Shown: positions 1-64,000 of the stretch, in pieces | Layout: every line of letters begins with the position of its first letter | Numbering within the stretch: position 1 is the stretch's first letter | From: Candidatus Latescibacterota bacterium | Lineage (GTDB): Bacteria; Latescibacterota; UBA2968; UBA8231 | Assembly (NCBI GenBank): GCA_965204725.1 | Contig: OZ242005.1 | Span: 1,952,001-2,016,000, forward strand | DNA: 64,000 bases | Direction of reading: 5' to 3' | Notes under the pieces: generated by a model | Databases searched by the model: none | The model's input: the letters and a program-made list of their open reading frames with translations, nothing else | What the model was told of the DNA's origin: nothing | Translations under genes and position numbers: made by a program

Positions 1-1
1 A

Positions 2-202
2 TACACCAAAGGCGACGAAGCCCCGCACAACGCGGTCTATCAGTGCGCGTATCGGCGCGAGGGCGGGTACATTCCGATTCCCCAAGCCCCGGGCCTCGGC
101 GTGGAGCTAGACGCGAGCTTGATCGACGAGACGCCCTACAAACCCATCAACAACGCTTCCACGCCGCTACGCACCGATGGCTCGGTGTCTTATGCGGTAT
201 AA
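2..202 (+). CDS. 3' end of mandelate racemase/enolase-superfamily dehydratase (galactonate dehydratase-like), truncated by window start
   Basis: Frame 2 reads YTKGDEAPHNAVYQCAYRREGGYIPIPQAPGLGVELD...LRTDGSVSYAV*; PGLGVELD and RxDGSV are typical DgoD-type C-termini. Confidence 0.65.
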   Translation, partial: YTKGDEAPHNAVYQCAYRREGGYIPIPQAPGLGVELDASLIDETPYKPINNASTPLRTDGSVSYAV

Positions 203-227
203 CCACCATCCCAACACAGGAGGTCTT

Positions 228-875
228 ATGAACGTCCTAATTTTGTCCGGCCCCAATCATCGGTTTGCAGCCAGTGCCTCGGTCATCCACGGCTTTTTGA
301 GCGCGCACGACGATCTGTCCGTCGCGCTTGCCGACGACAAGGACATGTTGGTAGCAGAAAGGCTGCGCGATTTCGACGTGCTGATCTACGGCACTGGGTT
401 CACGCGCACCGAGCGGCAGGAAGACGGCACCGTGCAGCACGTGCCCGAGCTGACGCCCGCGCAAGAAGAAGGGCTGTTCGATTTTGTCGCCGGCGGTAAA
501 GGGTTCGTCGGCATCCACGGGACTGCATGGTGGGTTGGCGGCAGGGCCGTTGACCTGCTCGGCGGTCACGCCAACTGGCATCCCCCGGGCTCGGCCTTCA
601 CCGTCGCCATCACCGACCGCGACCACCCCGTTACGCAGGGGCTGCCCGACTTTGACGTGGAAGACGAGATTTACATGTCGGCGTGGGATCCGGCGATCCG
701 CATTCTGGCGACAACCGCATGGAGCGGCAAGCAGCATCCCCTAGCGTGGGTCAAACCCTACGGCGCCGGGCGCGTGTTTTACACGGCGTTGGGCCACGGC
801 CCGGGCACCTTTGAGAGCCTAGGCATGCAGCAGATGATGGCGCGCGGCGTACGGTGGGTCGGGGGACGCCTATAA
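228..875 (+). CDS. ThuA-domain (class I glutamine amidotransferase-like) protein
   Basis: SD CAGGAGG before ATG 228; motifs GGKGFVGIHG, HPVTQGLPDFDVEDEIY, YGAGRVFYTALGH. Confidence 0.85.
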   Translation: MNVLILSGPNHRFAASASVIHGFLSAHDDLSVALADDKDMLVAERLRDFDVLIYGTGFTRTERQEDGTVQHVPELTPAQEEGLFDFVAGGKGFVGIHGTAWWVGGRAVDLLGGHANWHPPGSAFTVAITDRDHPVTQGLPDFDVEDEIYMSAWDPAIRILATTAWSGKQHPLAWVKPYGAGRVFYTALGHGPGTFESLGMQQMMARGVRWVGGRL

Positions 876-1032
876 AAACCCGCCCCGCGCGTCCGACCAC
901 TGCCCACAGCGGATTTCGTGTCGGTCTGATCGACAAAGCCACCGCAATAGGGGCTATCTGCGTCCAGCACTTGGCGCGTTAGCACACCCTCGACCTGCTG
1001 GTCTAGCTCGCCGACGAGCGGCGCGTACGCAA

Positions 1033-1998
1033 TCACGACCGCTTCGGTTTCAGCGACCGATACGCCGCTTCTGTAAACTTGGCTACTGCCACGGCAAAAT
1101 CTGCCCGCTCATAGCCCTTGCCGCCGTTGCGAATCCAGCGCAAAAAGGCCGCGTCCGGCGTGTCCTCCCGCACTCGTTTCGGCACCTCCAACGGCTCCCC
1201 GTTCAACAACACTTCTCGCACCCGCCACTGGTGTAGATGAAAGACCAAGGTCCCTTCGTCGCCGTGGATGGCCAGCCGCTCGTCGTGCCGGCTCGCGCTG
1301 CCGACAAAGCTCAGCGACCCCAGCGCACCGCCGCGAAACCGCGCATTGACCACGGCATCCATATCCACTCGCTTGCCCCGCTTGTCCATGAAGGCCGCGA
1401 CCTGTACCGGCGTCAAGCCGGTAATCCACAGCACCGCGGCCACCAAGTGACTGCCGGTGTCCATGAACATCCCGCCCCCGGCAAGCTCGGGCACCATCCG
1501 CCAGCCCTTGCCGCCCCAGTTTTGCGTCACGTACGCGACGACCCCCTTGATCTGGCCGAGGACGCCCTTCTGCACCAACTCCCGCGCATACGCATACTCC
1601 GGGTAAAAATTGCGCTGATAGCTGACGACCAACACACGCTCCCGCTCGGCCGCCAGATCGACTAGGGCTTGGGCGTGCCGCGCCTTGGTCGTCAGGGGTT
1701 TTTCGACCAAAACGTGTAGATCGCGCTCTAGCGCGTAGCGCACCTGTGCGTAGTGGGTCGAATGCGGCGAAGAGATCAACACCCCGTCGAGCGCGTCTGC
1801 GCCGATCATCTGCCGGTAGTCGGCGTAGTACGCAGCTTCCGCGCCCCACGCTTTTAGCACTTGCCGAGCCGACGCCTCCGCCGGGTCGGCGACCGCCACC
1901 AACTCGACGCGCCCATCGGCTTGCAGCCGGGGAATGTGGGCACCGCGCATGTTGCCGCCACAGCCGATTAGGCCGACGCAAATTTTCTTTTTTGCCAT
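1033..1998 (-). CDS. Gfo/Idh/MocA family oxidoreductase
   Basis: GLIGCGG Rossmann motif, HVLVEKPL, GGGMFMDTGSH. Confidence 0.92.
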   Translation of the reverse strand: MAKKKICVGLIGCGGNMRGAHIPRLQADGRVELVAVADPAEASARQVLKAWGAEAAYYADYRQMIGADALDGVLISSPHSTHYAQVRYALERDLHVLVEKPLTTKARHAQALVDLAAERERVLVVSYQRNFYPEYAYARELVQKGVLGQIKGVVAYVTQNWGGKGWRMVPELAGGGMFMDTGSHLVAAVLWITGLTPVQVAAFMDKRGKRVDMDAVVNARFRGGALGSLSFVGSASRHDERLAIHGDEGTLVFHLHQWRVREVLLNGEPLEVPKRVREDTPDAAFLRWIRNGGKGYERADFAVAVAKFTEAAYRSLKPKRS

Positions 1999-2076
1999 TG
2001 CGTTCCTCTCCGTTCACTAGGTTAATTGCATCTCAGGTCAAACAGCGGCGCGAATTGGATTAAACAGGGGTGACCA

Positions 2077-3357
2077 TCACGCCAAGTCCTCCAGCCAAGC
2101 CAGCACCTTCTCCTTTTGCTGCTCCTCAAATTCTGGAGCCAGATACTGATCGATAACTCGTCGCGTCACCAGATCACCAAGACGACCGCGCTCCAAGAAC
2201 TCATCGTATCGGGGCAGTTCGTCGAGCCGAACGAGGCCGGCACTCTTATTCTCGTCGTCCCAAGTGCATACGACCACTCCGTCTAGCTGTTCTCGCGTGA
2301 GGAAGTTCATAGTAGCTGGATTGTGGGTGGTTACTAAAACGTTCAACTGGCGATTCTGTGCAACTTCGGCAATCGCCGCAGTGAGGACCTCAACTCGACT
2401 GGGATGCAGCCCATTATCAAACTCCTCAATAACGATGCGAGAGCCTTCGGCGACCGTCTCAAATGCGGTGAGAATCGCCAGTGTTCGCAGAGTTCCATCG
2501 GACAGAACGCGCGCATCAACCTTGTATCCCGAACGCTCCTGAAAGCCAAAAATCACGTCTCCCAAATCCGTCAGCGTGAAGTCGAAATTCTGGTATGGCT
2601 CGTCAGGCAACAGACGAATTTTCTCGAGGAGTCGCTGTAAAATCGCCCGCTGATCGTCATCTCCCGTGCTGAGTCCATACAAAACGGCCGACAGATTGGA
2701 TCCATTCCTCTTCAGAATGGTGTCGCCAACGCGCTCGTAGTTGTGCATTAGCTTGGGATCGGGATCAAAGACAAAAGACGCTTGTAGGTACGACATGATG
2801 CCTACAAACCCAAGGCTCTCTGTGTATTTTCTATTCTTCGAGGCGACAAATTCTCGATATTGCGATAGCACGGATCGATCCGAGGCCACCTGTACTCGTG
2901 GTTTCCTGCCGCCTCGTGCGAAATTGTCGTATTGGACCGTGAGGTCTCGGGATGTAGAACCTAGCAGGTTGGGTTGGGTCTCATATAGCGTTCGGTTTCC
3001 AACTTTGAGTTTCTCACCGATAATCTGTGGATGCGGTCGGGTACAGATTTCAACTTCGTACAGAAGAGATAATCGCTGGCCTTCTGGTCCTATATATACT
3101 GAAAAACCTAGCTGGAACCGATCTTTCCCCTCCCGCCCACAAGCCTGCAATCCGCCCCGTACTTCGAGACCACCACTTCCCCTCCCAAGGTCGCTGATCT
3201 CGTAGAGCGGCTGACCACGGGCGACGAAAGACAGCAGTTCAATAGCCTCAATGACATTGCTCTTTCCCGATCCATTGGGGCCGATTAACAGACTGAACCG
3301 CCTGAGCAGGTCAATCTGGGCATTGGCGAATCCCTTGTAGTCCCCTAGATGGTGCAT
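2077..3357 (-). CDS. AAA/ABC-type ATPase (AAA_21/AbiEii-like)
   Basis: Walker A GPNGSGKS near the N-terminus, signature LSDGTLR, Walker B IVIEEFDNGLHP, H-loop VTTHNP; lower GC than flanks. Confidence 0.85.
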   Translation of the reverse strand: MHHLGDYKGFANAQIDLLRRFSLLIGPNGSGKSNVIEAIELLSFVARGQPLYEISDLGRGSGGLEVRGGLQACGREGKDRFQLGFSVYIGPEGQRLSLLYEVEICTRPHPQIIGEKLKVGNRTLYETQPNLLGSTSRDLTVQYDNFARGGRKPRVQVASDRSVLSQYREFVASKNRKYTESLGFVGIMSYLQASFVFDPDPKLMHNYERVGDTILKRNGSNLSAVLYGLSTGDDDQRAILQRLLEKIRLLPDEPYQNFDFTLTDLGDVIFGFQERSGYKVDARVLSDGTLRTLAILTAFETVAEGSRIVIEEFDNGLHPSRVEVLTAAIAEVAQNRQLNVLVTTHNPATMNFLTREQLDGVVVCTWDDENKSAGLVRLDELPRYDEFLERGRLGDLVTRRVIDQYLAPEFEEQQKEKVLAWLEDLA

Positions 3358-4235
3358 GTAGTCGCTCTCTTGAAAAGTGCGTCCCCCAAGCGTTCTATGG
3401 ATAGATCGATAAACTCCGGTTCGAGTTCGGTCCCCACGAACCTTCGTCCAAGATTCACGGCGGCTACGCCCGTGGTTGAACTGCCGGAAAAAGGATCGAG
3501 GATCAAGTCGCCGGCGTTTGTCGATGCCATGACGATCCGCTCTATGAGCGCGATAGGCTTTTGCGTAGGGTGTTTGCCAAACTTCTTTTCTGCGCCATTA
3601 GGCGGCCTAAACGACCATACCGATTTCATCTGTTTGCCGCGGTTTAATTCCCGCATCTTGGCGTAGTTAAAACAATGCTTTGACTTTTCATTTTTAGCCG
3701 CCCAGATAATGGTTTCCGTTGCGTGCGTAAAATAGCGGCAAGACAGATTAGGCGGGGGATTGGGCTTTTCCCATGTAATATCGTTGAGAATCTTCATTCC
3801 CATCTGCTGCATCGCATACCCCACAGAGTGAATGACATGTTGGGTTCCAGACACCCAGATCGTCCCGTCGGGTTTCAATGCGCTTTGACACCTCGATAGC
3901 CAAGCACTATTGAACTCGTGATTTATTGCTGGGCCTTTCGATTGGTCCCACTTCCCCTTATCGACCTGCACCATTTTTCCTGCGTGGCAGGTAATCCCTC
4001 CATTTGAAAGAAAATAGGGCGGGTCGGCAAATATCATATCGAATTTGCCCTCTGGGTATTTGCCGATAATCGCATCCAAAAACTCGAGACAATTAGCCCG
4101 ATATAGCCAAATGCCAAATTCATTATCGCAGAATACGCATTGGTTCGGTGAGTATGCAGAACGCTCCATGACCAGCAAAGGCATAGGCGGGCTTTCTCGC
4201 GCTTGCTCATAACTAGGCCCTTGCTCGTGTTTCAT
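3345..4235 (-). CDS. site-specific DNA methyltransferase, beta class (DpnA/M2.DpnII-like N6-adenine)
   Basis: DMIFADPPYFLSNGGITCHAGKMVQVDKGKWD, HPTQKP, LDPFSGSSTTG; catalytic motif precedes the SAM-binding motif. Confidence 0.9.
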   Translation of the reverse strand: MKHEQGPSYEQARESPPMPLLVMERSAYSPNQCVFCDNEFGIWLYRANCLEFLDAIIGKYPEGKFDMIFADPPYFLSNGGITCHAGKMVQVDKGKWDQSKGPAINHEFNSAWLSRCQSALKPDGTIWVSGTQHVIHSVGYAMQQMGMKILNDITWEKPNPPPNLSCRYFTHATETIIWAAKNEKSKHCFNYAKMRELNRGKQMKSVWSFRPPNGAEKKFGKHPTQKPIALIERIVMASTNAGDLILDPFSGSSTTGVAAVNLGRRFVGTELEPEFIDLSIERLGDALFKRATTCTI

Positions 4236-4299
4236 CGTCGTATCTGAGTTTGGTTTGAATAAGACCAGCGAGGGTGCCCCGAAGCAGCAGCACCCGTCC

Positions 4300-5088
4300 T
4301 CAGTCCACTAGACTAAACAACGGCGCGACCCCGCCAAACATCCCCGGAAAGCGGAACACGGCCTCGTCTTGGTCGCGGATGCGGGCGAGAAGGGCCTCGT
4401 CGAGCAAGGCGCGCTGGCGGTCGAAAAGGGCTTGCTCGGCGGCAACCGCGTACGAACCCTCGCGCCGCGCTCGCGCTTGTGCGGCGGGGATTGCAGGGTC
4501 GCCGGCCAGCTTTTTCGCCATGGCCGCCAAGAAGCGCTCCAGCAGCGGCCGATGCCCGCCAGCGGACGCTTGGGCCGCGGCCGCGTCAAACGCCGCGTGG
4601 CACTTGACTACGCGCTCGCGCCAGTCGTCGGGCACCTCACCATCGAGGGTGAAGGGCGCGGCGTGGCCCAACAGCGGCGTGCGGTCTTCGGTCTGGAAGG
4701 CCACGAGCACGGGATGGTTTTGCACAGGCCGGGCGCGGAACCGGGCGACGCTCCCCGGCTCAATATCGGCGATCGCGCCCGCGGCGAGCGGTTGGGTCTT
4801 TAGCCCGTTTGTGGAGAGCACGTCCAAATACGCCTCGGCGCAGAAGTGGGCGGTGATATGCTCGCGGGGCCGCCCTCGTATCCCGCAACGCCCAAAAGGC
4901 AGTGAATACGCCCAATGGCCATCGGTCGCGCCCGCGTCCTCCCCGCGCAGTTGGCGCAAGGCGCGGCAAAGGCGCTCGGCTTCGCCGACCGCATCCGTAG
5001 GCCACGGCACGACAGCACCCTCCGCATCCACCTCCACCCGATAAGGCACCCCGTACCCAAACAGCCGCGCTCGCAACGGATCGCCCAT
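4300..5088 (-). CDS. hypothetical protein
   Basis: ATG overlaps the upstream stop (TAATG at 5086-5090); host-like codon usage; no recognised motif. Confidence 0.6.
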   Translation of the reverse strand: MGDPLRARLFGYGVPYRVEVDAEGAVVPWPTDAVGEAERLCRALRQLRGEDAGATDGHWAYSLPFGRCGIRGRPREHITAHFCAEAYLDVLSTNGLKTQPLAAGAIADIEPGSVARFRARPVQNHPVLVAFQTEDRTPLLGHAAPFTLDGEVPDDWRERVVKCHAAFDAAAAQASAGGHRPLLERFLAAMAKKLAGDPAIPAAQARARREGSYAVAAEQALFDRQRALLDEALLARIRDQDEAVFRFPGMFGGVAPLFSLVD

Positions 5089-6362
5089 TACAGCAACTCC
5101 TCGGCGCACTCGGCCACCTTGCGGAAGGCCGCGGCGTATTGCTCGATGATTTTGGCGTCGTAGTGCTTAAACCACGGAATCGAATAGATGCGGCCGGTCA
5201 TGCGCTCGGTCACCGGCAGACTGCCCAGCCCCTGCCGCAGGTCGCGGTTGGCGTGGGCGATGCGAGTGGGTTGACCGTGGCCGTATATGTCGGCCTCGTT
5301 GAGCACCGGATGCAGGTGCATCAGCTCATTGGCCCCCGGCACGATTTTGTACGCCCCGGTCTCAGCGGTGACCGCGGCGCAAAAGCGCTCGACCGGCAGG
5401 CCGCCCAACTCCTCGGGCGCGTACAGCCCCTTGGCCGCGTACCAGCCGCCCATCGTAGAGCCGCTGTCGGCCGGGGGGCGATGCGCCTCGATCCCCGGGA
5501 CGCCTTCGAGCAAGTCCCAGAAGTAATTCATCGCCCGCTGAATTTCCTGCATCCGCTCGTCGTAGTGGCGCAGTTGGGTGCGGCCCACCGCCGAAGACAA
5601 CTGGTGCATCCGGTATTTGTACCCGCCCAGCGGCATCCCAGCAAAAGGCGTCAGCGCGGGGTCTGAGAGGGAGCGGGTGCGCTGATAGTGCCCAAAGGCC
5701 GCGACGCGCTCGTACAGGGCTTGGTCGTCGGTGACCACAAAGCCCCCTTCGCCGCAAGCCAGCGACTTGCCCGACATAATCGACATCGCGCCGATGTGGC
5801 CGATGGTGCCCAGCAGCCGCCCCTTGTAGCGGCCGCCTTGGGCGTGGGAGACGTCTTCGATGACCTTCAACCCGTGCCGCTCGGCAATTGCCATGATTGG
5901 ATCCATATCGGTTGGATAGGCGCAGTAATGCACGGGTACGATCGCCTTGGTGCGCTCGGTAATGCGGTGCTCAATGTCGTTGGGATCCATGGTCAAGGTG
6001 TGGGGGTCGATCTCGGAAAACACGACCGTTCCGCCGAGCGAGAACACTTGGAGCGACGTGCCCCAAAAGGTCATGCTCTGCGCGATCACCTCGTCGCCGA
6101 CGCCGACGCCGCAGGCCCACAGCGCGGCGTGGATCGCGGCCGTGCCCGTGTTGTGGCAGAGGGCGTGCTGCAAGCCGAAGTAGGACTTCAGGTCCTCTTC
6201 AAAAGCGAGGGTTACGTCCAAGCCCGACATCGCCCCGCGCCGCAGCACCGCCAGCACGGCCGCTTCGTCCGCGGCCGTGATAATCGGCCAGCTAAAAATA
6301 TCGCCCTCAGCGGCGGTGACGGCCTTGGGACCGCCCAAGAAGGCCAACCGGCTCATCGCCAT
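5088..6362 (-). CDS. DegT/DnrJ/EryC1/StrS family PLP-dependent aminotransferase
   Basis: NTGTAAIHAAL, GVGDEVI, IEDVSHAQG, SIMSGKSLACGEGG (PLP Lys); SD AAGGA before ATG 6362. Confidence 0.9.
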   Translation of the reverse strand: MAMSRLAFLGGPKAVTAAEGDIFSWPIITAADEAAVLAVLRRGAMSGLDVTLAFEEDLKSYFGLQHALCHNTGTAAIHAALWACGVGVGDEVIAQSMTFWGTSLQVFSLGGTVVFSEIDPHTLTMDPNDIEHRITERTKAIVPVHYCAYPTDMDPIMAIAERHGLKVIEDVSHAQGGRYKGRLLGTIGHIGAMSIMSGKSLACGEGGFVVTDDQALYERVAAFGHYQRTRSLSDPALTPFAGMPLGGYKYRMHQLSSAVGRTQLRHYDERMQEIQRAMNYFWDLLEGVPGIEAHRPPADSGSTMGGWYAAKGLYAPEELGGLPVERFCAAVTAETGAYKIVPGANELMHLHPVLNEADIYGHGQPTRIAHANRDLRQGLGSLPVTERMTGRIYSIPWFKHYDAKIIEQYAAAFRKVAECAEELL

Positions 6363-6375
6363 TGTTCCTTCCGTG

Positions 6376-7368
6376 CTAAGAACCCGCGATTTCTCGCAGC
6401 CGCGCTTGCGTCGGCATGTAGCTGTGCTCCCACACCTGCTGCACCACCCCGTCTGCGATATAGGCCAAGCGCGGATAGCCGTGGCCAAAGGTCAGGCGAA
6501 AGAAGTCGGTCTGCGATATGGTGGCAATGTCAAAGCGCGGTTGCAGCCGCTCCTTGAAATCGGCCAGATCCGGCGAGTCCGGGGCGTGATTGGTCAGGGC
6601 GATGAGCCGCGGCAGTTGGGGGTCTTGGGCGAGGGCGTTCATCTTGGGCACTGCGTCTTGGCAGTACCTGCACTTGGGACTGAACAATTCGAGCAGGTAT
6701 TCGCCCTGCATTAAATCGGCATCTACGCCCTTGAGCGTCAGGCCCGAGAGCCGCACCCCGCTTTTGAGGTCGGACTGCTCGGTGCGCTCTAGCTCGGGAA
6801 AAAACCGCACACTGCCGATCACCAGCCCGGCCAAGAACACGCCGCACACCATTCGAGTCGCCACCGGCCAGACCGGGGCACCGCCCGCCCCCCACCAGTT
6901 GGGCCGACCAGCCGCGGGCGCGTCGTTTGCACTGCGACGCATCCCCCACCACGCAAAGAGCAGCACCGCGAGCATGATGCTGTCTTCTACGGCCGCTTCC
7001 CCGGGGCTGCGCTCAATCAGGGTGCCAAAACAGCCGCAGTCTATCGAAGCACCCATCTGCCAAGCCTTGGCCATCAGCGCGGTAAAGTACGCGGTCAACA
7101 AGGCGGCGGCCGGCAGGGTGATTTTAGGCCGCCAATTGCACACCAGCGCGAGGCCGAGGGCCAACTCAATCGGGCCTAAGAGCGCAGTCGCCTTGGCCGC
7201 GGCTGTCGTCAGCTCCCAGTTGTCCTGCGGCAACCCGAGAATGTGCATGTAGGGGATGGATTCCCAGTAAAAGAGCACCGGCTCCCATACCTTCATTGCC
7301 CCGGCGATTAGGTAAACGATCCCAATGATAATTTGGCCGACGCGCGCGGCCTTGCTCATCGCGTCCAT
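6376..7368 (-). CDS. MauE/DoxX-type membrane protein with C-terminal thioredoxin-like domain
   Basis: TM helices with DCGCFG motif; C-terminal FSPKCRYC (CxxC) and YP motif. Confidence 0.75.
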   Translation of the reverse strand: MDAMSKAARVGQIIIGIVYLIAGAMKVWEPVLFYWESIPYMHILGLPQDNWELTTAAAKATALLGPIELALGLALVCNWRPKITLPAAALLTAYFTALMAKAWQMGASIDCGCFGTLIERSPGEAAVEDSIMLAVLLFAWWGMRRSANDAPAAGRPNWWGAGGAPVWPVATRMVCGVFLAGLVIGSVRFFPELERTEQSDLKSGVRLSGLTLKGVDADLMQGEYLLELFSPKCRYCQDAVPKMNALAQDPQLPRLIALTNHAPDSPDLADFKERLQPRFDIATISQTDFFRLTFGHGYPRLAYIADGVVQQVWEHSYMPTQARLREIAGS

Positions 7369-7380
7369 GGAAATGACTCC

Positions 7381-10300
7381 TCAACTAATCAATTCGGCGA
7401 ATACGGCTGAGAATACGCTCCGCGTCTGCCGCATGTACTCCTCCACCTCGGCTTGGAAGGTCGCTACGTCTTCGGCGCTGAGGGCGCGGCTCAAGATTTC
7501 CAGCTCCCGGCCGGTCGGCAGGGCGTCGTCGGCTTTGTCGCTGGCGATCCGCATGCCCTTTTCTACGGCCCGCAGATACTCGTACGCGTCGAGGAGCAAG
7601 CGGCCCCGCTCCGGGTCTAAACAGCCCTGCTCAACGAGCAATTGCAGCGCGTGTCGGGTGCTGCCCACGCGCAACCGGCGATCGCGATAGCCCCACTTGA
7701 GCACGAGGATCTGCGCCACAAACTCGATATCGACGATGCCACCCGGCCCGCGCTTGATGTCGATGCGCACTCGACGCCGGCTCTGCGGCTCCATCCGCTG
7801 CCGCATCTCCCGCATCTGCACCGCCAAGTCTGCGTCCGCCTCTTTGCTATATACGAAGCGCTCAATCGCCCGCAGGACCCGGGTGCCGAACTCGGCATCG
7901 CCGGCCACTTGGCGCGCACGACTCAGCGCCATCCGCTCCCAAGTGGCCCCCCGCTGGGCCAAGTAGCGGCGGTAGCCAACCAGCGAGATGGCCATGGGAG
8001 CGCTGGCCCCTTCGGGCCGCAGCCGCGCATCCACCGAGTACAGCCCCTCCTCGGCTAACAGGGTAATCAGACGCTGGCTGAACTCGATAAAAAACACGCT
8101 ATTCGCTACGCCGCGGCGCGTCTTACCATCGCTTTCGTACACGAAAAACAAATCCAAGTCCGAGCCGAAATCCACCTCGCGGCCCCCAAACTTGCCAGCG
8201 GCCAATACGGCGAACTGCACGTCGCGGCCTTGGCGGTTGCGCGGCTTGCCCCACCGCCGCACCAACGGACGCCAAGCCAGCGCATAGACCGCTTGCAACA
8301 CCTCGTCACCCAACTCGGTCAGCCGCAGGAAGGTCTCTTCCTCGGTCGCCAGCCCCATTAGGTCGTCGGCCCCAATTTGCAGGAGGGATTGCTTCTGCAT
8401 CCGCGCAATGGCGTCTAAATCGCCGCGCACCGGCTCAGGGTCCGAGCTCTGGCCGGCTTGGTCAACTAGGCTGTCGAGCAGGGCCGGATCGCGGCGCAAC
8501 AGGTCGGAGAGAAAGCGGCTAGAGCCACAGATGGCAATGATCAAGCTGCGGAAGCCGGTGTGTTCTTGAAACAAGGTGTACAAAGCACCCGGCGCGCCAT
8601 AGGCTTCCACGAGCTGAGTAAAGCGCAAAAGCCCTTGGTCTGGGTCCGGGGCCGCGGCCAGCGAATTTAGCAGTTCCGGCAACAGGGCCTCGAAGTGGGA
8701 GCGGCCCCCGCTCAACAACAGGCCCATGCCCGCCAGCCGCTGCAAGCGGCGGTGCGCGGCCTCCCCATCGACAAAGCCTCGCTCCGCCAAGTCGGCGCAC
8801 GCGGCCTCGCTGCCGCTTTCGATTTCCAACAGCCACGTCGGCGGCGGCGGGGCCGGCGCGTCGCTGTAAAACAGCGCGGCAAACAGCCGGCGCACCCGCA
8901 GCCGATGCCCGGCTAGCGCATTGGCAAAGGAGCGCGCATCGCCATAGCCCATGACTAAGGCCAAGGCCCGTGCATCCTCCGGGATGGCGTAGTCGGGCCG
9001 ACCCGAGGCGATTTGCAGCAAGTTTTCAACGCGGCGAAAAAACTGGTACGCGCCCTTTAGGGCACTGGCCTCGGCCGCAGTCAACGCCGACATGGTGGCG
9101 AGGCGATCGATGGCCGCCAGCGTATTGTGGAAGCGCACTTGGGGATGGCTGCCCCCGTAGAGCAGTTGGAGGCACTGGACGATGAATTCGATGTCGCGGA
9201 TCCCGCCGGCTTGCAGCTTGATGTTGTTTTCGCCGCGCGGGCGCTCGCGGATGCTCGCTTCAATCCGCTCCTTGATGCGGCGGATTTCCTCGTGCGGCGA
9301 CGAGTGGAAGTGGGCCGGATAGATAAAGGGCCGGAGCATGGCCGCGTATTGCTCGCCCAGCGTCTGCGATCCCGCCACCCGCCGGGCCTTGATGAGCATC
9401 TGCCGCTCCCACAGTTCCCCGCGCGTCTCGTAATACGTCCAACTGGAGCGCAGCGAGTGCGTCAAGGTGCCGCTGGCGCCCTCGGGGCGGAGCCGCATAT
9501 CAACTCGGTAGAAAAACCCCTCCTTGGTTCCCTCGCTCAGCACTTGGACTACGCGCTGACCCAAGCGGTGAAAAAACTCGCTGTTTTCCAGTTGCGTCCC
9601 CCCCCGCTCGGGCTGGGTTTCGCCTTCGCCATCCCACACGAAAATTAGGTCGATGTCCGAGCTGTAGTTTAGCTCCTGTCCTCCGTATTTGCCCAAGCCG
9701 ACGACGAGAAAGCGCGCCGGGCGACCGCGCTCATCGAGCGGCGGGCCGTGCTCCTGCCACAAGTCGTGCTGGCACGTTTCGAGGACCAACTCGACCACCA
9801 CATCGGCTAAGTCGGCCAGCTCTCGCCCTATTTGCGCCACCGGCTTGGTGCCGAGGATTTCGGCGGCCCCAATGCGCAAAAATTCGCGCCGATGCACCCG
9901 CCGCAACTCCTCTAAGCGCTCCTCAAACTCGGAGAAACGGTCGATATCGGCGTGTAAAATCTGCCGCAGGACGCGCGGGTCCAGCGGCTCGACTAAGTGC
10001 GGGGTCTCGGCCAACAGCCACAGCAGCAGTTTGGAATCGCGCACCAAGATGTCGGCGAGGAACGTGCTGTGGCTCACGATCTGCACCAAGCGCTGGCACA
10101 GGATGGGGTCGGCCTCCAAGTGGGAGAAAAGCGCTCGCGGACTGCCATACGCCATGGCCAAGCGCACCAACTGCCGCAGCCCCTCGTCGGGCCGACCCGT
10201 CGCGGCCAGCTCGACCAACGCGAGGGCTGGCAGCGGGGCAAATTGCGGCGGGCCGCCGGTCCGGTCCAAGGTTTTTAGGGCTTGGACCGAATCGGCAAAA

Positions 10301-10386
10301 CCCAATTGCTCTAGTGCATTCTGGGCTTCAGCCGCGTCGGCCGTGAGGGCGCGACCGGCCAGTTCCAACGCAGTAGGCGCTGCCAA
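7381..10386 (-). CDS. glnE: bifunctional glutamine synthetase adenylyltransferase/deadenylylase
   Basis: Two nucleotidyltransferase domains: GKYGGQELNYSSDIDLIF...RVDMRLRPEG and GKFGGREVDFGSDLDLFF...VDARLRPEG. Confidence 0.95.
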   Translation of the reverse strand: MAAPTALELAGRALTADAAEAQNALEQLGFADSVQALKTLDRTGGPPQFAPLPALALVELAATGRPDEGLRQLVRLAMAYGSPRALFSHLEADPILCQRLVQIVSHSTFLADILVRDSKLLLWLLAETPHLVEPLDPRVLRQILHADIDRFSEFEERLEELRRVHRREFLRIGAAEILGTKPVAQIGRELADLADVVVELVLETCQHDLWQEHGPPLDERGRPARFLVVGLGKYGGQELNYSSDIDLIFVWDGEGETQPERGGTQLENSEFFHRLGQRVVQVLSEGTKEGFFYRVDMRLRPEGASGTLTHSLRSSWTYYETRGELWERQMLIKARRVAGSQTLGEQYAAMLRPFIYPAHFHSSPHEEIRRIKERIEASIRERPRGENNIKLQAGGIRDIEFIVQCLQLLYGGSHPQVRFHNTLAAIDRLATMSALTAAEASALKGAYQFFRRVENLLQIASGRPDYAIPEDARALALVMGYGDARSFANALAGHRLRVRRLFAALFYSDAPAPPPPTWLLEIESGSEAACADLAERGFVDGEAAHRRLQRLAGMGLLLSGGRSHFEALLPELLNSLAAAPDPDQGLLRFTQLVEAYGAPGALYTLFQEHTGFRSLIIAICGSSRFLSDLLRRDPALLDSLVDQAGQSSDPEPVRGDLDAIARMQKQSLLQIGADDLMGLATEEETFLRLTELGDEVLQAVYALAWRPLVRRWGKPRNRQGRDVQFAVLAAGKFGGREVDFGSDLDLFFVYESDGKTRRGVANSVFFIEFSQRLITLLAEEGLYSVDARLRPEGASAPMAISLVGYRRYLAQRGATWERMALSRARQVAGDAEFGTRVLRAIERFVYSKEADADLAVQMREMRQRMEPQSRRRVRIDIKRGPGGIVDIEFVAQILVLKWGYRDRRLRVGSTRHALQLLVEQGCLDPERGRLLLDAYEYLRAVEKGMRIASDKADDALPTGRELEILSRALSAEDVATFQAEVEEYMRQTRSVFSAVFAELIS

Positions 10387-10389
10387 GGC

Positions 10390-10728
10390 TTAGAGGGCGG
10401 TTTCGCCGGTTTCGCCGGTGCGGATGCGAACGGCCTCGACCAGCTCGGAGACAAAGATCTTGCCGTCGCCGACCTCGCCGGTGGCAGCCGACTGCAAAAT
10501 CGCCTCCACCGCTTCGTCGAGTAGGCCATCGCCGACGGCCAGTTCAATGCGAATTTTGGGCATGAAATCGAGCTGGTATTCGGCGCCGCGGTAGATTTCG
10601 CTGTGCCCGCGCTGGCGACCGCAGCCGCGCACCTCGCTGACGGACATTCCAACGAGGCCAATCGCGGCCAAAGAGCTTTTGACCTCGTCGAGTTTGAAGG
10701 GCTTGATAAAGGCCACGATGTTTTTCAC
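10390..10728 (-). CDS. glnB: nitrogen regulatory protein P-II (GlnB/GlnK)
   Basis: 112 aa; IKPFKLDEVK, GRQRGHSEIYRGAEY, TGEVGDGKIFV, RIRTGE. Confidence 0.92.
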   Translation of the reverse strand: MKNIVAFIKPFKLDEVKSSLAAIGLVGMSVSEVRGCGRQRGHSEIYRGAEYQLDFMPKIRIELAVGDGLLDEAVEAILQSAATGEVGDGKIFVSELVEAVRIRTGETGETAL

Positions 10729-10738
10729 GGCATTCCTT

Positions 10739-11362
10739 TCAACGAGGCGAAAAGCGGGGCTTGCGGCCGTAGCTTACGCTGCCGGGGGCCGGCATATTGG
10801 CGACGCCGAGGGAGCTTTTTTGGCTGCCGTGGATGGGGCCGATGCAACTGGCTGGGATATCTTCGGTTAGTACGACCGCACCGCGAGCGAAAAAGCGACA
10901 GCCCTCCTCGTGGGCCTTGGCCGCGAGAATCTCCACCACGCAGGGGGTGTCGCGTTGGTGGCTGTGCGACTCGGCCGCCTCGCGCGTCAGCGACAGATGC
11001 ACGTAGTAGCGATCGCCCGGGGAAATGCCCTCGCGGGCAAAGTGCCGGGCTGCGCTGCGGGTCGTACCCATGTAGAGCCGATCGGGCGGCGGGGCCATAG
11101 GCTCGCCGTCCATATCGACGAAAAAACTGTGTCCGTACAGTGCGCGGATGCCGAACTCATTCAGCTCAAAGCGATACTGCTGGGGGTCCTTGACTAGGTT
11201 GACGATTTCGGTCTCGGTCACCTCGGCGTAGCGTTCTTGTACTTCTTGCACCACCTGATCTAACGGCGCGTAGCCGTAAGCATCGATCTCCAAGCCAAAT
11301 TCGTCGGGTCGATGCCTGAGCATTAGCGAAAGCAATTTGGAAATGCGACTTGTATTGGCCAC
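10739..11362 (-). CDS. kptA: RNA 2'-phosphotransferase (KptA/Tpt1 family)
   Basis: SKLLSLMLRHRP, IRALYGHS, RYYVHLS motifs. Confidence 0.82.
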   Translation of the reverse strand: MANTSRISKLLSLMLRHRPDEFGLEIDAYGYAPLDQVVQEVQERYAEVTETEIVNLVKDPQQYRFELNEFGIRALYGHSFFVDMDGEPMAPPPDRLYMGTTRSAARHFAREGISPGDRYYVHLSLTREAAESHSHQRDTPCVVEILAAKAHEEGCRFFARGAVVLTEDIPASCIGPIHGSQKSSLGVANMPAPGSVSYGRKPRFSPR

Positions 11363-11414
11363 TGCTCATCGCGTCCTTTCAGCATGAATAGGCCGGCCTA
11401 GAGCCGGCGCGGTC

Positions 11415-11870
11415 TTAGGGGTTCCACTGTGCGCGATAGGTTGCAACGGCTCGGGCAACCGCCTCGTCGGATAGGGCAATGATTTGGGCCGCCAGCAGGG
11501 CCGCATTGCGGGCATTGTCAATGCCGACGGTCGCCACCGGAACGCCCGGGGGCATCTGCACGATGGAGTAAAGAGAATCGACTCCACGGAGCGCGCCCGA
11601 GGCAATGGGCACCCCGATGACCGGCAGCGTGGTATGCGCCGCCACGACCCCGGGCAGGGCCGCCGCTAAGCCAGCACCGGCGATGATCACCGCGAGGCCG
11701 CGACCAGCCGCCTCGCTAGCCCAAGTAGCGGTGCGCTCGGGGTTGCGGTGGGCCGAAGAGACGACCATCTCGTAGCCGAGACCCAACTCTTCGAGCACCG
11801 CCGCCCCCTTGCGCATGATGTCCTCATCCGAGGTGCTGCCCATGATTATGCCAACGCGAATGTCTGCCAT
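11415..11870 (-). CDS. purE: N5-carboxyaminoimidazole ribonucleotide mutase
   Basis: [36 protein letters not shown]; SD GGAGG before ATG 11870. Confidence 0.95.
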
Positions 11871-11957
11871 AAAGCCCTCCCTGCAAATTCTATCTCGCAC
11901 AGCAACGAGCAAGCGTTAAGATAAGCCAAATTGCCCGTGCCCGACAACCGCCCCGCG

Positions 11958-13148
11958 CTAAGAATTGTTCATTTTGCGGCGCAGGAACGTGGGAATGTCC
12001 AAGTCGCCTACGGCCGGACGCCCGGGCTCCTCCTGCTGCTCCTGCGGAGTATTGTGACCGTTGCGCAGATACGTAGGCACGTCCAAGGAGGTGCCCCCAT
12101 TGCCGACGAGGATCGGGTTGCCGATGGTCAGCGGGTCCTCCTGTGCCGACTCCTCTGGCTCGCGGGCCGCCGCTTCGGACTCGCCGCCCTTGTCCAAGTT
12201 GAAGCCCGTGGCGATGACCGTCACGCGGATGTTCTCGGTCAAGCTGTCGTCAATTACGGTGCCAAAGATGATCTCGGCATCCGGGCCGGTGGCCTCGTTG
12301 ATCAGGGATATGATCTCGTTGGTCTCGTAGAGCGTGAGGTTGGAGTCGCCAGCGATATTGATCAACACGCCCTTGGCGCCCGCGATCGACACGTCCTCCA
12401 AAAGCGGGCTGTTGATCGCCTTGCGCGCGGCCTCCACAGCCCGCTCTTCGCCGTTGTGCTCCCCAAGGCCCATAATCGCATCCCCGCCCTTGGAAATCAC
12501 CCGGCGCACGTCGTTGAAGTCGAGATTGACCATGCCCGGAATCGTAATCAGGTCGGAAATGCCGCGCGTGGCTTGCATCAGCACTTCGTCGGCCTTGAAA
12601 AACGCCTCCTTGAGCGTGGTGTCGCGGCCGCAGACGGTCAGCAGGCGTTGGTTCTCGATGGTGATCAGGGTGTCAACTTGGTCCTTTAGCTCGGCAATCC
12701 CGCTTTTGGCGTTTCTCATCCGCGGCGAGCCTTCCATAAGAAAAGGTTCGGTGACAATGCCGACGGTCAGGCCCCCTTGATCGCGGGCCACTTCCGCAAC
12801 CACCGGGGCGGCCCCCGTACCCGTGCCGCCCCCCATGCCGGCCGTGATGAAAATTAAGTCCGAGTCCTGTAGCTGCTTGGCGACTTTGTCGCGGTCTTCT
12901 TCGATGGCTTGCCGACCCACTTCCGGTTCCGCACCCGCACCCAAGCCCCGCGTAACGCCGCTGCCAATGCAAATGGGGAAGTCGGCGCGCGAGGCCTCCA
13001 ACGCCTGTGCATCCGTGTTGACGGCGACGAATTCGACGCCGTGCATCCCGGACTCGATCATGCGGTTGATGGCATTGCCGCCGCCACCACCCACACCGAC
13101 GACCTTGATGCGCGCCCGGTGTTCATCATCAATTAACCTAATTGCCAT
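11958..13148 (-). CDS. ftsZ: cell division protein FtsZ
   Basis: GVGGGGGNA, GMGGGTGTG, NLDFND, C-terminal DIPTFLRR. Confidence 0.98.
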   Translation of the reverse strand: MAIRLIDDEHRARIKVVGVGGGGGNAINRMIESGMHGVEFVAVNTDAQALEASRADFPICIGSGVTRGLGAGAEPEVGRQAIEEDRDKVAKQLQDSDLIFITAGMGGGTGTGAAPVVAEVARDQGGLTVGIVTEPFLMEGSPRMRNAKSGIAELKDQVDTLITIENQRLLTVCGRDTTLKEAFFKADEVLMQATRGISDLITIPGMVNLDFNDVRRVISKGGDAIMGLGEHNGEERAVEAARKAINSPLLEDVSIAGAKGVLINIAGDSNLTLYETNEIISLINEATGPDAEIIFGTVIDDSLTENIRVTVIATGFNLDKGGESEAAAREPEESAQEDPLTIGNPILVGNGGTSLDVPTYLRNGHNTPQEQQEEPGRPAVGDLDIPTFLRRKMNNS

Positions 13149-13185
13149 GAGTATTCCTCCTCAATTTTTGGGACTCGCACCGCTG

Positions 13186-14358
13186 CTAGTCCCGCGGTTG
13201 TAACCACTTTTTTACGCGCCCGAGCACTGAATCGAAGGAGTCTTCGACCAGTGCCGGCGCCTCTTTTTGATTTTTCTCCTGCTGTTGCTCCACTCCGTAG
13301 AGGAGCAGGCCCAGCACCGTAGCATACGGCGGCCGGGCTAGCTCGGCCGCCGCCTCAAACCCGACCGGGACGCTCAGCCGCACCGGCATGCCAAAGACCC
13401 GCTCGGCCAAGGCCACAGCGCCGGCGATTTGGGCGCCCCCGCCCGTGAGGACAATGCCCGCGCCCAGCTTGACACCGGGCAATGCAGCCCAGACCTGCCG
13501 GCGGGCTAGGGCCAATATCTCCTCCATCCGCGCCTCAATGATGTGAGCAACCGTCTCGTTGGGCGCGGCCTCGCACTTGACCCGCTCGGCCTCGCCCCGC
13601 GTGGTGCCCAACCCAATGCCGATATCGTTGGTCACGTTCAGCCCGCCCAACCCAATGATGCCCGAGTGGCGCAAGCCCTTGCGGACGAAGACCACCACAT
13701 CCGTCGTGCCGCCGCCGATGTCGAGCAGGCAGACCCCCATCTGCTGCTCGTCCTCGCTGAGAACCGCATAGCTCGAAGCAAGTGGGCCGAGGACGACGCC
13801 ACGCACCTCAACGCCCGCGCGGAGGATGCTGTGGCAGATGTTCCGCACGGCGGCCACCGAGCTGGTGACCACGTGGACGCTCGCCTCTAAGCGCACTCCA
13901 TACATACCCACCGGGTCGAGGATGCCCCGCTGGCCGTTGACGGCAAATTCTTGGGGCAACACGTGCAGCACCTCGCGGTCGAACGGCACTTTGACCACGC
14001 CAGCCGCAGCGAGGACGCGGGCGCGGTCCTCGGTTCCGATCCAGCCGCCTTCGCCGCCGACTGGGACCATGCCCGTGCTGTTGAGGCTGGCGATGTATTC
14101 GCCAGAAATGCCGGCGTAAACCGAGTCGATTTCGACCCCGGCCATTAGCTCGGCTTGGCGCATGGCCTCGCCAACGGCATGCACGGTCTTTTCCGCATCT
14201 ACAATCGCCCCGCGCTGGATCCCTTCCGACAGGTGCTGGCCCATGCCGATGATCCGCAGCGGCCGCTCGGCGACCTGCTCGGCAATGACGGCGCAGACCT
14301 TGGTCGTGCCCAAGTCTAGTCCGGCGATGATGGCGCCGCGCTCCTCGCTTCCGTTCAT
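13186..14358 (-). CDS. ftsA: cell division protein FtsA
   Basis: LDLGTTKV, LDIGGGTTD, VLTGGGA, C-terminal amphipathic RVKKWL; adjacent to ftsZ. Confidence 0.95.
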   Translation of the reverse strand: MNGSEERGAIIAGLDLGTTKVCAVIAEQVAERPLRIIGMGQHLSEGIQRGAIVDAEKTVHAVGEAMRQAELMAGVEIDSVYAGISGEYIASLNSTGMVPVGGEGGWIGTEDRARVLAAAGVVKVPFDREVLHVLPQEFAVNGQRGILDPVGMYGVRLEASVHVVTSSVAAVRNICHSILRAGVEVRGVVLGPLASSYAVLSEDEQQMGVCLLDIGGGTTDVVVFVRKGLRHSGIIGLGGLNVTNDIGIGLGTTRGEAERVKCEAAPNETVAHIIEARMEEILALARRQVWAALPGVKLGAGIVLTGGGAQIAGAVALAERVFGMPVRLSVPVGFEAAAELARPPYATVLGLLLYGVEQQQEKNQKEAPALVEDSFDSVLGRVKKWLQPRD

Positions 14359-15173
14359 CCCGATTTGGCCTTCTTTTTGCCGACGACCATCTGGCCGGCG
14401 TAGCGCAGGTCGATATAGGCCGGATCGGGATGGTTCTGCTCAATGCGCGGCATCAGCCGGCGAATGGTGCGGAGCGGGCGGGCCACCTCGTTTGCCGGCA
14501 AGCGGACTTCGAGGCCATCGCCGGCCATCTGCAAGCGAATGCCTCCCCCGGAAATCGGCTGGATACCGGCCACGTCGAGGCAAAATTCCGCATCCGCGAC
14601 CGTGGCCTCCCCCCACCAGCGCAGGACGGCCAGCAGCGCGGAATCCGACACGGCCATGCCCGGCTGCAACGAGTCCCGGCCGACCGCTAGCCCGGATATG
14701 ACGGGCAACGTGCGCACGGTCGGGCCTTGGGGCAGCAGGACGCCATCAGGCGTGACCCCGTAGGTTCGGCCCAAATCAACCCAAGCCGTTTGGCGGTGCT
14801 CGACGATCTCAATGGCAATGCGGTCGGGCGGCTTGCGCACCACAAAGGCCCGCTTGATCCAATACGCGGCTTCCACCTGCTGCGCGACCGCGCCCAAGTC
14901 GATGGTGAAGATGTTGGTATCGGCCTCGAGGCCGCTGGCGACATGTACGTCCGCCCCACTGAGCCGCCGCAACCCATCCACCTCAATCACCTTGAGGCCA
15001 AACAGGGAGGCTTGGCCCAAGTAGGTGGCCGCCTGATAGGCCAAGGCCGTGCCCGTGCCCGTGATCAAAATAGAGAGCGCGACCCAAGGCCAGCGGGCCT
15101 TGGTTGGGCCTTGGGACTGCTTGGTTAGCGGCTTCAGCGGCTTCTTAGCCGCCTTGGTTTTCTTGCGTTTCAC
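14355..15173 (-). CDS. ftsQ: cell division protein FtsQ/DivIB
   Basis: GTG start overlapping the murC stop; basic N-tail, one TM, POTRA-like region, C-terminal YIDLRY. Confidence 0.85.
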   Translation of the reverse strand: MKRKKTKAAKKPLKPLTKQSQGPTKARWPWVALSILITGTGTALAYQAATYLGQASLFGLKVIEVDGLRRLSGADVHVASGLEADTNIFTIDLGAVAQQVEAAYWIKRAFVVRKPPDRIAIEIVEHRQTAWVDLGRTYGVTPDGVLLPQGPTVRTLPVISGLAVGRDSLQPGMAVSDSALLAVLRWWGEATVADAEFCLDVAGIQPISGGGIRLQMAGDGLEVRLPANEVARPLRTIRRLMPRIEQNHPDPAYIDLRYAGQMVVGKKKAKSG

Positions 15174-16558
15174 GAGCGCGCTCCGGCGGTCAAGGCCGCA
15201 ATCAGTTCGGTCGCCGCTTCGCCGATGTCCCCAGCCCCCATGATCAGCACCAAGTCGCCCCGGCGACAGATGGCGACTAAGTGGGCGATGAGTTGGTCGC
15301 GGTCGGGTAGGTACTCGACCGCGTTGTACCCGCGGGCGCGCAAGGCGTCGGCGATCCGCTCGGAGCCTACGCCGGGCAGGGGGGCCTCTCGGGCGGCATA
15401 GACTGCGGCCAGCACGACGCAATCGGCCGCCGCGAGCGCGTCGGCAAAGGCCGCGCCCAAGTCGCGGGTGCGCGAGTACAGGTGGGGTTGGAAGACCGCG
15501 ATAACTCGGCGGTCACTCTGCCGCGCAGCCGCCAAGGCCGCGGTCAATTCAGCCGGGTGATGGGCGTAGTCATCTACGATTAGCACGCCGGCGAATTCCC
15601 CCTTGCACTGAAAGCGCCGGTCGGCCCCGCCAAACTGCCCCAAGGCGTCGGCAATTGCCGCAAACTCCACTTGCAGGGCGCAGGTCAGGGCGGCGGCCCC
15701 AGCGGCATTGCGGACATTGTGGACGCCGTGGACCTGCAACTCGATCTCACCGAGCTTTTGCCCGTCGAAACACAGGGCAAACCGGCTGCCCCAAGCCCGC
15801 TCTTCGATCTCGGCGATCCGATAGTCGTTGTCGCCAGCCATGCCATAGGTCTGATGGGGGCGCTGCAAGCCGGCCAGCACCCGCTCCCCGACCAGCCCAT
15901 CCCCGGCCAGTACGCTGCGGCCGCAGAAGGGCAGGCGGGCGAGAAATTGGCCGAAGGCCCGCTCTAGGGCCTCCAAGCTCCCGTAGTAATCAAGGTGTTC
16001 GGCCTCTACATTCGTCACCAAGGCTAGGCTCGGATACAGGTGCAAGAAGCCGCCGGCGAACTCGTCGGCCTCCACTACGAAGACCTCGCCGCTCCCCAGC
16101 GCGGCTTGGGGCCGCCCGTTTACCCAGCCTCCGATCAAGACCTGAGGATCGAGGCCAGCGCGGCGCAAGACCGCGGCCACCATCGAAGCGGTCGTCGTCT
16201 TGCCGTGCGTGCCGGCGACAGCGAGGGTCAACGGCGTACGCGACAGCTCCCCGAGCACCTCGGCTCGGCTCGCCGTGGGAATGCCCTCGCGCGCGGCCGC
16301 CCGCCGCTCGGGATTGTCCGCCGGCACCGCGGCCGAATACACCACCAGATCGACGCCTTGGACGAGTTGGCTGTCGTGCCCTACCGCAACGGCGAACCCC
16401 TCTTGGTGTAGCAGCGCGATGCTCTGCGAGTCGGCCAGATCCGAGCCGCTTACCACGCAGCCCTTGGCGGCGAGGAGGCGGGCCAACCCCTCCATGCCCG
16501 CGCCGCCAATGCCCACGAGGTGGACGCGGCGATATTGGTCGAACAGGGTCTTCATCAT
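15170..16558 (-). CDS. murC: UDP-N-acetylmuramate--L-alanine ligase
   Basis: HLVGIGGAGM, AGTHGKTTT, EADE, DDYAHHP, FQPHLYSRT; ATGA overlap with the ftsW stop. Confidence 0.95.
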   Translation of the reverse strand: MMKTLFDQYRRVHLVGIGGAGMEGLARLLAAKGCVVSGSDLADSQSIALLHQEGFAVAVGHDSQLVQGVDLVVYSAAVPADNPERRAAAREGIPTASRAEVLGELSRTPLTLAVAGTHGKTTTASMVAAVLRRAGLDPQVLIGGWVNGRPQAALGSGEVFVVEADEFAGGFLHLYPSLALVTNVEAEHLDYYGSLEALERAFGQFLARLPFCGRSVLAGDGLVGERVLAGLQRPHQTYGMAGDNDYRIAEIEERAWGSRFALCFDGQKLGEIELQVHGVHNVRNAAGAAALTCALQVEFAAIADALGQFGGADRRFQCKGEFAGVLIVDDYAHHPAELTAALAAARQSDRRVIAVFQPHLYSRTRDLGAAFADALAAADCVVLAAVYAAREAPLPGVGSERIADALRARGYNAVEYLPDRDQLIAHLVAICRRGDLVLIMGAGDIGEAATELIAALTAGARS

Positions 16559-17676
16559 TGCGAATGCACCAAGCGCTCTCGATGTCCGGGGATCGTGCGG
16601 GCAACCCCCAGCAAGATGCCGACCCCCGCCATGTTCCCCATCAGGGACGAGCCTCCGTAGCTGACAAAGGGCAGCGGCAAGCCGGTGGTGGGTAGGACCC
16701 CGATGACCACGCCGATGTTCAGCAGGGCGTATATCGAAATCATCGCCGTAATGCCGACGGCGACCAAAAAGCCATAGGGATCGCCGGCGCGCGCCCCGAT
16801 GCGTAGGCCGTAAAACGAAAACGCCGCGAAAAGCCCCAGTACGGCTAGGGCACCCACGAGCCCCATTTCCTCGCCGATGACCGCGAAGACAAAGTCGGTG
16901 TGTGGTTCGGGCAGGTAGTGCTCTTTTTGCATGCTGTTGCCCAAACCCACCCCCAAAAGGCCGCCGTGGCCCATGCCGCACAGGGACTGCAAAAGCTGAT
17001 AGGAGCCAGCCGGATCGCGCTCTGGGTCGATAAAGTTGACCAAGCGGCGCATCTGATAGCTCGAATGCATCAGGGAAAGCCCAACGCCCAACAGCGCGAG
17101 CAGCCCGGCCCCAGCCAAGTGGTGCCAGCGCATTCCGCCGACCCACAGCATGGTCAAGGCAATCAGCCCCAGCGCAATCGTCGTCCCCAAGTCGGGCTGC
17201 AGTACGATGAGCACCAGCGCACAGCCGACGACCAACAACCGGGGGACAAACCCGTGGCGAAAGTCGTGTAACTCGTCGCGTTTGCGCACCAAGACATCCG
17301 CCAAGTAGAGCACCAAGGCCAGCTTGGCGAACTCGGCCGGCTGAAAGGCTACGCTCCCGCCCAAGGCCGGAATGCTCAACCAGCGTTGGGCCGCGCCATG
17401 GCCCCACGCCAAGACCAGCAAGAGCAACGCCAAGGCCACCAGCATGATCGGCCGCGAAAAGCGCGCCCACCACTGCAAGGGCAGCCGCGCAAACGCGAGC
17501 ATGAGCACCAAGCCGATGCCGACGCGGATGGACTGCTTCTTGAGGAAGAAGCCCGAATCGCCAAAGCGCACATGGGCCAAAACCGAACTAGAGCTATAGA
17601 CCATGACCAGCCCCAGACCTACCAGTATCAGGCAGATCAGCAACACGCACATGCTGTCGCGCTGCACAGCTATCAT
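16555..17676 (-). CDS. ftsW: peptidoglycan polymerase FtsW (SEDS)
   Basis: FQPAEFAK, QPDLGT, LPEPHTDF, LPFVSYGGSS. Confidence 0.95.
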   Translation of the reverse strand: MIAVQRDSMCVLLICLILVGLGLVMVYSSSSVLAHVRFGDSGFFLKKQSIRVGIGLVLMLAFARLPLQWWARFSRPIMLVALALLLLVLAWGHGAAQRWLSIPALGGSVAFQPAEFAKLALVLYLADVLVRKRDELHDFRHGFVPRLLVVGCALVLIVLQPDLGTTIALGLIALTMLWVGGMRWHHLAGAGLLALLGVGLSLMHSSYQMRRLVNFIDPERDPAGSYQLLQSLCGMGHGGLLGVGLGNSMQKEHYLPEPHTDFVFAVIGEEMGLVGALAVLGLFAAFSFYGLRIGARAGDPYGFLVAVGITAMISIYALLNIGVVIGVLPTTGLPLPFVSYGGSSLMGNMAGVGILLGVARTIPGHRERLVHSQ

Positions 17677-17741
17677 CCGCGAGAAACTCTTGGGTTGCTT
17701 AGGAGATTGAGAATGCGCCCGGTGGGAGCGAGCGATCTTCG

Positions 17742-19115
17742 CTACTGCAGAATGCGCTCGACGACTCGTTCAAAGGCCATCGCTCGGGAGGCCTTGACCA
17801 AGACCACGTCGCCGTGGCGCAGTTGCGCCGCAGCAAATTCCCCGAGCTGATCGGGCCGCTCGAAGTGCCGAGCCGCGTCTTGGGCCAAGCCGGCGGCGCG
17901 GGCCGCGGCCACCAAGTGCGCGCTTTCGCAACCGGCAGCCAAGACCATGTCGGCGCACTCCGCGGCCTTCGCTCCGACGACCGCGTGCAGCGAGCCGCTC
18001 TCCGCTCCGAGCTCCAGCATGTCGCCGAGCACGGCGATTTTCCGGGACCCGGGCATGTCGCTGAGCAGGTCGAGCGCGGCCGCCATCGAGCTCGGACTGG
18101 CATTGTAGCAATCGTCGATTGCTGCGACCCCATTTTTGCACACGATCTCGCCGCGCTGACTCACCGCCTTAAACTCGGCGAGGGCGCGCTGGATCCCTGC
18201 CCAAGGCACGCCGAGGATGCGACCGACCGCGGCCGCGGCCAAGGCGTTGTACGCGTTGTGCCGCCCCGGGACCTCGATATCGATGGGAACGCGCTGTAGA
18301 AGGAAGTGGCCGCAGCCCTTCTGGTCGAGGACGAGCCTCTCCCCACGAAACTCGCTCTCACGCGCAAAACCGAAGGTCAGGAGTCTCCCCTTTGTCCTCT
18401 TTACCTCCTGAGCCACGACACGGTCATCGGCGTTGACGAGAGCCGTTAAAGACTCGTCTAGATAATCCAGAAGCTCCCCTTTGGCCTTGGCCACTCCTTC
18501 TACAGATCCAAAAAACTCTAGGTGTGCAGTCCCGATGTTGAGCAAAACCCCAACGGTAGGTTCGGCAACCGAACACAGATAGCGGATATCCCCTATTCGC
18601 CGCGCCGCCAGTTCCAGCACCACAGCTTCGTGCCTGGGCGACAGTTGCAGCAAAGTGCGGGGCACCCCGATTTCGTTGTTCTCACTGCCAATGGTTTTTA
18701 AGACGCGATACCGCTGCCCCAAGACCGCGGCGATCATTTCCTTGGTCGTCGTCTTGCCGGCACTGCCGACAACGGCCACCACCGGCACCTCCCAGTGCCG
18801 CCGGTACGCCCGCGCTATATCGCCGAGGGCGTGTAGCGTCGAATCGACGACCAACAGCGGGCCGGAGATCGAGGTCGCCCGGTCCAACCCGCGCCAGCGG
18901 CGTTCTACTAAGGCGGCACCCGCGCCGCGAGCAAAGGCCGCCTCGACGAAGTCGTGCCCGTCGAAGTGCTCGCCCCGCAGCGCGACGAACAACTCGCCCT
19001 CGTCAATAGACCGGCTATCGGTCGCCACCGCTTGCAGGGCGCGGTCTGGCTGGAGGCTACCGATTGGGTCGGCCGCCGTCCACTGCACCAGCTCGCTCAG
19101 GGTCACGGCGCGCAT
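17742..19115 (-). CDS. murF: UDP-MurNAc-tripeptide--D-Ala-D-Ala ligase
   Basis: GSAGKTTTKE, NNEIGVP, DDCYNASP, LGDMLELG, VKASR. Confidence 0.95.
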   Translation of the reverse strand: MRAVTLSELVQWTAADPIGSLQPDRALQAVATDSRSIDEGELFVALRGEHFDGHDFVEAAFARGAGAALVERRWRGLDRATSISGPLLVVDSTLHALGDIARAYRRHWEVPVVAVVGSAGKTTTKEMIAAVLGQRYRVLKTIGSENNEIGVPRTLLQLSPRHEAVVLELAARRIGDIRYLCSVAEPTVGVLLNIGTAHLEFFGSVEGVAKAKGELLDYLDESLTALVNADDRVVAQEVKRTKGRLLTFGFARESEFRGERLVLDQKGCGHFLLQRVPIDIEVPGRHNAYNALAAAAVGRILGVPWAGIQRALAEFKAVSQRGEIVCKNGVAAIDDCYNASPSSMAAALDLLSDMPGSRKIAVLGDMLELGAESGSLHAVVGAKAAECADMVLAAGCESAHLVAAARAAGLAQDAARHFERPDQLGEFAAAQLRHGDVVLVKASRAMAFERVVERILQ

Positions 19116-20587
19116 AGCGGCTGTCCTTCTCGGGCGCGCAAATCCCGCAACACGCGGCGCGCCACTTCGCGGTCGTCAAAGGCCACGACGCGGTCGGCTA
19201 GTTCCTGCTCCTGTTCGTGCCCCTTACCGGCAATGACCACGACGTCGCCGCGCTGCGCTGCGGCGAGGGCTGTGGCAATGGCTTGGGCGCGATCTACTTC
19301 GCGGTGGACCGCACTGGGGTCGGGCGCGCCCGCGGCCATCTCGTCCATGATGCGCTGCGGGTCCTCGCTGCGCGGGTTGTCCGCAGTCAAGACCGTCCAA
19401 TCGGCCTGCTCTCCAGCGACGCGGCCCATGAGCATCCGCTTGCCGCGGTCGCGGTCCCCGCCGCAACCGCAGACGCAGATCAAGCGACCGCTTCCCAAGC
19501 CCCGGGCAGCGTGCAAAACCCTTTCCAGCGCATCCGGGGTGTGGGCGTAATCCACGACGACCGCAAAGTCCTGCCCCTCAGAGATCGGCTCGCAACGACC
19601 CGGGACGCGCTCCAGTGCGGCCACGCCGCGGCGCAGCGCGTCGGCATCCAAATTTAGCGCCAACCCCGTGGCCACCACGGCCATCGTATTGTAGTAGTTG
19701 AAGTGGCCGAGCAAATGCGTCTGTACCTCCATGGGGCCGGCTGGGGTATCCAAATACAGGTGCGTCCCCTGCGGGCCACGGTCTGCGCGTTGTAAGCGCA
19801 CCTCGGCTTCGGGGCCACAGCCGTACGTCACGACGCGGACTTGGGTCCTACGAGCTAATTCGTCGGCGTGGGCATCGTCGGCGTTGAGCACCGCAATCGC
19901 GCCTTCTTGCAGCCCCTCAAAAAGCCGAGCTTTGGCCGCAAAGTACGCCTCCCAAGTCCCGTGAAAATCCAAGTGATCGCGCGTCAAATTGGTAAAAATT
20001 GCCACTTGAAAGGGAATGCCCTCCACCCGCTTTAAGGCCAGCCCATGGGAGGACACCTCTAGCACGGCGACCCGCTTGCCGGCATGGACGAGCCGACGCA
20101 GTAAGCCGTGTAGCTGGACGGCCTCGGGCGTCGTATTATCCATCTTTTCCAATTCGCCATCGCACCAAAACCCCAAGGTCCCCAAATACCCGCACGGCAG
20201 GCCAGCGGCTTCGAGGGCACTCCTGAGTAGGAAGGCAGTAGTGGTCTTGCCGTTGGTGCCGGTGACGCCGACGTTGACAAGCGCGCGGCCGGGAAAGGCG
20301 TAAAAGCGCGCGGCCATGCGGGCCAGCGCGGCCCGGCAGTCTGCCACCTGTACCTGCGTGACTCCCGTGCAATCAATCCGCTCCTCCACCATCACGGCGC
20401 GGGCGCCGCGGGCGATGGCATGATCGACAAAACGGTGCCGATCTTGCTCCTGTCCCCCGCGCACGGCCACAAAAAAGTCGCCTTCCTCCACGCAGCGCGA
20501 ATCGCAACGGATTTGCCCTAGGTCAATATCTGGGTCGCCCTTCACGCAGGCGTCGGGCAGGTCTTCGAGCAGGTATTTGAGTTCCAT
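19103..20587 (-). CDS. murE: UDP-MurNAc-dipeptide--meso-DAP ligase
   Basis: GTNGKTTT, EVSSHGL, DHLDFH, DYAHTPD, DNPR (DAP-specific), AGKGHE. Confidence 0.95.
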   Translation of the reverse strand: MELKYLLEDLPDACVKGDPDIDLGQIRCDSRCVEEGDFFVAVRGGQEQDRHRFVDHAIARGARAVMVEERIDCTGVTQVQVADCRAALARMAARFYAFPGRALVNVGVTGTNGKTTTAFLLRSALEAAGLPCGYLGTLGFWCDGELEKMDNTTPEAVQLHGLLRRLVHAGKRVAVLEVSSHGLALKRVEGIPFQVAIFTNLTRDHLDFHGTWEAYFAAKARLFEGLQEGAIAVLNADDAHADELARRTQVRVVTYGCGPEAEVRLQRADRGPQGTHLYLDTPAGPMEVQTHLLGHFNYYNTMAVVATGLALNLDADALRRGVAALERVPGRCEPISEGQDFAVVVDYAHTPDALERVLHAARGLGSGRLICVCGCGGDRDRGKRMLMGRVAGEQADWTVLTADNPRSEDPQRIMDEMAAGAPDPSAVHREVDRAQAIATALAAAQRGDVVVIAGKGHEQEQELADRVVAFDDREVARRVLRDLRAREGQPLCAP

Positions 20588-22351
20588 CTAAATCCGACCC
20601 GGCGCGGATGGTTGATTGCGGACTAAGGCGACCGGCCCTTCTTGCTGCAAATGCTGGGCCGCAGGCTCAACCAACAAGCCGCCGGGCTGCGTGATGATCC
20701 GCTTCATCACGCGCTGGAAGGCCGGAGCCGCCACGTATCCTCCCCACCCGTTTACGCGGGGGTTTTCGACCATGATCACGCACACGTACTGGGGATCGTC
20801 GGTCGGCAGGAAGCCGACAAACGAGGCGATGCTGGCGTTGGGGTCGTAGCCGCTGCCACCGACTACGGCGCGCTGGGCCGTGCCCGTCTTGCCGGCCACG
20901 CCCATGCCCTTGATGCGGGCCTTTTGCCCGGTGCCCTTTTCCACGACTCCCGTCAGCACCTCGGCCAGCGTCGCCGCCGTCTTCCGACTCACGACCCGGC
21001 GGACCGATTGGGGGCTGCCGCGACTTTTGAACTGACCGTCCGCGTCAATCGTCCCGGCGACGATCCGCGGGGCCATCAGGACGCCGCCGTTGGCAATGGC
21101 GCCGTACGCCATGGCGAGTTGCAGGGCGGTCACCCCGATTTCCTGCCCGATGGCAATGGTCGCCAGCGAGCGCTTGGACCACTGATCGACTTCCTGCAAC
21201 AGACCGGGCGTTTCCGCCGGCAGGTCAATGCCGGTGCGAATGGCAAAGCCAAAGTTGCGGATGTGCTCGTAAAAGCGGTGCCGCGACAGCCGCTGCGCCA
21301 ACTTGATGGTGCCGATGTTGCTCGACTTTTCCAAAACCTGCGCAAAGAGCAAATCGCCGCAGGGCTGGACGTCGCGGATGAGGTCCCCGTTGGCCAACCG
21401 GAACGTCCCCCACTCGCAAAAGATGCGGTCTTGCAGGCTGGTTATCCCGTCTTCAAGGACGGAAGCGGCCGCGATGACTTTGAAGGTCGAACCGGGTTCG
21501 TACACGTCGGTTATCGCGCGGTTGCGCCTGAGTTCGGGCGATGAGCGGGACGCCTTATTGGGGTCGAAAAGCGGCAAGTTGGCCATGGCCAACACCTCGC
21601 CGCTGCGCGGGGCGACGATGACGCCCAAAGCACCTTGGGCCTTTGAGCCATCGATGGCTCGTTGCAGCTCTTCCTCGAGAATATCCTGATAGACGGCGTC
21701 TAGGGTCAGCACTAAGTCGCGGCCGTGCTCTGGCTCCTCGCGGCGCTGCTGCCGCCCGGGCACCTGCTTGCCCCGCGCATCGACGTATCCGAGTATCGAG
21801 CCGTTCTTTTCGCGCAGCATGTCGTCAAAGGCCCGCTCAATCCCCTCGCGGCCGCTGTTGTCGATGTTGGTGTGCCCGATGAGTTGACCGGCCAGCGACC
21901 CCAAGGGGTACTCGCGGCGGGTCTCCGGGTGTTGGAACACACCGGCGTACGCGACCTCGCCCATATCTTCATCCACGACTTGGCGCGCCAAATAGACAAA
22001 CTGCTTGTCCCCGCGCAACTGGCGCTCAATGGACTCGGCCCGTTTATCGCTCAGCGGCGCGAAGTACGCGGCCACGCGCTTGGGGTCCTCAATCTGCTCG
22101 GGATGGGCGTAAAACGACGTGGCTTGGACATCTACGGCCAAGTTGTTGCCGCGCCGATCGACAATTCGGCCCCGACTCGCTTTCAACTCAACGCGGTGTA
22201 GGTACTGCTCAATAGCCTTGGTGCTGTAGGCCTCGTGCCGGACGATCTGGATTTGAACGAGGCGTCCCGACAAACCCAACCACGCCATCGCGCCCAAGAC
22301 CGCGATCCAACGCAGCCGATTAACGCCCGTATGTTGCACCCGTGGCCCCAT
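20588..22351 (-). CDS. ftsI: class B penicillin-binding protein (PBP3/FtsI)
   Basis: RGRIVDR, EPGSTFK (SxxK), KSSNIG (SxN), KTGT; TGATG overlap with ftsL. Confidence 0.93.
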   Translation of the reverse strand: MGPRVQHTGVNRLRWIAVLGAMAWLGLSGRLVQIQIVRHEAYSTKAIEQYLHRVELKASRGRIVDRRGNNLAVDVQATSFYAHPEQIEDPKRVAAYFAPLSDKRAESIERQLRGDKQFVYLARQVVDEDMGEVAYAGVFQHPETRREYPLGSLAGQLIGHTNIDNSGREGIERAFDDMLREKNGSILGYVDARGKQVPGRQQRREEPEHGRDLVLTLDAVYQDILEEELQRAIDGSKAQGALGVIVAPRSGEVLAMANLPLFDPNKASRSSPELRRNRAITDVYEPGSTFKVIAAASVLEDGITSLQDRIFCEWGTFRLANGDLIRDVQPCGDLLFAQVLEKSSNIGTIKLAQRLSRHRFYEHIRNFGFAIRTGIDLPAETPGLLQEVDQWSKRSLATIAIGQEIGVTALQLAMAYGAIANGGVLMAPRIVAGTIDADGQFKSRGSPQSVRRVVSRKTAATLAEVLTGVVEKGTGQKARIKGMGVAGKTGTAQRAVVGGSGYDPNASIASFVGFLPTDDPQYVCVIMVENPRVNGWGGYVAAPAFQRVMKRIITQPGGLLVEPAAQHLQQEGPVALVRNQPSAPGRI

Positions 22352-22650
22352 CAATCGCCTTCCCAATGCGCCAAGGCACCACTCATTCTAGGGGTAACTT
22401 CTGCGGGATAAATCATCCCGAGCTGGCCGAGCGCGACTTTCTCGACAAAGCCGGAGTTTTTCTGCACCAAGATGGCGGTTAATAGCTTGGCGCGCTCCCT
22501 ATCGAGCTCGACTATTTGCGTCTCAGCCGTGGTGATGCCGCCGACCACTCGGGCCATTTCGACCTTTTGCCAGACGTGGAAGAGGGCCGCCCCGGCCAGC
22601 ATACCTATGAGGAGTACGCACTTCGCACAGGAAACTCCGCCTCTGCTCAT
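22351..22650 (-). CDS. ftsL: cell division protein FtsL-like
   Basis: 99 aa with TM plus coiled coil, VEKVALGQLGM; between rsmH and ftsI. Confidence 0.75.
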   Translation of the reverse strand: MSRGGVSCAKCVLLIGMLAGAALFHVWQKVEMARVVGGITTAETQIVELDRERAKLLTAILVQKNSGFVEKVALGQLGMIYPAEVTPRMSGALAHWEGD

Positions 22651-22651
22651 G

Positions 22652-23578
22652 TCAGCTTACCTCGGTTTTTTCGTAGATTCTCAAAACGGCGCTGCGCGCC
22701 CGAGTGTTTTGCTCGACCTCGGCCTCGCTCGCCCGCTGCAACTTGGCCCCCACTCGCTTGAACGAGGGCTTGCGTCCGCAGGTGCAAACGGGCATGCGCG
22801 GCGGACAAGTACAGCCGCGTACCAGCGCCGCGAAATGCTGCTTGACTACCCGATCCTCCAAAGAGTGATACGCCACGACGGCCAGCCGACCACCGGGCTG
22901 CAACTCCGCCTCTACGGCCGTCAACCCCCCCTGCAACTGCCCCAACTCGTCGTTGACGGCAATGCGCAGGGCTTGGAACACGCGCGCCAGCGTCTTGTTG
23001 AGCCGCTGGGGCCGCGTGGCGGCTACGGCCTGCCGCAAAGCCTGCGTAGTGGTCAAGGGACCGAGCCGCTGCTGCCGGCCGATGGAGCGCGCGATGCGCC
23101 GCGCCGCCCGCTCTTCCCCGTAGCGCGCAATCAGATCGGCTAATTCGGCCTCGCTGTGCGCCGCGATCCATTCGGCGGCTGTGGGGCCAACTTCCGCATC
23201 CATCCGCATGTCGAGGGGGCCGTCGGCCCGATAGCTGAACCCCCGGGCCGGGGCGTCGAGCTGATGCGAGGAAACCCCTAAGTCGAACAGGACACCGCTC
23301 AACGGCCCGATTCCCGTCTGCGCCAGCAATCCGCTCAATTCGGCAAAGCAGCCGCGCCGCACGACCGCCCGCGCATCCGCCGCCAACCTCGCTCGCGCGG
23401 CCGCTACGGCTTCCCCATCCCGATCCACGGCGAGCAGCCGCCCCTTGGGACCGAGGGCCTGAAGCAAGGCCCCACTGTGGCCGCCGCCGCCGGCCGTCGC
23501 ATCTACGTACACGCCATCCGGGTCGGTGACCAACCCCGCGACCACTTCCGCGACCATGACTGGGACGTGATATGCCAT
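22652..23578 (-). CDS. rsmH: 16S rRNA m4C1402 methyltransferase
   Basis: HVPVM, DATAGGGGHS, DLGVSSHQLD, GPLDMRM, FQALRIAVN, HSLEDR. Confidence 0.97.
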   Translation of the reverse strand: MAYHVPVMVAEVVAGLVTDPDGVYVDATAGGGGHSGALLQALGPKGRLLAVDRDGEAVAAARARLAADARAVVRRGCFAELSGLLAQTGIGPLSGVLFDLGVSSHQLDAPARGFSYRADGPLDMRMDAEVGPTAAEWIAAHSEAELADLIARYGEERAARRIARSIGRQQRLGPLTTTQALRQAVAATRPQRLNKTLARVFQALRIAVNDELGQLQGGLTAVEAELQPGGRLAVVAYHSLEDRVVKQHFAALVRGCTCPPRMPVCTCGRKPSFKRVGAKLQRASEAEVEQNTRARSAVLRIYEKTEVS

Positions 23579-23597
23579 GTTTCGGATTCATAGCTCG

Positions 23598-24041
23598 TTA
23601 TAGCTCTATATCAAATTCGGCCAAGGTATCGGCCAAGTCTTCGAGCGGTGGAAATTCCTCGCTGTTTTCTGGACTCCAAAACTCCAACTTATCCAATGCC
23701 CCGATGATCACCATCTGATCGGTAATGCCGGCCTTCGCTAGGATCTGGCGCGGAATACTGACCCGGCCCTGTCGATCCATTTTGATTTCGGCTGAGTACG
23801 AAAGTTTCCAGCGAATGTAGTCCCGCACCTTGCGATTGTTGTTCCGCAACTGGCGCAGCTGGGCGGCTTTCTCTTCCCAGATGTGCTGGGGATAAGCCTC
23901 TAGGCAACCGTCAAAATCCCGCATCACCACGAAGGTGTCGTCGGATTCTAGCGGCAGTTTTTTGCGGAACTCGGCCGGCACAAAAATCCGCCCCTTGTCG
24001 TCGACAGGAACCTCGTGCCTACCCGTGAAAAACTGTGCCAT
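23598..24041 (-). CDS. mraZ: division/cell wall cluster repressor MraZ
   Basis: Two DxxGR motifs (DDKGRI, DRQGRV); first gene of the dcw cluster. Confidence 0.95.
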   Translation of the reverse strand: MAQFFTGRHEVPVDDKGRIFVPAEFRKKLPLESDDTFVVMRDFDGCLEAYPQHIWEEKAAQLRQLRNNNRKVRDYIRWKLSYSAEIKMDRQGRVSIPRQILAKAGITDQMVIIGALDKLEFWSPENSEEFPPLEDLADTLAEFDIEL

Positions 24042-24070
24042 TTAATGCCCGCGCTCAGTGTAAAATCTCC

Positions 24071-24135
24071 GTTCCACCACTTTCCACCACTTTCCACCAC
24101 GCCCCAAAATACACCTACATTAACGGGGCTGTCAA
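24071..24135 (-). promoter_or_regulatory. dcw promoter with MraZ operator repeats
   Basis: Minus strand TTGACA (24135-24130)-N18-TATTTT, then three 10-bp-phased repeats GTGGTGGAAA/C (24071-24100) matching the GTGG-N6 periodic MraZ boxes. Confidence 0.75.
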
Positions 24136-24337
24136 GCACATTTTTTTCATATTTTTCAAAGAGATAGGGCCGTTTCAAAGGCCGAGCACACTAATTTGTG
24201 CAATAATCACACTTATTTGTGTGTAAGCGACCTACGGCTCGCTCTCTTTAATCCTCGTCTCGGCTGTCATATTGACACAGAAAAAGGGGGAGCCAGCGCG
24301 TGGTCCACCCCCCTCTTTGTACGCTCGACGGGTTTCT

Positions 24338-24940
24338 TTACGCCGACATCTTCTCCACGACCCGGCGGTAAATCGGCTTGCCTTGGGCTAGGAATTTGTC
24401 CTCGTAATTCGTCCGCGCCCCCAACCACTCTACATCCGCCTCGACCAAGCACGAGCTGGTGGCCAACGCGGCGAGCATGACGTCGAAGTAGTCGGCGTAA
24501 TCCGTGGCTAGCCACAACTGGCCGCCCACGCACAACGTGCGCTCGACTTCGCGCAGAAACTCCTCGTTAAAGAGCCGCCGCTTGTGGTGCCGCTTCTTGG
24601 GCCAAGGATCGGGAAAGTAGATGTGATAGGCCCGCACCGATGCAGCGGCCACGAAGAATTCGACGAATTCCCGCGCATCCACGTGCGCGAACCGCACGTT
24701 GCCGAGATTGCGGCGCACGGCGCGCTGGCGGGCAATGCGCACGTATTTAGCCGCCCATTCGATCCCGACGAAATTCACTGCGGGCTGGCGGCTAGCGGCG
24801 TCGATGATAAAGCGCCCTTTGCCAATGCCGATTTCGACTTCCACCGGCTGGTCGTTGCCAAAAACCGCCCGCCAATCCAACGTCGGATCTTGGTCTGGGT
24901 TGTCCGGTAATACCAAAAAACCCGCCCCGGTCTGCTCCAT
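24338..24940 (-). CDS. trmB: tRNA (guanine-N7)-methyltransferase
   Basis: VEIGIGKG, FPDPWPKKRHHKRR, LATD, TNYEDK; SD GGAG. Confidence 0.95.
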   Translation of the reverse strand: MEQTGAGFLVLPDNPDQDPTLDWRAVFGNDQPVEVEIGIGKGRFIIDAASRQPAVNFVGIEWAAKYVRIARQRAVRRNLGNVRFAHVDAREFVEFFVAAASVRAYHIYFPDPWPKKRHHKRRLFNEEFLREVERTLCVGGQLWLATDYADYFDVMLAALATSSCLVEADVEWLGARTNYEDKFLAQGKPIYRRVVEKMSA

Positions 24941-25007
24941 CAAATTCTCCCCAAAGAAAAGGCGCTCCCCGGAGGGAGCGCCGGACCAGCAACGCTGCGA
25001 ATCGGGA

Positions 25008-26195
25008 CTAACCAGCGGCCTCGCTATGCGAGGGCAGACCGCAAAACTGCTCGTAATCAATCAACTCGGTGACGGTTGGGCTATCGCCACACACCGGGCA
25101 CTCGCAGTCGCGCCGGAGCTTGAGTTCGCGGAATTTCATCTCCAGCGCGTCGTAGAGCACCACTCGCCCCACCAAGGAGGTGCCCTGCCCCAACAGCAGC
25201 TTGACAACCTCGGTGGCTTGCACGAGCCCGATGATGCCGGGCAAGACCCCTAAGACCCCCCCCTCGGCGCAGCTCGGCACCTCCCCGGGCGGCGGCGGCT
25301 CGGGATAGAGGCAGCGATAGCACGGGCCGTCCCCGGGCACGTACACGGTGGCTTGGCCCTCAAAGCGAAAAATGCTGCCGTCAACCACGGGCTTGTTCTG
25401 CATTACAGCCGCGTCGTTGACCAAATAGCGGGTCGGGAAGTTGTCGCAGCCATTAACCACGATGTCGTAGCCATCCAGGACCGCAAAGATATTGTGCGAA
25501 GTCAGCAGCTCGTAGTGCGGGTGGATCTCAATGCCGGGGTTGATGTCGAGCAACCGGTCGCGGGCGGCCTCGACCTTGGGCCGGCCGAGATCGGACTCCC
25601 CGAAAAGCACTTGCCGCTGCAAGTTGCTCTTATCGACGACATCGGCATCTACCAAGCCGATTTTGCCGACGCCGGCCGCAGCCAAGTACAGAGCCGTCGG
25701 GCACCCCAAGCCGCCCGCCCCGACCAGCAACACCCGGCCCTTGAGCAACTGCTGCTGCCCCTTCTCACCGACCTCGGGCAGTATGAGATGCCGGGCGTAG
25801 CGCTGGGAATCCTCTGCGGAAAGCAGGCCGCCTTGCTCAATGGCATAGCCAGCGTCCTTCCAGCCTTTGAAGCCGCCGATCATGGACTTGGCATTGGTGT
25901 AGCCCATAAAGGCCAAATCGCGCACCGCCAAGGCCGAGCGGTTGCCCCCGGCGCAATAGAGCACAATTTCCGCGTCGCGATCTACGGTCACGTCTTCTTC
26001 GACGTTGAGCTCCAAAAAACCGCGGGGTATCAACTCGGCCCCGGGGATATAACCGTCCATAACCTCTTCCCGCTCGCGCACATCCACGATGTGCAGCGGG
26101 CGACCGGCTTGGCGGGCCGCTTGGACCGCAGCCGGGGTCACTTCGGCAATCTCGGCCTTTACATGCTCTAGTAGCTGATTGGATGTAACAGTCAT
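25008..26195 (-). CDS. moeB: rhodanese-ThiF/MoeB fusion adenylyltransferase (MoeZ-like, N-terminal rhodanese)
   Basis: N-terminal DVRE...YCAGGNRS rhodanese loop; RYARH, GAGGLG, SNLQRQ, CYRC and CPVC zinc motifs. Confidence 0.88.
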   Translation of the reverse strand: MTVTSNQLLEHVKAEIAEVTPAAVQAARQAGRPLHIVDVREREEVMDGYIPGAELIPRGFLELNVEEDVTVDRDAEIVLYCAGGNRSALAVRDLAFMGYTNAKSMIGGFKGWKDAGYAIEQGGLLSAEDSQRYARHLILPEVGEKGQQQLLKGRVLLVGAGGLGCPTALYLAAAGVGKIGLVDADVVDKSNLQRQVLFGESDLGRPKVEAARDRLLDINPGIEIHPHYELLTSHNIFAVLDGYDIVVNGCDNFPTRYLVNDAAVMQNKPVVDGSIFRFEGQATVYVPGDGPCYRCLYPEPPPPGEVPSCAEGGVLGVLPGIIGLVQATEVVKLLLGQGTSLVGRVVLYDALEMKFRELKLRRDCECPVCGDSPTVTELIDYEQFCGLPSHSEAAG

Positions 26196-27364
26196 GCGAT
26201 CTCCTCGATTGCTAATGCACCCGCACGCAAGCGCTCGACCTGCGCGACCGTGCAGTCAATGACAAACTCCACTTCTTCCATCGTATTAAAACGCCCCAGC
26301 CCAAAGCGCAGGGAAGCCCGCGCCAAATCATCGCTTGCGCCGATGGCTTTGAGGACGTGCGAGGGCGCGCTCGCCCGAGACGAACAGGCCGCGCCCGAAG
26401 ACAGCGCGACTGCGCGCAATCCCAACAGCAGTTCGGTTCCGTCCACCCCGGGGAAGCTCACGTTGAGGTTGCCCGGCAAGCGCTCGTCCGCATGGCCGTT
26501 GACGACCAAGGAACCGAGCGCGGCCTCTAGCCCGGCGCGGAGCCGCCGCCGCATCTGTCCCAGCCGCGCCGCTTCCGCCGGCATCTCTTCGCGCCCCAAC
26601 TGACAGGCGCGCCCTAAACCGACGATCCCCGGGACATTGAGGGTGCCGCCGCGCAGGCCGCGCTCCTGCCCGCCGCCCTCAACTTGGGCCTGCAAGCGCA
26701 CACGCGGCTTGCGCGAGCGCACGTAGAGAAAGCCGACGCCCTTGGGAGCGTAGAGCTTGTGGCCGGAAGCCGAGAGCAGGTCGATGCCGAGTGCTTCTAC
26801 ATCGAGGGGCACCTTGCCGACGGCTTGGGCTGCATCGCAGTGCCACAAGACGCCGCGTTCGCGGGCCAGCCGCCCAATGGCCTCCAGCGGTTGCAAGACC
26901 CCAATCTCGTTGTTGGCGGCCATCAGCGAGATGAGGACCGTCCGCTGCGTGATGGCCGCTGCGAGTTGGTCGAGGTCAATTTGGCCGCGGCGGTCCACGG
27001 GTAGATACGTGACCTCCACTCCGTGCTGCTCCAAGGTGTGGCAACATGCCAAGACGGCCTTGTGCTCAATGGCACAGGTGACGATGTGCGCCCCTCGGAA
27101 CGCCGTCTGGACCGCGCCTTTTATGGCCAAATTGTTGGCCTCGGTAGCGCCGGCCGTAAAGACTATTTCCTGAGCGCGCGCCCCGATCAGCCGGGCGACC
27201 TCTCCCCGCGCCTGCTCAACGGCATCGGCCGCGGCCACCCCAAAGGCGTGGGTCTTGCTGGCCGCATTGCCGAAATGGGTGCCGAAGTACGGCAACATAT
27301 CCGCCAAGACCCGCGGGTCAACCGGCGTGGTCGCCATGTTGTCCATATAGACGGGGATTTGCAC
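26192..27364 (-). CDS. iscS: cysteine desulfurase (IscS/NifS type)
   Basis: YMDNMATTP, GATEANN, EHKAVL, SGHKLYAPKG, SSGAACSS; GTG start. Confidence 0.92.
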   Translation of the reverse strand: MQIPVYMDNMATTPVDPRVLADMLPYFGTHFGNAASKTHAFGVAAADAVEQARGEVARLIGARAQEIVFTAGATEANNLAIKGAVQTAFRGAHIVTCAIEHKAVLACCHTLEQHGVEVTYLPVDRRGQIDLDQLAAAITQRTVLISLMAANNEIGVLQPLEAIGRLARERGVLWHCDAAQAVGKVPLDVEALGIDLLSASGHKLYAPKGVGFLYVRSRKPRVRLQAQVEGGGQERGLRGGTLNVPGIVGLGRACQLGREEMPAEAARLGQMRRRLRAGLEAALGSLVVNGHADERLPGNLNVSFPGVDGTELLLGLRAVALSSGAACSSRASAPSHVLKAIGASDDLARASLRFGLGRFNTMEEVEFVIDCTVAQVERLRAGALAIEEIA

Positions 27365-27374
27365 TGCTCGTCGC

Positions 27375-27698
27375 TCAGGCGCTGAAGGACTCACCGCAGC
27401 CGCAGGTGGTGCGGGCGTTGGGATTTTCAATCTTAAAGCCCGCCCCCATCAGCCCGTCGTGGTAGTCGAGCGTCACGCCGTTGAGGTAGAGGCTGCTCTT
27501 CATGTCGATGAAAACTTTGACGCCGGCGATTTCAAAGACGTGGTCTAGGTCGCCGGCCCTTTCCTCAAAATCGAGCTTGTACTGGAACCCCGAACACCCG
27601 CCCCCCATCACGCCGAGGCGCAGCCCGTGCCCTTGGTTGCCCTGTTCGCCGAGCAAGTTCTTGATCTTCTCGGCTGCCGCTTCCGTTATAATTACCAT
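27375..27698 (-). CDS. iscA: A-type Fe-S carrier (IscA/ErpA)
   Basis: GGGCSGFQY and TCGCGESF motifs. Confidence 0.9.
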   Translation of the reverse strand: MVIITEAAAEKIKNLLGEQGNQGHGLRLGVMGGGCSGFQYKLDFEERAGDLDHVFEIAGVKVFIDMKSSLYLNGVTLDYHDGLMGAGFKIENPNARTTCGCGESFSA

Positions 27699-27713
27699 AG
27701 CATTCGTATCCCC

Positions 27714-28175
27714 TCAAGATTCGTAAATGGCGCATTCGATGAGGTCGGGCACCTCGTCGTGCTGCCGATACACCTCGCAGCGGTGGCAATCCCGCTCAAC
27801 GACCTTGACCGTGCAGCAAAAACAGCCACTGAGAATTTCAATCGCCCGCCGGTTCCGCTCCTTCATAAGCGAATACTGGCGAATGCGCTCGTCGATCCGC
27901 CGCTCTTGCTCGCTGAGGTGTTCGACGAGTACGCGCGCCAAGCCGCCCCCGGATTCGCTGCGGTCTTTCAGGTGGAAGAACGCGCGAATGTGCTCCAACC
28001 CGAACCCTAGCTCCTTGAGGCTCTGGACGATTTGCAAGCGGCGCAACTGCGCTTCCGAGTACAGGCGAAATCCGCCGGTGCTGCGCTCCTCGGGCTCGAC
28101 GATCCCCAATTCTTCATAGTAGCGAATCGTGCGCGGCGTGACCCCGGCCTTGGCGGCCAAATCCCCTATTTGCAT
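27714..28175 (-). CDS. MerR family transcriptional regulator with Cys-rich C-terminus
   Basis: MQIGDLAAKAGVTPRTIRYYEELG HTH; C-terminal CFCC...CHRC...C. Confidence 0.9.
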   Translation of the reverse strand: MQIGDLAAKAGVTPRTIRYYEELGIVEPEERSTGGFRLYSEAQLRRLQIVQSLKELGFGLEHIRAFFHLKDRSESGGGLARVLVEHLSEQERRIDERIRQYSLMKERNRRAIEILSGCFCCTVKVVERDCHRCEVYRQHDEVPDLIECAIYES

Positions 28176-28206
28176 GGAGGCACCCTTCCATTCCATCCTT
28201 CGCTGC

Positions 28207-28235
28207 AATGTACTTGACGTAAACGTGAGTGTCAA
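28207..28235 (-). promoter_or_regulatory. sigma70 promoter with MerR-type dyad operator
   Basis: Minus strand TTGACA-N17-TACATT; the spacer holds ACGT-TT-ACGT within a TTGAC...GTCAA palindrome. Confidence 0.75.
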
Positions 28236-28248
28236 CGAACCGACCTTA

Positions 28249-28345
28249 GAAGCTGTCTGAAAACTCTGGTGGTCGTCTTTTATGTCTAAACGATACCGGC
28301 TGGATTCCCGCTTTCGCGGGAATGACGGATCCTTCAGACAGCCTC
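28249..28345. mobile_element. 97-bp MITE-like element containing a REP palindrome
   Basis: TIRs GAAGCTGTCTGAA / TTCAGACAGCCTC (one mismatch), flanked by TTA on both sides (28246-48, 28346-48); internal GGATTCCCGCTTTCGCGGGAATGAC. Confidence 0.65.
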
Positions 28346-29287
28346 TTAGGCGATGGACTCGATGAACCCATCAACGCTGAAATAGCGAAACCCAGTATCG
28401 CAGAGCATGGTCACCAGACGGGATTTTGGGCCTAGGGCGCGGGCTACCTGCAAACAGGCCGCCACATTGGCCCCGGACGAAGGCCCCAGCAGCAATCCTT
28501 CCTCGCGGGCCAAGCGGCGGGTGTAGTGAAACGCCTCGTCGTCGTCGACCTGCACGATTTGGTCGATCCACTCGCGGCCGAGGACTTCGGGCACAAAACC
28601 CGCGCCAATTCCCTGAATGCCGTGCAGGCCAGCCGCGCCCCCCGCCAGCACGGGCGAGCGCTTAGGCTCAACCGCGACGATGCGCACGGCCGGCACGGCC
28701 TGCTTGAGCACCTCCCCAACGCCGGTTATGGTGCCGCCAGTACCCACCCCGGCGACAAAGGCGTCTAGCGCCCCTTGGGTGGCCACGAGGATTTCCTCGG
28801 CCGTGGCCCGGCGATGGGCCGCTGGGTTGGCCGGATTGGCAAACTGCTGGGGAATGAACACGCCAGCGGGATCGGCGGCCTTGAGCTCTTCGGCCTTGCG
28901 GATGGCCCCGGACATGTCTTCGGCCGCCGGCGTCAGGGCGATTTCCGCGCCGTAACTGGCCATGACCTGCCGCCGCTCCAAGCTCATGCTCTCGGGCATG
29001 GTCAGCACCAGCCGGTAGCCCCGGACGGCCGCGGCCAGAGCCAGCGCGATCCCGGTATTGCCGCTGGTCGGCTCGACGATGGTCATGCCCTTTTTGAGCT
29101 GACCGGCCGCCTCGGCCGCGCAAATCATGCTAACGCCGATGCGGTCTTTGACGCTGCCGGTTGGGTTGCGCGCTTCGAGCTTGCCGTAGAGTTGGCTGCC
29201 GTTGGCCGGCGCGACTCGGTAGAGGCGCACGAGGGGCGTGTCCCCCACCAACTCCAACATGTCGTCTGCGGTCTTGAGCTTGCTCAT
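28346..29287 (-). CDS. cysK: cysteine synthase A
   Basis: NPTGSVKDR, EPTSGNTG, GVGTGGT, HGIQGIG; ATGA overlap with the upstream stop. Confidence 0.95.
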   Translation of the reverse strand: MSKLKTADDMLELVGDTPLVRLYRVAPANGSQLYGKLEARNPTGSVKDRIGVSMICAAEAAGQLKKGMTIVEPTSGNTGIALALAAAVRGYRLVLTMPESMSLERRQVMASYGAEIALTPAAEDMSGAIRKAEELKAADPAGVFIPQQFANPANPAAHRRATAEEILVATQGALDAFVAGVGTGGTITGVGEVLKQAVPAVRIVAVEPKRSPVLAGGAAGLHGIQGIGAGFVPEVLGREWIDQIVQVDDDEAFHYTRRLAREEGLLLGPSSGANVAACLQVARALGPKSRLVTMLCDTGFRYFSVDGFIESIA

Positions 29288-31356
29288 TTTGCGTTCGTTA
29301 GCTGCTCCACCAAGCCGGCGACCGTGGCCAGCGGCCGCGAACACGTCTCGTCGCGGCACACGTACGCTCGGCCACCGACCGTTAGCTTCCCCTTTAGCAG
29401 CGGCAACGCCACAGCCGCTTCCTCCTCCCCAACCGCCGCAGCCAACACGACCTTATTGGGCACAAAGCACCCATGCAGGGCCGCTGCAAAAGCACGGCAT
29501 TCGGCGGGGTTGCCCACCAAGGCAACCTCGGTCGGCCTAGCCAAGTAAAAGTCGAGGGCACAGAGCATTTGCGCCCCAGCGGCCGGCGCACGGCGCAACA
29601 ACGGCTCAAAGAGGACCAGCGTTTGCTCACCCCGCTGCCACAACGCCCGGTCGCCCTTCATCGCCCCCAAGCGCAAAAGCACCAACGCCCCCAGCGAGTT
29701 GCCCGAGGGCGTGGCGTTGTCAAACGGGTTCTTGGTGCGCACGATCAAATCAGTCGCCTCGGCCCCCGCATAGAAGAACCCCCCGCGTTCCTCATCCCAA
29801 AACCGCGCCACCATCTCGGCCGCCCAGTGCTCGGCCGCGGCCAAAAAGCGCGATTCAAAGCTCGCCTCGTACAGGTCGATCAGGCCGTTGACCACACCGG
29901 CGTAATCGTCCTGATAGGCCGGAATCCGCGCTTGGCCGTCCTTATAGGTGTGCAGGAGGCGGCCATCGCAGACCATGCGCTCTAAAATAAAATCGGCCGC
30001 CGCTACGGCCGCACGCAGGTAGCGGTCTTCCCGAAAAACTTGGTAGGCGCGGGCCATCGCGCTGATCATCAGCCCGTTCCACGCCGTCAGAATTTTGTCG
30101 TCGCGCCCGGGGGCAACGCGCTGTTGCCGCGCCGCCAGCAGCGCCGCGCAGCCGCGCTCTACCACGCGCGCCAGCCGCTCCGGCGCGACCTTGAGCAAGC
30201 GCGCCACCCCTTCCAGCTCGTTTTCCACGTGCAAAATGTTGCGTCCGTGCTCAAAGTTGCCCTCCGGCACCACGCCGTAATAGCGGACAAAGAGCGCGGC
30301 ATCTTCCTCGCCCAGCAGGTCCTCAATCTCCTCCAAAAACCACGTAAAAAACCGGCCTTCCTCGCCCTCGCTGTCCGCGTCCTGCGCCGCGTAGAAGCCG
30401 CCTTCGGGCTGCGTCATCTCTCGTAGCACGTAGCCGAGGGTGTGCTCGACGACCGTGCGGTAGAACTCGTCTTGGGTCGCTTGATAGGCTTCGATATAGG
30501 TCCACACCAGCAGGGCGTTGTCGTAGAGCATTTTCTCAAAGTGCGGTACTAGCCAGCGCTCATCTACGGAGTAGCGGTGAAAACCCCCGCCAAGCTGGTC
30601 GTACATCCCCCCTCTAGCCATGCGCTTGAGCGTGTGCTCGGCCATGGCCAGCGCGTGCTGGTCGCCGCGTCTGGCATAGCGGCGCAACAGCAGGGACAAG
30701 CTCATGCTCGGCGGAAATTTGGGGGCGCCGCCAAACCCTCCGTATCGGGGGTCATAGGTGGATTGGAGCTGCGCGCAGGCCTGATCGAGGACCGCTTCGT
30801 CCGGGACGCTACCCGGCGTTAAGAACTCGGCGTGTTGCTGGAGCGTCCGCATGAGTTCGGCGGTCTTTTCGGCCACGCCGGCGCGGTTGTCTCGGTAGTA
30901 GTCCGCGATCGCTTGCAGCACCCGCGGAAAGCCCGGCCGCCCATAGCGGTCTTCGGGCGGGAAATACGTCCCGCCGTAAAAAGGCTGCAAATCCGGCGTT
31001 AGGAACACCGTCATCGGCCAGCCCCCTTGGCCCGTCATAGCCTGCACGGCCGTCATGTAAATCTCATCGACATCGGGCCGTTCTTCGCGATCGACCTTGA
31101 TGTTGATAAAGTGCTCGTTCATGCGCTGGGCAATGCGTTCGTCTTCAAACGATTCGCGCTCCATGACATGGCACCAATGGCAGGCCGAATACCCCACCGA
31201 CAGCAAGATGGGCCGGTCAGCCTCCCGCGCCGCGGCTAGGGCCTCCTCGCCCCAAGGATACCACTCGACGGGATTGTGGGCGTGCTGGCGCAAGTACGGA
31301 CTCGATTCGTCCGCGAGGCGGTTGGTGTACTTGGGATCGGACATAGACATAGACAT
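29284..31356 (-). CDS. thioredoxin-domain protein, YyaL/SSP411 (DUF255) family
   Basis: NRLADESSPYLRQHAHNPVEW, CHWCHVM, GGFHRYSVD, HFEKMLYDNA, DDKILTAWNG. Confidence 0.92.
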   Translation of the reverse strand: MSMSMSDPKYTNRLADESSPYLRQHAHNPVEWYPWGEEALAAAREADRPILLSVGYSACHWCHVMERESFEDERIAQRMNEHFINIKVDREERPDVDEIYMTAVQAMTGQGGWPMTVFLTPDLQPFYGGTYFPPEDRYGRPGFPRVLQAIADYYRDNRAGVAEKTAELMRTLQQHAEFLTPGSVPDEAVLDQACAQLQSTYDPRYGGFGGAPKFPPSMSLSLLLRRYARRGDQHALAMAEHTLKRMARGGMYDQLGGGFHRYSVDERWLVPHFEKMLYDNALLVWTYIEAYQATQDEFYRTVVEHTLGYVLREMTQPEGGFYAAQDADSEGEEGRFFTWFLEEIEDLLGEEDAALFVRYYGVVPEGNFEHGRNILHVENELEGVARLLKVAPERLARVVERGCAALLAARQQRVAPGRDDKILTAWNGLMISAMARAYQVFREDRYLRAAVAAADFILERMVCDGRLLHTYKDGQARIPAYQDDYAGVVNGLIDLYEASFESRFLAAAEHWAAEMVARFWDEERGGFFYAGAEATDLIVRTKNPFDNATPSGNSLGALVLLRLGAMKGDRALWQRGEQTLVLFEPLLRRAPAAGAQMLCALDFYLARPTEVALVGNPAECRAFAAALHGCFVPNKVVLAAAVGEEEAAVALPLLKGKLTVGGRAYVCRDETCSRPLATVAGLVEQLTNAK

Positions 31357-31373
31357 AGAATAAATAATACGAT

Positions 31374-32864
31374 TCACTCGCCGTTGGCGATAGGCTCCGC
31401 TGGGCAGCGCGTCTGCAAGTAGGCTTCGAGATCGCCGACGATGGCGCGGAAGCACCGCTCGGCCTCGGCGCGCATTTCCGCCTGTTCGCGGCCGCAGTGC
31501 AAGGGCCACACCTGCTCCCGATAGCGCCTTTCAAAGGCATCCTGATCAGCTGGAGGCAAGGCCGCAATCTGCAACGCACGAATTTCGCCAAAGCTGATAT
31601 TCGGCGTCCCCACTCCGTTGGCCTGCGCGGCGATCTGCGCGCGGCCCAGCCGCGTTTTGAAAAAAAACCAAGCGTAAAACGGATTGAGTCCCTCCAACCG
31701 GATCAGATCGACAAAGCAGCCCACATTGGCCGGCCCGCTCCCCAAATACACTGCGAGGCGGTTTTGGCCCAAGGCCCCGACCCCAGACCGCGACAGCAGC
31801 AAATCCCCGGGGCGCACCCGGCTGCGCGGTGGATCATGCACCCCGGCGGGCGCGACGCACAAAAGCGTCCGCTCGTCGAGCCCGGTTTCGGCGATGTCGC
31901 CTTGGCGGATGACCGGCACGCCGGCCTCTACATGCTGGGGACAGCGGCCGGTGACAATCGGCCCGTACGTCAAATGGCTTATGTATTCCCCCAACGGGAC
32001 CAGTCGCAAGCGGCCCGCCCAGCGGCGCACCAAAGCGCGCCCTTGCCAAAAGCGCGGGTCCCAACGCCGGCCGCACAACGCACGCTGGCCCACCCTTAAA
32101 AGAACGGCCTCCGGTCCGCGGCGCGCCGACGCGCCGAGCAGGAGCCGGACCCGCTGCGCGTACTCCTCCACGCTCGGCGGCTGCCCGGTCGGCGCGAGCA
32201 GCCGCGCCTTGGTCCGGGCCAGCGGCTCGCTGCGCCGCAAGACGACCAAGGCCGTCTGCACCTTGTTGAAGGCACCGGGCAAGGCGACAACGGCCCGCAC
32301 CTCCGCGCGCGCGAGCAACCAGTCGCGCACACCCTGCCGCCGGGCGTTGGCGAGGAATCCCTCGGGCAGGATCAGGGCCATCCAACCAGCGGGCCGGGTC
32401 AGTTGCAAGGCGCGCTCGGCAAAAAGTGCCTCCACCGGGAAGGCCGACACCTGCTTCTGTCCATCGAGCAGCCTAAAACGCTGGACGAGCCGGCTCGATC
32501 CATCCGGCCCCAACCAAGGCAGCATCGGCCCCAACTTGCCAAAAGGCGGGTTGGCCAACACGCAATCAAACGACTCGTCGGCAACTGCGGGAAAAGCGCC
32601 GAGCAAGCCGTCGCCGGTGTAAAAGCGGTCGGCCCGACGGCGTCCTTGCTCGACCAGCCGCCCGTCAATCTCAATGCCCGTAGTCTGATAATCTGGGCCG
32701 ACGACGGCCAACAACGCCCCTTCGCCCGCCGCTGGATCGACCACGCGCACCCCAGCCCTTAGCTCGTCTCCGGCCAGTGTCCGCACTGCGTCCCAAGCCA
32801 GTCGCGCTACGGCTGGCGGGGTAAAATGCTGCGCTAGGGTCTTCGCGTTTCCCCTGTTACTCAT
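31374..32864 (-). CDS. N-6 DNA methylase (HsdM-like, gamma class) fused to a TRD/HsdS-like domain
   Basis: QHFTP, VDPAAGEG, ANPPF; C-terminal half PLGEY...GDLLLSRSG...GVGTPNIS resembles a type I TRD. Confidence 0.75.
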   Translation of the reverse strand: MSNRGNAKTLAQHFTPPAVARLAWDAVRTLAGDELRAGVRVVDPAAGEGALLAVVGPDYQTTGIEIDGRLVEQGRRRADRFYTGDGLLGAFPAVADESFDCVLANPPFGKLGPMLPWLGPDGSSRLVQRFRLLDGQKQVSAFPVEALFAERALQLTRPAGWMALILPEGFLANARRQGVRDWLLARAEVRAVVALPGAFNKVQTALVVLRRSEPLARTKARLLAPTGQPPSVEEYAQRVRLLLGASARRGPEAVLLRVGQRALCGRRWDPRFWQGRALVRRWAGRLRLVPLGEYISHLTYGPIVTGRCPQHVEAGVPVIRQGDIAETGLDERTLLCVAPAGVHDPPRSRVRPGDLLLSRSGVGALGQNRLAVYLGSGPANVGCFVDLIRLEGLNPFYAWFFFKTRLGRAQIAAQANGVGTPNISFGEIRALQIAALPPADQDAFERRYREQVWPLHCGREQAEMRAEAERCFRAIVGDLEAYLQTRCPAEPIANGE

Positions 32865-33056
32865 TGGTGTATCCCATTTGGGGCAACAGCCTCTTATTGC
32901 AGATAGTCAAACGGCCTAGATAACAAACTGCCGAACAAACCATTGGAGGGCCAAGCGGCTCGCTGGCATACTTTCTGCTATTTCCATACCAAGCGTCCAC
33001 CAACGGGACGCCTCACTCGCTTACCGTTTGTACCCATCCATTCTCAGGAGGATCCC

Positions 33057-33458
33057 ATGCCGACCTTAAGGATGCCCAACATCAACCAAGTCGCCCTCAG
33101 CGGCCGCTTGGTGCAAGAACCCGACTTCCGCTTCATGGACAACGGAGCTGCCCGCCTGCGAGGGCGGATCGCCGTCAACCGCTCCTATCGCGACCGCAAT
33201 CAAGAGTGGCAAGAGGAGACCTCCTTCTTCGACATCATCCTCTGGCAAAAAGCCGCTGAAACCTTGGCTAAGCGGCTGCACAAGGGCACGCCGGTCTTTG
33301 TCACGGGCCGCCTGCAAAGCCACTCTTGGCGCAACGACGACGACCAGCTCCGCTTCCGCGTCCAAGTGCAGGTGCGGAACCTGCAAGTGCTAGAACGAGA
33401 TGCAGAAGCCCTGCCGGCGGAAGACGCGCAGGAAGACACCGCCCTCCGGGCGGCTTGA
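33057..33458 (+). CDS. ssb: single-stranded DNA-binding protein
   Basis: SD CAGGAGG; INQVALSGRL, IAVNRSY, VTGRLQSHSW OB-fold motifs. Confidence 0.88.
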   Translation: MPTLRMPNINQVALSGRLVQEPDFRFMDNGAARLRGRIAVNRSYRDRNQEWQEETSFFDIILWQKAAETLAKRLHKGTPVFVTGRLQSHSWRNDDDQLRFRVQVQVRNLQVLERDAEALPAEDAQEDTALRAA

Positions 33459-33527
33459 GCAAGGAATGCGCGCGGGCCGGCGGGTGCAGTCGGCGGACGA
33501 ACGAGACGCGCCGCGCCCAGCCCGCGC

Positions 33528-34709
33528 TTATTCCACTCGCTCAAAGAGCGCGGCAATGCCCATGCCCCCGCCAATGCACAACGCGGCGATCCCCAGCCGG
33601 ACGCGGTGCTGCTGCATCTGGTGCAAAAGTGTGGTGGCTAGGCGCGCCCCGCTGGCGCCGACGGCGTGGCCCATGGCAATGGCCCCGCCTTGGATGTTCA
33701 CTTGGTCCCAGTCCCAATCCAACTCTCGGCCCACAGCCAAGCTCTGGGCGGCAAAGGCTTCGTTGAGTTCAATCCGGTCGATGTCTTCGAGCCGGGTCCC
33801 GGTCTGGGCCAACAGCTTGCGAATGGCCGGGGCCGGGCCGATCCCCATAATGCGGGGGTCAACGCCTGCACTGGCCGTTCCCCGCAGGTAGGCCAGCGGC
33901 GTCAGCCCGCGCACCTTGGCCCCATCGGCGGTCATCAACAGCAGCGCGGCGGCCCCATCGTTGATTCCCGAAGCATTGCCCGCGGTCACAGTCCCATCCT
34001 TCGCAAACGCCGGTTTGAGCCGACTCAGCTGCTCAACGGTGGTCCCGGGGCGCGGATGCTCGTCGGTTGCAAAAAGGGTCTCCCCGCCTTTTTGCGCGAT
34101 ACCTACGGGCACGATCTGACCGGCAAACGCCTCCTGCTCTTGGGCAGCGGCCCACCGCTGTTGGCTCCGCGCTGCGAATTGGTCCTGCTCGGCGCGGGTA
34201 ATGCCGTACTCAGCGGCCAAGTTCTCGGCCGTGACCCCCATGTGGCAGTCGTAAAAGCAATCCCACAGCCCATCGAGCAGCAGCATGTCCTCCACCGCGC
34301 CGTGCCCTAGCCGCTGACCCCACCGCGCCCTGGGCAGCACATAGGGGGCTTGGCTCATGTTTTCCATGCCCCCGGCCAGCACGACCTCGGCCTCGCCGGC
34401 CCGCAGGCTTTGGGCGGCCAGCCCGATGGCCTTCAGCCCCGAGCCGCAGAGCTTATTGACCGTCATGGACGGCACCTCGTACGGCAGCCCGGCCGCGATG
34501 GCCGCTTGGCGCGCTGGATTGGCCCCGGCCCCGCCCTGATACACCATGCCCATCAGCACTTCATCCACTTCGCGCGCTTCTATATGGCTCTCGGCCAAGG
34601 CCGCGGCGAGCACCTTGCCGCCGAGCTCGGCCGCCGTTATGTCCTGCAATGCCCCGCCAAAGCGGCCCGTGGCCGTGCGCCGGGCACTGACTACAACTGG
34701 ATCTGCCAT
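33528..34709 (-). CDS. acetyl-CoA C-acetyltransferase (thiolase)
   Basis: NKLCGSGL, TAGNASGINDGAA, ELNEAFA, GHAVGASG, LCIGGGMG. Confidence 0.93.
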   Translation of the reverse strand: MADPVVVSARRTATGRFGGALQDITAAELGGKVLAAALAESHIEAREVDEVLMGMVYQGGAGANPARQAAIAAGLPYEVPSMTVNKLCGSGLKAIGLAAQSLRAGEAEVVLAGGMENMSQAPYVLPRARWGQRLGHGAVEDMLLLDGLWDCFYDCHMGVTAENLAAEYGITRAEQDQFAARSQQRWAAAQEQEAFAGQIVPVGIAQKGGETLFATDEHPRPGTTVEQLSRLKPAFAKDGTVTAGNASGINDGAAALLLMTADGAKVRGLTPLAYLRGTASAGVDPRIMGIGPAPAIRKLLAQTGTRLEDIDRIELNEAFAAQSLAVGRELDWDWDQVNIQGGAIAMGHAVGASGARLATTLLHQMQQHRVRLGIAALCIGGGMGIAALFERVE

Positions 34710-34745
34710 GTTTCCTATTCCACCTTTCGCTTATGCGGGGCCGCG

Positions 34746-34774
34746 TTGACGCCGAGCCGCCGCGAACTTAACTT
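34746..34774 (+). promoter_or_regulatory. putative tRNA promoter
   Basis: TTGACG-N17-TAACTT just upstream of the tRNA. Confidence 0.5.
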
Positions 34775-34790
34775 TTTACCTACTCGATAG

Positions 34791-34866
34791 GGGGCTGTAG
34801 CTCAGCTGGGAGAGCGCGGGCTTTGCAAGCCTGAGGTCGTCGGTTCGATCCCGATCAGCTCCACCA
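34791..34866 (+). tRNA. tRNA-Ala (TGC)
   Basis: GGGGCTGTAGCTCAGCTGGGAGAGC...TTGCAA...GGTTCGATCC...CAGCTCCACCA; 76 nt, G3:U70 pair, encoded CCA. Confidence 0.97.
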
Positions 34867-34896
34867 AATATCGCGGACGCTGCGAAAATCCCAACA

Positions 34897-35177
34897 CTAA
34901 ATGACTTGCAAGCTGTAGAGATGCTTCGACTTCGCTACGCTGCGCTCAGCATGACACACAGACGAGGACTGCGTACCCCAGCCCTTGTCATACTGAGCGA
35001 AGCGAAGTATCTCATACCCAAAACGCCCGCAAACGCGGAAATCCAGTCTTAAAGGATGTAGGACGGCTATATAGCAATCCTAAATGACTTGCAAGCATGT
35101 AGAGATGCTTCGACTACGCTACGCTACGCTCAGCATGACACACAGACGGGGACTGCGTGCCCCAGCCCTTGTCATAC
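34897..35177. repeat. ~97-bp direct repeat pair containing GCTCAGCATGAC/GTCATACTGAGC-type REP palindromes
   Basis: 34897-34993 and 35080-35177 are nearly identical (CTAAATGACTTGCAAGC...CCCTTGTCATAC). Confidence 0.85.
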
Positions 35178-35233
35178 CAACAAAAAATAAACCTCAATCA
35201 ACCTAAAGGCGAAAATTTCCCACGGAGGACCCG

Positions 35234-36808
35234 ATGCCGCACGACCCATGGCGACTCATCTACGTCAGCGACCCTTCGGGCAACGCCAACTACGATTTTG
35301 ACCCGGGCAGGGCGCGTCCCCTCATAACCTCCCACCCCGCCACGCCCGAGGAACTACGGCGCATCATCGACAACGTCGCCGCCAACAGGGCCGATACCTT
35401 TATCCAAGAGGTCTATAACGCCGGCTGGACCCTGTACTTTCGCTCCCCGCGCTTCGAGTACGACGCTCGTCCCCAGCACCGGCGCTTTATTCCCATGATG
35501 GACGACGGGATCATGCCGCTGCAAGTGATGCTCGACCAAGCCCGCAAGCACGGGATGAATTTCCTCGCTGGTTTTCGCATGAACGACAGCCACGGTGCGC
35601 CCGATCAGGGGGGGATGTTTCTCCACAAGAACCCGCAGTGGAAAATTGCGGAAATGCCGCCGGGCACGGCCTTCGTCCCCGGCAACAGGATGGATTTCAC
35701 CTTTGCCGAGGTGCGCGATTACCTCTTTTCCGTGATGGCGGAAGTCGTCGATCAATTCGACGTCGATGGGCTGGAGTTGGTCTTCCGCGAAGGTCTTTAC
35801 TTTCCCGCGCCCCAAGGCGATAGAAGCCTAGCGCACGCGCGCCAACCGCTTATGACCGACTTGATCCGGCGGGTGCGGGAAATGCTCGACCAAGCCGGAA
35901 GCAGCCGGGGCCGCGACCTGATTTTGGGGGTCCGCGTCCCGGAGACCTTGGCGGAGTGCCACAACTGCGGTCTCGACGTACCTACCTATATAAAGGAAGG
36001 ACTCGTCGACTATGTCGCTCCCCAAGACGCCATGTATTCGGATTTCAACGCCCCATACCAAGAGTTCAGCCAGCTCACCAAAGCTACTCCGTGCGCGCTC
36101 ATCCCCGGCCTCCTCCCCTATTGCGCCAACCTCGACCGCACCGGACCGCCTTTGACGCTCGAAAACTACCGCGCCTTGGCCCATTCGTTTGCTCGCCAAG
36201 GAGCCGACGGGGTCTCTATGTACAACTTTCAGATGCACTGGGATGCCTTCTGGAAATCGACCCGGGATCCCGGGTCGGAAGCCATGTATCCGCTAGCCCT
36301 TAGCTACCTGCGCGAACTGCGCGATCCGGCCAAAATTGTCGCGGGGGCGCGGCATTATCTCTTTCACCCTATGTGGAGCGGCTCTACGGCCTTTGGCACT
36401 CCGGGCACGACCGCCGGTGGAGTCGTCCGCGACGCCGAGATACAGCTCGAGCGAACGGAGCGGCAACCTTATGGGCAGTATCGCTTTCGCCTGTTTGAAA
36501 ACTTTGACGAACTCGTCTTTGCGAAGCTGTTCTTCCGCGCTACCGGCTTGGGGCCTTACGATCAAATTGCGGTCGATGTCAACGGCACGGCCATCCCCGC
36601 CCACAGCGTCCGCCGCATCTGGCACAGCGAGGGTCGGCCCCCCAATCAGGGACGGCCCCTCCCCGCTCATACCACCTGCATTATCGATCTGTCGTCGCCG
36701 CCTATACGCGCCGGCGACAATGCCCTCGGCGTCCGCTTGCTCTCCTCCGGCCTCCCCGAGGGGGCTGTCGTCATCGACGAGGTGGAAGTGACCGCGCTCC
36801 CGCGATAG
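35234..36808 (+). CDS. glycoside hydrolase-like TIM-barrel protein (GHL10/family-10-like)
   Basis: SD GGAGG; FRMNDSH, MDFTFAEVRD, FDVDGLEL, GADGVSMYNF motifs. Confidence 0.65.
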   Translation: MPHDPWRLIYVSDPSGNANYDFDPGRARPLITSHPATPEELRRIIDNVAANRADTFIQEVYNAGWTLYFRSPRFEYDARPQHRRFIPMMDDGIMPLQVMLDQARKHGMNFLAGFRMNDSHGAPDQGGMFLHKNPQWKIAEMPPGTAFVPGNRMDFTFAEVRDYLFSVMAEVVDQFDVDGLELVFREGLYFPAPQGDRSLAHARQPLMTDLIRRVREMLDQAGSSRGRDLILGVRVPETLAECHNCGLDVPTYIKEGLVDYVAPQDAMYSDFNAPYQEFSQLTKATPCALIPGLLPYCANLDRTGPPLTLENYRALAHSFARQGADGVSMYNFQMHWDAFWKSTRDPGSEAMYPLALSYLRELRDPAKIVAGARHYLFHPMWSGSTAFGTPGTTAGGVVRDAEIQLERTERQPYGQYRFRLFENFDELVFAKLFFRATGLGPYDQIAVDVNGTAIPAHSVRRIWHSEGRPPNQGRPLPAHTTCIIDLSSPPIRAGDNALGVRLLSSGLPEGAVVIDEVEVTALPR

Positions 36809-36832
36809 GGGTCGCTTTTCTAAACTGCATTA

Positions 36833-36939
36833 GGCGCGGTGATCGACGGGGGCGCTGTATATTTTCTTTCTACGGCTAGCAACTTCCTTGCTGGCGAGGG
36901 CTGGCGGTATTTCACGGGCAGTCCGATGGTGAGATGGCC
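36833..36939 (+). pseudogene. isolated fragment of the first loop of the array glycosyltransferases
   Basis: Encodes GAVIDGGAVYFLSTASNFLAGEGWRYFTGSPMVRWP, near-identical to segments of the genes at 52757, 54966 and 63670. Confidence 0.85.
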
Positions 36940-37102
36940 TGCGGCGTCAGACGGCGTAGGGGGCGTTTTGTGGGCAGTCTGTGGGGGCATGGGTTGGTTT
37001 GTAGCAAGTCTTATTCAATAAGACTTGGTCGGGTTGTTTTTGTGCGTTTTGTGCGTTTTGTGGCTTATAAACCAATGTACAAATGTACAGAGGAACGTTG
37101 AG

Positions 37103-39685
37103 ATGATGACCTTAAATTCGGATCGTGCTCGTGTGTATTTGGGGGATCGGGGTTTGCGCGGCTGTGTTCTTGCCCTGCTCGCCATCTGCACGGTGTGTTT
37201 CTGGATACGCACGGAGCACATCGCTGGGACTCTGCCTTATCCGCAGCATGTCGATGAGGCCATTATCGCAAACGCAGCGGGCGATATTATGAGGTATGGG
37301 GATTGGCATCCGGGGACCTTCAACTACCCGTCCCTCCCCAAATATCTTGCCGTAGCGGCGATGAGCGTCGGTTTCGTCTTCGCCGCGCCCGAATTGGAAG
37401 TCGTTGTCAACAAACAGCGTGGGATCGACATAAAGGATGATCTTGGGGACGTGTCTATGCCATTCTATACCGTTCCGGTCATTGTCGAGAAAGCGCGGTG
37501 GTTGTTTGCGTTGCTGTCGATCGTGGCCTTGGCGATGAGTGGCGTCGTGGCCTATCAACTGCTAGATCGGCCCAGTGCTTTGATACTTGGGCCGCTCGTG
37601 CTTGCACTCTCCTACGACTTCTTTGATATGTCCAAAAGTTATCTAAACGTCGATATCGTCGGTGCTTGTTTCGTCATGCTGGGCATAGCCGCAGCACTGC
37701 AAGGCACTCGCTGTCCTTCCCCATCGCTGCGCTGGCGCGCTGTCATACCGGCAATCTGTGCCGGCTTGGCGGCCGGCAGCAAGTACACCTACGGCCTTCT
37801 TCTGGTGCCCGTCCTGCTTGCCATCTATCTGTTCATGGAGCGTGGCCGCTGGCTTGGGGCGACGACCATCGCCCTAGCGACGGCGGGCCTATCGTTCCTC
37901 GCGGTCGTTCCATATAGCGTGATTGATCTGCCGACTTTTTTGAACGGACTCGCCACCGACGTTGCTGTTTATGCCACCGGGCATCCGGGCCATGAGGCCA
38001 ACCCCGGACTAGACCAACTCGCTTTCTATGTGTTCTGCCTTGCTCAGGATTTCGGGGTTCCCGGCCTTATTCTCTGTTTGCTGGGTCTGATTTACGCTGT
38101 TGTATCCGACTGGCGCAGGGCGCTTGTCTTCCTCTCATTCCCGGTGGCCTTGTTGGCTTTGCTCTCGGCGCAACAAGTCCACTTCTTGCGCAATATAATG
38201 CCTGTTTTCCCCTGCGTCGCAGTACTCATCGCTTGCGGTATTTACTTCCTTCATGGGTGCTTGATGCGCGTTCCTTGGATTCGCCGGATAGAAGTTCGCG
38301 GGCTTCAAAGCGCGATTGGCGTGGTTGGTTTTCTGGGCATCTTTGCGCTGGGCTTGAACTTACCACTCAGCAATTTTGCCGCCCTACAGATGGAAGTCGC
38401 TGGCGAAACTCGCGTAAGAGCGGTGGCTTGGATAAAGGAGCATGTCGCCACAGACACAACCGTTATCATCCCGGCGGAGCTTTATTTCGACTCCCGCCCG
38501 CTGGCTTCTAGTGGCTATCCGATACGGATAGTGGAATTCAAGTCCCTTGACACGGCGCAGCGCATTGACTCGCTCATGGCGGAAATTCCCGGACCCGTGG
38601 TCGTGCTCGTCCCAAAGTGGGTCGTTGATCTTCGGCAACTGGATGCAGACAGGGCCAAAGCCAAGGCGGCAGCACTGAATGAGGCGGTGAAGCAAGCGCA
38701 ACTTGTGCCGTTAGTTGACTTTGGGTCCTTTGGAGTGGAAATCAATCATTATGACTATGGGGGAGTCCCTGGGGGGAATCCCGGATTTAGCATTGCCCGA
38801 AGAGTGGCCGCCGAGCACGTGAACACGAAAGGAGGTTCTTCCTTCGATGCAAAAAGGCATCGCGCCCAGAGACAACGCTATGTGCAGCAACTCATCGAAC
38901 AGGCTGGCGAGCAGGTGATCCACGCCGACTCAACTTGGCCGATTAGCACTTGGGGCGTAGAACGGGCCGACGAGCAGGTGGGTCGCGCCGGCTGGGACGT
39001 GTACCGCAACGGACGCAAGCTGACCTACCACAAACAGCCGTGTGCCCCCGACGACGGGCAGACGAATTTTGTCTTGCAAGTTAGCCCTAACGACCCAGCC
39101 GACCTGCCAGCCGACCGCCAGCAGCACGGCTTTGACCACCTCGACTTCTATTTCCACATGCACGGCGGCGTCCGGCTCGACGACCAGTGCGTGGTGACCG
39201 CCCAACTCCCCGACTACCCCATCGGCCGCATCCATATCGGCCGGTGGATTGACGGCAACCACCGCATGCTCTGGGAAATGAAGGCCAAACCGTTCGCTGG
39301 AGAAAGGCATCGCGCCCAGAGACAACGCTACGTACAGCAACTCATCGAACAGGCCGACGAGCAGGTGGCTCGCGCCGGCTGGAGCGTGTACCGCACGGGA
39401 CGCCAACTGCTCTACCGCAAAGAGCCATGCGTCCCCGCCGACGTGCAGGCGAAGATCGTTTTACACGTCATCCCCACCGACCCAAATGTCCTTTCCATCG
39501 CCCGCCAGCAGCACGGCTATGACAGCCTCGGCTTCTACTTTGACCAGCGCGGCTTCCAGCTCGACGACCAGTGCATCGCAATCGCCCAACTCCCCGACTA
39601 CGCCATCGACCGCATCCGAGTCGGCCAGTGGATTGCCAAAGAGGACCGCACCCTCTGGGAAGCGGAGTTTTCGGCCAGCCAGTGA
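37103..39685 (+). CDS. array gene 1: GT-C fold glycosyltransferase (ArnT/PMT_2-like) with two C-terminal repeat domains
   Basis: QHVDE in the first loop, FNYPSL, GLAAGSKY, many TM helices; C-terminus homologous to the other array genes; start uncertain (37025 or 37103). Confidence 0.75.
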   Translation: MMTLNSDRARVYLGDRGLRGCVLALLAICTVCFWIRTEHIAGTLPYPQHVDEAIIANAAGDIMRYGDWHPGTFNYPSLPKYLAVAAMSVGFVFAAPELEVVVNKQRGIDIKDDLGDVSMPFYTVPVIVEKARWLFALLSIVALAMSGVVAYQLLDRPSALILGPLVLALSYDFFDMSKSYLNVDIVGACFVMLGIAAALQGTRCPSPSLRWRAVIPAICAGLAAGSKYTYGLLLVPVLLAIYLFMERGRWLGATTIALATAGLSFLAVVPYSVIDLPTFLNGLATDVAVYATGHPGHEANPGLDQLAFYVFCLAQDFGVPGLILCLLGLIYAVVSDWRRALVFLSFPVALLALLSAQQVHFLRNIMPVFPCVAVLIACGIYFLHGCLMRVPWIRRIEVRGLQSAIGVVGFLGIFALGLNLPLSNFAALQMEVAGETRVRAVAWIKEHVATDTTVIIPAELYFDSRPLASSGYPIRIVEFKSLDTAQRIDSLMAEIPGPVVVLVPKWVVDLRQLDADRAKAKAAALNEAVKQAQLVPLVDFGSFGVEINHYDYGGVPGGNPGFSIARRVAAEHVNTKGGSSFDAKRHRAQRQRYVQQLIEQAGEQVIHADSTWPISTWGVERADEQVGRAGWDVYRNGRKLTYHKQPCAPDDGQTNFVLQVSPNDPADLPADRQQHGFDHLDFYFHMHGGVRLDDQCVVTAQLPDYPIGRIHIGRWIDGNHRMLWEMKAKPFAGERHRAQRQRYVQQLIEQADEQVARAGWSVYRTGRQLLYRKEPCVPADVQAKIVLHVIPTDPNVLSIARQQHGYDSLGFYFDQRGFQLDDQCIAIAQLPDYAIDRIRVGQWIAKEDRTLWEAEFSASQ

Positions 39686-39745
39686 TGTGTCACAGCGGCG
39701 GGACCGCGAGACCTCACTACACCACACCAGCCTCCAGCCTTCCAA

Positions 39746-39792
39746 GGATCGAGGGCATCTTGCCCTCGTTGAGGGCGTCCCGCCCTCGATCC
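39746..39792. repeat. REP-like double hairpin
   Basis: GGATCGAGGGC-ATCTT-GCCCTCG-TT-GAGGGC-GTCCC-GCCCTCGATCC. Confidence 0.65.
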
Positions 39793-39937
39793 CGGACGCA
39801 GCGGCAACAGCAGAAAGGGCCTACGCAAAGCAAGGGGCGCGTACTTGGGTTGTCGCTTTTCTAAATTGACTTACAATTTAAGGGAACGTGGTAGCCCAGC
39901 CCGGTAGCCCGCTGAACCCAAACCAAAGGAGGAGATC

Positions 39938-40189
39938 ATGAACTGGAAGCAGTTACTAGCAGTGCTAACCCTAGTCGTACTCATGTTTTCCACGGCCATG
40001 ACCGTCTCAACTCTTTACAATATCTCGGGGTTTGAGAGAGTTGAGGGCAGAATTGGGCAGCTTGAGAGTAAAATTGGGCAGCTTGAGAGTAGAATCGACC
40101 GTCTTGACGACAAGATAGACGGACTCTCGAATGAGGTCGCCGAAATAAAGGGCGCCCTAAAAGCACATAAGATCATGGCGAATAGATAA
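39938..40189 (+). CDS. small membrane-anchored coiled-coil protein
   Basis: SD AAGGAGG; N-terminal hydrophobic helix then heptads IGQLESK/IGQLESR/IDRLDDK; lower GC. Confidence 0.7.
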   Translation: MNWKQLLAVLTLVVLMFSTAMTVSTLYNISGFERVEGRIGQLESKIGQLESRIDRLDDKIDGLSNEVAEIKGALKAHKIMANR

Positions 40190-40279
40190 GTTCTGGCCGA
40201 CCTAAACATTCCTTCCCAAACGTTCACTAATTTTTAGCCACTAAGAATACAGACGTACGTGATTGTTTTTAATAAATTT

Positions 40280-42559
40280 ATGAGGGGAGGAATCATCGTC
40301 CTCGCCGGGCTGGGCACCACGCACATCCTCGTCCGCACTGCCACCTATGGCGCGGCCGTCAACGCCGACACCACCCTTCATCTTTCTACGGCCCTGAACT
40401 TCCTCGCCGGAGAGGGCTGGCAGGATTTCACCGGCTCCAAGGCAATCGAGTGGCCGCCCGGCTTCACCCTGCTGCTAGCGGCCTTCGATTGGATCGGCAT
40501 CGAGCCGCTGGCCGCGGGTCGGTGGGTCAACGCCATCGCCTTCGGGCTGACCATCCTCGCCGCAGGTCTCTGGCTGCACTCAAATCTCCGGTCACAGTGG
40601 CTGACGCTGGCGACCACCGCGATCCTCGCGGCCTCCCTGCCCCTGACCCATTTCGCATCCTACTGCATCACCGAGCCGCTCTTCGTCCTGTTCACGCTCC
40701 TCGCCTTGATCCAACTGGCATCCTTCCTCGACAGAAAGACAGCTTGGTCGCCCCTGCTGCTGGCGGCAGTTTTCACCGCATTGGCCGCACTGACCCGCTA
40801 TGTAGGCGTCGCCCTAATCGGCGCTGGCGTCCTCGTGCTGCTGCCCCTCGCTCGGCTGAGGCACACCTTCGTCTTTGGCGCGATCTCGTCTCTGCCCTTG
40901 CTGGCAGTATTGGCGTACAATTGGGCGGTCTCCCAGACCCTGACCGGGCCGAGACCCGGATCGGGACAGTCTTTGTCAGACTCGCTGAGCCAAGTAATGG
41001 AGGTGTTCCGCGCGTGGGTCGTTCCCCCCAACGCGCCGGCGGGGTTGGCGCCTCTGCTGTGGCTGGCGGTCGCCGTGGTCGGGCTGGCCGGCGCGGCCGT
41101 CGTCCTTCGTTCCGCTCGAAGGCGAAGCGACTTCCGTTTGAAGCCGGCACTCCCTTTCGGGATGTTCGCTGGGGGCTACCTCGTATTCATGATCGTCGTC
41201 GTGCCGCTCACGGTCGGGGAGGGGGTCAACAGCCGCTTCCTGCTGCCGGTGTATGTGCCGTTGCTGTTGACGGCGGTGTTGCTGCTGGATCGGTTCCTGT
41301 CCATCGAGGCTATGGGACAGATGGTGGCCGCCCGCTACGGTCTGACTGCCCTCGTCCTGCTAGCCACCCTCGCCCACGTCGGCTGGTCAGCGCACAGGAA
41401 CCTCACTATTACCGCCGAAGCGCGGGTCGCCGGGTTCGGGATGTACAACAACACCTATTGTGCAAGCTCCGATATCCTGAATTACATCCGGGACAACCGC
41501 ATCAATGGCCGGATGTACAGCAACAACTGCTACCTTACTTGGTTTTGGGACCAGACCGCGGCCCCGGGAAAGCACCAACTTCTCCCAGACGAGATTCACA
41601 GTTTGACGTCGACCATACTGCGGTGGACCAACAGCGGCAGCGCACACATCGCATGGTCCCGGAGTGAAAAGTCTTTTTACGACTTCGACGACCTCGACAT
41701 CCGGGTCCTGCCCGGAGTAGAACCCGTGGCCGAGTTGTACGACGGTGTTGTATTCCGCGTAACGGCCACCGAACCGTTCGATGCGGAAAGGCATCGCGCC
41801 CGAAAACAACGCTACGTAGATCAACTCATCGAGCAGGCTGGCGAGCCGGTAGTCCGCGCTGCTTGGGATGTGTACCGCACAAGACGCAAGCTGACCTACC
41901 TCAAAAACCCGTGTGCCTCCGCCGACACGCAGGCGGAGTTCATCTTGCAGGCCATCCCCGTCGATCCAGCCGACCTGCCCTCCCACCGCAGGCCGTATGG
42001 CTTTGACTCCCTCAGCTTCTATTTCCACATCCGCGGCGGCATCCAGCTCGACGACCAGTGCGTGGTGACCGCCTCTCTCCCCGACTACGACATCAGCCGT
42101 ATCCGAGTCGGCCAGTGGAGTACCGAAGAGAACCGCACCCTTTGGGAAACGACAGCCGAACCGTTCAATGCAGACAGGCATCGCGCCCAAAGACAACGCT
42201 ACGTAGATCAACTCATCGAACAGGCCAGCGAGCAGGTGGCCCGCGCCGGCTGGAGCGTGTACCGCAAGGGACGCAAGCTGATCTACCGCAAAGAGCCGTG
42301 TGCTCCCGCCGACACCCAAGCGAAGCTCGTTTTACACGTCACCCCTGTCGATCCGGCCGACCTGCCGGCTGACCGCGAGCGGCACGGCTTTGACAGCCTC
42401 GGCTTCTATTTTGACCAGCGCGGCTTCCGGCTCGACGACCAGTGCATCGCAATCGCCCAACTCCCCGACTACCCCATCGGCCGCATCCGGGTCGGCCAGT
42501 GGATTGCCGACGGGAACCGCACCGTCTGGGATGCGGAATTTCTGGAGATCGGCGGATAA
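40280..42559 (+). CDS. array gene 2: GT-C fold membrane glycosyltransferase-like, 2 C-terminal repeat domains, replaced N-terminus
   Basis: D..STALNFLAGEGW..WPP loop, TEPLF, ALAALTRY, RFLLPVY motifs; lacks the MPMPEL leader. Confidence 0.75.
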   Translation: MRGGIIVLAGLGTTHILVRTATYGAAVNADTTLHLSTALNFLAGEGWQDFTGSKAIEWPPGFTLLLAAFDWIGIEPLAAGRWVNAIAFGLTILAAGLWLHSNLRSQWLTLATTAILAASLPLTHFASYCITEPLFVLFTLLALIQLASFLDRKTAWSPLLLAAVFTALAALTRYVGVALIGAGVLVLLPLARLRHTFVFGAISSLPLLAVLAYNWAVSQTLTGPRPGSGQSLSDSLSQVMEVFRAWVVPPNAPAGLAPLLWLAVAVVGLAGAAVVLRSARRRSDFRLKPALPFGMFAGGYLVFMIVVVPLTVGEGVNSRFLLPVYVPLLLTAVLLLDRFLSIEAMGQMVAARYGLTALVLLATLAHVGWSAHRNLTITAEARVAGFGMYNNTYCASSDILNYIRDNRINGRMYSNNCYLTWFWDQTAAPGKHQLLPDEIHSLTSTILRWTNSGSAHIAWSRSEKSFYDFDDLDIRVLPGVEPVAELYDGVVFRVTATEPFDAERHRARKQRYVDQLIEQAGEPVVRAAWDVYRTRRKLTYLKNPCASADTQAEFILQAIPVDPADLPSHRRPYGFDSLSFYFHIRGGIQLDDQCVVTASLPDYDISRIRVGQWSTEENRTLWETTAEPFNADRHRAQRQRYVDQLIEQASEQVARAGWSVYRKGRKLIYRKEPCAPADTQAKLVLHVTPVDPADLPADRERHGFDSLGFYFDQRGFRLDDQCIAIAQLPDYPIGRIRVGQWIADGNRTVWDAEFLEIGG

Positions 42560-44941
42560 ATGCCAATGCCTGAGTTGAAAGACGCCGCCATCGAGAAGAT
42601 CGCCCGGTTCGGGCGCGCTCCCTTCGCGCTGCTCATCGTCGTTCTCGCTGGGCTGGGGACAGCGCACATCCTCGTCCGCACCGCTACCTACGGCGCCACG
42701 GTCATCACGGACTCCTTCCATTTCCTTTCTACGGCCCTGAACTTCCTCGCCGGAGAGGGCTGGCGGGATTTCACGGGCGAACCGATGACCTTATGGCCGC
42801 CTTTGTTTCCGCTGCTGCTGGCGGCCTTCGGTTGGGTCGGCGTCGATCCGCTGGAGGCGGGTCGGTGGGTCAACGCCGTGGCCTTTGGGCTGACCATCTT
42901 GGCCGCGGGGGGTTGGCTGTACTCGAACCTCCGGTCGCGGTGGCTGGCACTGGTCGCCACCGGGGTCCTAACGGTCTCCCTGCCCTTGAGTAACTGGGCA
43001 GCCCACTTCATGACCGATCCGCTCTTCGTCCTGTTTACACTCCTCGCCTTGATGCAGTTGGCGGCCTTCCTCAACCGCGGCGCAAGGACATCCCTGTGGT
43101 GGGCGGCGTTTTTCACCGCGCTGGCCGCGCTGACCCGCTATCCGGGCGTGGTCCTGATCGGCGTCGGCGTCCTGCTGCTGCTGGGGTGGCGCACCCGTTC
43201 GCTGGCCGCCCGGTTGAAAGACGCTGTCGTATTTGGGGCGGTCTCATCCATTCCCCTCGCGGGGGTGCTGACGCGCAACTGGGTCGTCTCTGGGACCCTG
43301 ACCGGGCCGAGAAGCGGGGCGGGGCAGTCCCTGTCCGATGGGCTGAGCCAAGTGGTGGATGGATTCCGGGGGTGGGTGATTCCCCCGAACACGCCGGACG
43401 GGTTGGGTTATCTCCTGTCGATAGCGGCCGGACTAGTCGTTCTAGCAGCGGGAGCGGTCGTCTTCTGTCGGGTCGCGGCGTACGGCAGGGGCGGCAAGTC
43501 GCCATCCTTCGGGTTGGGGCCGGTTCTCCCTTTCGGGGGGTTCGCCGCGATTTACCTCGTATTCATCGTCGTCACCGTGCCGCTCGTGGTCCCTTGGGGG
43601 ATGCTCGCCCGCTTTCTGCTGCCGATATACGTGCCGCTGCTGTTGACCGGGGTGTTTTTGCTGGACCGGCTCCTGTGCATTGAGGCGGCGGGATGGATGG
43701 CGGCCGGCCGCTGCGTTGTGGCGGCCCTCGTCTTGCTGGCCACCCTCGCCCACATCGGCTTCTCGGCGCGAGAAAACCTCCGTATTACCATCCAAGCTTA
43801 TGGTGGTGGATACTACTCTTACAACAACACCACCCATTGGCAACAGTCCCTAGATTATATCCGGAATCACCATATTGAGGGCAGGATTTACAGCAATCAC
43901 GCACTCCTTGCTTGGTTTGGGGATAGGACCGCCGCCCTGGGAAAGTACCAGCAGATCCGTGCCGGGTTGCCCGTTTTGGCGAGGGACATGATGCAGTGGA
44001 CCAAAGACGGCATCGGTGCCCATATCGTTTGGTTCCGGTCGTTCGGTGATCAAGGTTTTTACGGCTACGACCTCATGGATATCCGTCTGCTGCCCGGGGT
44101 GGAATCCGTGGCCGAGTTGGCCGACGGCGTGGTATTCCGCGTAACGGCCGCCGAACCCTTCGATGAGGCCAAGCATCGCGCCCGAAAACAACGCTACGTG
44201 CAGCAACTCATCGAACGGGCTGGTGAGTTGGTGGTCCGCGCCGATTGGGACGTGTACCGCACAGGACGCAAGCTGACATACCTCAAAAACCCGTGTGCCT
44301 CCGCCGACACGCAGGCGGAGTTCATCTTGCACGCCACCCCCGTCGATCCAGCCGACCTGCCCTCCCACCGCAGGCCGTACGGCTTTGACTCCCTCAGCTT
44401 CTATTTCAACGTCCGCGGCGGCATCCGGCTCGACGACCAGTGCGTGGTGAGTACCCAACTCCCCGACTACGACATCAGCCGCATCCGAGTCAGCCAGTGG
44501 AGTACCGAAGAGAACCGCACCCTCTGGGAAACGACGGCCGAACCGTTCAATACAGAAAGGCATCGCGCCCAAAGACAACGCTACGTAGATCAACTCATCG
44601 CACAGGCCGACGAGCAAGTGGCCCGCGCTGGCTGGAACGTGTACCGCAAGGGACGCAAGCTCATCTACCGCAAAGAGCCGTGTGCCCCCGCCGACGTGCA
44701 GGCAAAGTTCGTCTTGCACGTCACCCCCACCGACCCAAATGACCTGCTGGCCGACCGCAAGTGGCGCGGCTTTGACAGCCTCGGCTTCTATTTTGACCAG
44801 CGCGGCTTCCGGCTCGACGACCAGTGCATCGCAATCGCCCAACTCCCCGACTACCCCATCGGCCGCATCCGGGTCGGCCAGTGGATTGCCGACGGGAACC
44901 GCACCGTCTGGGAAGCGGAGTTTCTGGAGATCGGCGAATGA
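42560..44941 (+). CDS. array gene 3: GT-C fold membrane glycosyltransferase-like, 2 repeat domains
   Basis: Same motifs; start abuts the upstream stop. Confidence 0.78.
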   Translation: MPMPELKDAAIEKIARFGRAPFALLIVVLAGLGTAHILVRTATYGATVITDSFHFLSTALNFLAGEGWRDFTGEPMTLWPPLFPLLLAAFGWVGVDPLEAGRWVNAVAFGLTILAAGGWLYSNLRSRWLALVATGVLTVSLPLSNWAAHFMTDPLFVLFTLLALMQLAAFLNRGARTSLWWAAFFTALAALTRYPGVVLIGVGVLLLLGWRTRSLAARLKDAVVFGAVSSIPLAGVLTRNWVVSGTLTGPRSGAGQSLSDGLSQVVDGFRGWVIPPNTPDGLGYLLSIAAGLVVLAAGAVVFCRVAAYGRGGKSPSFGLGPVLPFGGFAAIYLVFIVVTVPLVVPWGMLARFLLPIYVPLLLTGVFLLDRLLCIEAAGWMAAGRCVVAALVLLATLAHIGFSARENLRITIQAYGGGYYSYNNTTHWQQSLDYIRNHHIEGRIYSNHALLAWFGDRTAALGKYQQIRAGLPVLARDMMQWTKDGIGAHIVWFRSFGDQGFYGYDLMDIRLLPGVESVAELADGVVFRVTAAEPFDEAKHRARKQRYVQQLIERAGELVVRADWDVYRTGRKLTYLKNPCASADTQAEFILHATPVDPADLPSHRRPYGFDSLSFYFNVRGGIRLDDQCVVSTQLPDYDISRIRVSQWSTEENRTLWETTAEPFNTERHRAQRQRYVDQLIAQADEQVARAGWNVYRKGRKLIYRKEPCAPADVQAKFVLHVTPTDPNDLLADRKWRGFDSLGFYFDQRGFRLDDQCIAIAQLPDYPIGRIRVGQWIADGNRTVWEAEFLEIGE

Positions 44942-47362
44942 ATGCCAATGCCTGAGTTGAAAGACGCCGCCATCGCGTGGCTCGCCCCGTGCTGGCGCAC
45001 CCGCTTCCCCCTGCTCATCGTCTGTATCGCCGGGCTGGGCACCGCGCACATCCTCGTCCGCACTGCTACCTACGGCGCGGCGATCGGCGAGGACGCTACA
45101 ATTTTCCTTTCTACGGCCTTGAACTTCCTCGCGGGAGAAGGCTGGCTGGATCTCGTGGGCAGACCGCTGGTGGGGTGGCCGCCCTTGTTCCCCCTGCTGC
45201 TGGCAGCCTTCGGTTGGGTCGGCATCGAGCCGCTGGAAGCGGGTCGCTGGATCAACGCCACCGCCTTTGGGCTGACCATCCTAGCCGCAGGTCTCTGGCT
45301 GCACTCAAATCTCCGGTCGCGGCTGCTGACGCTGGTCGCCACCGCAATCATCGCGACCTCCCTGCCCTTGAGCCATCTGGCGTCAAGCTTCTTGACCGAG
45401 CCGCTCTTCGTCCTGTTCACGCTCCTCGCCTTGATCCAGTTGGGGACTTTCCTCAATTGCGGCGGGAGGACGCCCCTACTGCTAGCCGCGGTTTTCACCG
45501 CCTTGGCCGCACTGACCCGCTATCAGGGGCCCGCCCTGATAGCGGGCGGCGTCCTGTTGCTGCTGCTCTGCGCCCGGCTGAAGCATACCCTCGTCTTTGT
45601 CGCGATCTCGTCTGTGCCCTTGCTGGCGGTATTGGTGCGCAATTGGGCCGTCTCCGGGACCCTGACCGGGCCGAGATCCGGCGTGGGACAGTCCCTATTC
45701 GATGGACTAAGCCAGACCGTCGATGTGTTCCGCACGTGGGTCGTCCCCTCCAACGCGCCGGGCTGGTTCGGTTATCTCCTGTGGCTGGCTTTCGGAGTTG
45801 TCGTCCTCGCCAGCGCGGCGGTCGTCCTGCGCACCAGCAGAGCACCCACAAGGGACGCTGCCGACTCCCCATCGTATTTCCGTTTGAGGCCGGCTCTCCC
45901 TTTCGGGGTGTTCGCCGGAGTCTATCTGTCATTGATGGCCGTCGTGCCCTTATTCGTGTTGCAGGCGGGCATCGAAAGCCGCTACCTGCTGCCGGTGTAT
46001 GTGCCGCTGCTGTTGGCGGCGATGTTGCTGCTGGATCGGTTCCTGTCCATCAAGGCTACGGGCCGGATGGCCGCGACCCAGTACGGGGTGGCGTCCCTCG
46101 TCTTGCTGGGAGCCTGCGCCCACGTCGGCAGCTCGGCGCACAGGAACCTCACTATTACCGCCGAAGCGTGGGTCGCCGGGTTCGGGATCTACAACAACGA
46201 CTATTGTGCAACCTCCGAGATACTGAATTACCTCCGGGACACCCCCATCGATGGCCGGATATACAGCAACAACTGCTTCCTTGCTTGGTTTTGGGATCGG
46301 ACCGCGGCCCCGGGAAAGTACCATTATATCCCAGACCAGATTCACAGTTTGACGTCGGTCATACACAGCGACAGCGACAGCGCGCATATCGTATGGTCCC
46401 GGAGTGAAAAGTCTTTTTACGACTTCGACGATCTCGACATCCGGGTCCTGCCCGGCGTGGAACCCGTGGCCGAACTGGCCGATGGCGTGGTATTCCGCGT
46501 AACGGCCGCCGAGCCGTTCGATGCAAAAAGGCATCGCGCCCGCAAACAACGCTATGTGCAGCAACTCATCGAACAGGCCGGCGAGTTGGTGATCCACGCC
46601 GACTCGACGTGGCCGGTCAGCACTTGGGGCGTAGAACGGACCGACGAGCAGGTCGCCCGCGCCGGCTGGGACATGTACCGCAACGGACGCAAGCTGACCT
46701 ACCACAAAAAGCCGTGTGCCCCCGACGATGTGGAGGCGAATTTCGTCTTGCAAGTCAGCCCGGACGAACCGGCCTACCTGTCAGCCGACCGCAGGCAGTA
46801 CGGCTTTGACCACCTCGACTTCAATTTTCGCATCCACGGCGGCGTCCGGCTCGACGAGCAGTGTGTGGTGACCGCCCAACTTCCCGACTACCCCATCAGC
46901 CACCTCTATATCGGCCGGTGGATGGCCGGCAACGACCGCATGCTCTGGGAAGTGAAGGCCGAATCGTTCAAGTCGGAAAGGCACCCCGCCCAGAGACAAC
47001 GCGACGCGGAGCAACTCATCGCACAGGCCGGCGAGCCGGTGGTTCGCGCCGACTGGAGCGTGTACCGCACCGGACGCAAGCTGACCTACCGCAAACAGCC
47101 CTGCGGCCCCGACGACGTGCAGGCGAAGTTCATTTTGCACGTCACCCCCGCCGACCCCAACGACCTGCCGACCAACCGCCAGCGGCACGGCTTTGAAAGC
47201 TTCAGCTTCTATTTTGACCAGCGCGGCTTCCAACTCGACGACCAGTGCATCGCAATCGCCCAACTCCCCGACTCCCCCATCGGCCGCATCCGAGTTGGCC
47301 AGTGGATTTCCAAAGGGAACCGCACCGTCTGGGAAGCGGAGTTTCTGGAGATCGGCGAATGA
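44942..47362 (+). CDS. array gene 4: GT-C fold membrane glycosyltransferase-like, 2 repeat domains
   Basis: Same motifs; start abuts the upstream stop. Confidence 0.78.
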   Translation: MPMPELKDAAIAWLAPCWRTRFPLLIVCIAGLGTAHILVRTATYGAAIGEDATIFLSTALNFLAGEGWLDLVGRPLVGWPPLFPLLLAAFGWVGIEPLEAGRWINATAFGLTILAAGLWLHSNLRSRLLTLVATAIIATSLPLSHLASSFLTEPLFVLFTLLALIQLGTFLNCGGRTPLLLAAVFTALAALTRYQGPALIAGGVLLLLLCARLKHTLVFVAISSVPLLAVLVRNWAVSGTLTGPRSGVGQSLFDGLSQTVDVFRTWVVPSNAPGWFGYLLWLAFGVVVLASAAVVLRTSRAPTRDAADSPSYFRLRPALPFGVFAGVYLSLMAVVPLFVLQAGIESRYLLPVYVPLLLAAMLLLDRFLSIKATGRMAATQYGVASLVLLGACAHVGSSAHRNLTITAEAWVAGFGIYNNDYCATSEILNYLRDTPIDGRIYSNNCFLAWFWDRTAAPGKYHYIPDQIHSLTSVIHSDSDSAHIVWSRSEKSFYDFDDLDIRVLPGVEPVAELADGVVFRVTAAEPFDAKRHRARKQRYVQQLIEQAGELVIHADSTWPVSTWGVERTDEQVARAGWDMYRNGRKLTYHKKPCAPDDVEANFVLQVSPDEPAYLSADRRQYGFDHLDFNFRIHGGVRLDEQCVVTAQLPDYPISHLYIGRWMAGNDRMLWEVKAESFKSERHPAQRQRDAEQLIAQAGEPVVRADWSVYRTGRKLTYRKQPCGPDDVQAKFILHVTPADPNDLPTNRQRHGFESFSFYFDQRGFQLDDQCIAIAQLPDSPIGRIRVGQWISKGNRTVWEAEFLEIGE

Positions 47363-49450
47363 ATGCCAATGCCTAAGTTGACGCGCTCCGCATTCGGGCG
47401 CGACCGCACCACCCGGCTCATCGTCGTCCTCGCCGGGCTGGGCACCGTCCACATCCTCGTCCGCACCGCCACCTACGGCGCCGCGGTCGGCACAGACTCC
47501 ACAACTTTCCTGTCCGTGGCCATGAACTTCCTCGCGGGAGAGGGCTGGCAGTCCTTCGGCGGCAACCCGCTGGTGGGGTGGCCGCCGCTCTTTCCCCTGC
47601 TGCTGGCGGCCGGCGGTTGGATCGGCGTCGAGCCGCTGGAGGCGGGTCGGTGGATCAACGCCATCGCCTTTGGGCTGATCATCCTCGTCGCCGGGTGCTG
47701 GCTGCGCTCGCATCTCCGGTCGCAGTGGCTGGTGCTGGCCGCCACCGTGGTCCTAATGGTCTCCCTGCCCTTGAGCCATTTCGCGTCCAGCTTCCTGACC
47801 GAGCCCCTCTTCTTCCTATTTACGCTCCTCGCCTTAATCAAGTTGGCGGCCTTCCTCCAGCACGGCGGGCGGACGCCCCTGCTGCTCAGTGCGATTTTCA
47901 CCGCGCTGGGCGCGCTGACCCGCTATGCGGGCGTGGTGCAGATCGGCGCGGGCGTCCTCATCCTGCTGCCCCTCGCCCGGCTGCGGCATACCCTCGTCTT
48001 TGGCGCGGTCTCGTCCCTGCCCTTGCTGGCGGTATTGGCGCACAACTGGGCCGTCGCCGGGACCCTGACCGGAAAGAGAAAAGGCTCAGGGCAGCCCCTA
48101 TCCGAGGGATTGAGCCAGACCGTCAATATATTCCGGGAATGGGCGGTTCCCCCCAACGTGCCAGACGGACTGGCCGATTATCTCCTGTGGATAACGACCG
48201 GGCTGGGCGCACCAGACTGGTTCGGTTCTTTTCTGTGGGTGGCGACCGGGTTGGTTGTTGTGGCGACCGGGGCGGTGGTCGTTGGGTCCGGTCGCGGCTT
48301 AGGCATGGGTGAGCATCGGACCGCGCCGGCGTATTCGTATTCCAGTCTAGGGCCGGCTCTGCTTTTCGGGGTGTTCGCCTTGATTTACATCATAGTTCTA
48401 GTCGTCGTCTTGCCATTCGTGATCCCGGTGGGAATCTACAGCCGCTACCTGCTGCCGGTGTACGCGCCGTTGCTGTTGGTCGCAACGTTCTTGTTGGACC
48501 GGTTCCTGTGCATCAAGGTTGCGGGCTGGGTAGCCGTGGCCAAGTGGTCTCTGGCGTCCTTCATCCTGCTGGGCGCTCTCGCCCACATCGGCCTCTCAGC
48601 ACACAGAAACCTCGGTCTTACCGCCCAAGCACGGGCCGCCGGGTACGAACAAGACTGGACGTACAACGTCGCCGAGTGGCAACATTCCGCGACCCTGAAT
48701 TACGTCAGGACCAACCTCCGCGATGGCAGGACGTACAGCAACAACCCGTTCCTTGTCTGGTTTGCCGATCGGACCGCGGCCATTAAAAAACATTGGGCAC
48801 TTCCCAGTGAGCTACGCGATTGGACGCAGTATGCGAGATGGTGGACCGAACGGGGCGAAGACCAAGCATATATCGTCTGGATCAAAGACGACTATCGATC
48901 CATTTATTACGACTACAACGACCTCGACCTCCGCTTTTTGCCCGGCGTCAAGGTGGTGACCGAGGCGTCCGATGGCGTGGTATTCCGCGTAACGGTCGCA
49001 GCCGCGGCCGAACCGTTCGATGAGGCCAAGCATCGCGCCCAGAAAGAACGCTACCAAGAACGCTATGTGCAGCAACTCGTCGAACAAGCGGGCGAGCGAG
49101 TGGCTCGCTCCGGCTGGGACGTGTACCTCAATGGGCGCAAGCTGACCTATTTCAAAAAGCCGTGCGCCCCTGCGGACGTGCAGGCGAAGTTCGTTTTGCA
49201 CGTCGTTCCGGCCGACCCAGCCGACCTTTCTATCTCCCGCCAGCGGCACGGCTTTGACAACCTCGGCTTCCATTTCGACCGGCGCGGTTTCCGGCTCGAC
49301 GACCAGAGTATAACGACCGTCCGGGCCGGCGATCAGTGCATCGCTATCGTCCAACTCCCCGCCTACGCCATCGGCCGCATCCAGACCGGCCAATGGATTT
49401 CCGCAGACAACCGCACCCTCTGGGAAGCGAAGTTTTCCCCGAGCCGGTGA
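47363..49450 (+). CDS. array gene 5: GT-C fold membrane glycosyltransferase-like, 1 repeat domain
   Basis: Same motifs; internal duplicated helix PDGLADYLLWITTGL/PDWFGSFLWVATGL. Confidence 0.78.
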   Translation: MPMPKLTRSAFGRDRTTRLIVVLAGLGTVHILVRTATYGAAVGTDSTTFLSVAMNFLAGEGWQSFGGNPLVGWPPLFPLLLAAGGWIGVEPLEAGRWINAIAFGLIILVAGCWLRSHLRSQWLVLAATVVLMVSLPLSHFASSFLTEPLFFLFTLLALIKLAAFLQHGGRTPLLLSAIFTALGALTRYAGVVQIGAGVLILLPLARLRHTLVFGAVSSLPLLAVLAHNWAVAGTLTGKRKGSGQPLSEGLSQTVNIFREWAVPPNVPDGLADYLLWITTGLGAPDWFGSFLWVATGLVVVATGAVVVGSGRGLGMGEHRTAPAYSYSSLGPALLFGVFALIYIIVLVVVLPFVIPVGIYSRYLLPVYAPLLLVATFLLDRFLCIKVAGWVAVAKWSLASFILLGALAHIGLSAHRNLGLTAQARAAGYEQDWTYNVAEWQHSATLNYVRTNLRDGRTYSNNPFLVWFADRTAAIKKHWALPSELRDWTQYARWWTERGEDQAYIVWIKDDYRSIYYDYNDLDLRFLPGVKVVTEASDGVVFRVTVAAAAEPFDEAKHRAQKERYQERYVQQLVEQAGERVARSGWDVYLNGRKLTYFKKPCAPADVQAKFVLHVVPADPADLSISRQRHGFDNLGFHFDRRGFRLDDQSITTVRAGDQCIAIVQLPAYAIGRIQTGQWISADNRTLWEAKFSPSR

Positions 49451-49478
49451 TGCAGGGCACCCGATATTACGCGATGCC

Positions 49479-50450
49479 CTACTCGGCTCGGTCTAACAGG
49501 AGCCTAAAGGCTTCGAGGCTGGGCACCTGTATGGCCGCCCGATGCAACTGCTTGAGACGCGGCACATCGTCGGTGGCCTCAATGCGGGCGGCCAACGGAT
49601 CCGACGCAGCTAGCCCAAAGCGAACCTCGAGCACCTCGAGCAGAGCTTCAATGGTGCGTTCTCGGCCGCCTTGCTCAATGCCCTGCTCAATGCCCTGCTC
49701 GATGCCCTGCTCAATGCCCTGCTCAATGCCCTGCTCGATGCCCTGCTCGATGCCCTGCTTAATGCCCTGCTTAATCCCCTTTTCCGTGAAATACTGCGCT
49801 ACCGACGACTCGTACATGGTCTCCTCCTCGATGATGGTCATGATCGTCTCTAAGTTATACACCAGCCCGCTCAACATCGCAAGATCGGCCAGATAATTGG
49901 CTTTGACGCCCTCGTCCATCGGCACCTGTTGCGCCCGGTTGACACACTGGCGCAACCACCCCTCGGCATCTACTCCCACCGGCGGCTGCATCAGCGGCGC
50001 GAACGGCAGCAAGCCGGAAGGTCCCGCGGCGAGGATGCGTTGGCCGTCTATCTCAATCAGCCGAATGACCTTGTATTGCACTAAGACGCGGTAGCCGGAA
50101 CGCTCTTGGACGTAGTAGCCCGGATCATTTCGGCCAGCGTCTGGGCGCAAATAGATTACGTTGGAATAGATGGGTCGGTTGTGCTGTTCAATGCCGCGTC
50201 CGATATAGCCGATCATGCGGCGCGGCATGGGCGGTTTGCTGTCGGTGGTTTGGAACTCGTGGTGGACCAGCACCTCCTCGCCGCCGACGTGGACGCGAAT
50301 GAGGCTATCGGTGCGGTGGGTTTCGGCGGTGGGCTGCTCGGTATCGACGACGCCGAGGACTTGGACGTCGTCTTGTTGGAGGGCGAAGCGGGCGAAGTCG
50401 GCGGGGTAGGTGTGGATGAGGTGTTTGGCGATGGAATCGAATTCGGCCAT
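49479..50450 (-). CDS. Rpn family recombination-promoting nuclease/putative transposase, copy 1
   Basis: FDSIAKHL, RTDSL, HHEFQT, MPRRM, GLLPFAPL, [KE]QGI repeats, LEVRFG C-terminal domain. Confidence 0.85.
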   Translation of the reverse strand: MAEFDSIAKHLIHTYPADFARFALQQDDVQVLGVVDTEQPTAETHRTDSLIRVHVGGEEVLVHHEFQTTDSKPPMPRRMIGYIGRGIEQHNRPIYSNVIYLRPDAGRNDPGYYVQERSGYRVLVQYKVIRLIEIDGQRILAAGPSGLLPFAPLMQPPVGVDAEGWLRQCVNRAQQVPMDEGVKANYLADLAMLSGLVYNLETIMTIIEEETMYESSVAQYFTEKGIKQGIKQGIEQGIEQGIEQGIEQGIEQGIEQGIEQGGRERTIEALLEVLEVRFGLAASDPLAARIEATDDVPRLKQLHRAAIQVPSLEAFRLLLDRAE

Positions 50451-50597
50451 GGGTCTTGCCTTGGGTTGCGGGTGGGATGGGGTGGTATTCGCAATAGGCA
50501 AGAATCGTGCCACGGCGGCGGCTCATAGGGGCGGGCTGGGGATCGGCGGCGTGGGTGTGTAGCGAAAAGGGGACAGGCGTGGGACGTTGGGGGAAAA

Positions 50598-50704
50598 GTT
50601 TGACTGACTTGCCCACTCGCGTGGGGCAAGATAAAAACAAGGCCCTAGAGGGATTTACCAAAAAATACCGCGTACATACATTTGGTTTATGTTGAACAAT
50701 ATGA
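50598..50704 (+). pseudogene. GIY-YIG (YhbQ/UPF0213-like) nuclease remnant
   Basis: TDLPTRVGQDKNKALEGFTKKYRVHT, then after a frameshift VYVEQYE. Confidence 0.65.
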
Positions 50705-52720
50705 ATGCCAATGTCTGAGTTGAAGCACTCCGTTATCGAGCGGATCGCCCAGTTCGAGCGCGACCACTGCGCGCTGCTCATCGCCTGCATCGCCGGGCTG
50801 GGCACCGCCCACATCCTCGCCCGTACCTCCACCTACGGCGCGGCCATCGGCACGGACTCCGTAGCGTTCCTTTCTACGGCCATGAACTTCCTCGCCGGAG
50901 AGGGCTGGCGATCCTTCGCGGGCTGGCCGCCGGTGGGCTGGCCGCCCTTGTTCCCCCTGCTGCTGACGGCCTTCGGTTGGGGCGGCATCGATCTACTGGA
51001 GGCGGGTCGGTGGATCAACGCTGCGGCCTTTGGGCTGACCATCCTCGCCGCCGGGCGCTATCTGCGCTCGAATGTTAGGTCGCAGTGGCTGGCGCTGGCG
51101 GCCACCGCGATCATCGCGGCCTCCCTGCACCTGAGCGATTGGGCGGCCAATTATACAACCGAGCCGCTCTTCGTCCTGTTGACGCTCCTCGCCTTGATCC
51201 AACTGGCGGCCTTCCGCGACCGGCGGACGACCGCGCCCCTGTGGTGGGCAGCGGTTTTCACCGCGCTGGCCGCGCTGACCCGCTATCCGGGCGTGGCCCT
51301 GATCGGCACTGGTGTCCTCATCCTGCTGCCCCTCGCCCGGCTGAGGCACACCCTCGCCTTTGGCGCGATCTCGTCCGTGCCCTTGCTGGCGGTGTTGGCG
51401 TTCAATTGGACGACCTCCAAGACCCTGACCGGGGGAAGACTAACGACCTCGGGACAATCCCTCTCCGTTGGGCTGAGCCAGACCGGCGCGGTGTTCCACG
51501 AGTGGGTCGTCCCCCCCAACGCGCCGAATGGGGCCGCGTATCTGCTGTGGCTGGCGGTCGGGCTGGTCGTCCTCGCCGGCGTCGCGGCGGTCGTCCTGCG
51601 TGGTCGCCAGCCGGACCCAGAGGCCGCGCCGTCGTCCCTCGGGTTGAGGCCAGTGCTCCCTTTCGGGGGGTTCGCCGTACTCTACCTCGTATTCATCGTC
51701 GCCGTCGTGCCCCTCACGGTCGATCAGGGCATCGACAGCCGCTACCTACTGCCGATATACGTGCCGCTGCTGTTGACGGCGGCGTTGCTGCTCGATCGGT
51801 TCCTGTCCATCGCCACGGCGGGCCGGATGATGGCCGTCCGCTACGGGCTGGTGTCCCTCGTCGTGCTCGCCACCCTCACCCACGTCGGCTGCTCGGCCCT
51901 AAAAAACCTTAGTCTTACTGCCCGAGCCTATACCGCTGGGTATCCGGCCCAAGCGTACAACGCCGCCCATTGGCGACACTCAGAGACCGTGAAGTACCTC
52001 CAGTACCACCATCTTGAAGGCAAAATTTACAGCAACCACAAAGCACTCGCTTGGTTTGCGGACCGGACTGTCGCCCCGGGAAAGCACCAACCGCTCCCGG
52101 GCGAGATAGTGTACGTCGATAACGAGGCCGGCGCACATATCGTTTGGTTCTGGGAGTTCTACTATCGAGATAGGTACGACTACGACATCATGGACCTCCA
52201 CGTTCTGCCCGGCTTGGAAACCGTGGCCGAGCTATCCGACGGCGTGGTATTCCGCATAACGGACGCCGCGGCGGCCGAACGGTTCGACGCGAAAAGGCAG
52301 CGCGCCCGGAAGGAACGCTACCAAGAACGCTACGTGCAGCAACTCCTCGAACAGAGCAGCGAGCGGGTGGTCCACTCCGACTGGGACGTGTACCGCACAG
52401 GACGCAAGCTGACGTACCTCAAAAAGCCCTGCGCCCCCGCGGACACGCAGGCCAAGTTCATTTTGCACGTCACCCCGGTCGATCCAATCGACCTGCCAGC
52501 CCACCGCAAGCGGCACGGCTTTGACAGCCTCGGCTTCTATTTCGACCAGCGCGGCTTCCGGCTCGGCTACGAGGGCATAAAAACGACCAACCAAGGCGAC
52601 CACCTGTGCATAGTGGCCGTCCAGCTCCCCGACTACGCCATCGGCCGCATCCGGGTCGGCCAATGGATTGCCGCCGGGAACCGCACCCTCTGGGAAGCAG
52701 AGTTTGTGCCGGGCCGGTGA
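50705..52720 (+). CDS. array gene 6: GT-C fold membrane glycosyltransferase-like, 1 repeat domain
   Basis: Same motifs. Confidence 0.78.
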   Translation: MPMSELKHSVIERIAQFERDHCALLIACIAGLGTAHILARTSTYGAAIGTDSVAFLSTAMNFLAGEGWRSFAGWPPVGWPPLFPLLLTAFGWGGIDLLEAGRWINAAAFGLTILAAGRYLRSNVRSQWLALAATAIIAASLHLSDWAANYTTEPLFVLLTLLALIQLAAFRDRRTTAPLWWAAVFTALAALTRYPGVALIGTGVLILLPLARLRHTLAFGAISSVPLLAVLAFNWTTSKTLTGGRLTTSGQSLSVGLSQTGAVFHEWVVPPNAPNGAAYLLWLAVGLVVLAGVAAVVLRGRQPDPEAAPSSLGLRPVLPFGGFAVLYLVFIVAVVPLTVDQGIDSRYLLPIYVPLLLTAALLLDRFLSIATAGRMMAVRYGLVSLVVLATLTHVGCSALKNLSLTARAYTAGYPAQAYNAAHWRHSETVKYLQYHHLEGKIYSNHKALAWFADRTVAPGKHQPLPGEIVYVDNEAGAHIVWFWEFYYRDRYDYDIMDLHVLPGLETVAELSDGVVFRITDAAAAERFDAKRQRARKERYQERYVQQLLEQSSERVVHSDWDVYRTGRKLTYLKKPCAPADTQAKFILHVTPVDPIDLPAHRKRHGFDSLGFYFDQRGFRLGYEGIKTTNQGDHLCIVAVQLPDYAIGRIRVGQWIAAGNRTLWEAEFVPGR

Positions 52721-52756
52721 ATTTGACCTCAACCTAGGACTGCTATCAATGGATAA

Positions 52757-54829
52757 ATGCCAATGCCTGAGTTGATGCGCTCCGCGATCGAGAAGATCGC
52801 CCGGTTCGGGCGCGACCACTGCACGCTGCTCATCGTCTGCATCGCCGGGCTGGGCACCATGCACATCCTCGCCCGCACCGCCACCGAAGGCGCGGTGATT
52901 GAGGGGGGCGCTGTATATCTCCTTTCTACGGCTAGCAACTTCCTTGCTGGCGAGGGCTGGCGGGATTTCTCGGGCGCACCGCTGACAGGATGGCCGCCCT
53001 TGTTCCCCCTGCTGCTGGCGGCGCTCGATGGGATCGGCATCGATCCAGTGGCGGGAGGTCGGTGGGTCCATGCCGCCATCTTCGGGTGGATCATCTGGGC
53101 GGCCGGCCTGTATCTACACTCGCATCTCCGGTCGCGGCTGTTGGTGCTGACCGCCACCGCGATCATCGCGGCCTCCCTGCCCCTAGCTCATTTCGCGTCC
53201 CACCTCGAGACTGAGCCGCTCTTCGTCCTGTTGACGCTCCTCGCCTTGATCCAGTTGGCGTCCTTTCTCAACCGCGGCGCGAGGACGTCCCTGTGGTGGG
53301 CGGCGGTTTGCACCGCCTTGGCCGCGCTGACCCGCTATCCGGGCGTGGTCCTGATCGGCACCGGCGTCCTGTTGCTGCTGGGGCGGCGCACCCCGCCGCT
53401 GACCGCCCGGTTGAAAGACGCCATTGTATTCGGTACGGTCTCATCCATTCCCCTCGCCGGGGTGCTGATGCACAACCGAGCAGTCTCCGGGACCCTGACC
53501 GGGCCGAGTTTCGGCTCGGGGCAGTCCCTATCCGATGGACTGAGCCAGATCGTCGAGGTGTTCGGCGAGTGGGTCGTCCCTCCCAACACGCCGGATGGGG
53601 TCGCGTATCTGCTGTGGCTGGCGGTCGGGTTGGTTGGGCTGGCTGGCGCAGCGGTCGTCCTTGGCGTCCCCCGAATGCCAAGCAACAGCCATAAGCAGGA
53701 CCCAGAGGCCGCGCCGCCATCCGTAGGGTTGGGGCCGGCACTCCCTTTCGGGGGGTTCGCCCTAGCGTACCTCGTACTCATGATCGCGGTCGTGCCCTTC
53801 GCGGTTGGTCAGGCCATCGACAGCCGCTACCTGCTGCCGATATACGTGCCGCTGGTGTTGGCGGCGGGGTTGCTGCTCGATCGGTTCCTGTCCATTGAGG
53901 CGACGGGTCGGATGGGGGCCATCCGCTACGGTCTGGCGTCCCTCGTCTTGCTGGGAGCCTGCGCCCACATCGGCTTCTCGGTAGATAGGAATCTCCATAT
54001 TACTCGCCAAGCACGGACACCCGGGAACAAACCATGGATGATCAATAGCAGATCCTGGGAAAAGTCCGAGATCCTGCATTACATTCGGAACAACCCCATC
54101 AATGGCAGGATTTACAGCGATAACGCCTACCTTGCTTGGTTCTGGAGTCGGACCGCGGCTCCAAGAGAGCACCATTTTCTCCGGGCCGAGCTTCACAATT
54201 TTACGGCGGCCATAATGCGGTGGACAGACGGCGATGGCGGATATGTCTTATGGTTCCGAAGATGGAAGCCTGCTTATGACTTCGACGAACTCGACATCCG
54301 GGTCCTGCCCGGGGTGGAAACCGTGGCCGAGCTATCCGACGGCGTGGTATTCCGCGTAACGGCGACCGAACCATTCGATGCAAAAAGGCATCACACCCGA
54401 AAACAACGCTACGTACAGCAACGCATCGAACGGGCCGGCGAGTTGGTGATCCGCGCCGACTCGACTTGGCCGATCAGCGCAGAACGGGCCGACGAGCAGG
54501 TGGCCCGCGCTGGCTGGGACGTGTACCGCAACGGACGCAAGCTGACCTACCACAAACAGCCGTGTACCCCTGACGACGGGCAGACGATATTCCTCTTGCA
54601 AGTCAGCCCTAACGACCCGGCCGACCTGTCAGCCGACCGCAGGCCGTACGGCTTTGACAACCTCGACTTCAATTTCCACACCCGCGGCGGCGTACGGGTC
54701 GACGACCAGTGCGTGGTGACCGCCCAACTCCCCGACTACCCCATCAGCCGCATCTATATCGGCCGGTGGATGGCCGACGGGAACCGCATCCTCTGGGAAA
54801 TGAAGGCCAAACCGCTAGGCTCTAAATGA
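52757..54829 (+). CDS. array gene 7: GT-C fold membrane glycosyltransferase-like, 1 repeat domain
   Basis: Same motifs; loop Asp replaced (IEGGAVY); ends at the point where paralogs begin a second domain. Confidence 0.75.
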   Translation: MPMPELMRSAIEKIARFGRDHCTLLIVCIAGLGTMHILARTATEGAVIEGGAVYLLSTASNFLAGEGWRDFSGAPLTGWPPLFPLLLAALDGIGIDPVAGGRWVHAAIFGWIIWAAGLYLHSHLRSRLLVLTATAIIAASLPLAHFASHLETEPLFVLLTLLALIQLASFLNRGARTSLWWAAVCTALAALTRYPGVVLIGTGVLLLLGRRTPPLTARLKDAIVFGTVSSIPLAGVLMHNRAVSGTLTGPSFGSGQSLSDGLSQIVEVFGEWVVPPNTPDGVAYLLWLAVGLVGLAGAAVVLGVPRMPSNSHKQDPEAAPPSVGLGPALPFGGFALAYLVLMIAVVPFAVGQAIDSRYLLPIYVPLVLAAGLLLDRFLSIEATGRMGAIRYGLASLVLLGACAHIGFSVDRNLHITRQARTPGNKPWMINSRSWEKSEILHYIRNNPINGRIYSDNAYLAWFWSRTAAPREHHFLRAELHNFTAAIMRWTDGDGGYVLWFRRWKPAYDFDELDIRVLPGVETVAELSDGVVFRVTATEPFDAKRHHTRKQRYVQQRIERAGELVIRADSTWPISAERADEQVARAGWDVYRNGRKLTYHKQPCTPDDGQTIFLLQVSPNDPADLSADRRPYGFDNLDFNFHTRGGVRVDDQCVVTAQLPDYPISRIYIGRWMADGNRILWEMKAKPLGSK

Positions 54830-54876
54830 CTCGAAAGCATGAAATGTTCATCGGCACCGTCTTTTTGCCTATAAGG

Positions 54877-54931
54877 CGTCCTTCCCGCGCACGAACGTCA
54901 CCCCGTGCCCCGACACGGGGCGGGAATCCAG
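54877..54931. repeat. GTCATTCCCGC-type REP with a nested hairpin insert
   Basis: CGTCCTTCCCGCGCA[CGAACGTCACCCCGTGCCCCGACACGGG]GCGGGAATCCAG. Confidence 0.65.
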
Positions 54932-54965
54932 TCTTGAAAGATGTAGGATTACTATATATGAATGA

Positions 54966-57425
54966 ATGCCAATGCCTGAGTTGATGCGCACCGCCATCGA
55001 GTGGTTCGCTCGGTGCTGGCGCACCCGCTTCCCCCTGCTCATCGTCGTCCTCGCCGGACTGGGCACCGCGCACATCCTCGTCCGCACCGCCACCGATGGC
55101 GCGGTGATCGACGGGGACTCTGTACGTTTCCTGTCCGTGGCTAGGAATTTCCTTGCGGGAGAAGGCTGGCGGGAGTACTCGGGCAAGCCGCTGACAGGAT
55201 GGCCGCCCTTGTTCCCCTTGCTGCTGGCGGCGCTCGATGGGATCGGCATCGATCCAGTGGAAGGAGGTCGGTGGGTCCACGCCGCCGCCTTTGGGTGGAT
55301 CATCTGGGCGGCCGGCCTGTATCTACACTCGCATCTCCGGTCGCGGCTGTTGGGGCTGGCCGCCACCGCCATCATCGCGGCCTCCCTGCCCTTGACCCAT
55401 TTCGTGGTGCGCTTCTTGACCGAGCCGCTCTTCGTCCTGTTGACGCTCCTCGCCTTGATCCAGTTAGCGGCTTTCCTCAACCGCGGCGCGAGGACGTCCC
55501 TGTGGGGGGCGGCGGTTCTCACGGCCTTGGCCGCGCTGACCCGCTATCCGGGCGTGGCTCTGATCGGCACCGGCGTCCTGCTGCTGCTGGGGCGGCGCAC
55601 CCCGCCGCTGGCCACCCGGTTAAAAGACGCCATCGCTTATGGGACCGTCTCATCCGTTCCCCTCGCCGGGGTGCTGATTCATAACTGGGCGGTCTCCGGG
55701 TCTCTGACCGGGCGGAAGGAAATGTCGGGGCAGTCCCTGTCCGATGGACTGAGCCAGATCGCCAATGTGTTCGGCGAGTGGGTCGTCCCCCCCAACGTGC
55801 CGGATGGGGTCGCGTATCTGCTGTGGCTAGTGGTCGGGTTGGTTGGGCTCGCAGCGGTCGTCCTTGGCGTCCTCCGAATGCGAAGTAACAGCCATAAGCC
55901 GGACCCAGAGGCCGCACCGCCATCCGTAGGGTTGGGGCCAGCGCTCCCCTTCGGGGGGTTCGCCCTAGCCTACCTCGTATTCATGATCGTCGTCGTGCCC
56001 TTCGCGGTTGGTCAGGCCATCGACAGCCGCTACCTGCTGCCGGTATATGTGCCGCTGCTGTTGGCGGCGGTGTTGCTGTTGGATCGGTTCCTGTCCATCG
56101 AGGCTACGGGTCGGATGGTCGCCATCCGCTCCGTTCTGACGTCCCTCGTCTTGTTGGGGGCCTGCGCCCACGTCGGCTTCTCGGTAGATAGGCATATCCA
56201 TATTACCCGCCAAGTATGGACAGCCGGGAACAAACCATGGATGATCAATAGCCGCTCTTGGGAAGAGTCCGATATCCTGCATTACATCCGGGACAATCCC
56301 ATCAATGGCAAGATTTTCAGTGATAAACCCTCCCTTGCTTGGTTTTGGAGCCGGACCGCGGCCCCGACAGAGCACCATCTTCTCCCAGCCGAGATCTACA
56401 TTCACAATTTTACGTCGGCCATAATGGGGTGGACAGAAGGCGATGGCGGACATGTCTTATGGTTCAGGAAATGGAAGCCTCTTTGCGACTTAGACGAACT
56501 CGACATCCGGGTCCTGCCCGGGATGGAACCCGTGGTCGAGCTATCCGATGGCGTGGTATTCCGCGTAACGGCGGCCGAACCGTTCGATGAGGACAAGCAT
56601 CACACCCGAAAACAACGCTATGTGCAGCAACTCATTGAACGAGCTGGCGAGTTGGTGATCCACGCCGACTCGACGTGGCCGATCAGCACTTGGGGCGTAG
56701 AACGGACCGACGAGCAGGTAGAACGAGCCGGCTGGGACGTGTACCACACAGGACGCAAGCTGACCTACCACAAAAAGCCGTGTACCCCCGCCGACGTGGA
56801 GACGAACTTCGTCTTACAAGTCAGCCCTAACGAACCGGCCTACCTGTCAGCCGACCGCAGGCAGTACGGCTTTGACCACCTCGACTTCAATTTTCGCATC
56901 CACGGCGGCGTCCGGCTCAACGACCAATGTGTGGTGACCGCCCAACTCCCCGACTACCCCATCAGCCGCCTCTATATCGGCCGGTGGATGGCCGGCAACG
57001 ACCGCATGCTCTGGGAAATGAAGGCCGAATCGTTCAAGTCGGAAAGGCACCCCGCCCAGAGACAACGCTACGCAGAGCAACTCATCGCACAGGCTGACGA
57101 GCAGATCGCTCGCGCCGGCTGGGACATGTACCGCACCGGACGCAAGCTGATTTACCGCAAACAGCCCTGCGGCCCCGCCGACGTGCAGGCCAAGTTCATT
57201 TTGCACGTCACCCCGGCCGACCCCAATGAACTGCCGGCCGACCGCCAGCGGCACGGCTTTGAAAGCCTCGGCTTCCATTTTGACCAGCGCGGCTTCCAAC
57301 TCGACGACCAGTGCATCGCGATCGCCCAACTCCCCGACTACGCCATCGATCGCATCCGGGTCGGCCAGTGGATTGCCGACGGGAACCGCACCCTCTGGGA
57401 AGCGGAGCTTTCGGCCAGCCGGTGA
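54966..57425 (+). CDS. array gene 8: GT-C fold membrane glycosyltransferase-like, 2 repeat domains
   Basis: Same motifs. Confidence 0.78.
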   Translation: MPMPELMRTAIEWFARCWRTRFPLLIVVLAGLGTAHILVRTATDGAVIDGDSVRFLSVARNFLAGEGWREYSGKPLTGWPPLFPLLLAALDGIGIDPVEGGRWVHAAAFGWIIWAAGLYLHSHLRSRLLGLAATAIIAASLPLTHFVVRFLTEPLFVLLTLLALIQLAAFLNRGARTSLWGAAVLTALAALTRYPGVALIGTGVLLLLGRRTPPLATRLKDAIAYGTVSSVPLAGVLIHNWAVSGSLTGRKEMSGQSLSDGLSQIANVFGEWVVPPNVPDGVAYLLWLVVGLVGLAAVVLGVLRMRSNSHKPDPEAAPPSVGLGPALPFGGFALAYLVFMIVVVPFAVGQAIDSRYLLPVYVPLLLAAVLLLDRFLSIEATGRMVAIRSVLTSLVLLGACAHVGFSVDRHIHITRQVWTAGNKPWMINSRSWEESDILHYIRDNPINGKIFSDKPSLAWFWSRTAAPTEHHLLPAEIYIHNFTSAIMGWTEGDGGHVLWFRKWKPLCDLDELDIRVLPGMEPVVELSDGVVFRVTAAEPFDEDKHHTRKQRYVQQLIERAGELVIHADSTWPISTWGVERTDEQVERAGWDVYHTGRKLTYHKKPCTPADVETNFVLQVSPNEPAYLSADRRQYGFDHLDFNFRIHGGVRLNDQCVVTAQLPDYPISRLYIGRWMAGNDRMLWEMKAESFKSERHPAQRQRYAEQLIAQADEQIARAGWDMYRTGRKLIYRKQPCGPADVQAKFILHVTPADPNELPADRQRHGFESLGFHFDQRGFQLDDQCIAIAQLPDYAIDRIRVGQWIADGNRTLWEAELSASR

Positions 57426-57432
57426 TATACCA

Positions 57433-59787
57433 ATGCCTGAGTTGAAAGACGCCGCCATCGAGCGACTCGCCCGGTGCTGGCGCGACCGCTACGCACTGCT
57501 CATCGTCGTCCTCGCCGGGCTGGGCACCGCCCACATCCTCGTCCGCACCGCTACCTACGGCGCCGCAGTCGGCACGGACTCCATCGTTTTCCTTTCTACG
57601 GCCCTGAACTTCCTCGCCGGAGAGGGCTGGCGGGATTTCACCGGAGTACCGATGGTGGTTTGGCCGCCCTTGTTCCCCTTGCTGCTGGCGGCCCTCGGTT
57701 GGGTTGGCCTCGAGCCGCTGGCGGCGGGTCGGTGGGTCAACGCCGCAGCTTTCGGACTGACCATCCTCGCCGCCGGGTGCTGGCTGCGCTCGAATGTTAG
57801 GTCGCAGGGGCTGGCACTGGCCGCTACCGCGACCCTCGCGGCCTCCCTGCCCTTGAGCGATTGGGCGTCCAACTATATGACCGAGCCCCTCTTCGTCCTG
57901 TTGACGCTCCTCGCCTTGATCCAGTTGGCGGCCTTCCTCCAGCGCGGCGGGAGGACGCCCCTTTTGTGGGCGGCGGTTTTCACCGCGCTGGCCGCACTGA
58001 CCCGCTATCCGGGCGTGGTGCTGATCGGCACCGGCGTCCTCATCCTGTGGCCCCTCGCTCGGTGGAAGCAGGTCCTCGTCTTTGGCGCGGTCTCGTCCGT
58101 GCCCTTGCTGGCGGTATTGGCGCACAATTGGACAGTCTCCGCGACTTGGACAGGAGACCGATCAGACCCTGTAAGGCAGTCCCTATCCGAGGGGCTACGC
58201 CAGACCGTCGAGGTGTTCCGCGCGTGGATCGTCCCCCCCCACGCGCCGGATGGGGTTGCGTATCTGCTGTGGCTGGCCATCGGGTTGGTCGTCCTCGCCG
58301 GCACCGCGGTCGTCCTGCACACCCTCCGAAGGCACCGCGACGTCCCAGAGGCGACCCCAGTCTATTTCCGCTTAGGGCCGGTACTCCCATTCGGGGTGTT
58401 CGCCTTGATCTACTTCGTATTCATCATCGTCGTCGTGCCACTGACGATTCCCTATGGAATCGGCGACCGACTCCTGTTACCGGGGTACGTGCCGCTGCTG
58501 TTGACGGCGGGGTTCTTGCTGGATCGGTTCCTGTGCATCGCGGCGGCGGGCTGGATGGTGGCCATCCGCTACGGGATAGCGTCCCTCGTCTTGCTCGCCA
58601 CCCTCGCCCACTTATGCTTCTCGGCGCGAGAAAACCTCCGTCTTACCACCCACGCTTGGGTCGCCGGATACCCGGCCCAAGCGTACAACGCCGCCGCTTG
58701 GCAACAGTCCGAGACCCTGAATTACCTCCGGGACCACCACATTGAGGGCAGGATTTACAGCAACCACAGACCCCTTGCTTGGTTTGCGGATCGGACCGCG
58801 GCTTACGAAAAATACCAGCCGATCCGTGCCGGGTTGCCTCGTTTGGCGCGGGACATAATGCAGTGGACCGAGGACGGCACCCATATCGTTTGGTTCAGGG
58901 CGTTCCACAATCAAGGTGTTTACGGCTACGACCTCATGGACCTCCGTCTGTTGTCCGGCGTGGAACCCGTGGCCGAACTGGCCGATGGCGTGGTATTCCG
59001 CGCAACGGCGACCGAGCCGTTCGATGCAGAAAAGCATCGCGCTCGGAAACAACGCTACGTGCAGGAACTCATTGAACAGGCTGGCGAGCCGGTGGTCCGC
59101 GCTGGCTGGGACGTGTACCTCAAGGAACGCAAGCTGACCTACTTCAAAGAGCCCTGCGCCCCGGCCGACACGCAGGCGATGTTCGTTTTACACGCCATCC
59201 CCCTCGACCCAGCCGACCTGCCCGCCCACCGCAAGCCGTACGGCTTTGACCTCCTCGACTTCTATTTCGACTGGCGCGGCGGCGTGCGGCTCGACGACCA
59301 GTGTGGGGTGATCGCCCAACTCCCCGCCTACGCCATCGGCCGCATCCGGATCGGCCAATGGATTGCCGCCGAAAACCGCACCCTCTGGGAAACGACGGCC
59401 GAACCGTTCGACGCGAAAAGGCATCAACGCTACGTGGAACAACTCATCGCACAGGCTGACGAGCAGGTCACTCGCGCCGGCTGGGACGTGTACCGCACCG
59501 GACGCAAGCTGATCTACCGCAAACAGCCATGCGCTCCCGCCGACGTGCAGACCAAGTTCATTTTGCACGTCACCCCGGCCGATCCCAATGAGCTGCCGGC
59601 CAACCGCCAGCGGCACGGCTTTGAAAGCCTCGGCTTCTATTTTGACCAGCGCGGCTTCCAACTCAATGACCAGTGCATCGCAATCGCCCAACTCCCCGCC
59701 TACGCTATCGATCGCATCCGAGTCGGCCAGTGGATTGCCGCCGGGAATCGCACTGTCTGGGAAGCGGAGCTTTCGGCCAGCCGGTGA
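57433..59787 (+). CDS. array gene 9: GT-C fold membrane glycosyltransferase-like, 2 repeat domains
   Basis: Same motifs; the first leader ATG is mutated to ATA (57427), so the second ATG at 57433 is the likely start. Confidence 0.78.
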   Translation: MPELKDAAIERLARCWRDRYALLIVVLAGLGTAHILVRTATYGAAVGTDSIVFLSTALNFLAGEGWRDFTGVPMVVWPPLFPLLLAALGWVGLEPLAAGRWVNAAAFGLTILAAGCWLRSNVRSQGLALAATATLAASLPLSDWASNYMTEPLFVLLTLLALIQLAAFLQRGGRTPLLWAAVFTALAALTRYPGVVLIGTGVLILWPLARWKQVLVFGAVSSVPLLAVLAHNWTVSATWTGDRSDPVRQSLSEGLRQTVEVFRAWIVPPHAPDGVAYLLWLAIGLVVLAGTAVVLHTLRRHRDVPEATPVYFRLGPVLPFGVFALIYFVFIIVVVPLTIPYGIGDRLLLPGYVPLLLTAGFLLDRFLCIAAAGWMVAIRYGIASLVLLATLAHLCFSARENLRLTTHAWVAGYPAQAYNAAAWQQSETLNYLRDHHIEGRIYSNHRPLAWFADRTAAYEKYQPIRAGLPRLARDIMQWTEDGTHIVWFRAFHNQGVYGYDLMDLRLLSGVEPVAELADGVVFRATATEPFDAEKHRARKQRYVQELIEQAGEPVVRAGWDVYLKERKLTYFKEPCAPADTQAMFVLHAIPLDPADLPAHRKPYGFDLLDFYFDWRGGVRLDDQCGVIAQLPAYAIGRIRIGQWIAAENRTLWETTAEPFDAKRHQRYVEQLIAQADEQVTRAGWDVYRTGRKLIYRKQPCAPADVQTKFILHVTPADPNELPANRQRHGFESLGFYFDQRGFQLNDQCIAIAQLPAYAIDRIRVGQWIAAGNRTVWEAELSASR

Positions 59788-59869
59788 TGCCGGACGCCCG
59801 GTACGCCATCAATCAGCCGCAGCACTGCGGCTGGGAATGCTATCATAATGAATGATATTACGCGAAGTC

Positions 59870-60817
59870 CTACTCGGCTCGGTCTAACAGGAGCCTAAAG
59901 GCTTCGAGGCTGGGCACCTGTATGGCCGCCCGATGCAACTGCTTGAGACGCGGCACATCGTCGGTGGCCTCAATGCGAGCGACCAACGGATCCGACGCAG
60001 CCAGCCCAAAGCGAATCTCTAGCACCTCAAGCAGAGCTTCAATGGTGCGTTCTCGGCCCCCTCGCTCGATGCCCTGCTCAATGCCCTGCTCAATGCCCTG
60101 CTCGATGCCCTGCTCAATGCCTTGCTTAATGCCCTGCTTAATCCCCTTTTCCGTGAAATACTGCGCTACCGACGACTCGTACATGGTCTCCTCCTCGATG
60201 ATGGTCATAATCGTCTCTAAGTTATACACCAGCCCGCTTAACATCGCAAGATCGGCCAGATAGTTCGCCTTGCGTCTCTCGTCCATCGGCACCTGTTGCG
60301 CCCGGTTGACACACTGGCGCAACCACCCCTCGGCATCGACGCCGGCGGGCGGTTGCATCAACGGCGCAAACGGCAGCAAGCCGGAAGGTCCGGCGTCGAG
60401 GATGCGTTGACCGTCGATCTCAATCAGCCGGATGACCTTGTATTGCACCAAGACGCGATAGCCGTGCCGCTCTTGGACATAGTGCCCTGGGTCATTCCGG
60501 CCAGCGTCTGGGCGCAGGTAGATGACGTTGGAATAGATGGGCCGGTTGTGCTGTTCAATGCCGCGTCCGATATAGCCGATCATGCGGCGCGGCATGGGGG
60601 GTTTGCTGTCGGTGGTTTGGAACTCGTGGTGGACCAGCACCTCCTCGCCGCCGACGTGGACGCGAATGAGGCTATCGGTGCGGTGGGTTTCGGCGGTGGG
60701 CTGCTCGGTATCGACGACGCCGAGGATTCGGATGTCGTCTTGTTGGAGGGCGAAGCGGGCGAAGTCGGCGGGGTAAGTGTGGATGAGGTGTTTGGCGATG
60801 GAATCGAATTCGGCCAT
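59870..60817 (-). CDS. Rpn family nuclease, copy 2
   Basis: Near-identical to copy 1, 8 aa shorter in the repeat tract. Confidence 0.85.
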   Translation of the reverse strand: MAEFDSIAKHLIHTYPADFARFALQQDDIRILGVVDTEQPTAETHRTDSLIRVHVGGEEVLVHHEFQTTDSKPPMPRRMIGYIGRGIEQHNRPIYSNVIYLRPDAGRNDPGHYVQERHGYRVLVQYKVIRLIEIDGQRILDAGPSGLLPFAPLMQPPAGVDAEGWLRQCVNRAQQVPMDERRKANYLADLAMLSGLVYNLETIMTIIEEETMYESSVAQYFTEKGIKQGIKQGIEQGIEQGIEQGIEQGIERGGRERTIEALLEVLEIRFGLAASDPLVARIEATDDVPRLKQLHRAAIQVPSLEAFRLLLDRAE

Positions 60818-60964
60818 GAGCCTTGCCTTGGTTGCGGGTGAGAGGGGGTGGTATGTGCAACTGGCAAGAATCGTGCCACGGCGGCGGTTCAGAGGGGCGG
60901 GGCGTGGATGGGCGGCGTGGGAGTGTGGCGAAAAGGGGACAGGGGTGGGACGTTGGGGGAAAAA

Positions 60965-61044
60965 CTGGATTGCCGCGTGCGCGGGAATGACGGAAGGCTT
61001 AGGACGACGCAAGAACTCGTCATTCCCGTGCAAGCGGCAATCCA
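60965..61044. repeat. REP doublet (GTCATTCCCG...AATCC family)
   Basis: TGGATTGCCGCGTGCGCGGGAATGACG...CGTCATTCCCGTGCAAGCGGCAATCCA inverted pair. Confidence 0.75.
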
Positions 61045-61132
61045 TAAAAGCGTCCTACCCCAACAACTGAACTGTTCTTGTGCAGGCAGGACGGCTTAAA
61101 CGGGTTCGGACAGAACGCTATTACGCGAAGCC

Positions 61133-62056
61133 CTACTCGGCTCGGTCTAACAGGCGTCCAAAGGCGTCAAGGCTGGGCACCTGTATGGCCGCCCGATGCA
61201 ACTGCTTGAGGCGCGGCACATCGGCGGTGGCCTCAATGCGAGCGACCAACGGATCCGACGCGGCCAACCCAAAGCGAACCTCTAGCACCTCAAGCAGACC
61301 TTCAGTGGCGAGTTCTCGGCCCCCTCGCTCAATGCCCTGCTCAATGCCTTGCTCGATGCCCTGCTTAATCCCCTGCTTAATCCCCTTTTCCGTGAAATAC
61401 TGCGCTACCGACGACTCGTACATGGTCTCCTCCTCGATGATGGTCATAATCGTCTCTAAGTTATACACCAACCCGCTCAACATCGCAAGATCGGCCAGAT
61501 AGTTCGCCTTGACGCCCTCGTCCATCGGCACCTGTTGCGCTCTATTCACACACTGGCGCAACCACCCCTCGGCATCGACGCCTGCGGGCGGCTGCATCAA
61601 CGGCGCAAACGGCAGCAGGCCCGAAGGTCCCGCGGTGAGGATGCGTTGACCGTCGATCTCAATCAGCCGAATGACCTTGTATTGCACCAAGACGCGGTAG
61701 CCGCGTCGTTCTTGGACGTAGTAGCCCGGGTCATTTCGGCCAGCGTCTGGGCGCAAATAGATGACGTTGGAATAGATCGGCCGGTTGTGCTGTTCAATGC
61801 CGCGTCCGATATAGCCGATCATGCGGCGCGGCATGGGCGGTTTGCTGTCGGTGGTTTGAAACTCGTGGTGGACCAGCACCTCCTCGCCGCCGACGTGGAC
61901 GCGAATGAGGCTATCGGTGCGGTGGGTTTCGGCGGTGGGCTGCTCGGTATCGACGACGCCGAGGATTTGGATGTCGTCTTGTTGGAGGGCGAAGCGGGCG
62001 AAGTCGGCGGGGTAGGTGTGGATGAGATGCTTGGCGATGGAATCGAATTCGGCCAT
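61133..62056 (-). CDS. Rpn family nuclease, copy 3
   Basis: Near-identical to copies 1 and 2, 16 aa shorter than copy 1. Confidence 0.85.
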   Translation of the reverse strand: MAEFDSIAKHLIHTYPADFARFALQQDDIQILGVVDTEQPTAETHRTDSLIRVHVGGEEVLVHHEFQTTDSKPPMPRRMIGYIGRGIEQHNRPIYSNVIYLRPDAGRNDPGYYVQERRGYRVLVQYKVIRLIEIDGQRILTAGPSGLLPFAPLMQPPAGVDAEGWLRQCVNRAQQVPMDEGVKANYLADLAMLSGLVYNLETIMTIIEEETMYESSVAQYFTEKGIKQGIKQGIEQGIEQGIERGGRELATEGLLEVLEVRFGLAASDPLVARIEATADVPRLKQLHRAAIQVPSLDAFGRLLDRAE

Positions 62057-62182
62057 GAGCCTTGCCTTGGTTGCGGGTGAGAAGGGGTGGTATGTGCAAT
62101 AGGCAAGAATCGTGCCATGGCGGCGGCTCAGAGGGGAGACGGGGGATCGGCGGCGTGGGTGTGTAGCGAAAAGGGGACAGGC

Positions 62183-62311
62183 GTGGGGCAACATAAAAAC
62201 AAGGCCCCGGAGGGATTTACCAAAAAATACAGCATTCATACATTGGTTTATGTTGAACAACATCACAAGAAATGGCACCGTCAATGGAAACGGGAACTCA
62301 TAGCGCGGCAG
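62183..62311 (+). pseudogene. GIY-YIG (YhbQ/UPF0213-like) nuclease remnant
   Basis: VGQHKNKAPEGFTKKYSIHTLVYVEQH-HKKWHRQWKRELIARQ; lacks the N-terminal GIY/YIG motifs and the A..REK helix. Confidence 0.7.
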
Positions 62312-62346
62312 ATTTTGCATATAAGGCGTCATTTGTATGTTGCGTA

Positions 62347-62525
62347 TTCCTTTCAGCTAGGCCACTCTGAAAGGGCCGCGTGCGGGGCGCGTCGTCCGTC
62401 ATTGGGTGCGCCGGCACGTCCGTGCCGGCGGCACCGTGCGGGAGTAAGACACCCCTCACGCTGAGTTGTCGCTCCGAACCGATACAAGGGCACAAGGCCC
62501 GTATTACAAGTGGGGAGGACAGCAC
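62347..62525 (+). ncRNA. IS110 bridge RNA (predicted)
   Basis: 5' hairpin 62349-62374; target loop with TCCGTCATT (62395-403) and GCGGGAG (62438-444); donor loop with ACCGATAC (62478-485) and TACAAGT (62505-511); each pair surrounds a hairpin. Confidence 0.8.
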
Positions 62526-62556
62526 CAGTATCCATTATAACCAGGAGGCTATTCGC

Positions 62557-63510
62557 ATGAAAGTTATGGCCGGTATAGACGTAGGAAAGAGGAGCTTGGA
62601 CGTGTCGGTAGCGGCTGGTCCGGCGCGTCGATTTGACAACACGCCTGCGGGGCGTACGGCCTTGGTGGAGTGGTTGGAACGTCAGGGGGCGACCGAGGTG
62701 GTGTGCGAACCGACCGGGGGCTATGAGCGGCCTCTGGTGCGTCGGGTGCAGGCCACGGGATGGCCGATCCACCTAGTGCATCCCAACCGTGTGCGCCACT
62801 TTGCCCGGGCGGCGGGCAACCACGCCAAGACCGACGCGCTGGACGCACAGATGCTGGCGCGGTATGGGATGGCCTTCGAGTTGCCGCGTCCGCTGGCCAA
62901 AGAAGCCGACCGAGAGGTGGTACAGGACCTGCTGCGTCGGCGCAAGCAGTTAGTCAACCAGCGCGTACAGGAGCGTCATCGGCTGGACCAAGGGCAAACC
63001 GAAGGGGCGCGCATCTCTATCGAGCGGCACCTCCAATGGCTCGACGAAGAGATTAGCCAGCTCGACGAAGCCTACCAGCAGGCGTTGGCACACAGCGTCT
63101 CATTGGCCGAGGCCGCCGCCCTCTACCGCAGTGTACCGGGCGTGGGTGCGTTGACTGCGGCGACGCTAGTGGGGTATCTGCCGGAGTTAGGGCACTACAG
63201 CGGCAAGGAGGTGACCTCGTTGGTCGGGCTGGCTCCGTGGGCCAACGACAGCGGCCGACAGCAGGGGTATCGCTCGATCCGGGGCGGACGAGGCACCGTG
63301 CGGAAGGTGTTGTACTTGGCGGCCTTGGCCGCCATCCGCTGCAATGACGACCTCAAGCGGTTCTATCAACGACTGTGTACCCGGGGCAAGACCGGCAAGG
63401 TGGCCTTGGTCGCGGTAATGCGGAAGCTCCTGCTGGTGCTCAACGCTATTGCCCAGCGAGGCTCCCCGTGGGTCCAACACCCCACCCCAGCAGGCCACAA
63501 AAAGGCTTGA
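62557..63510 (+). CDS. IS110 family DEDD recombinase/transposase
   Basis: SD CAGGAGG; GIDVGK, CEPTG, KTDALDA (DEDD), SVPGVG, NDSG (catalytic Ser), VAVMRKLL. Confidence 0.95.
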   Translation: MKVMAGIDVGKRSLDVSVAAGPARRFDNTPAGRTALVEWLERQGATEVVCEPTGGYERPLVRRVQATGWPIHLVHPNRVRHFARAAGNHAKTDALDAQMLARYGMAFELPRPLAKEADREVVQDLLRRRKQLVNQRVQERHRLDQGQTEGARISIERHLQWLDEEISQLDEAYQQALAHSVSLAEAAALYRSVPGVGALTAATLVGYLPELGHYSGKEVTSLVGLAPWANDSGRQQGYRSIRGGRGTVRKVLYLAALAAIRCNDDLKRFYQRLCTRGKTGKVALVAVMRKLLLVLNAIAQRGSPWVQHPTPAGHKKA

Positions 63511-63527
63511 CCCGCAACACAGATACT

Positions 63528-63637
63528 CCCGCGCAAGCGGGAATCCAGTGTTCTTTCAGGGGAGGACGCTTTTATGGATTCCCGCGTTCGCGGGAATGAC
63601 GAAAAATAACGGACATGACGAAAAATAACGGACGAAA
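63528..63637. repeat. REP doublet (first copy split by IS110) followed by a 19-bp tandem duplication
   Basis: CCCGCGCAAGCGGGAATCCA...TGGATTCCCGCGTTCGCGGGAATGAC; ATGACGAAAAATAACGGAC x2. Confidence 0.75.
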
Positions 63638-63669
63638 AAATGCGAATCGACGCGGCTGTTGACAGATGA

Positions 63670-64000
63670 ATGCTAATGCCTGAGTTGATGCGCTCCGTCA
63701 TCGAATGGCTCGCCCGGTTCTGGCGCGACCGCTTCCCCCTGCTCATCGTCCTTATCGCCGGGCTGGGCACCGCCCACATCCTCGTCCGCACCGCCACTTA
63801 CGGCGCGGCCGTCAGCCACGAATCCACAATCCACCTTTCTACGGCCCTGAACTTCCTCGCGGGCGAGGGCTGGCGGTATTTCACGGGCAGCCCGATGATA
63901 GGATGGCCGCCCTTGTTCCCCCTGCTGCTCGCGGTCGGCGGTTGGGTCGGCATCGAGCCGCTAGAGGCGGGTCGGTGGGTCAACGCCATGGCCTTTGGGC
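63670..64000 (+). CDS. array gene 10 (5' part, runs off window): GT-C fold membrane glycosyltransferase-like
   Basis: MLMPELMRSVIEWLARFWRDRFPLLIVLIAGLGTAHILVRTATYGAAVSHESTIHLSTALNFLAGEGWRYFTGSPMIGWPP. Confidence 0.8.
   Translation, partial: MLMPELMRSVIEWLARFWRDRFPLLIVLIAGLGTAHILVRTATYGAAVSHESTIHLSTALNFLAGEGWRYFTGSPMIGWPPLFPLLLAVGGWVGIEPLEAGRWVNAMAFG

Follow-up and report, generated by a model that had tools for sequence, protein, structure and literature searches.

Organization of the array

The window, that is, the whole stretch of 64,000 nucleotides analyzed here, belongs to the genome of a sponge-associated Latescibacterota (G000); its sister species is denoted G027. The ORF listing and the translations revealed ten polytopic membrane genes on the plus strand, each with an open frame, as well as three antisense Rpn-like genes, an IS110 element and one small ORF, all of which an earlier note on this DNA had described. 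The features are, in order:

34791-34866: tRNA-Ala, set apart from the array by a GHL10 gene
36833-36940, plus strand: 5' fragment of an additional paralog, from the first outer-loop region (in tblastn 64% to family residues; frame read)
37103-39685, plus strand: unrelated GT-C-like membrane protein (by homologue annotations), 860 aa, two family C-terminal modules
39938-40189, plus strand: 83-aa ORF with a hydrophobic N-terminus and a coiled coil, no family match above cut-off
40185-40290, plus strand: AT-rich palindromic leader and ATG, common to lead genes elsewhere
40280-42559, plus strand: GT-C paralog, 759 aa, two modules (PF02366 25.2 bits, cut-off 22.7)
42560-44941, plus strand: GT-C paralog, 793 aa, two modules, start directly at the preceding stop
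44942-47362, plus strand: GT-C paralog, 806 aa, two modules
47363-49450, plus strand: GT-C paralog, 695 aa, one module
49479-50450, minus strand: Rpn-like nuclease, 323 aa, internal SD motif and ATG (112-aa short product), about 10 four-residue repeats
50705-52720, plus strand: GT-C paralog, 671 aa, one module; the modelled gene (pLDDT 92.3)
52757-54829, plus strand: GT-C paralog, 690 aa, one module, conserved loop-1 Asp replaced
54966-57425, plus strand: GT-C paralog, 819 aa, two modules, 95% DNA-identical copy at C1:1.247 Mb
57433-59787, plus strand: GT-C paralog, 784 aa, two modules
59870-60817, minus strand: Rpn-like nuclease, 315 aa, internal start, about 8 repeats
61133-62056, minus strand: Rpn-like nuclease, 307 aa, internal start, about 5 repeats
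62557-63510, plus strand: IS110-family transposase (NF033542 206.9 bits, cut-off 140), 3 loci in the genome
63670-65646, plus strand: GT-C paralog, 658 aa, starts in the window and ends past its edge

The array continues past the window edge and comprises 13 family genes up to window-coordinate 71394; two further family genes lie beyond it at 80217-83958. The leader at 40185-40290 has an interrupted G-run behind its ATG and is followed by a gene in frame. A sigma-70 promoter scan yielded 2 sites, compared with 4.6 expected. An integron cassette array, which would have attC sites between its genes, is not supported: the distances between stop and start were 0 bp at three junctions and 7 bp at one. 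The tRNA-Ala, downstream of which the array had been placed, is present, but the GHL10 gene intervenes in G000 and in the congeners fetched. Most arrays are not located beside a tRNA, and the tRNA-Ala is not supported as integration site. No family gene was present at the GHL10-LivJ site in any of the six congeners fetched. REP/MITE repeats were found in the array, as had been reported, but a GIY-YIG coding remnant was not, neither by six-frame reading of 8 spacers nor by a genome-wide motif scan.

A mis-assembly that merged strain variants is unlikely. In run X1, which is probably the source sample and hence not independent, six unique pieces of the array had depths of 77-97 with zero differences, and two flanking pieces had depths of 89-99. 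Joints in the output of this run were disregarded because paralogs elsewhere in the genome produce them, and run X3 was left out (depth 2-3, identical pieces, flanks uncovered). The gene order still rests on the assembly, because no listed contig spans the whole stretch.

Predicted fold and conserved residues

The model of the gene at 50705-52720 (pTM 0.91) showed roughly 11 membrane helices, the first loop being long. It thus agrees with the definition of the GT-C superfamily, i.e. 7-13 membrane helices and an extracytoplasmic loop after helix 1 (PMC11127046). Foldseek yielded 44 matches at E<=0.001, and those listed were GT-C enzymes or GPI-transamidase relatives, among them STT3 (1.5e-7) and ArnT (3.5e-7). 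The VIA comparisons resulted in Z 25.1 with Pmt4 (rmsd 4.1, 356 aligned) and Z 23.4 with ArnT (rmsd 4.4, 431 aligned, residues 18-521). The Pmt4/Pmt2 matches (Z 24-25) were the best for the membrane part, tied with STT3 and ArnT; the Pmt match was confined to residues 18-411, whereas the ArnT and STT3 matches also took in the periplasmic domain. The predicted structure therefore confirmed the GT-C fold that the earlier note had proposed. Sequence searches of the PDB returned nothing meaningful, and the ESM Atlas no usable match. Among the nine array genes scanned, PF02366 scored above the cut-off in one, and PF13231 reached at most 22.8 (cut-off 26.1).

In 50 copies from G000, P81, R/K193 and R346 were found in all, D/E153 in 49, and D51 in 43; D51 was nearly invariant in 135 homologues. 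From its position, D51 is the putative catalytic Asp after helix 1. Loop 1 carries an Asp-Ser motif in most copies. The positions 49, 50, 54, 149, 151 and 340-342, which are adjacent to conserved residues, were among the 45 most variable.

The C-terminal module

The C-terminal domains of the family are alpha/beta plus Ig-like. The best fold match of the Ig-like module was CBM9 (Z 7.0, rmsd 3.8, 111 aligned), tied with FN3/Ig domains and not above the generic Ig/FN3 background. None of 86 members matched Pfam. The module was present in 9 of 61 relatives, it occurs in 1-10 tandem copies in homologues, and it is also fused to a sulfotransferase (ASST), Wzy_C and other GT-C proteins. Some genomes contain 27-68 module matches, while it was not found in most close congeners.

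The first membrane gene, at 37103-39685, is a special case. Its assignment to GT-C rests on homologue annotations and not on a model: its homologues carry PF13231/PF02366, and one is named ArnT-like. A profile comparison between the family and its membrane part gave a probability of 0.5%. Only 2 of 120 homologues among those listed have the module, and its module DNA is 88-90% identical to the family paralogs; the gene has captured two copies of the family C-terminal module.

Copy number and distribution

The window locus is not the only one of its kind. The family has about 52 genes in G000, many of them in several arrays; those of 23 (the largest), 7, 3 and 2 genes contain no Rpn. The distribution is patchy: searches of 30 congeners did not find the family in 26, and different symbiont phyla of sponges have a related clade in common at 85-91% DNA identity. 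PMT_2-type GT-C genes are already frequent in the genus, with 7-37 matches per genome. A phage or plasmid vector was not recovered from IMG/VR (two short patterns), GenBank phages or PLSDB, nor was a family match obtained in JGI metagenomes with two short patterns. Neither the family nor the array was found described in the literature covered, largely main texts outside subscription journals; supplements might list such a family as a hypothetical protein. To judge from this literature, the GT-C clade and its C-terminal module, which lacks a Pfam family, are undescribed.

Turnover and recombination

Between G027 and G000, flanking genes are 93% identical, and the best matches of family genes merely 57-70%, which indicates that the family turns over fast between sister species. 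The paralog at 47363-49450 clusters with the G027 gene that comes first at this locus (support 1.0, 70% aa). The G000 copies do not form one clade (AU p 3.7e-6), and 11 copies of the window array are scattered on the tree (9 changes, compared with 10.4 after shuffling; 56 of 500 as low). The best partner changes along the family genes, and the copies are therefore mosaic; no permutation out of 500 had a PHI-like statistic as low. These results bear out the earlier claim of an expanding and recombining repertoire. A conspecific comparison had been proposed to reveal variation: the fast turnover was seen against G027, but strains of the same species in two other studies (about 98% in the flank) have kept at least 4-5 array genes at 93.5-99.5%, and array content is thus not rewritten within the species.

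Arrays may also move as units. The insert L013 comprises 11,346 bp, its site is empty in G000, and a duplication was not seen. Both termini lie inside a family gene, and the joined ends form one in-frame gene of 623 aa. One G027 array thus looks circularly permuted, as if an excised circle had been reinserted.

Phase variation is a further possible source of diversity. Poly-G tracts of 8-26 follow the lead ATG in 11 genes at other loci, 4 in frame and 7 out of frame, and homopolymer errors of long reads could account for these frames. Phase-variable LOS/LPS glycosyltransferases with poly-G tracts occur in Neisseria, Haemophilus, Campylobacter and Helicobacter; they are mostly cytoplasmic GT-A/B enzymes and few in number. 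Here, too, runs of G occupy the 5' end of genes, some in frame and others not, but they are confined to lead genes, and the window array contains no G-run of 9 or more.

Selection on the family copies

The dN/dS values were quantified for 15 disjoint pairs of close paralogs; estimates of this kind are biased by gene conversion. They amounted to 0.55 (0.52-0.59) for the membrane helices, 1.23 (0.88-1.70) for segments around conserved residues, and 1.53 (1.02-2.59) for loop 339-346, which was the sole small loop with an interval above 1 and was picked after the data had been seen. For the family overall the value was 0.62, which we counted against the explanation preferred below; the control, 136 flanking orthologues in G027, had a median of 0.15. 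Variation is distributed over the whole gene.

The overall and the helix values would fit near-neutral birth and death. Recombination would have multiplied a single GT-C gene, gained by horizontal transfer, in a repeat-rich genome sheltered by the host, and most of the copies would be redundant and under relaxed selection. Five of the 52 copies are interrupted, D51 is missing in 7 of 50, and both observations, as well as the patchy distribution in the genus, are in line with this process. Furthermore, G000 holds other tandem expansions with 9-22 members, and given these, part of the amplification may reflect a general tendency of the genome. However, about 47 of the 52 copies (about 120 kb) have retained open frames, the key arginines are invariant directly beside the most variable residues, and other genomes show independent expansions of different GT-C types with the same module, such as 12 genes in tandem in G053. 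On balance, near-neutral amplification is an unlikely explanation.

Glycan context and comparison with known systems

Genes resembling those of flippases, Wzy_C, GT1/GT2, methyltransferases and deacetylases adjoin relatives of the family, and envelope enzymes carry the module, in agreement with the surface-glycan context that had been suggested. G000 contains 23 GT2 matches, a decaprenyl-phosphate phosphoribosyltransferase and one GtrA, at 3.00 Mb; no GtrA/GtrB pair was found in the array. At the empty site of congeners, the phosphoribosyltransferase that lies near the array end occurs as well.

ArnT (GT83; PDB 5f15, 5ezm) shares with the family the GT-C fold with a periplasmic domain and a conserved Asp after the first helix. 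It differs by an identity of 13%, by PMT_2 scores below the cut-off, by the extra Ig-like module of the family, and by one copy versus 52. The NCBIfam model of ArnT did not match any of 3 genes, and arn genes were absent among the neighbours read. Hallmarks of PMT enzymes are MIR domains and an Asp-Glu motif. Pmt1/2/4 (GT39; PDB 9i5l, 6p25) gave the top Z for the membrane part, but the family has no MIR domains, carries Asp-Ser in loop 1, and the match stops at residue 411.

These similarities could mean that the acceptor is another one, i.e. that the family O-glycosylates surface or secreted proteins like PMTs, or modifies lipids like ArnT, with paralogs specializing by target. The tied Pmt4/Pmt2 matches, the single PF02366 hit and the many expanded surface-protein families in the genome are compatible with such targets. 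Yet the Pmt match covers no more than the membrane part, MIR domains are missing, and relatives are located in polysaccharide islands that contain flippase and Wzy_C genes, so that a protein or lipid acceptor appears rather improbable.

According to PMC11127046, the GtrA/GtrB/Gtr* seroconversion systems and GT136 of Citrobacter youngae O1 are variable GT-C enzymes that alter surface glycans, as proposed here; some have a C-terminal carbohydrate-binding module, and one GT-C gene lies beside its synthase and flippase. In contrast, dozens of GT-C genes stand alone in G000, and possible donor genes are core and unlinked. A three-component linkage of the Gtr type was rejected, as the single GtrA is far off.

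Rpn-like genes

Rpn-like genes yielded 19 matches throughout G000. Of 30 congeners, 25 had 5-28 matches, and the family is missing from most of these. TIGR01784 scored 23-30 bits (cut-off 52.1; E 5e-5 to 5e-7), and PADLOC reported a weak C-terminal match alone. An internal SD motif with ATG was matched in 11 of the 19 ORFs examined, including all three window genes, together with 2-10 repeats. The study of Rpn toxin-antitoxin systems describes an internal start and variable four-residue repeats, reports that autonomous transposition was not found, and proposes hitchhiking (10.1101/2023.05.02.539157). The genes studied here resemble these nucleases in the internal start, which would give a C-terminal product of 80-112 aa, in the 2-10 four-residue repeats, in the many copies, and in ragged ends at which inverted repeats and target duplications were not seen. 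They differ in being divergent (23-30 bits versus a cut-off of 52), and their toxicity and any part in phage defence are putative.

The earlier note had suggested that embedded Rpn nucleases stimulate the array, i.e. that they cut DNA and thereby drive its recombination and spread. Co-occurrence was above chance in three of four genomes: a gene with the module lay no more than 1.5 kb away from 3 of 17 Rpn loci in G000 (0.51 expected), 2 of 16 in G027 (0.41) and 5 of 23 in G019 (0.42; p 5e-5), and a similar enrichment was seen in only one of four control repeat families. Two G027 insertions, whose sites are empty in G000, consist of the same leader-gene-Rpn unit (89.8% over 3.27 kb), which has thus been copied as one at least twice, and the G000 copy at 1.247 Mb also moves with Rpn. 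However, in G044 none of 47 loci was near a module-bearing gene (0.89 expected), and the 23-gene array has no Rpn. Of seven G027 loci without a G000 family gene, five lack Rpn, including both six-gene arrays and the circularly permuted one, and no Rpn separates the four family genes at the tRNA-Ala locus of G027. One MITE family is likewise enriched at junctions (7 of 53; 0.36-1.46 expected), the G000 cases share flanks and are not independent, and hitchhiking is what the Rpn study proposes. An engine role of Rpn is thus very unlikely; the genes look like passengers. They are dispersed toxin-antitoxin-like units that lie near family genes above chance and are sometimes moved with them, but are not needed, and the Rpn link that suggested a new programmed system is weak.

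Interpretation

We consider it fairly probable that the window array is a store of a GT-C repertoire that diversifies the surface glycan by recombination, with Rpn units hitchhiking, and the about 52 copies probably vary the surface sugars of the bacterium. It is hardly credible that the proteins lack catalysis and act as membrane receptors or lectins whose GT-C scaffold has diversified for binding: the variable outer surface, the 1-10 tandem Ig-like modules and the seven copies without D51 would suit it, but most copies keep the expected acidic and basic active-site residues and the relatives lie in polysaccharide islands.

As to catalysis, donor, acceptor, role of the module, phase variation and selective agent in the preferred reading of a recombining glycan repertoire, we infer the following. 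The family would have entered the lineage horizontally. Its members would be GT-C enzymes of the inner membrane, with a polyprenyl-phosphate carrier as sugar source and an envelope glycoconjugate as target, most likely side branches of a surface polysaccharide, and the Ig-like module probably binds the acceptor or the assembly site. Ordinary RecA-type recombination among paralogs, i.e. unequal crossover and gene conversion, would diversify the copies, multi-gene circles may excise and reinsert elsewhere, and Rpn units would land at array junctions and hitchhike with copied segments. Selection would retain the catalytic core and permit or favour change around the substrate pocket, so that donor, linkage or acceptor specificity would drift apart among the copies. 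At some lead genes, slippage in poly-G tracts may turn copies on or off. The outcome would be a variable surface glycan that serves phage evasion or host discrimination within the sponge.

Wider implications

A broader reading, which we offer tentatively and regard as doubtful, is a toolkit for tailoring extracytoplasmic glycans that symbionts of certain sponges would share across phyla. In this toolkit, several GT-C types, sulfotransferases, SGNH-type acyltransferases, Wzy-like ligases and oxidoreductases would all be tagged with one unnamed Ig-like module that docks on a common acceptor, and this lineage would hold about 50 selected specificities, spread by excised circles and switched by poly-G tracts. 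If true, whole communities would share a glycan code for acceptance by the host or evasion of phages. How sponges discriminate resident bacteria from food, and how symbionts resist phages, are open questions for which surface glycans have been proposed to matter (PMC4453008). The family provides concrete candidates for both questions of host recognition and phage resistance, and its fifty natural variants, in which the core is constant and the pocket differs, represent a panel for the determinants of GT-C specificity.

The window array is real and extends beyond the window

The earlier note had described ten membrane genes, three Rpn-like genes, an IS110 and one small ORF, and all of these were found. 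The array in fact continues beyond the window to a total of 13 genes, i.e. the unrelated first gene (37103-39685), 11 paralogous GT-C glycosyltransferase-like genes (the family) and a gene of a third membrane type, which lacks the C-terminal Ig-like module of the family; two further paralogs follow 9 kb beyond it. Several junctions have no spacer, which suggests translational coupling of the genes. Four REP/MITE families, each with ~50-100 copies genome-wide, occur at 34897-35160, 39740-39790, 54823-54950, 60980-61030 and 63530-63600. Small hydrophobic-plus-coiled-coil ORFs recur ahead of family arrays in this genome and in the sister species (window 39938-40189; L019:2962-3632).

The window spans C1:1,952,001-2,016,000, C1 being one of the two contigs of the 5.43-Mb genome. 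This genome was scored as 94% complete and 10% contaminated, values that resemble those of many single-contig congeners. The stretch was found in public runs including five labelled as sponge metagenome (two studies). In run X1, which is probably the source sample and thus not independent, six unique array pieces had depths of 77-97 with no differences, compared with 89-99 for two flank pieces, which makes a mis-assembly of strain variants unlikely; no contig spanning it was among the contigs listed. In strains from two other studies (runs X4 and X8), the flank was ~98% identical and pieces of 4-5 array genes were 93.5-99.5% identical, and the contigs diverged from the reference upstream of 37154, a region that holds a paralog remnant in this genome. 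Thus, the array content is mostly common within the species, and its 5' end is variable.

Fold and C-terminal module

A structure model of gene 50705 (built from 135 sequences; pLDDT 92.3) matched STT3, ArnT, Emb, Pmt4 and ALG enzymes in Foldseek, and in VIA the Z value was 25.1 against Pmt4 over residues 18-411 and 23.4 against ArnT over residues 18-521. These results confirmed the proposed GT-C fold. Family HMMs were nearly blind to it: among nine array genes scanned, PF02366 exceeded the cut-off in one and PF13231 in none.

The module comprises ~120 residues forming a helix and a beta-sandwich. Its top fold match was CBM9 (Z 7.0, level with FN3/Ig domains), and none of 86 members had a Pfam match. 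Because GT-C enzymes with acceptor-binding modules are already known (PMC11127046, in excerpt), acceptor binding by the module is a reasonable inference, but only that. According to homologue annotation, gene 37103 belongs to another GT-C group; the module was present in only 2 of its 120 listed homologues, and the gene therefore acquired its modules by capture. At E<=1e-30, a profile search retrieved 3,978 clusters; module numbers in the best 150 ranged from 0 to 10. The module was also found on ASST sulfotransferases, GSDH/cytochrome c proteins, Wzy_C proteins and other GT-C types. Loci L031, L039 and L047 (Entotheonella, Pseudomonadales) contain tandem membrane-anchored proteins with the module that look SGNH/AlgX-like by eye and have no Pfam/HMM match. 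The membrane type found at the end of the window array, a different family, is expanded at L065-L067: the related genome G053 has 12 tandem copies and G037 has 4, most of them bearing 2-3 of these modules.

An expanding and recombining family

A tblastn search of the genome gave 55 matches: 52 correspond to genes and two to short remnants, and an additional one comes from a split gene. The genes are grouped in arrays of 23, 11+2, 7, 3, 2 and 2, plus two singles, and five copies are interrupted. No other recent family in the genome is as large: this one accounts for 50 of its 3,319 called genes, and the next in size has 22. Of 61 related genomes, nine contained the module (68, 40, 37, 29, 28, 27, 6, 5 and 1 matches); it was not found in the other 52, which include many single-contig genomes from the same genus. 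At the GHL10-LivJ site, none of the six congeners fetched had a family gene. PMT_2-type genes are generally common in the genus (7-37 matches per genome).

For 136 flanking genes of the sister species (best matches >70% identity), the median identity was 93%, dS 0.22 and dN/dS 0.15; family best matches were 57-70% identical with dN/dS of 0.47-0.77. Its tRNA-Ala locus contains four family genes, directly following the tRNA, without Rpn between them and without the GHL10 gene (window 35234-36808), which is kept in congeners. A tree of 80 rows (48 from this genome, 31 from the sister species, one outgroup; two divergent genes of this genome and two copies without the full core in one ORF were omitted) rejected a single clade of this genome's copies (AU p 3.7e-6). 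The 23-gene array was clustered (7 changes versus 20.1 shuffled). The window array was not (9 versus 10.4), which argues that it is a patchwork rather than a simple tandem expansion. In a PHI-like test, 0 of 500 permutations were as low, the closest partner switches along family genes, and gene 54966 has a 95% identical copy at 1.247 Mb. Together with the turnover in the sister species, these findings bear out an expanding, recombining repertoire. Modules of neighbouring genes are up to 95% alike, more than most catalytic parts.

In the sister species, a six-gene insert of 11,346 bp (L013:1852-13197) occupies a site that is empty in the window's genome. Both ends lie inside a family gene and join in frame as one 623-aa gene, no duplication is visible, and the array is circularly permuted. 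The simplest reading of this one case is that a circle was excised between paralogs and then reinserted. Flank swaps at L016, L019, L020 and L056 also suggest rearrangements at family genes.

Rpn genes are probably passengers

Rpn-like genes gave 19 matches in the genome; 44 of 61 relatives carry them, and 25 of the 30 congeners are among these. Each of the three copies in the window contains an internal SD motif with ATG as well as variable four-residue repeats, the design of Rpn toxin-antitoxin genes (10.1101/2023.05.02.539157, in excerpt). The same excerpt reports no autonomous transposition, suggests hitchhiking and allows for some recombination initiation.

It had been proposed that these nucleases possibly stimulate recombination of the array. 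In favour, Rpn genes were enriched beside module-bearing genes in this genome (3/17), the sister species (2/16) and G019 (5/23), compared with 0.4-0.5 expected, and a leader-gene-Rpn unit was copied to two sister-species sites. However, the cases in this genome have common flanks, and one of four control repeat families was likewise enriched at junctions. Moreover, the value was 0/47 in G044, the 23-gene array contains no Rpn gene, and 5 of 7 sister-species loci whose counterpart has no family gene lack Rpn. Thus, the association stood in part and the driving role was not supported: Rpn genes are best read as passengers that may at most stabilise or occasionally assist.

Poly-G tracts and selection

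Many lead genes share an AT-rich leader. G-runs of 8-26 follow the ATG in 11 genes (two in this genome, nine in the sister species), 4 in frame and 7 out of frame. All five genes with runs <6 and a leader ATG were in frame; one further gene, probably with a GTG start, was scored out of frame. In gene 40280 the leader is present and the run is interrupted. Switching of lead genes is possible, and homopolymer assembly error would give the same picture. Nine other sites, most of them intergenic, have a G/C run of 13-26 bases immediately before an imperfect palindrome of similar type.

Poly-G tracts and G/C-run sites
C1:1249688; C1:1175897-1175917; L013, L015, L019, L022, L034, L040, L058: poly-G tracts in lead family genes, immediately after the start codon
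C1:172217, 973531, 1929221, 1930531, 3705993, 3825568, 4824834, 4855116, 5205966: G/C run plus palindrome

Across 50 copies of this genome, R346 and P81 are invariant, and R/K193 is conserved in 50, D/E153 in 49 and D51 in 43; positions beside these residues are among the most variable. From 15 disjoint close pairs, dN/dS was 0.62 overall, 0.55 in membrane helices and 0.68-0.75 in loops and the periplasmic domain. It reached 1.23 (0.88-1.70) around the conserved residues and 1.53 (1.02-2.59) in loop 339-346, segments that were picked post hoc, and all estimates are biased by conversion. With these reservations the pattern fits specificity change, and relaxed selection is a possible alternative.

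Polysaccharide islands and relation to known systems

A species-genome scan yielded 45 loci from Latescibacterota, Gammaproteobacteria, Dehalococcoidia, Nitrospirales, Binatia, Entotheonella and Acidobacteriota, taxa typical of sponge symbionts. One clade, with ~40% identity to the window genes, is common to these phyla with 85-91% DNA identity in blocks of up to 4.7 kb; the direction of transfer was left unassigned. It lies within islands containing flippase, Wzy_C, GT1/GT2, methyltransferase, radical-SAM and deacetylase-like genes, in agreement with the surface-glycan context that had been proposed.

Cross-phylum polysaccharide-modification island
L028-L030, L032, L045, L046: up to ~91% DNA identity

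A decaprenyl-phosphate phosphoribosyltransferase gene scored above cut-off near the array end (window coordinates 84723-85586; L080:6723-7586), and congeners have one too. Its product might supply a pentose donor.

Listings and abstract starts of the literature contained no description of the family or array. In excerpt, GT83 is abundant in sponge Chloroflexi (PMC6306507), generic GTs and nothing more specific are mentioned in PMC12993501, and a changed O-antigen has been proposed to protect bacteria from phagocytosis by the sponge and from phage (PMC4453008). On the features tested, the paralogs do not belong to ArnT, PMT or the linked three-component (Gtr-type) systems. In summary, array and family are real, undescribed and within a known enzyme class, and by likeness the family would work in the manner of Gtr-type or GT136-type periplasmic glycan tailoring.

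Follow-up and report, generated by a model that had tools for sequence, protein, structure and literature searches.

A recombining family of GT-C-like glycosyltransferase paralogs with fast-evolving sites beside a putative catalytic aspartate in a sponge-associated Latescibacterota bacterium

Introduction

Bacterial genomes usually encode a few GT-C glycosyltransferases, and each of these has a single dedicated function, for example lipid A modification, protein O-mannosylation or N-glycosylation; ArnT is single-copy, and the protein O-mannosyltransferases (PMTs) carry a MIR domain. As described in one account of the fold (PMC7801869), GT-C enzymes possess an acidic motif (DD, DE or DxD) after TM1 in the first extracytoplasmic loop, the first Asp of the TM1-TM2 loop being the active site in ArnT, Pmt1 and EmbB, while the acceptor site is formed by EL1, EL2 and EL4 and an Arg before TM10 binds the donor phosphate. 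A large, lineage-specific multi-copy glycosyltransferase family linked to cell-surface decoration, which the family described here may resemble, is formed by the trypanosomatid UDP-glycosyltransferases of eukaryotic parasites (PMC5853035); these use UDP-sugars, whereas the present family matches GT-C structures. Among the titles and abstract openings of the literature searched, no paper describing such an expansion was found: the accessible part of a paper on sponge Latescibacterota MAGs gives CAZyme counts only, and GT39 receives no more than a brief mention in a Thaumarchaeota paper.

Here we analyse a window of 64,000 nucleotides from a sponge-associated bacterium, in which an array of membrane glycosyltransferase paralogs is found. 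An initial annotation of this DNA covered 9 of the approximately 50 paralogs.

Results

Organization of the array and size of the family

Genes 2-9 of the array span 40259 to 59787, and beyond the window the array goes on with genes 11 and 12. The features of the window are given below; residues are numbered after gene 3, the protein of which was also used for structure modelling.

36824..37021, plus strand: remnant of the family N-terminus (..VIDGGAVYFLSTASNFLAGEGW..) without a start codon, directly 5′ of gene 1; a stop-to-stop ORF with a match to the NFLAGEGW DNA motif, 88 nt of which are 93% identical to nt 132-219 of gene 7
37025..39685, plus strand: gene 1, 886 aa; multi-TM domain unlike that of the family and containing an HVDEA motif, fused to family-type C-terminal repeats R1 and R2 (repeat tree)
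40259..42559, plus strand: gene 2, 766 aa, loop VNADTTLH, two repeats (translation, MAFFT alignment, Pfam PMT above cut-off)
42560..44941, plus strand: gene 3, 793 aa, loop VITDSFHF, two repeats (translation, alignment)
42695..42724, plus strand: first variable block of gene 3, codons 46-55, with fast sites 49, 50 and 54 (entropy, likelihood tests)
42710-42712, plus strand: D51 codon of gene 3, inside the first variable block
42764..42793, plus strand: second variable block of gene 3, codons 69-78, immediately 5′ of the invariant WPP, with fast sites 74, 76, 77 and 78
44942..47362, plus strand: gene 4, 806 aa, loop IGEDATIF (alignment)
47363..49450, plus strand: gene 5, 695 aa, loop VGTDSTTF, one repeat (translation, alignment)
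49479..50513, minus strand: Rpn-like gene for a putative recombination-promoting nuclease or transposase, inside the array and convergent with gene 5 (NCBIfam TIGR01784, weak: E 5.5e-5, below cut-off; other copies in the genome)
50705..52720, plus strand: gene 6, 671 aa, loop IGTDSVAF, one repeat (translation, alignment)
52757..54829, plus strand: gene 7, 690 aa, loop VIEGGAVY, Gly in place of D51, R1-type repeat only (translation, alignment)
54966..57425, plus strand: gene 8, 819 aa, loop VIDGDSVR, two repeats (translation, alignment)
57433..59787, plus strand: gene 9, 784 aa from the homologous Met, loop VGTDSIVF, two repeats; the open frame starts at 57226
59870..62332, minus strand: two further Rpn-like genes, 59870-61045 and 61133-62332 (translations, genome copies)
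62380..63510, plus strand: IS110-family transposase (Pfam DEDD_Tnp_IS110 and Transposase_20)
63670..64000, plus strand: gene 10, loop VSHESTIH, Glu in place of D51, running off the window end

Gene 1 gave no Pfam match, and its matches to the family are limited to the repeats and one short stretch. All nine loop variants listed in the initial annotation were found in the sequence, with a correction to their numbering: gene 1 lies outside 40280..64000, the range to which they had been assigned, and the ninth loop, VSHESTIH, belongs to the tenth gene.

Genome-wide, the search gave 87 match rows and 57 ORFs, with 50 near-full-length paralogs in about eight loci plus fragments, and the family makes up roughly 2% of the genome DNA. 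A pattern search for related loci in genome contigs returned 29 matches, none of them confirmed. In metagenomes, 7080 cluster representatives matched at E≤0.001, and the databases searched held no name or annotation for the family. The largest array is flanked on one side by sugar-kinase, nucleotidyltransferase and epimerase/dehydratase genes, and on the other by YfhO and TMEM260-like genes, which we take to be other GT-C families; the NDP-sugar synthesis genes beside this array are the only, and indirect, hint that sugar may be transferred from a polyprenyl-phosphate-linked donor. Parts of the stretch are contained in 17 sequencing runs from seven studies, some labelled sponge or marine metagenome, and no RNA run is listed among them.

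An assembly artefact was considered as a source of the array and rejected: the paralogs are about 60-95% identical and are not strain-level variants, the contig measures 5.38 Mb, and relatives of genes 2 and 3 (95% and 96% identical) each occur on a 62,374-base contig of another assembly. Comparison of the Logan contigs of four runs with the array produced many apparent joints at 90% likeness that are indistinguishable from partial mapping of other paralogs; at a few hundred to about 1300 nt, these contigs are uninformative on structural variants and on within-population loop variation.

Relationship to ArnT and the protein O-mannosyltransferases

The AF2 model of gene 3 (pLDDT 91.8, pTM 0.83) retrieved 50 PDB matches at E≤0.001 with Foldseek, in which GT-C enzymes lead from rank 1 (ArnT 5f15, E 2.3e-8), and VIA aligned 360-460 of its residues at Z 20-25 with Pmt4, Pmt1/2, STT3, ArnT, PglB and ALG12. 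On this modelled structure, the family proteins have a GT-C fold like that of PMT, ArnT and STT3, in which an N-terminal GT-C membrane domain is followed by an alpha/beta domain in the periplasm and, at the C-terminus, by one or two beta-sandwich repeats. The membrane domain is best matched by the protein O-mannosyltransferases (GT39; Pmt1/Pmt2 6p25 and Pmt4 9i5l; Z 25.3 and 24.9, with 367 aligned residues and an rmsd of 4.3 for Pmt4, the match at Z 25.3), from which the family differs in having no MIR domain and in its periplasmic domain and repeats. ArnT (GT83; C. metallidurans 5f15/5ezm; Z 23.5, 436 aligned, model residues 19-530) and the bacterial PMT_2/ArnT-like enzymes share with it both the GT-C fold and a C-terminal periplasmic domain. 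In ArnT as in the family, an Asp stands immediately after TM1, where the first periplasmic helix begins, and the invariant R351 of the family would match an Arg before TM10. The differences from ArnT are the very weak sequence relationship, a Ser rather than a Glu after the Asp, the one or two extra C-terminal beta-sandwich repeats, and the roughly 50 copies per genome.

By sequence, the affiliation is weak. Only one of the nine window proteins, gene 2, passes the Pfam gathering score for PMT (25.2 bits against a cut-off of 22.7); genes 3, 4, 6 and 7 match PMT/PMT_2 (PF02366, PF13231) below the cut-off, and genes 1, 5, 8 and 9 have no PMT match. PDB searches with the single sequence and with a profile returned no meaningful match, the best being RNase H at E 0.018 and designed proteins, and the NCBIfam ArnT model did not match at E≤0.1. 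When a 76-sequence profile was aligned to E. coli K-12 ArnT by hhalign, a single 22-column stretch was obtained (E 0.3, probability 0.2), which pairs D51 with the D of the ArnT PDETRY motif. Neighbours in the ESM Atlas fall in clusters in which 17-100% of the members carry PMT_2. For the C-terminal repeat, Pfam offered only DUF2259 (E 0.062), Foldseek nothing at E≤0.001, and VIA a best Z of 6.9 among generic FN3, Ig and CBM sandwiches, so that no specific family is assignable.

In the model, D51 follows TM1 (helix 21-40) and caps helix 50-63, and its position is that of the catalytic Asp of solved GT-C enzymes, which suggests a catalytic role. Among 76 homologs, some with as little as about 30% identity, near-invariance is seen for D51, R193, R351 and D369; D51 is present in at least 90% of these homologs and in 43 of the 50 paralogs and is under purifying selection. 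Residue 52 is Ser, and there is no second acidic residue after D51. R351, which is invariant in the 76 homologs and all 50 paralogs, begins helix 350-373 of the model and, by its place in the order of helices, would be the counterpart of the donor-phosphate Arg before TM10. In gene 7, as had been proposed, the alignment places a Gly at the Asp position. Seven of the 50 paralogs have no D51, six of them without any acidic residue there, and they retain R40, R193, R351 and D369; either the Asp may not be strictly needed, or some copies may be non-catalytic.

Mosaic structure of the paralogs

The initial annotation had described nearest relatives that switch along the gene, and all the motif pairings on which it drew are present in the translations and the MAFFT alignment. 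In the periplasmic region, genes 2 and 4 share HRNLTITAEA and WSRSEKSFYDFDDLD, genes 3 and 9 share IRAGLP..LARD.MQWT and YGYDLMD, genes 7 and 8 share GNKPWMINSRSWE, and genes 6 and 9 share GYPAQAYNAA. The pairs change in the first repeat: LKNPCASADTQAEF is found in genes 2 and 3, EPAYLSADRRQYGFDHLDFNFRIH in genes 4 and 8, and PDDGQT in genes 1 and 7. KERYQERY is common to genes 5 and 6, and the RLKDA insert to genes 3, 7 and 8. Gene 4 has gene 2 as its nearest relative in the periplasmic part and gene 8 in R1.

Without any recombination, sampling alone could produce such switching if the family were star-like and its rates varied along the gene. Much of the raw switching is noise: simulations on one tree already give 83.9 ± 8.6 nearest-neighbour switches against the 111 observed. 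Even so, none of 100 such simulations reached 111 switches or the observed number of distinct neighbours. PHI gave z −13.9 for 11 genes and −12.4 for the eight genes of the window (in both cases 0/1000 permutations as low), and the values of −13.9 to −15.8 stand against a mean of 0.42 and a minimum of −1.38 in 40 simulated non-recombinant alignments, none of which had p≤0.05. In AU tests, segments S1, S2 and S3 each rejected every other segment's tree (p 7e-8 to 0.016). A single tree for all segments is therefore rejected, the mosaicism is confirmed to exceed chance, and a family free of recombination is largely refuted and, in our estimate, very improbable.

Individual exchanges are visible as internal patches with sharply lower identity on both flanks. 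Paralogs B1 and D16, with 310 kb between them, share about 364 nt at 96%, flanked by 68% and 82% (next-best paralog 82%), and genes 2 and 3 share 147 nt at 100% against 79% overall. A dispersed copy of gene 8 is 95-96% identical to it and lies at a distance of 757 kb in the genome. For the most part, exchange is old, with a median nearest-neighbour identity of 90% and only 4.4% of 40-codon windows at ≥98%. A GENECONV-like identical-run test of the membrane and periplasmic parts, which has little power for old tracts, gave many pairwise p values below 0.01 and a single globally significant tract in 55 pairs (genes 7 and 8, p 0.019); its mostly non-significant global outcome is what a non-recombining family would also give, and recent conversion in these parts is rare, because only this one pair is significant. 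The internal patches shared by distant arrays are compatible with the gene conversion originally proposed; part of the exchange is due to unequal crossing-over and to domain swaps, and the three are not fully separable.

Fast-evolving sites flanking D51

Site tests were made by a marginal-likelihood grid (two-rate and one-rate) together with counts in sister pairs. In the two-rate test, beta exceeded alpha at 37 of 509 sites and fell below it at 148; residual recombination inside the 107-codon segments can inflate site tests of this kind. Residues 49, 50, 54 and 78 were among those with beta>alpha (p 1.6e-6 to 0.019), residue 54 being the strongest positive site of all (p 1.6e-6), while D51 was under purifying selection. 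The beta/alpha values at 49, 54 and 78 were 3.6/0.25, 4.4/0.35 and 5.4/1.45 (BH q<0.05), and the four sites recur in 39 paralogs outside this array, which the initial annotation had not seen. In the one-rate test, five of the eight fastest sites lay in the two EL1 blocks. Across 16 sister pairs, pN/pS was 2.49 at sites 49/50/54, where the choice of sites by their high amino-acid variability inflates pN, against 0.42 in the rest of the segment. The anchors said to bound the variable blocks are indeed constant or nearly so among the genome-wide paralogs (N61, G67, P80 and P81 in 50/50, E66 in 49/50).

These data could alternatively reflect neutral drift at unconstrained linker positions in an old recombining family, without selection for specificities. 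The second block fits this description, and may be merely unconstrained, because residues 72-78 had a near-neutral pN/pS of 0.91 in the 16 sister pairs and sites 74 and 77 also had high synonymous rates in the two-rate test; furthermore, background omega is already high (0.57-0.71 per segment), and between ortholog-like pairs the fast sites differ only 2.3-2.7 times as much as others, about the neutral expectation. Relaxation alone, however, caps omega at 1, and sites 49, 54 and 78 are well above it and replicated in the 39 other paralogs; they also lie amid the strongly purified D51, N61, E66 and P81. We consider drift alone unlikely, albeit a reading of some weight. The diversifying selection suggested for the loop is supported at residues 49, 50, 54 and 78, with the qualification that the second block may be free of constraint.

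Fast sites occupied 32 of 228 predicted periplasmic positions against 12 of 281 elsewhere (p 8.5e-5), sidedness being assigned from helix order and the GT-C topology rule; in the stricter two-rate test the enrichment was weak (21/228 vs 16/281, p 0.089). With distances judged by homology, the fast sites probably lie near the active site, and by homology and topology the variable residues would be substrate-facing. Overall, the reading of gene conversion plus diversifying selection is supported: different segments call for different trees, and non-synonymous change is in excess at residues which, by homology, would adjoin the active site.

Short variable blocks between invariant anchors, with recombination-associated genes (Rpn-like, IS110) inside the array, could also suggest a programmed device that rewrites the loop, such as a diversity-generating retroelement, cassette switching or hypermutation. 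RVT_1 (PF00078), a model found in 3 of 14 control genomes, had no match in this genome (94% complete, two contigs), and donor cassettes were likewise not seen. All 15 relatives with readable loops from other assemblies (92.6-99.1% identity, including nine of gene 2 and three of gene 3, gene 4 and gene 9) had the same residues at the variable sites, and between close relatives the rate at the fast sites is only about 2.3-2.7 times that at the others. We therefore give such a device next to no credence, and ordinary recombination with selection is preferred to programmed diversification because no reverse transcriptase was found.

Discussion

The array belongs to an old recombining GT-C family with fast sites flanking the putative catalytic Asp, and we think it probable that it constitutes a repertoire whose enzymes differ in acceptor or donor specificity. 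By homology, the family proteins would be periplasm-facing glycosyltransferases for which a polyprenyl phosphate carries the donor sugar and a component of the envelope accepts it. The family evolves through tandem duplication and loss, and homologous recombination moves sequence among its copies, be they in one array or in different ones; this exchange comprises internal conversion-like patches, unequal crossovers and whole-domain swaps, and each gene is therefore a mosaic. At a few sites, concentrated in predicted periplasmic loops that would correspond to the substrate sites of solved GT-C enzymes, replacement outpaces the synonymous rate, and the strongest cluster of such sites flanks the putative catalytic Asp where the first loop begins.

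A more far-reaching version, which we put forward tentatively as a possibility, is a combinatorial glycosylation repertoire of about 50 periplasmic GT-C enzymes, in which recombination makes new combinations of loop, periplasmic domain and repeat. The specificity of each enzyme would then depend on a small number of positions, some near the catalytic Asp and others in EL2, EL4 and EL5, and the product could be a variable, highly heterogeneous envelope glycan or glycoprotein coat serving sponge-host recognition or escape from phage or phagocytosis; the six copies without an acidic residue at position 51 could persist as non-catalytic binders.

For the GT-C fold, whose specificity residues are hard to reach from single enzymes, about 50 recombining copies with replacement hot spots adjoining the probable catalytic Asp would amount to a natural experiment on these residues. 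For the sponge-associated, uncultured Latescibacterota, the family points to an unusually diverse envelope glycome.

Layout of the array and its neighbours

The + strand carries, from 40259 to 59787, a head-to-tail series of eight complete paralogous genes, with zero intergenic bases between neighbours among genes 2–5. The array is interrupted by three Rpn-like genes and one IS110 transposase, and the region upstream is ordinary chromosome, including an fts/mur division cluster. The initial annotation had numbered nine copies within 40280–64000; gene 1 lies outside that stretch, and the ninth loop listed, VSHESTIH, was read correctly and belongs to a tenth gene, incomplete at the window end. 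R1 and R2 below are the first and second C-terminal beta-sandwich repeats.

Features of the array region (window coordinates)
36824–37021: promoterless remnant of a family N-terminus, 198 nt, directly upstream of gene 1
37025–39685: gene 1, a different multi-TM membrane domain with an HVDEA motif, followed by family-type R1 and R2 repeats
49479–50513, − strand: Rpn-like gene 1, convergent with gene 5
59870–61045, − strand: Rpn-like gene 2, convergent with gene 9
61133–62332, − strand: Rpn-like gene 3, just past Rpn-like gene 2
63670 to window end: gene 10 (loop VSHESTIH), truncated, with two further genes downstream in the genome

The three Rpn-like genes share 93–94% mutual identity, match TIGR01784 weakly and carry a variable GIEQ/GIKQ repeat. 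About 17 such copies occur in the genome, of which five lie no more than about 5 kb from a family gene: three in the window, one next to the singleton C1 and one close to the 4.06 Mb array. They may promote or accompany array rearrangements. The window also contains a low-GC island (2001–4300; GC 0.52 vs ~0.63) in which an AAA_21/AbiEii-like ATPase is encoded together with an N6_N4 DNA methylase; it is probably mobile and a module for restriction or defence. At 34897–35027, in intergenic DNA upstream of the GHL10 gene, 133 nt are 87% identical to C1:1247092–1247213 on the same contig, between an Rpn-like gene and a lone family gene, and form a small repeated element.

A dispersed family of GT-C type

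The window corresponds to G000:C1:1952001–2016000. Within this genome, a protein search returned 87 match rows, and an ORF and phmmer scan identified 57 ORFs, 50 of them near-full-length, spread over about eight loci and, from gene lengths, occupying roughly 2% of the genome. The largest array holds 23 near-full-length genes (1.45–1.50 Mb) and others hold 7, 3 and 2 copies; single genes, several broken copies and a divergent pair (~45% identity) also occur. Since matches were found in 11 of the 40 relatives searched, three of which gave 25–29 match rows each, the expansion is patchy across the lineage. An all-against-all representative search retrieved 7080 clusters with a cut-off of E≤0.001 and 1079 with E≤1e-30, and none of the best 120 matches in a large protein collection was a named protein.

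At a distance of 757 kb (G000:C1:1245951–1249682) stands a solitary family gene that matches gene 8 at 95.4% identity across 2412 nt. It adjoins an Rpn-like gene 92.5% identical to the one at window 61119–62260, and the pair represents a recent dispersed duplication. Inspection of the flanks of the 23-gene array (G000:C1:1444000–1453900 and 1502200–1512000) revealed GHMP kinase, nucleotidyltransferase and epimerase/dehydratase genes on one side, a candidate NDP-sugar pathway, and an SGNH/AlgX-like gene, a YfhO gene and a TMEM260-like TPR gene on the other.

Pfam matches of the window proteins to PMT and PMT_2 were weak, exceeding the gathering score in 1 of 9, and the GT-C-type NCBIfam matches were all sub-threshold. 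Gene 3 was modelled confidently with AF2 on 76 homologs (pLDDT 91.8, pTM 0.83). The model retrieved ArnT first in Foldseek (E 2.3e-8), followed by STT3, AftD, ALG12/9, Pmt4 and PglB; in VIA it scored Z 25.3 against Pmt4, 24.9 against Pmt1/2, 24.0 against STT3 and 23.5 against ArnT, and this last alignment extends across the periplasmic domain to residue 530. The membrane domain ends at about residue 416 and is followed by a periplasmic domain of alpha/beta type, a helix and a repeat of ~115 residues that is present once or twice. Modelled separately, a single repeat (pLDDT 83) had no matches other than generic FN3, Ig and CBM-like sandwiches, with Z 6.9 at best. R1 and R2 formed separate clades in the repeat tree, and the repeat duplication is therefore older than the window's array. 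The repeat also occurs on many other proteins of related genomes and metagenomes (examples in relatives G019, G025 and G032 and in protein P0122), including a 1851-residue protein matched over 8 stretches and a 1262-residue frame that carries at least 4 repeats. It is apparently an unnamed, mobile module.

Gene 1 shares only these C-terminal repeats with the family, and its membrane domain had zero Pfam matches. It looks like a fusion, and the first 88 nt of the remnant upstream are 93% identical to gene 7. Together these features suggest that gene 1 arose through membrane-domain replacement inside an old family member.

Recombination among the paralogs

Every motif pairing from which segmental mosaicism had been proposed was recovered in the alignment. 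In sliding windows of nucleotide identity, the nearest relative of gene 3 changes from gene 9 to 7, 11, 9 and 2 (94–100%), and that of gene 4 from gene 2 (94%) to 12 (96%) and 8 (96%). Although none of 100 single-tree simulations reached the observed 111 switches or 69 distinct neighbours, neighbour switching by itself is weak evidence for mosaicism, because such simulations already give 83.9 ± 8.6 switches. The formal recombination tests are decisive. With PHI, in our own implementation, 0/1000 permutations were as low as the observed z in the 11-gene set (z −13.9), the window's set of 8 (−12.4), the membrane domain taken separately (−7.8) and R1 (−6.7); the periplasmic domain gave z −2.3 (13/1000), and R2 fell short of significance. 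In 40 simulated non-recombinant alignments, z averaged 0.42, with a minimum of −1.38. The ML trees of five alignment segments disagreed, those of the two periplasmic segments being nearly congruent, and in the AU test segments S1, S2 and S3 each rejected all other segments' trees (p 7e-8 to 0.016). A single tree is thus rejected by both PHI and AU.

Family-wide, the number of different nearest neighbours per gene averages 10.7 over 25.5 windows. Nearest neighbours are in the same array in 59% of cases vs 27% expected at random; the median nearest-neighbour identity is 90%, and 4.4% of windows reach at least 98%. Genes 2 and 3 (79% identical overall) share 147 nt at 100%, genes 4 and 8 share 239 nt at 97%, and B1 and D16, two paralogs 310 kb apart, share ~364 nt at 96% between flanks of 68% and 82%, the next-best paralog being at 82%. 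Of 55 pairs tested strictly for identical runs in the membrane and periplasmic parts, just one tract reached significance at the global level. We read these data as many old and few recent exchanges, within and between arrays. The internal patches are compatible with gene conversion. Unequal crossover and domain swaps occur too, as shown by single-breakpoint chimeras, the differing number of repeats and the fusion in gene 1.

Probable diversifying selection around the putative catalytic Asp

In the gene 3 model, D51 follows TM1 (helix 21–40) and caps the first periplasmic helix (50–63). D51, R40, R193, R351 and D369 are near-invariant in homologs down to ~30% identity. One account of GT-C enzymes (PMC7801869) places the active site of ArnT, Pmt1 and EmbB at the first Asp of the TM1–TM2 loop, and assigns the acceptor site to extracytoplasmic loops EL1, EL2 and EL4 and the donor site to EL1 and EL4, with the donor phosphate bound by an Arg before TM10. 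The hhalign comparison with E. coli ArnT yielded one weak stretch (E 0.3), placing residues 48–69 on the PDETRY region and D51 on its D. We infer, on good grounds, that D51 is the catalytic Asp. It is kept in 43 of 50 paralogs, the lowest among family-wide invariant residues (R40, R193, R351 and D369 are kept in 49–50), and the other seven carry A, N, G, G, A, G and E. Six copies therefore have no acidic residue at 51, with the other four residues and the frame intact; gene 7 is among them, as the initial annotation had noticed. Judged from sequence, the copies without D51 could be pseudo-enzymes or users of an alternative base.

Two variable blocks (residues 46–55 and 69–78) flank the anchor NFLAGEGW. 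Among 50 paralogs, entropy reaches 2.9–3.3 bits at residues 49, 50 and 54 and 3.2–3.3 bits at 74 and 78, and the neighbouring N61, G67, P80 and P81 are invariant. In the site tests, each of five segments (81–107 codons) had its own tree, and the two-rate test computed codon likelihoods on a 25×25 grid of synonymous and non-synonymous rates; all resulting p values depend on residual within-segment recombination, the simple MG94-type model and grid resolution. Among 509 sites, 148 had beta<alpha and 37 beta>alpha at p<0.05, with 34 positive at BH q<0.1. Residue 54 was the top positive site in the protein (p 1.6e-6) and residue 49 the third (3.4e-4), residues 50 and 78 were positive as well, and D51, N61, A64, E66, W68 and P81 were purifying. 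Because the blocks had originally been picked from window genes, the first segment was rerun on the 39 paralogs outside the window's array, where residues 49, 50, 54, 78, 90 and 91 were positive (p down to 1.5e-8); the excess of non-synonymous change at 49, 50, 54 and 78 was thus reproduced, in line with the diversifying selection initially proposed. In 16 independent sister pairs, pN/pS was 2.49 at 49/50/54 (one-sided p 0.021), sites picked for their variability; the second block had 0.91 and the remaining sites of the segment 0.42.

With the synonymous rate fixed at the segment mean, the eight fastest sites were 50, 78, 74, 54, 49, 345, 347 and 252, of which 345 and 347 lie just before the invariant R351. 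Fast sites were enriched at assigned periplasmic positions (32/228 vs 12/281 elsewhere, p 8.5e-5), also within the membrane domain alone (16/105 vs 12/281, p 5e-4), and more weakly under the two-rate test (p 0.089). Helix order and homology place the fast sites near the active site.

Tempo of loop change

Among readable loops (two unreadable and one mis-extracted were left out), all 15 relatives from other assemblies, at 92.6–99.1% identity, had variable-site residues identical to their counterparts here. Over 29 ortholog-like pairs, fast sites differed in 12.9% of cases vs 5.6% at other sites, a ratio of 2.3 (2.7 at one pair per paralog), close to the 2.35 of paralog sister pairs. The variable sites are steadily fast, without hypermutation. 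No reverse transcriptase was found in the genome.

The initial observation is confirmed, and its interpretation holds in its main lines. Above all, the array belongs to a larger GT-C family with about fifty recombining members, in which the hot spots of replacement appear to surround the putative catalytic Asp.

What the first reader, a model, noticed from the sequence alone, without database searches (positions are those of the whole stretch)
62325..63548. Complete IS110 bridge-recombinase with a fully decodable bridge RNA programmed against a REP family
Removing 62334-63527 restores GGCGTCA-TT-CCCGCGCAAGCGGGAATCCAG, and a paralogous uninterrupted flank exists at 54863-54891. The circle junction ACAGATA-CT-TGTAT resembles the IS621 donor and creates TTGACC-N17-TATGTT, pointing into the left non-coding end. 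That end folds into a 5' hairpin and two guide loops. The target loop has TCCGTCATT (left target plus core) and GCGGGAG (reverse complement of CTCCCGC), either side of a 14-bp stem. The donor loop has ACCGATAC (7/8 to ACAGATAC) and TACAAGT (reverse complement of ACTTGTA), either side of GGGC-ACAAG-GCCC. The cores differ at the first base (TT left, CT right), a natural core-mismatch insertion. The mechanism class is known; this compact 317-aa ortholog and its target appear to be a new instance.
Basis: partly seen in the sequence, partly recalled or inferred. Interest (0 to 1): 0.75.

Follow-up and report, generated by a model that had tools for sequence, protein, structure and literature searches.

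The report
REP-targeting IS110 element with bridge RNA
This is an intact IS110-type jumping gene whose own small guide RNA is written to match a roughly 95-copy palindromic repeat of its host genome; it is a clear but ordinary new example of the known bridge-RNA recombinase system.

Summary
Window 62334-63527 is a 1194-bp IS110-group insertion sequence. It has a 223-nt left end, a 317-aa DEDD/Tnp recombinase gene and a 17-nt right end. It sits in a REP-like hairpin, CGTCA-TT-CCCGC(G nnn CGCGGGAAT). Five other copies or remnants in the same genome have the same ends and the same target. The empty 12-mer occurs 95 times, against about 1 expected. The left end folds into a 5' hairpin plus two internal-loop modules, and this fold is supported by covariation in 25 related left ends. 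The loop segments match the target and the element's own ends in the IS621 manner, handshake dinucleotides included. Across 25 related lineages the right-target guide changes together with the right flank: 12 specificities, and 0 of 20000 permutations did as well. The TT (left) versus CT (right) core is not a one-off mismatch. It is the rule in this clade, because the REP core is TT, the left-target guide reads TT and the right-target guide reads CT. No RNA or circle-junction data exist, and this is the only intact copy in the genome. Verdict: a new member of a known kind, of modest interest.

The parts
62325..62333 (+). Left target: LT GGCGTCA plus the target-derived core TT
   Evidence: Read. 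The same ..CGTCATT flank is present at all other copies. It matches the left-target guide at 7 of 9 positions.
62334..63527 (+). Whole IS110-group insertion sequence (1194 bp)
   Evidence: The ends are shared by copies elsewhere in the genome. The same end motifs, TGTATG... and ...GATACT, appear in the 80 related loci.
62334..62556 (+). Left end (223 nt), which encodes the bridge RNA
   Evidence: A long left end with a short right end is the IS110-group layout (Durrant 2024, passage). Alignment A2 of 25 left ends was made.
62336..62341 (+). -10-like hexamer TATGTT of the split promoter
   Evidence: Of 80 elements, 67 have TATGTT, 12 TATGAT and 1 TATGAA at left-end positions 3-8. No sigma-70-like site was found in the linear form.
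62347..62376 (+). 5' stem-loop of the bridge RNA
   Evidence: Helix 1 has 11 pairs, 9 of them with changes on both sides.
62378..62461 (+). Target-binding module: lower stem 62378-62387 with 62452-61, internal loop, and an upper stem within 62404-62435 (the consensus keeps 7 of its pairs)
   Evidence: Helices 2-4; 8 of their pairs have compensatory changes. The single-sequence fold agrees.
62395..62403 (+). Left-target guide (LTG) TCCGTCATT
   Evidence: It is identical to the first 9 nt of the 14-mer TCCGTCATTCCCGC, which occurs at 37 sites. It covaries with the left flank across lineages (GTCATT versus CAACT types).
62438..62446 (+). Right-target guide (RTG) GCGGGAG plus handshake dinucleotide TA
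   Evidence: Its reverse complement, CTCCCGC, equals the right junction. The RTG tracks 12 different right flanks in relatives. TA is complementary to left-donor positions 6-7, which read TA.
62467..62521 (+). Donor-binding module: lower stem 62467-75 with 62514-21, hairpin 62488-62500
   Evidence: Helices 5-6. They are mostly invariant, with 2 pairs changed on both sides.
62478..62485 (+). Left-donor guide (LDG) ACCGATAC
   Evidence: It matches ACAGATAC (left donor plus first core base) at 7 of 8 positions. The mismatch is present in all four left-end copies of this genome. Most relatives have the perfect ACAGATAC.
62505..62512 (+). Right-donor guide (RDG) TACAAG plus handshake dinucleotide TG
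   Evidence: Its reverse complement, CTTGTA, equals the core CT plus the first 4 nt of the left end. TG is complementary to left-target positions 6-7, which read CA.
62557..63510 (+). Recombinase gene (317 aa). A Shine-Dalgarno AGGAGG lies at 62543-62548
   Evidence: Pfam PF01548 and PF02371. D8, E51, D93, D96 and S232-G233 are invariant in the 27-sequence alignment. It aligns to ISCro4 and IS621.
63507..63512 (+). -35-like hexamer TTGACC, overlapping the stop codon
   Evidence: TTGA(C) lies at this offset from the right-end terminus, give or take one base, in 78 of 80 elements.
63511..63527 (+). Right end (17 nt): left donor ACAGATA (63519-63525) plus core CT (63526-63527)
63528..63548 (+). 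Right target CCCGC and the rest of the REP hairpin (CCCGCGCAAGCGGGAATCCAG)
54863..54932 (+). Uninterrupted paralogous REP (long-hairpin variant, GGCGTCCTTCCCGCG...GGGAATCCAG)
   Evidence: genome position C1:2006877.

Best explanation
Window 62334-63527 is a complete IS110-group insertion sequence that works as a bridge-RNA-guided recombinase system of the IS621 type. The inferred mechanism is as follows. After excision the right and left ends join, which brings a -35 box (in the right end) and a -10 box (in the left end) together and drives transcription of a roughly 175-nt RNA from the left end. [quoted passage not shown] In the second loop, the left- and right-donor guides pair with the element's own joined ends, ACAGATA-CT-TGTA. 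The 317-aa DEDD/Ser recombinase then exchanges strands next to the T of the core. The genome offers 95 empty target 12-mers. In this clade the target core is TT and the donor core is CT. The left junction always keeps the target's T and the right junction always keeps the donor's C. Shown here: the anatomy, copy ends, target census, RNA structure covariation and guide-flank covariation. Inferred only: transcription, circle formation and catalysis.
For: Protein family and catalytic residues. Identical ends and an identical REP target at all 6 copies or remnants in the genome. Empty target count: 95 (12-mer) and 37 (14-mer), against about 1.2 expected. Structure: 44 consensus pairs, 19 with compensatory changes; 95.0% of cells pair, against a shuffled mean of 86.9% (0 of 500 shuffles as high) and 39-53% when partners are slid. 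Guide logic: in 25 lineages (71 of 82 insertions parsed automatically; the other 11 were read by eye and agree, apart from one TC left core), the right-target guide matches its own right flank at a mean of 4.76 of 5 positions, against 2.74 for non-cognate pairs (0 of 20000 permutations as high). The left-target guide scores 5.56 against 4.83 of 7 (9 of 20000). There are 12 distinct right-target guide specificities. Split promoter geometry is conserved in 78 of 80 elements (-35) and 80 of 80 (-10-like), and no promoter-like site exists in the linear element. The layout matches published IS621 rules: a 9-nt left-target guide including the core, an 8-nt left-donor guide, handshake dinucleotides after the right-target and right-donor guides, and the ATA/TAT sub-terminal repeat (passages of PMC11208160 and PMC11208158 seen).
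Against: This copy has no direct evidence of activity. The left-donor guide carries one mismatch to the left donor (C for A at position 3) in all four left-end copies. The lower stem of the target module has one C-U mismatch, seen in own1, own2 and L010. This insertion's own left flank matches the left-target guide at only 7 of 9 positions. The second full-length copy is frameshifted (longest ORF 229 aa) and a third is internally deleted, so this is the only intact recombinase gene of the family in the genome. The family may therefore be decaying here. Rfam 15 gave no match in the left end, so no curated model confirms the RNA.
Confidence: 0.9

Rival explanations
1. The element is a bona fide bridge-RNA insertion sequence by descent but is now an immobile relic in this genome. 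The guide matches would be inherited, not currently used.
For: There is only one intact ORF. Copy 2 is frameshifted, copy 3 is deleted, and three pieces are stubs. All local left-end copies carry a left-donor guide mismatch and a stem mismatch. There are 95 free targets but only 6 occupied.
Against: The ORF is full length with every catalytic residue conserved. The two full-length copies are 97% identical, so the last transposition need not be ancient. Left-donor position 3 is also mismatched in a multi-copy relative (L043 group, 5 copies), so the mismatch seems to be tolerated.
Confidence: 0.35
2. REP targeting is set mainly by protein or DNA-structure recognition of the hairpin. On this view the left end is only a leader and promoter, and its resemblance to the flanks is a by-product.
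For: The target lies in the 5' arm of a palindrome. A preprint on ISPpu10 reports that a target stem-loop adds specificity beyond base pairing (abstract seen).
Against: The right-target guide changes in step with 12 different right flanks across lineages (0 of 20000 permutations as high). The guide segments sit in internal loops of a structure supported by covariation. A structural contribution can coexist with RNA guidance but cannot replace it.
Confidence: 0.05
3. The constant TT-left/CT-right core pattern arises because both strands are cut 3' of core position 1 in this clade (a 1-nt overlap), not because only the top strand is inherited.
For: Either model predicts that the first core base stays with its left arm. 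The data here are junction sequences only.
Against: In IS621 the bottom strand is cut several bases to the left of the core (tC9*/tC10*; passage). A preprint on CazIS110-1 reports more than 1300-fold preference for top-strand integration (passage). Both favour the top-strand reading, but neither was tested on this clade.
Confidence: 0.25

Closest known systems
IS621 (Escherichia coli) bridge recombinase and bridge RNA
   Same: Same domain pair and catalytic residues. Bridge RNA in a long left end with a short right end. A 5' hairpin followed by target and donor modules. A 9-nt left-target guide and an 8-nt left-donor guide, with right-hand guides that include the core, followed by 2-nt handshake guides. 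The core-plus-right-donor sequence CT-TGTAT is the same as the one spelled out for IS621 in PMC11208158 (positions 8-14, passages). A split -35/-10 promoter across the junction. A REP-type target.
   Different: The protein relation is distant (phmmer E 3e-35; identity was not computed). The right-target guide is 7 nt here, against 4 nt in IS621. The right-donor guide looks contiguous, whereas it is discontiguous in IS621. The target core is TT while the donor core is CT. Left-donor positions 6-7 read TA, against AT in IS621.
ISCro4 bridge recombinase (PDB 9t56)
   Same: It is the best solved-structure relative (E 7e-37, aligned over residues 5-305). The KTDA-DA and SG catalytic motifs align.
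   Different: It is 341 aa against 317 aa here. Its RNA was not compared.
ISPpu9 / ISPpu10 (Pseudomonas putida), REP-inserting IS110 elements
   Same: IS110-family elements that insert into repetitive extragenic palindromes or a conserved stem-loop target in many copies (abstracts seen). ISPpu9 also has extra copies of its small-RNA gene elsewhere in its genome.
   Different: A different host phylum and a different REP sequence. ISPpu9 carries its small-RNA gene downstream of the transposase gene; here the RNA is in the left end. No sequence comparison was made.
CazIS110-1 (Caloranaerobacter azorensis)
   Same: The reported top-strand-biased, copy-out-paste-in transposition (passages seen) predicts exactly the junction pattern seen here: the target's first core base on the left and the donor's on the right.
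   Different: That is an experimental system. No sequence comparison was made here.

Membership tests
IS110 family (IS110 group) insertion sequence | N-terminal DEDD RuvC-like domain (PF01548) with D, E, D, D | tested here: met
   PF01548 E 2.2e-22, residues 5-144. D8, E51, D93 and D96 are invariant in 27 sequences. KTDALDA aligns to KTDAVDA of ISCro4.
IS110 family (IS110 group) insertion sequence | C-terminal Tnp domain (PF02371) with a catalytic Ser followed by Gly | tested here: met
   PF02371 E 5.3e-16, residues 189-271. S232-G233 is invariant. Equivalence to S241/G242 of IS621 is inferred from the alignment region and was not checked residue by residue.
IS110 family (IS110 group) insertion sequence | Long left end, short right end, very short sub-terminal inverted repeat (ATA...TAT), no long terminal inverted repeats | tested here: met
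   Left end 223 nt, right end 17 nt. The junction reads ..GATA-CT-TGTAT... The criterion comes from PMC11208160 passages.
IS110 family (IS110 group) insertion sequence | CT core dinucleotide at both boundaries | tested here: inconclusive
   The right boundary is CT. The left boundary is TT in all local copies and in 64 of 71 parsed relatives. The second base, T, is kept. The published text says the first core base is less conserved and that TT cores work in IS621.
Bridge RNA (IS621 type) | 5' stem-loop plus two stem-loops with internal loops, conserved across orthologues | tested here: met
   RNAalifold consensus on 25 left ends: 44 pairs, 19 with compensatory changes. The controls are clearly lower.
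Bridge RNA (IS621 type) | First loop: the 5' side equals the top-strand sense of left target plus core; the 3' side is complementary to core plus right target | tested here: met
   The left-target guide matches 37 REP sites at 9 of 9 positions. The right-target guide matches the right junction at 7 of 7. Both covary with the flanks across 25 lineages.
Bridge RNA (IS621 type) | Second loop: guides matching the element's own joined ends | tested here: met
   Left-donor guide 7 of 8, right-donor guide 6 of 6. Relatives mostly score 8 of 8 for the left-donor guide. The donor ends hardly vary, so there is little covariation evidence.
Bridge RNA (IS621 type) | Match to a curated covariance model | tested here: not met
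   No Rfam 15 family matched the left end up to E = 10. Whether Rfam holds a bridge-RNA family at all was not established. The published models were not available here.
Bridge RNA (IS621 type) | [quoted passage not shown] | not testable with these tools
   Only the sequence geometry is shown (TTGACC-17-TATGTT, conserved). No RNA runs were listed.
REP (repetitive extragenic palindrome) as target | Short palindromic repeat in many intergenic copies | tested here: met
   The 12-mer occurs 95 times and GGGAATCCAG 157 times. There are short and long hairpin variants.
REP (repetitive extragenic palindrome) as target | Association with a RAYT (Y1 transposase) gene | tested here: not met
   The only PF01797 match lies inside a 1202-aa ORF and has one REP about 2.3 kb upstream, which is not the classical flanked RAYT arrangement. 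'REP-like' is therefore the safer term.

The most novel reading that the evidence does not exclude
In this clade the target core (TT) and the donor core (CT) differ by rule. The bridge RNA encodes both: the left-target guide reads TT, and the right-target guide reads CT, pairing with the uncut target through a G-T wobble and with the product through G-C plus two handshake pairs. This makes the first core base a natural strand marker. All 64 automatically parsed TT-target insertions carry the top-strand pattern (target T on the left, donor C on the right), as do seven more related insertions read by eye and every junction kept by the six local copies. None carries the bottom-strand pattern that full double-strand exchange followed by replication should give about half the time. 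The clade would then be field evidence that IS110 insertion is inherited from the top strand only, with a built-in pairing gain that favours insertion over excision.
Probability: 0.35. Interest if true: 0.5.

Novelty: new member of a known kind. Interest (0 to 1): 0.3.

Why it matters
It adds a cleanly annotated bridge-recombinase and bridge-RNA pair, with a defined 14-bp natural target, from uncultured bacteria. Its closest named relatives are Candidatus Latescibacterota MAGs. It comes with a set of about 25 related lineages whose right-target guides have drifted through 12 specificities on one conserved scaffold. That set could guide the choice of orthologues and the design of longer right-target guides. 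The constant TT/CT core asymmetry bears on the open question of whether IS110 insertion is completed by bottom-strand exchange or by replication. It proves nothing without experiments.

Tried and rejected
Rfam 15 scan of 61800-64000 at E up to 10: only three chance-level hits and nothing in the left end.

RNA evidence: no RNA holder was listed among the 21 runs found, so expression could not be examined.

Contigs of four DNA runs were laid on 62100-63800.
- The joints that skip 1194-1196 bases have only 20 letters on one side. They are best explained by empty REP copies elsewhere in the genome, not by an empty allele of this site.
- The joints 62363->63525 and 62794->63125 reproduce the stub and the internally deleted paralogue already seen in the genome.
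- No joint running from the right end back to the left end (circle or tandem) was listed, and the assembled genome holds no such junction. None of this bears on activity.

Earlier notes of this scan: nothing on this genome matched.

Solo left-end stubs as a possible site-specific by-product: a relative's genome (G001) also has short stubs, but the one examined ends at a GCGC microhomology rather than at the core. No general rule emerged.

A classical RAYT partner for the REP family was not found.

The 376-aa GTG-started ORF (62380-63510) was rejected as the gene. Homologues start at the MKV... ATG, and the extension would overlap the RNA.

Supplementary tables of Durrant 2024, which list predicted bridge RNAs and orthologues, could not be seen. 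This element or its close relatives may already be in them.

Full report
WHAT IS THERE

- The element runs from TGTATG (62334) to ACAGATACT (63527).
- It is flanked by GGCGTCATT on the left and CCCGCGCAAGCGGGAATCCAG on the right.
- The gene is the ATG-started ORF 62557-63510 (317 aa) behind an AGGAGG box. A longer GTG-started frame is an artefact, because homologues begin at MKV.
- Pfam finds DEDD_Tnp_IS110 (2.2e-22) and Transposase_20 (5.3e-16).
- The best solved relatives are the bridge recombinases ISCro4 (7e-37) and IS621 (3e-35).
- D8, E51, D93, D96 and S232-G233 are invariant in an alignment of 27 relatives.
- The left end is 223 nt and the right end 17 nt, which is the IS110-group layout described by Durrant et al. 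2024 (PMC11208160, passages seen).

BOUNDARIES AND TARGET

The window's own genome (5.43 Mb, 2 contigs) holds seven BLAST matches, which make up six elements:
- this copy;
- a 97% copy at C1:149752-150946, which is frameshifted (longest ORF 229 aa);
- an internally deleted copy of 863 bp;
- a fragment holding only left-end positions 1-194;
- two stubs of 33-35 bp.

Every one abuts ..CGTCATT on the left (the left-end fragment has an extra A). Every one that keeps a right junction abuts CCCGC there. PF02371 finds no other IS110-family gene in the genome (3 matches, all from this family), so the window holds the only intact recombinase.

The empty site is abundant. CGTCATTCCCGC occurs 95 times, against about 1.2 expected from composition. 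The 14-mer TCCGTCATTCCCGC occurs 37 times, while the CT-core version CGTCACTCCCGC occurs only twice. The site is the 5' arm of a hairpin repeat, ATTCCCGCG-nnn-CGCGGGAAT followed by CCAG. This repeat has a short and a long variant and is embedded in a few larger repeated contexts. All insertions have the same orientation relative to the repeat, as expected because the CGTCA part lies outside the palindrome. No classical RAYT gene was found, so 'REP-like' is the careful term.

It has C instead of A at left-target position 7 and is the long variant.

THE RNA

The left end alone folds well (-95.8 kcal/mol, z = -2.7), but the stronger evidence is comparative. A protein search found 3696 relatives among 8000 scored candidates. 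A scan of reference genomes returned 80 loci (383 stretches encoded a relative). They come from Candidatus Latescibacterota (74-77% identity), Dehalococcoidia and other Chloroflexota, Nitrospirales and one Poribacteria MAG (58-65%).

Twenty-five non-identical left ends align over a conserved scaffold. The consensus structure has 44 pairs in six helices:
- a 5' hairpin (62347-62376);
- a first module with a lower stem, a 3-bp clamp and an upper stem (62378-62461);
- a second module (62467-62521).

Nineteen pairs show compensatory changes. Across the alignment 95.0% of cells pair, against 86.9% after shuffling (0 of 500 shuffles as high) and 39-53% when partners are slid by 1-3 columns. Helices 5 and 6 are nearly invariant, so they are consistent with the fold but not informative. 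Two of the pairs in helix 5 (columns 151-152 with 189-190) probably belong to guide segments rather than to a stem.

THE GUIDES

[quoted passage not shown] Two handshake bases follow each right-hand guide (PMC11208160 and PMC11208158, passages). Here:
- LTG (left-target guide), TCCGTCATT (62395-62403), equals the left target plus TT;
- RTG (right-target guide), GCGGGAG (62438-62444), is the complement of CT plus CCCGC;
- LDG (left-donor guide), ACCGATAC (62478-62485), matches ACAGATA plus C at 7 of 8 positions;
- RDG (right-donor guide), TACAAG (62505-62510), is the complement of CT plus TGTA.

The dinucleotide after the RTG (TA) is complementary to left-donor positions 6-7 (TA). The one after the RDG (TG) is complementary to left-target positions 6-7 (CA). 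That is the post-exchange handshake arrangement.

The decisive test is natural variation. I extracted the guide segments by their position in the conserved scaffold, independently of the flanks, for 82 insertions. Of these, 71 parsed automatically. The other 11 were read by eye and agree, apart from one left core that reads TC. In 25 lineages the RTG matches its own right flank at a mean of 4.76 of 5 positions, against 2.74 for non-cognate pairs (0 of 20000 permutations as high). The LTG matches at 5.56 against 4.83 of 7 (9 of 20000). Twelve RTG specificities occur: CCCGC, CCGAG, GCGAG, CCAGC, CCGGC, CCCGA, CCTGC, CCCGT, CTCGC, CTGAG, GTTCG and TCTGA. A thirteenth, TCGAG, was seen by eye. Donor ends barely vary, so the donor guides are supported by matching rather than by covariation.

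PROMOTER

No sigma-70-like site exists in the linear element (0 found in 62150-63700). Joining the right end to the left end gives TTGACC-17 nt-TATGTT. TTGA(C) sits at that offset, give or take one base, in 78 of 80 elements. A TATGTT, TATGAT or TATGAA hexamer sits at left-end positions 3-8 in 80 of 80. This places the likely start just before the 5' hairpin. Transcription itself is not shown.

THE CORE

The pattern is real, but it is the rule.
- All local copies have it.
- 64 of 71 parsed relatives have it.
- The remaining 7 have CT on both sides and an LTG ending in CT.
- The empty repeat itself has TT.
- Among the 25 lineages the LTG ends in TT (18), TA (5) or CT (2), while the RTG always carries AG.

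The first core base therefore stays with its left arm in every case. IS621 is reported to cut the top strand just after the core T and the bottom strand several bases to the left, leaving mismatches that are 'excised and repaired'. Its first core base is described as less conserved, with TT cores functional. A preprint on CazIS110-1 reports more than 1300-fold preference for top-strand integration. Another reports single-strand excision by IS621 (abstract). The junction pattern here is what top-strand inheritance predicts. Full exchange of both strands followed by replication should give the reciprocal pattern (CT left, TT right) about half the time, and it was seen in none. A 1-nt overlap would give the same result, so this remains an inference. 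A full-text search for 'TT core', 'core mismatch', 'mismatched core', 'non-CT core' or 'different core' together with 'bridge RNA' returned only the four bridge-RNA papers and preprints already consulted. None of the passages seen describes a clade with different donor and target cores. Durrant's target-motif analysis kept only guides with CT cores. Supplementary tables were closed.

WHAT IS NOT SHOWN

No RNA run was listed. Contigs of four DNA runs gave no circle junction, and their apparent 'skips' are explained by paralogous REP copies and by the deleted and stub copies in the genome. Rfam has no matching family. This lineage's LDG mismatch and one C-U mismatch in the target-module stem, together with the decay of the other copies, leave open whether this copy is still mobile.

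VERDICT

This is a well-behaved new member of the IS110-group bridge-recombinase systems, inserted in a REP-like repeat as several known IS110 elements are (IS621; ISPpu9 and ISPpu10). Neither its size nor its target class is unusual. The clade-wide split core is a small, testable addition.

Noticed in passing
G000:C1:3366070-3366104 (-) and G000:C1:1854876-1854909 (+): Two solo stubs hold the first 33-35 nt of the left end. Each joins ..GGCCACT(CT) directly to the REP right arm CCCGC, exactly at the normal right junction. Both right breakpoints coincide with the element end, and the left breakpoints lie 2 nt apart at two adjacent CT dinucleotides in the loop of the 5' hairpin. This looks like aberrant recombinase-mediated excision at an internal pseudo-core, or a deletion through ACT/CT microhomology. 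Contig joints 62363->63525 in runs X1 and X3 reproduce it.
   Followed up: partly
G000:C1:5015047-5015241: A left-end-only fragment (positions 1-194, 91% identical) keeps the whole bridge-RNA region but has no recombinase gene. It has an extra A at the left junction and a 1-nt insertion in the right-donor guide. It recalls the orphan small-RNA gene copies reported for ISPpu9 (abstract), but it looks degenerate.
   Followed up: partly
window 63577-63607 (- strand) and window about 60981-60992 (- strand): Two further empty copies of the REP target, CGTCATTCCCGC, lie on the minus strand. One is 50 bp downstream of the element and the other about 1.3 kb upstream (genome positions C1:2015601 and C1:2012992). 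The insertion therefore sits in a small REP cluster.
   Followed up: no
whole genome G000 (examples): The REP hairpin is embedded in at least three longer repeated contexts. One follows a terminator-like ...GGCCCGGTCTTTTTTGCCTAT.AGG and precedes TCTTGAAGGATGTAGGATTGCTATAT. A second lies between TTGAACAAGCCGTAGAGACAGGAT and CCGGGATCGTTTAGACGCAAAGGACGACC. These suggest larger MITE-like or intergenic repeat units.
   Followed up: no
related loci L008-L087: Similar GTCATTCC...GGAATC-type hairpin repeats serve as targets in MAGs of four phyla: Latescibacterota, Chloroflexota, Nitrospirota and Poribacteria. They differ mainly in the stem bases that the right-target guide reads. Several DNA runs that hold the window's element are labelled sponge metagenomes. 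This may reflect exchange of elements and repeats within one habitat.
   Followed up: no
L080 (downstream flank) and L094 (G001:C1:1611700-1613000): In relatives, one element is followed after about 20 bp by a second copy inserted in the next repeat unit (tandem REP occupancy). Another copy is split by an insertion of about 860 bp in the upper stem of its target module.
   Followed up: no
window 61133-62332 (- strand): The 399-aa ORF that ends at the element's left flank has no Pfam match at E 0.001 or better. It carries a GIKQGIKQGIEQGIEQGIERG repeat near its C-terminus. Its annotated start, next to the REP, is probably too far upstream.
   Followed up: no
G000:C1:1908969-1912577: The genome's only Y1_Tnp (PF01797) match (E 5.6e-12) lies inside a 1202-aa ORF rather than in a stand-alone RAYT gene. 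One long-variant REP lies about 2.3 kb upstream of the match, some 0.5 kb before the ORF start.
   Followed up: partly
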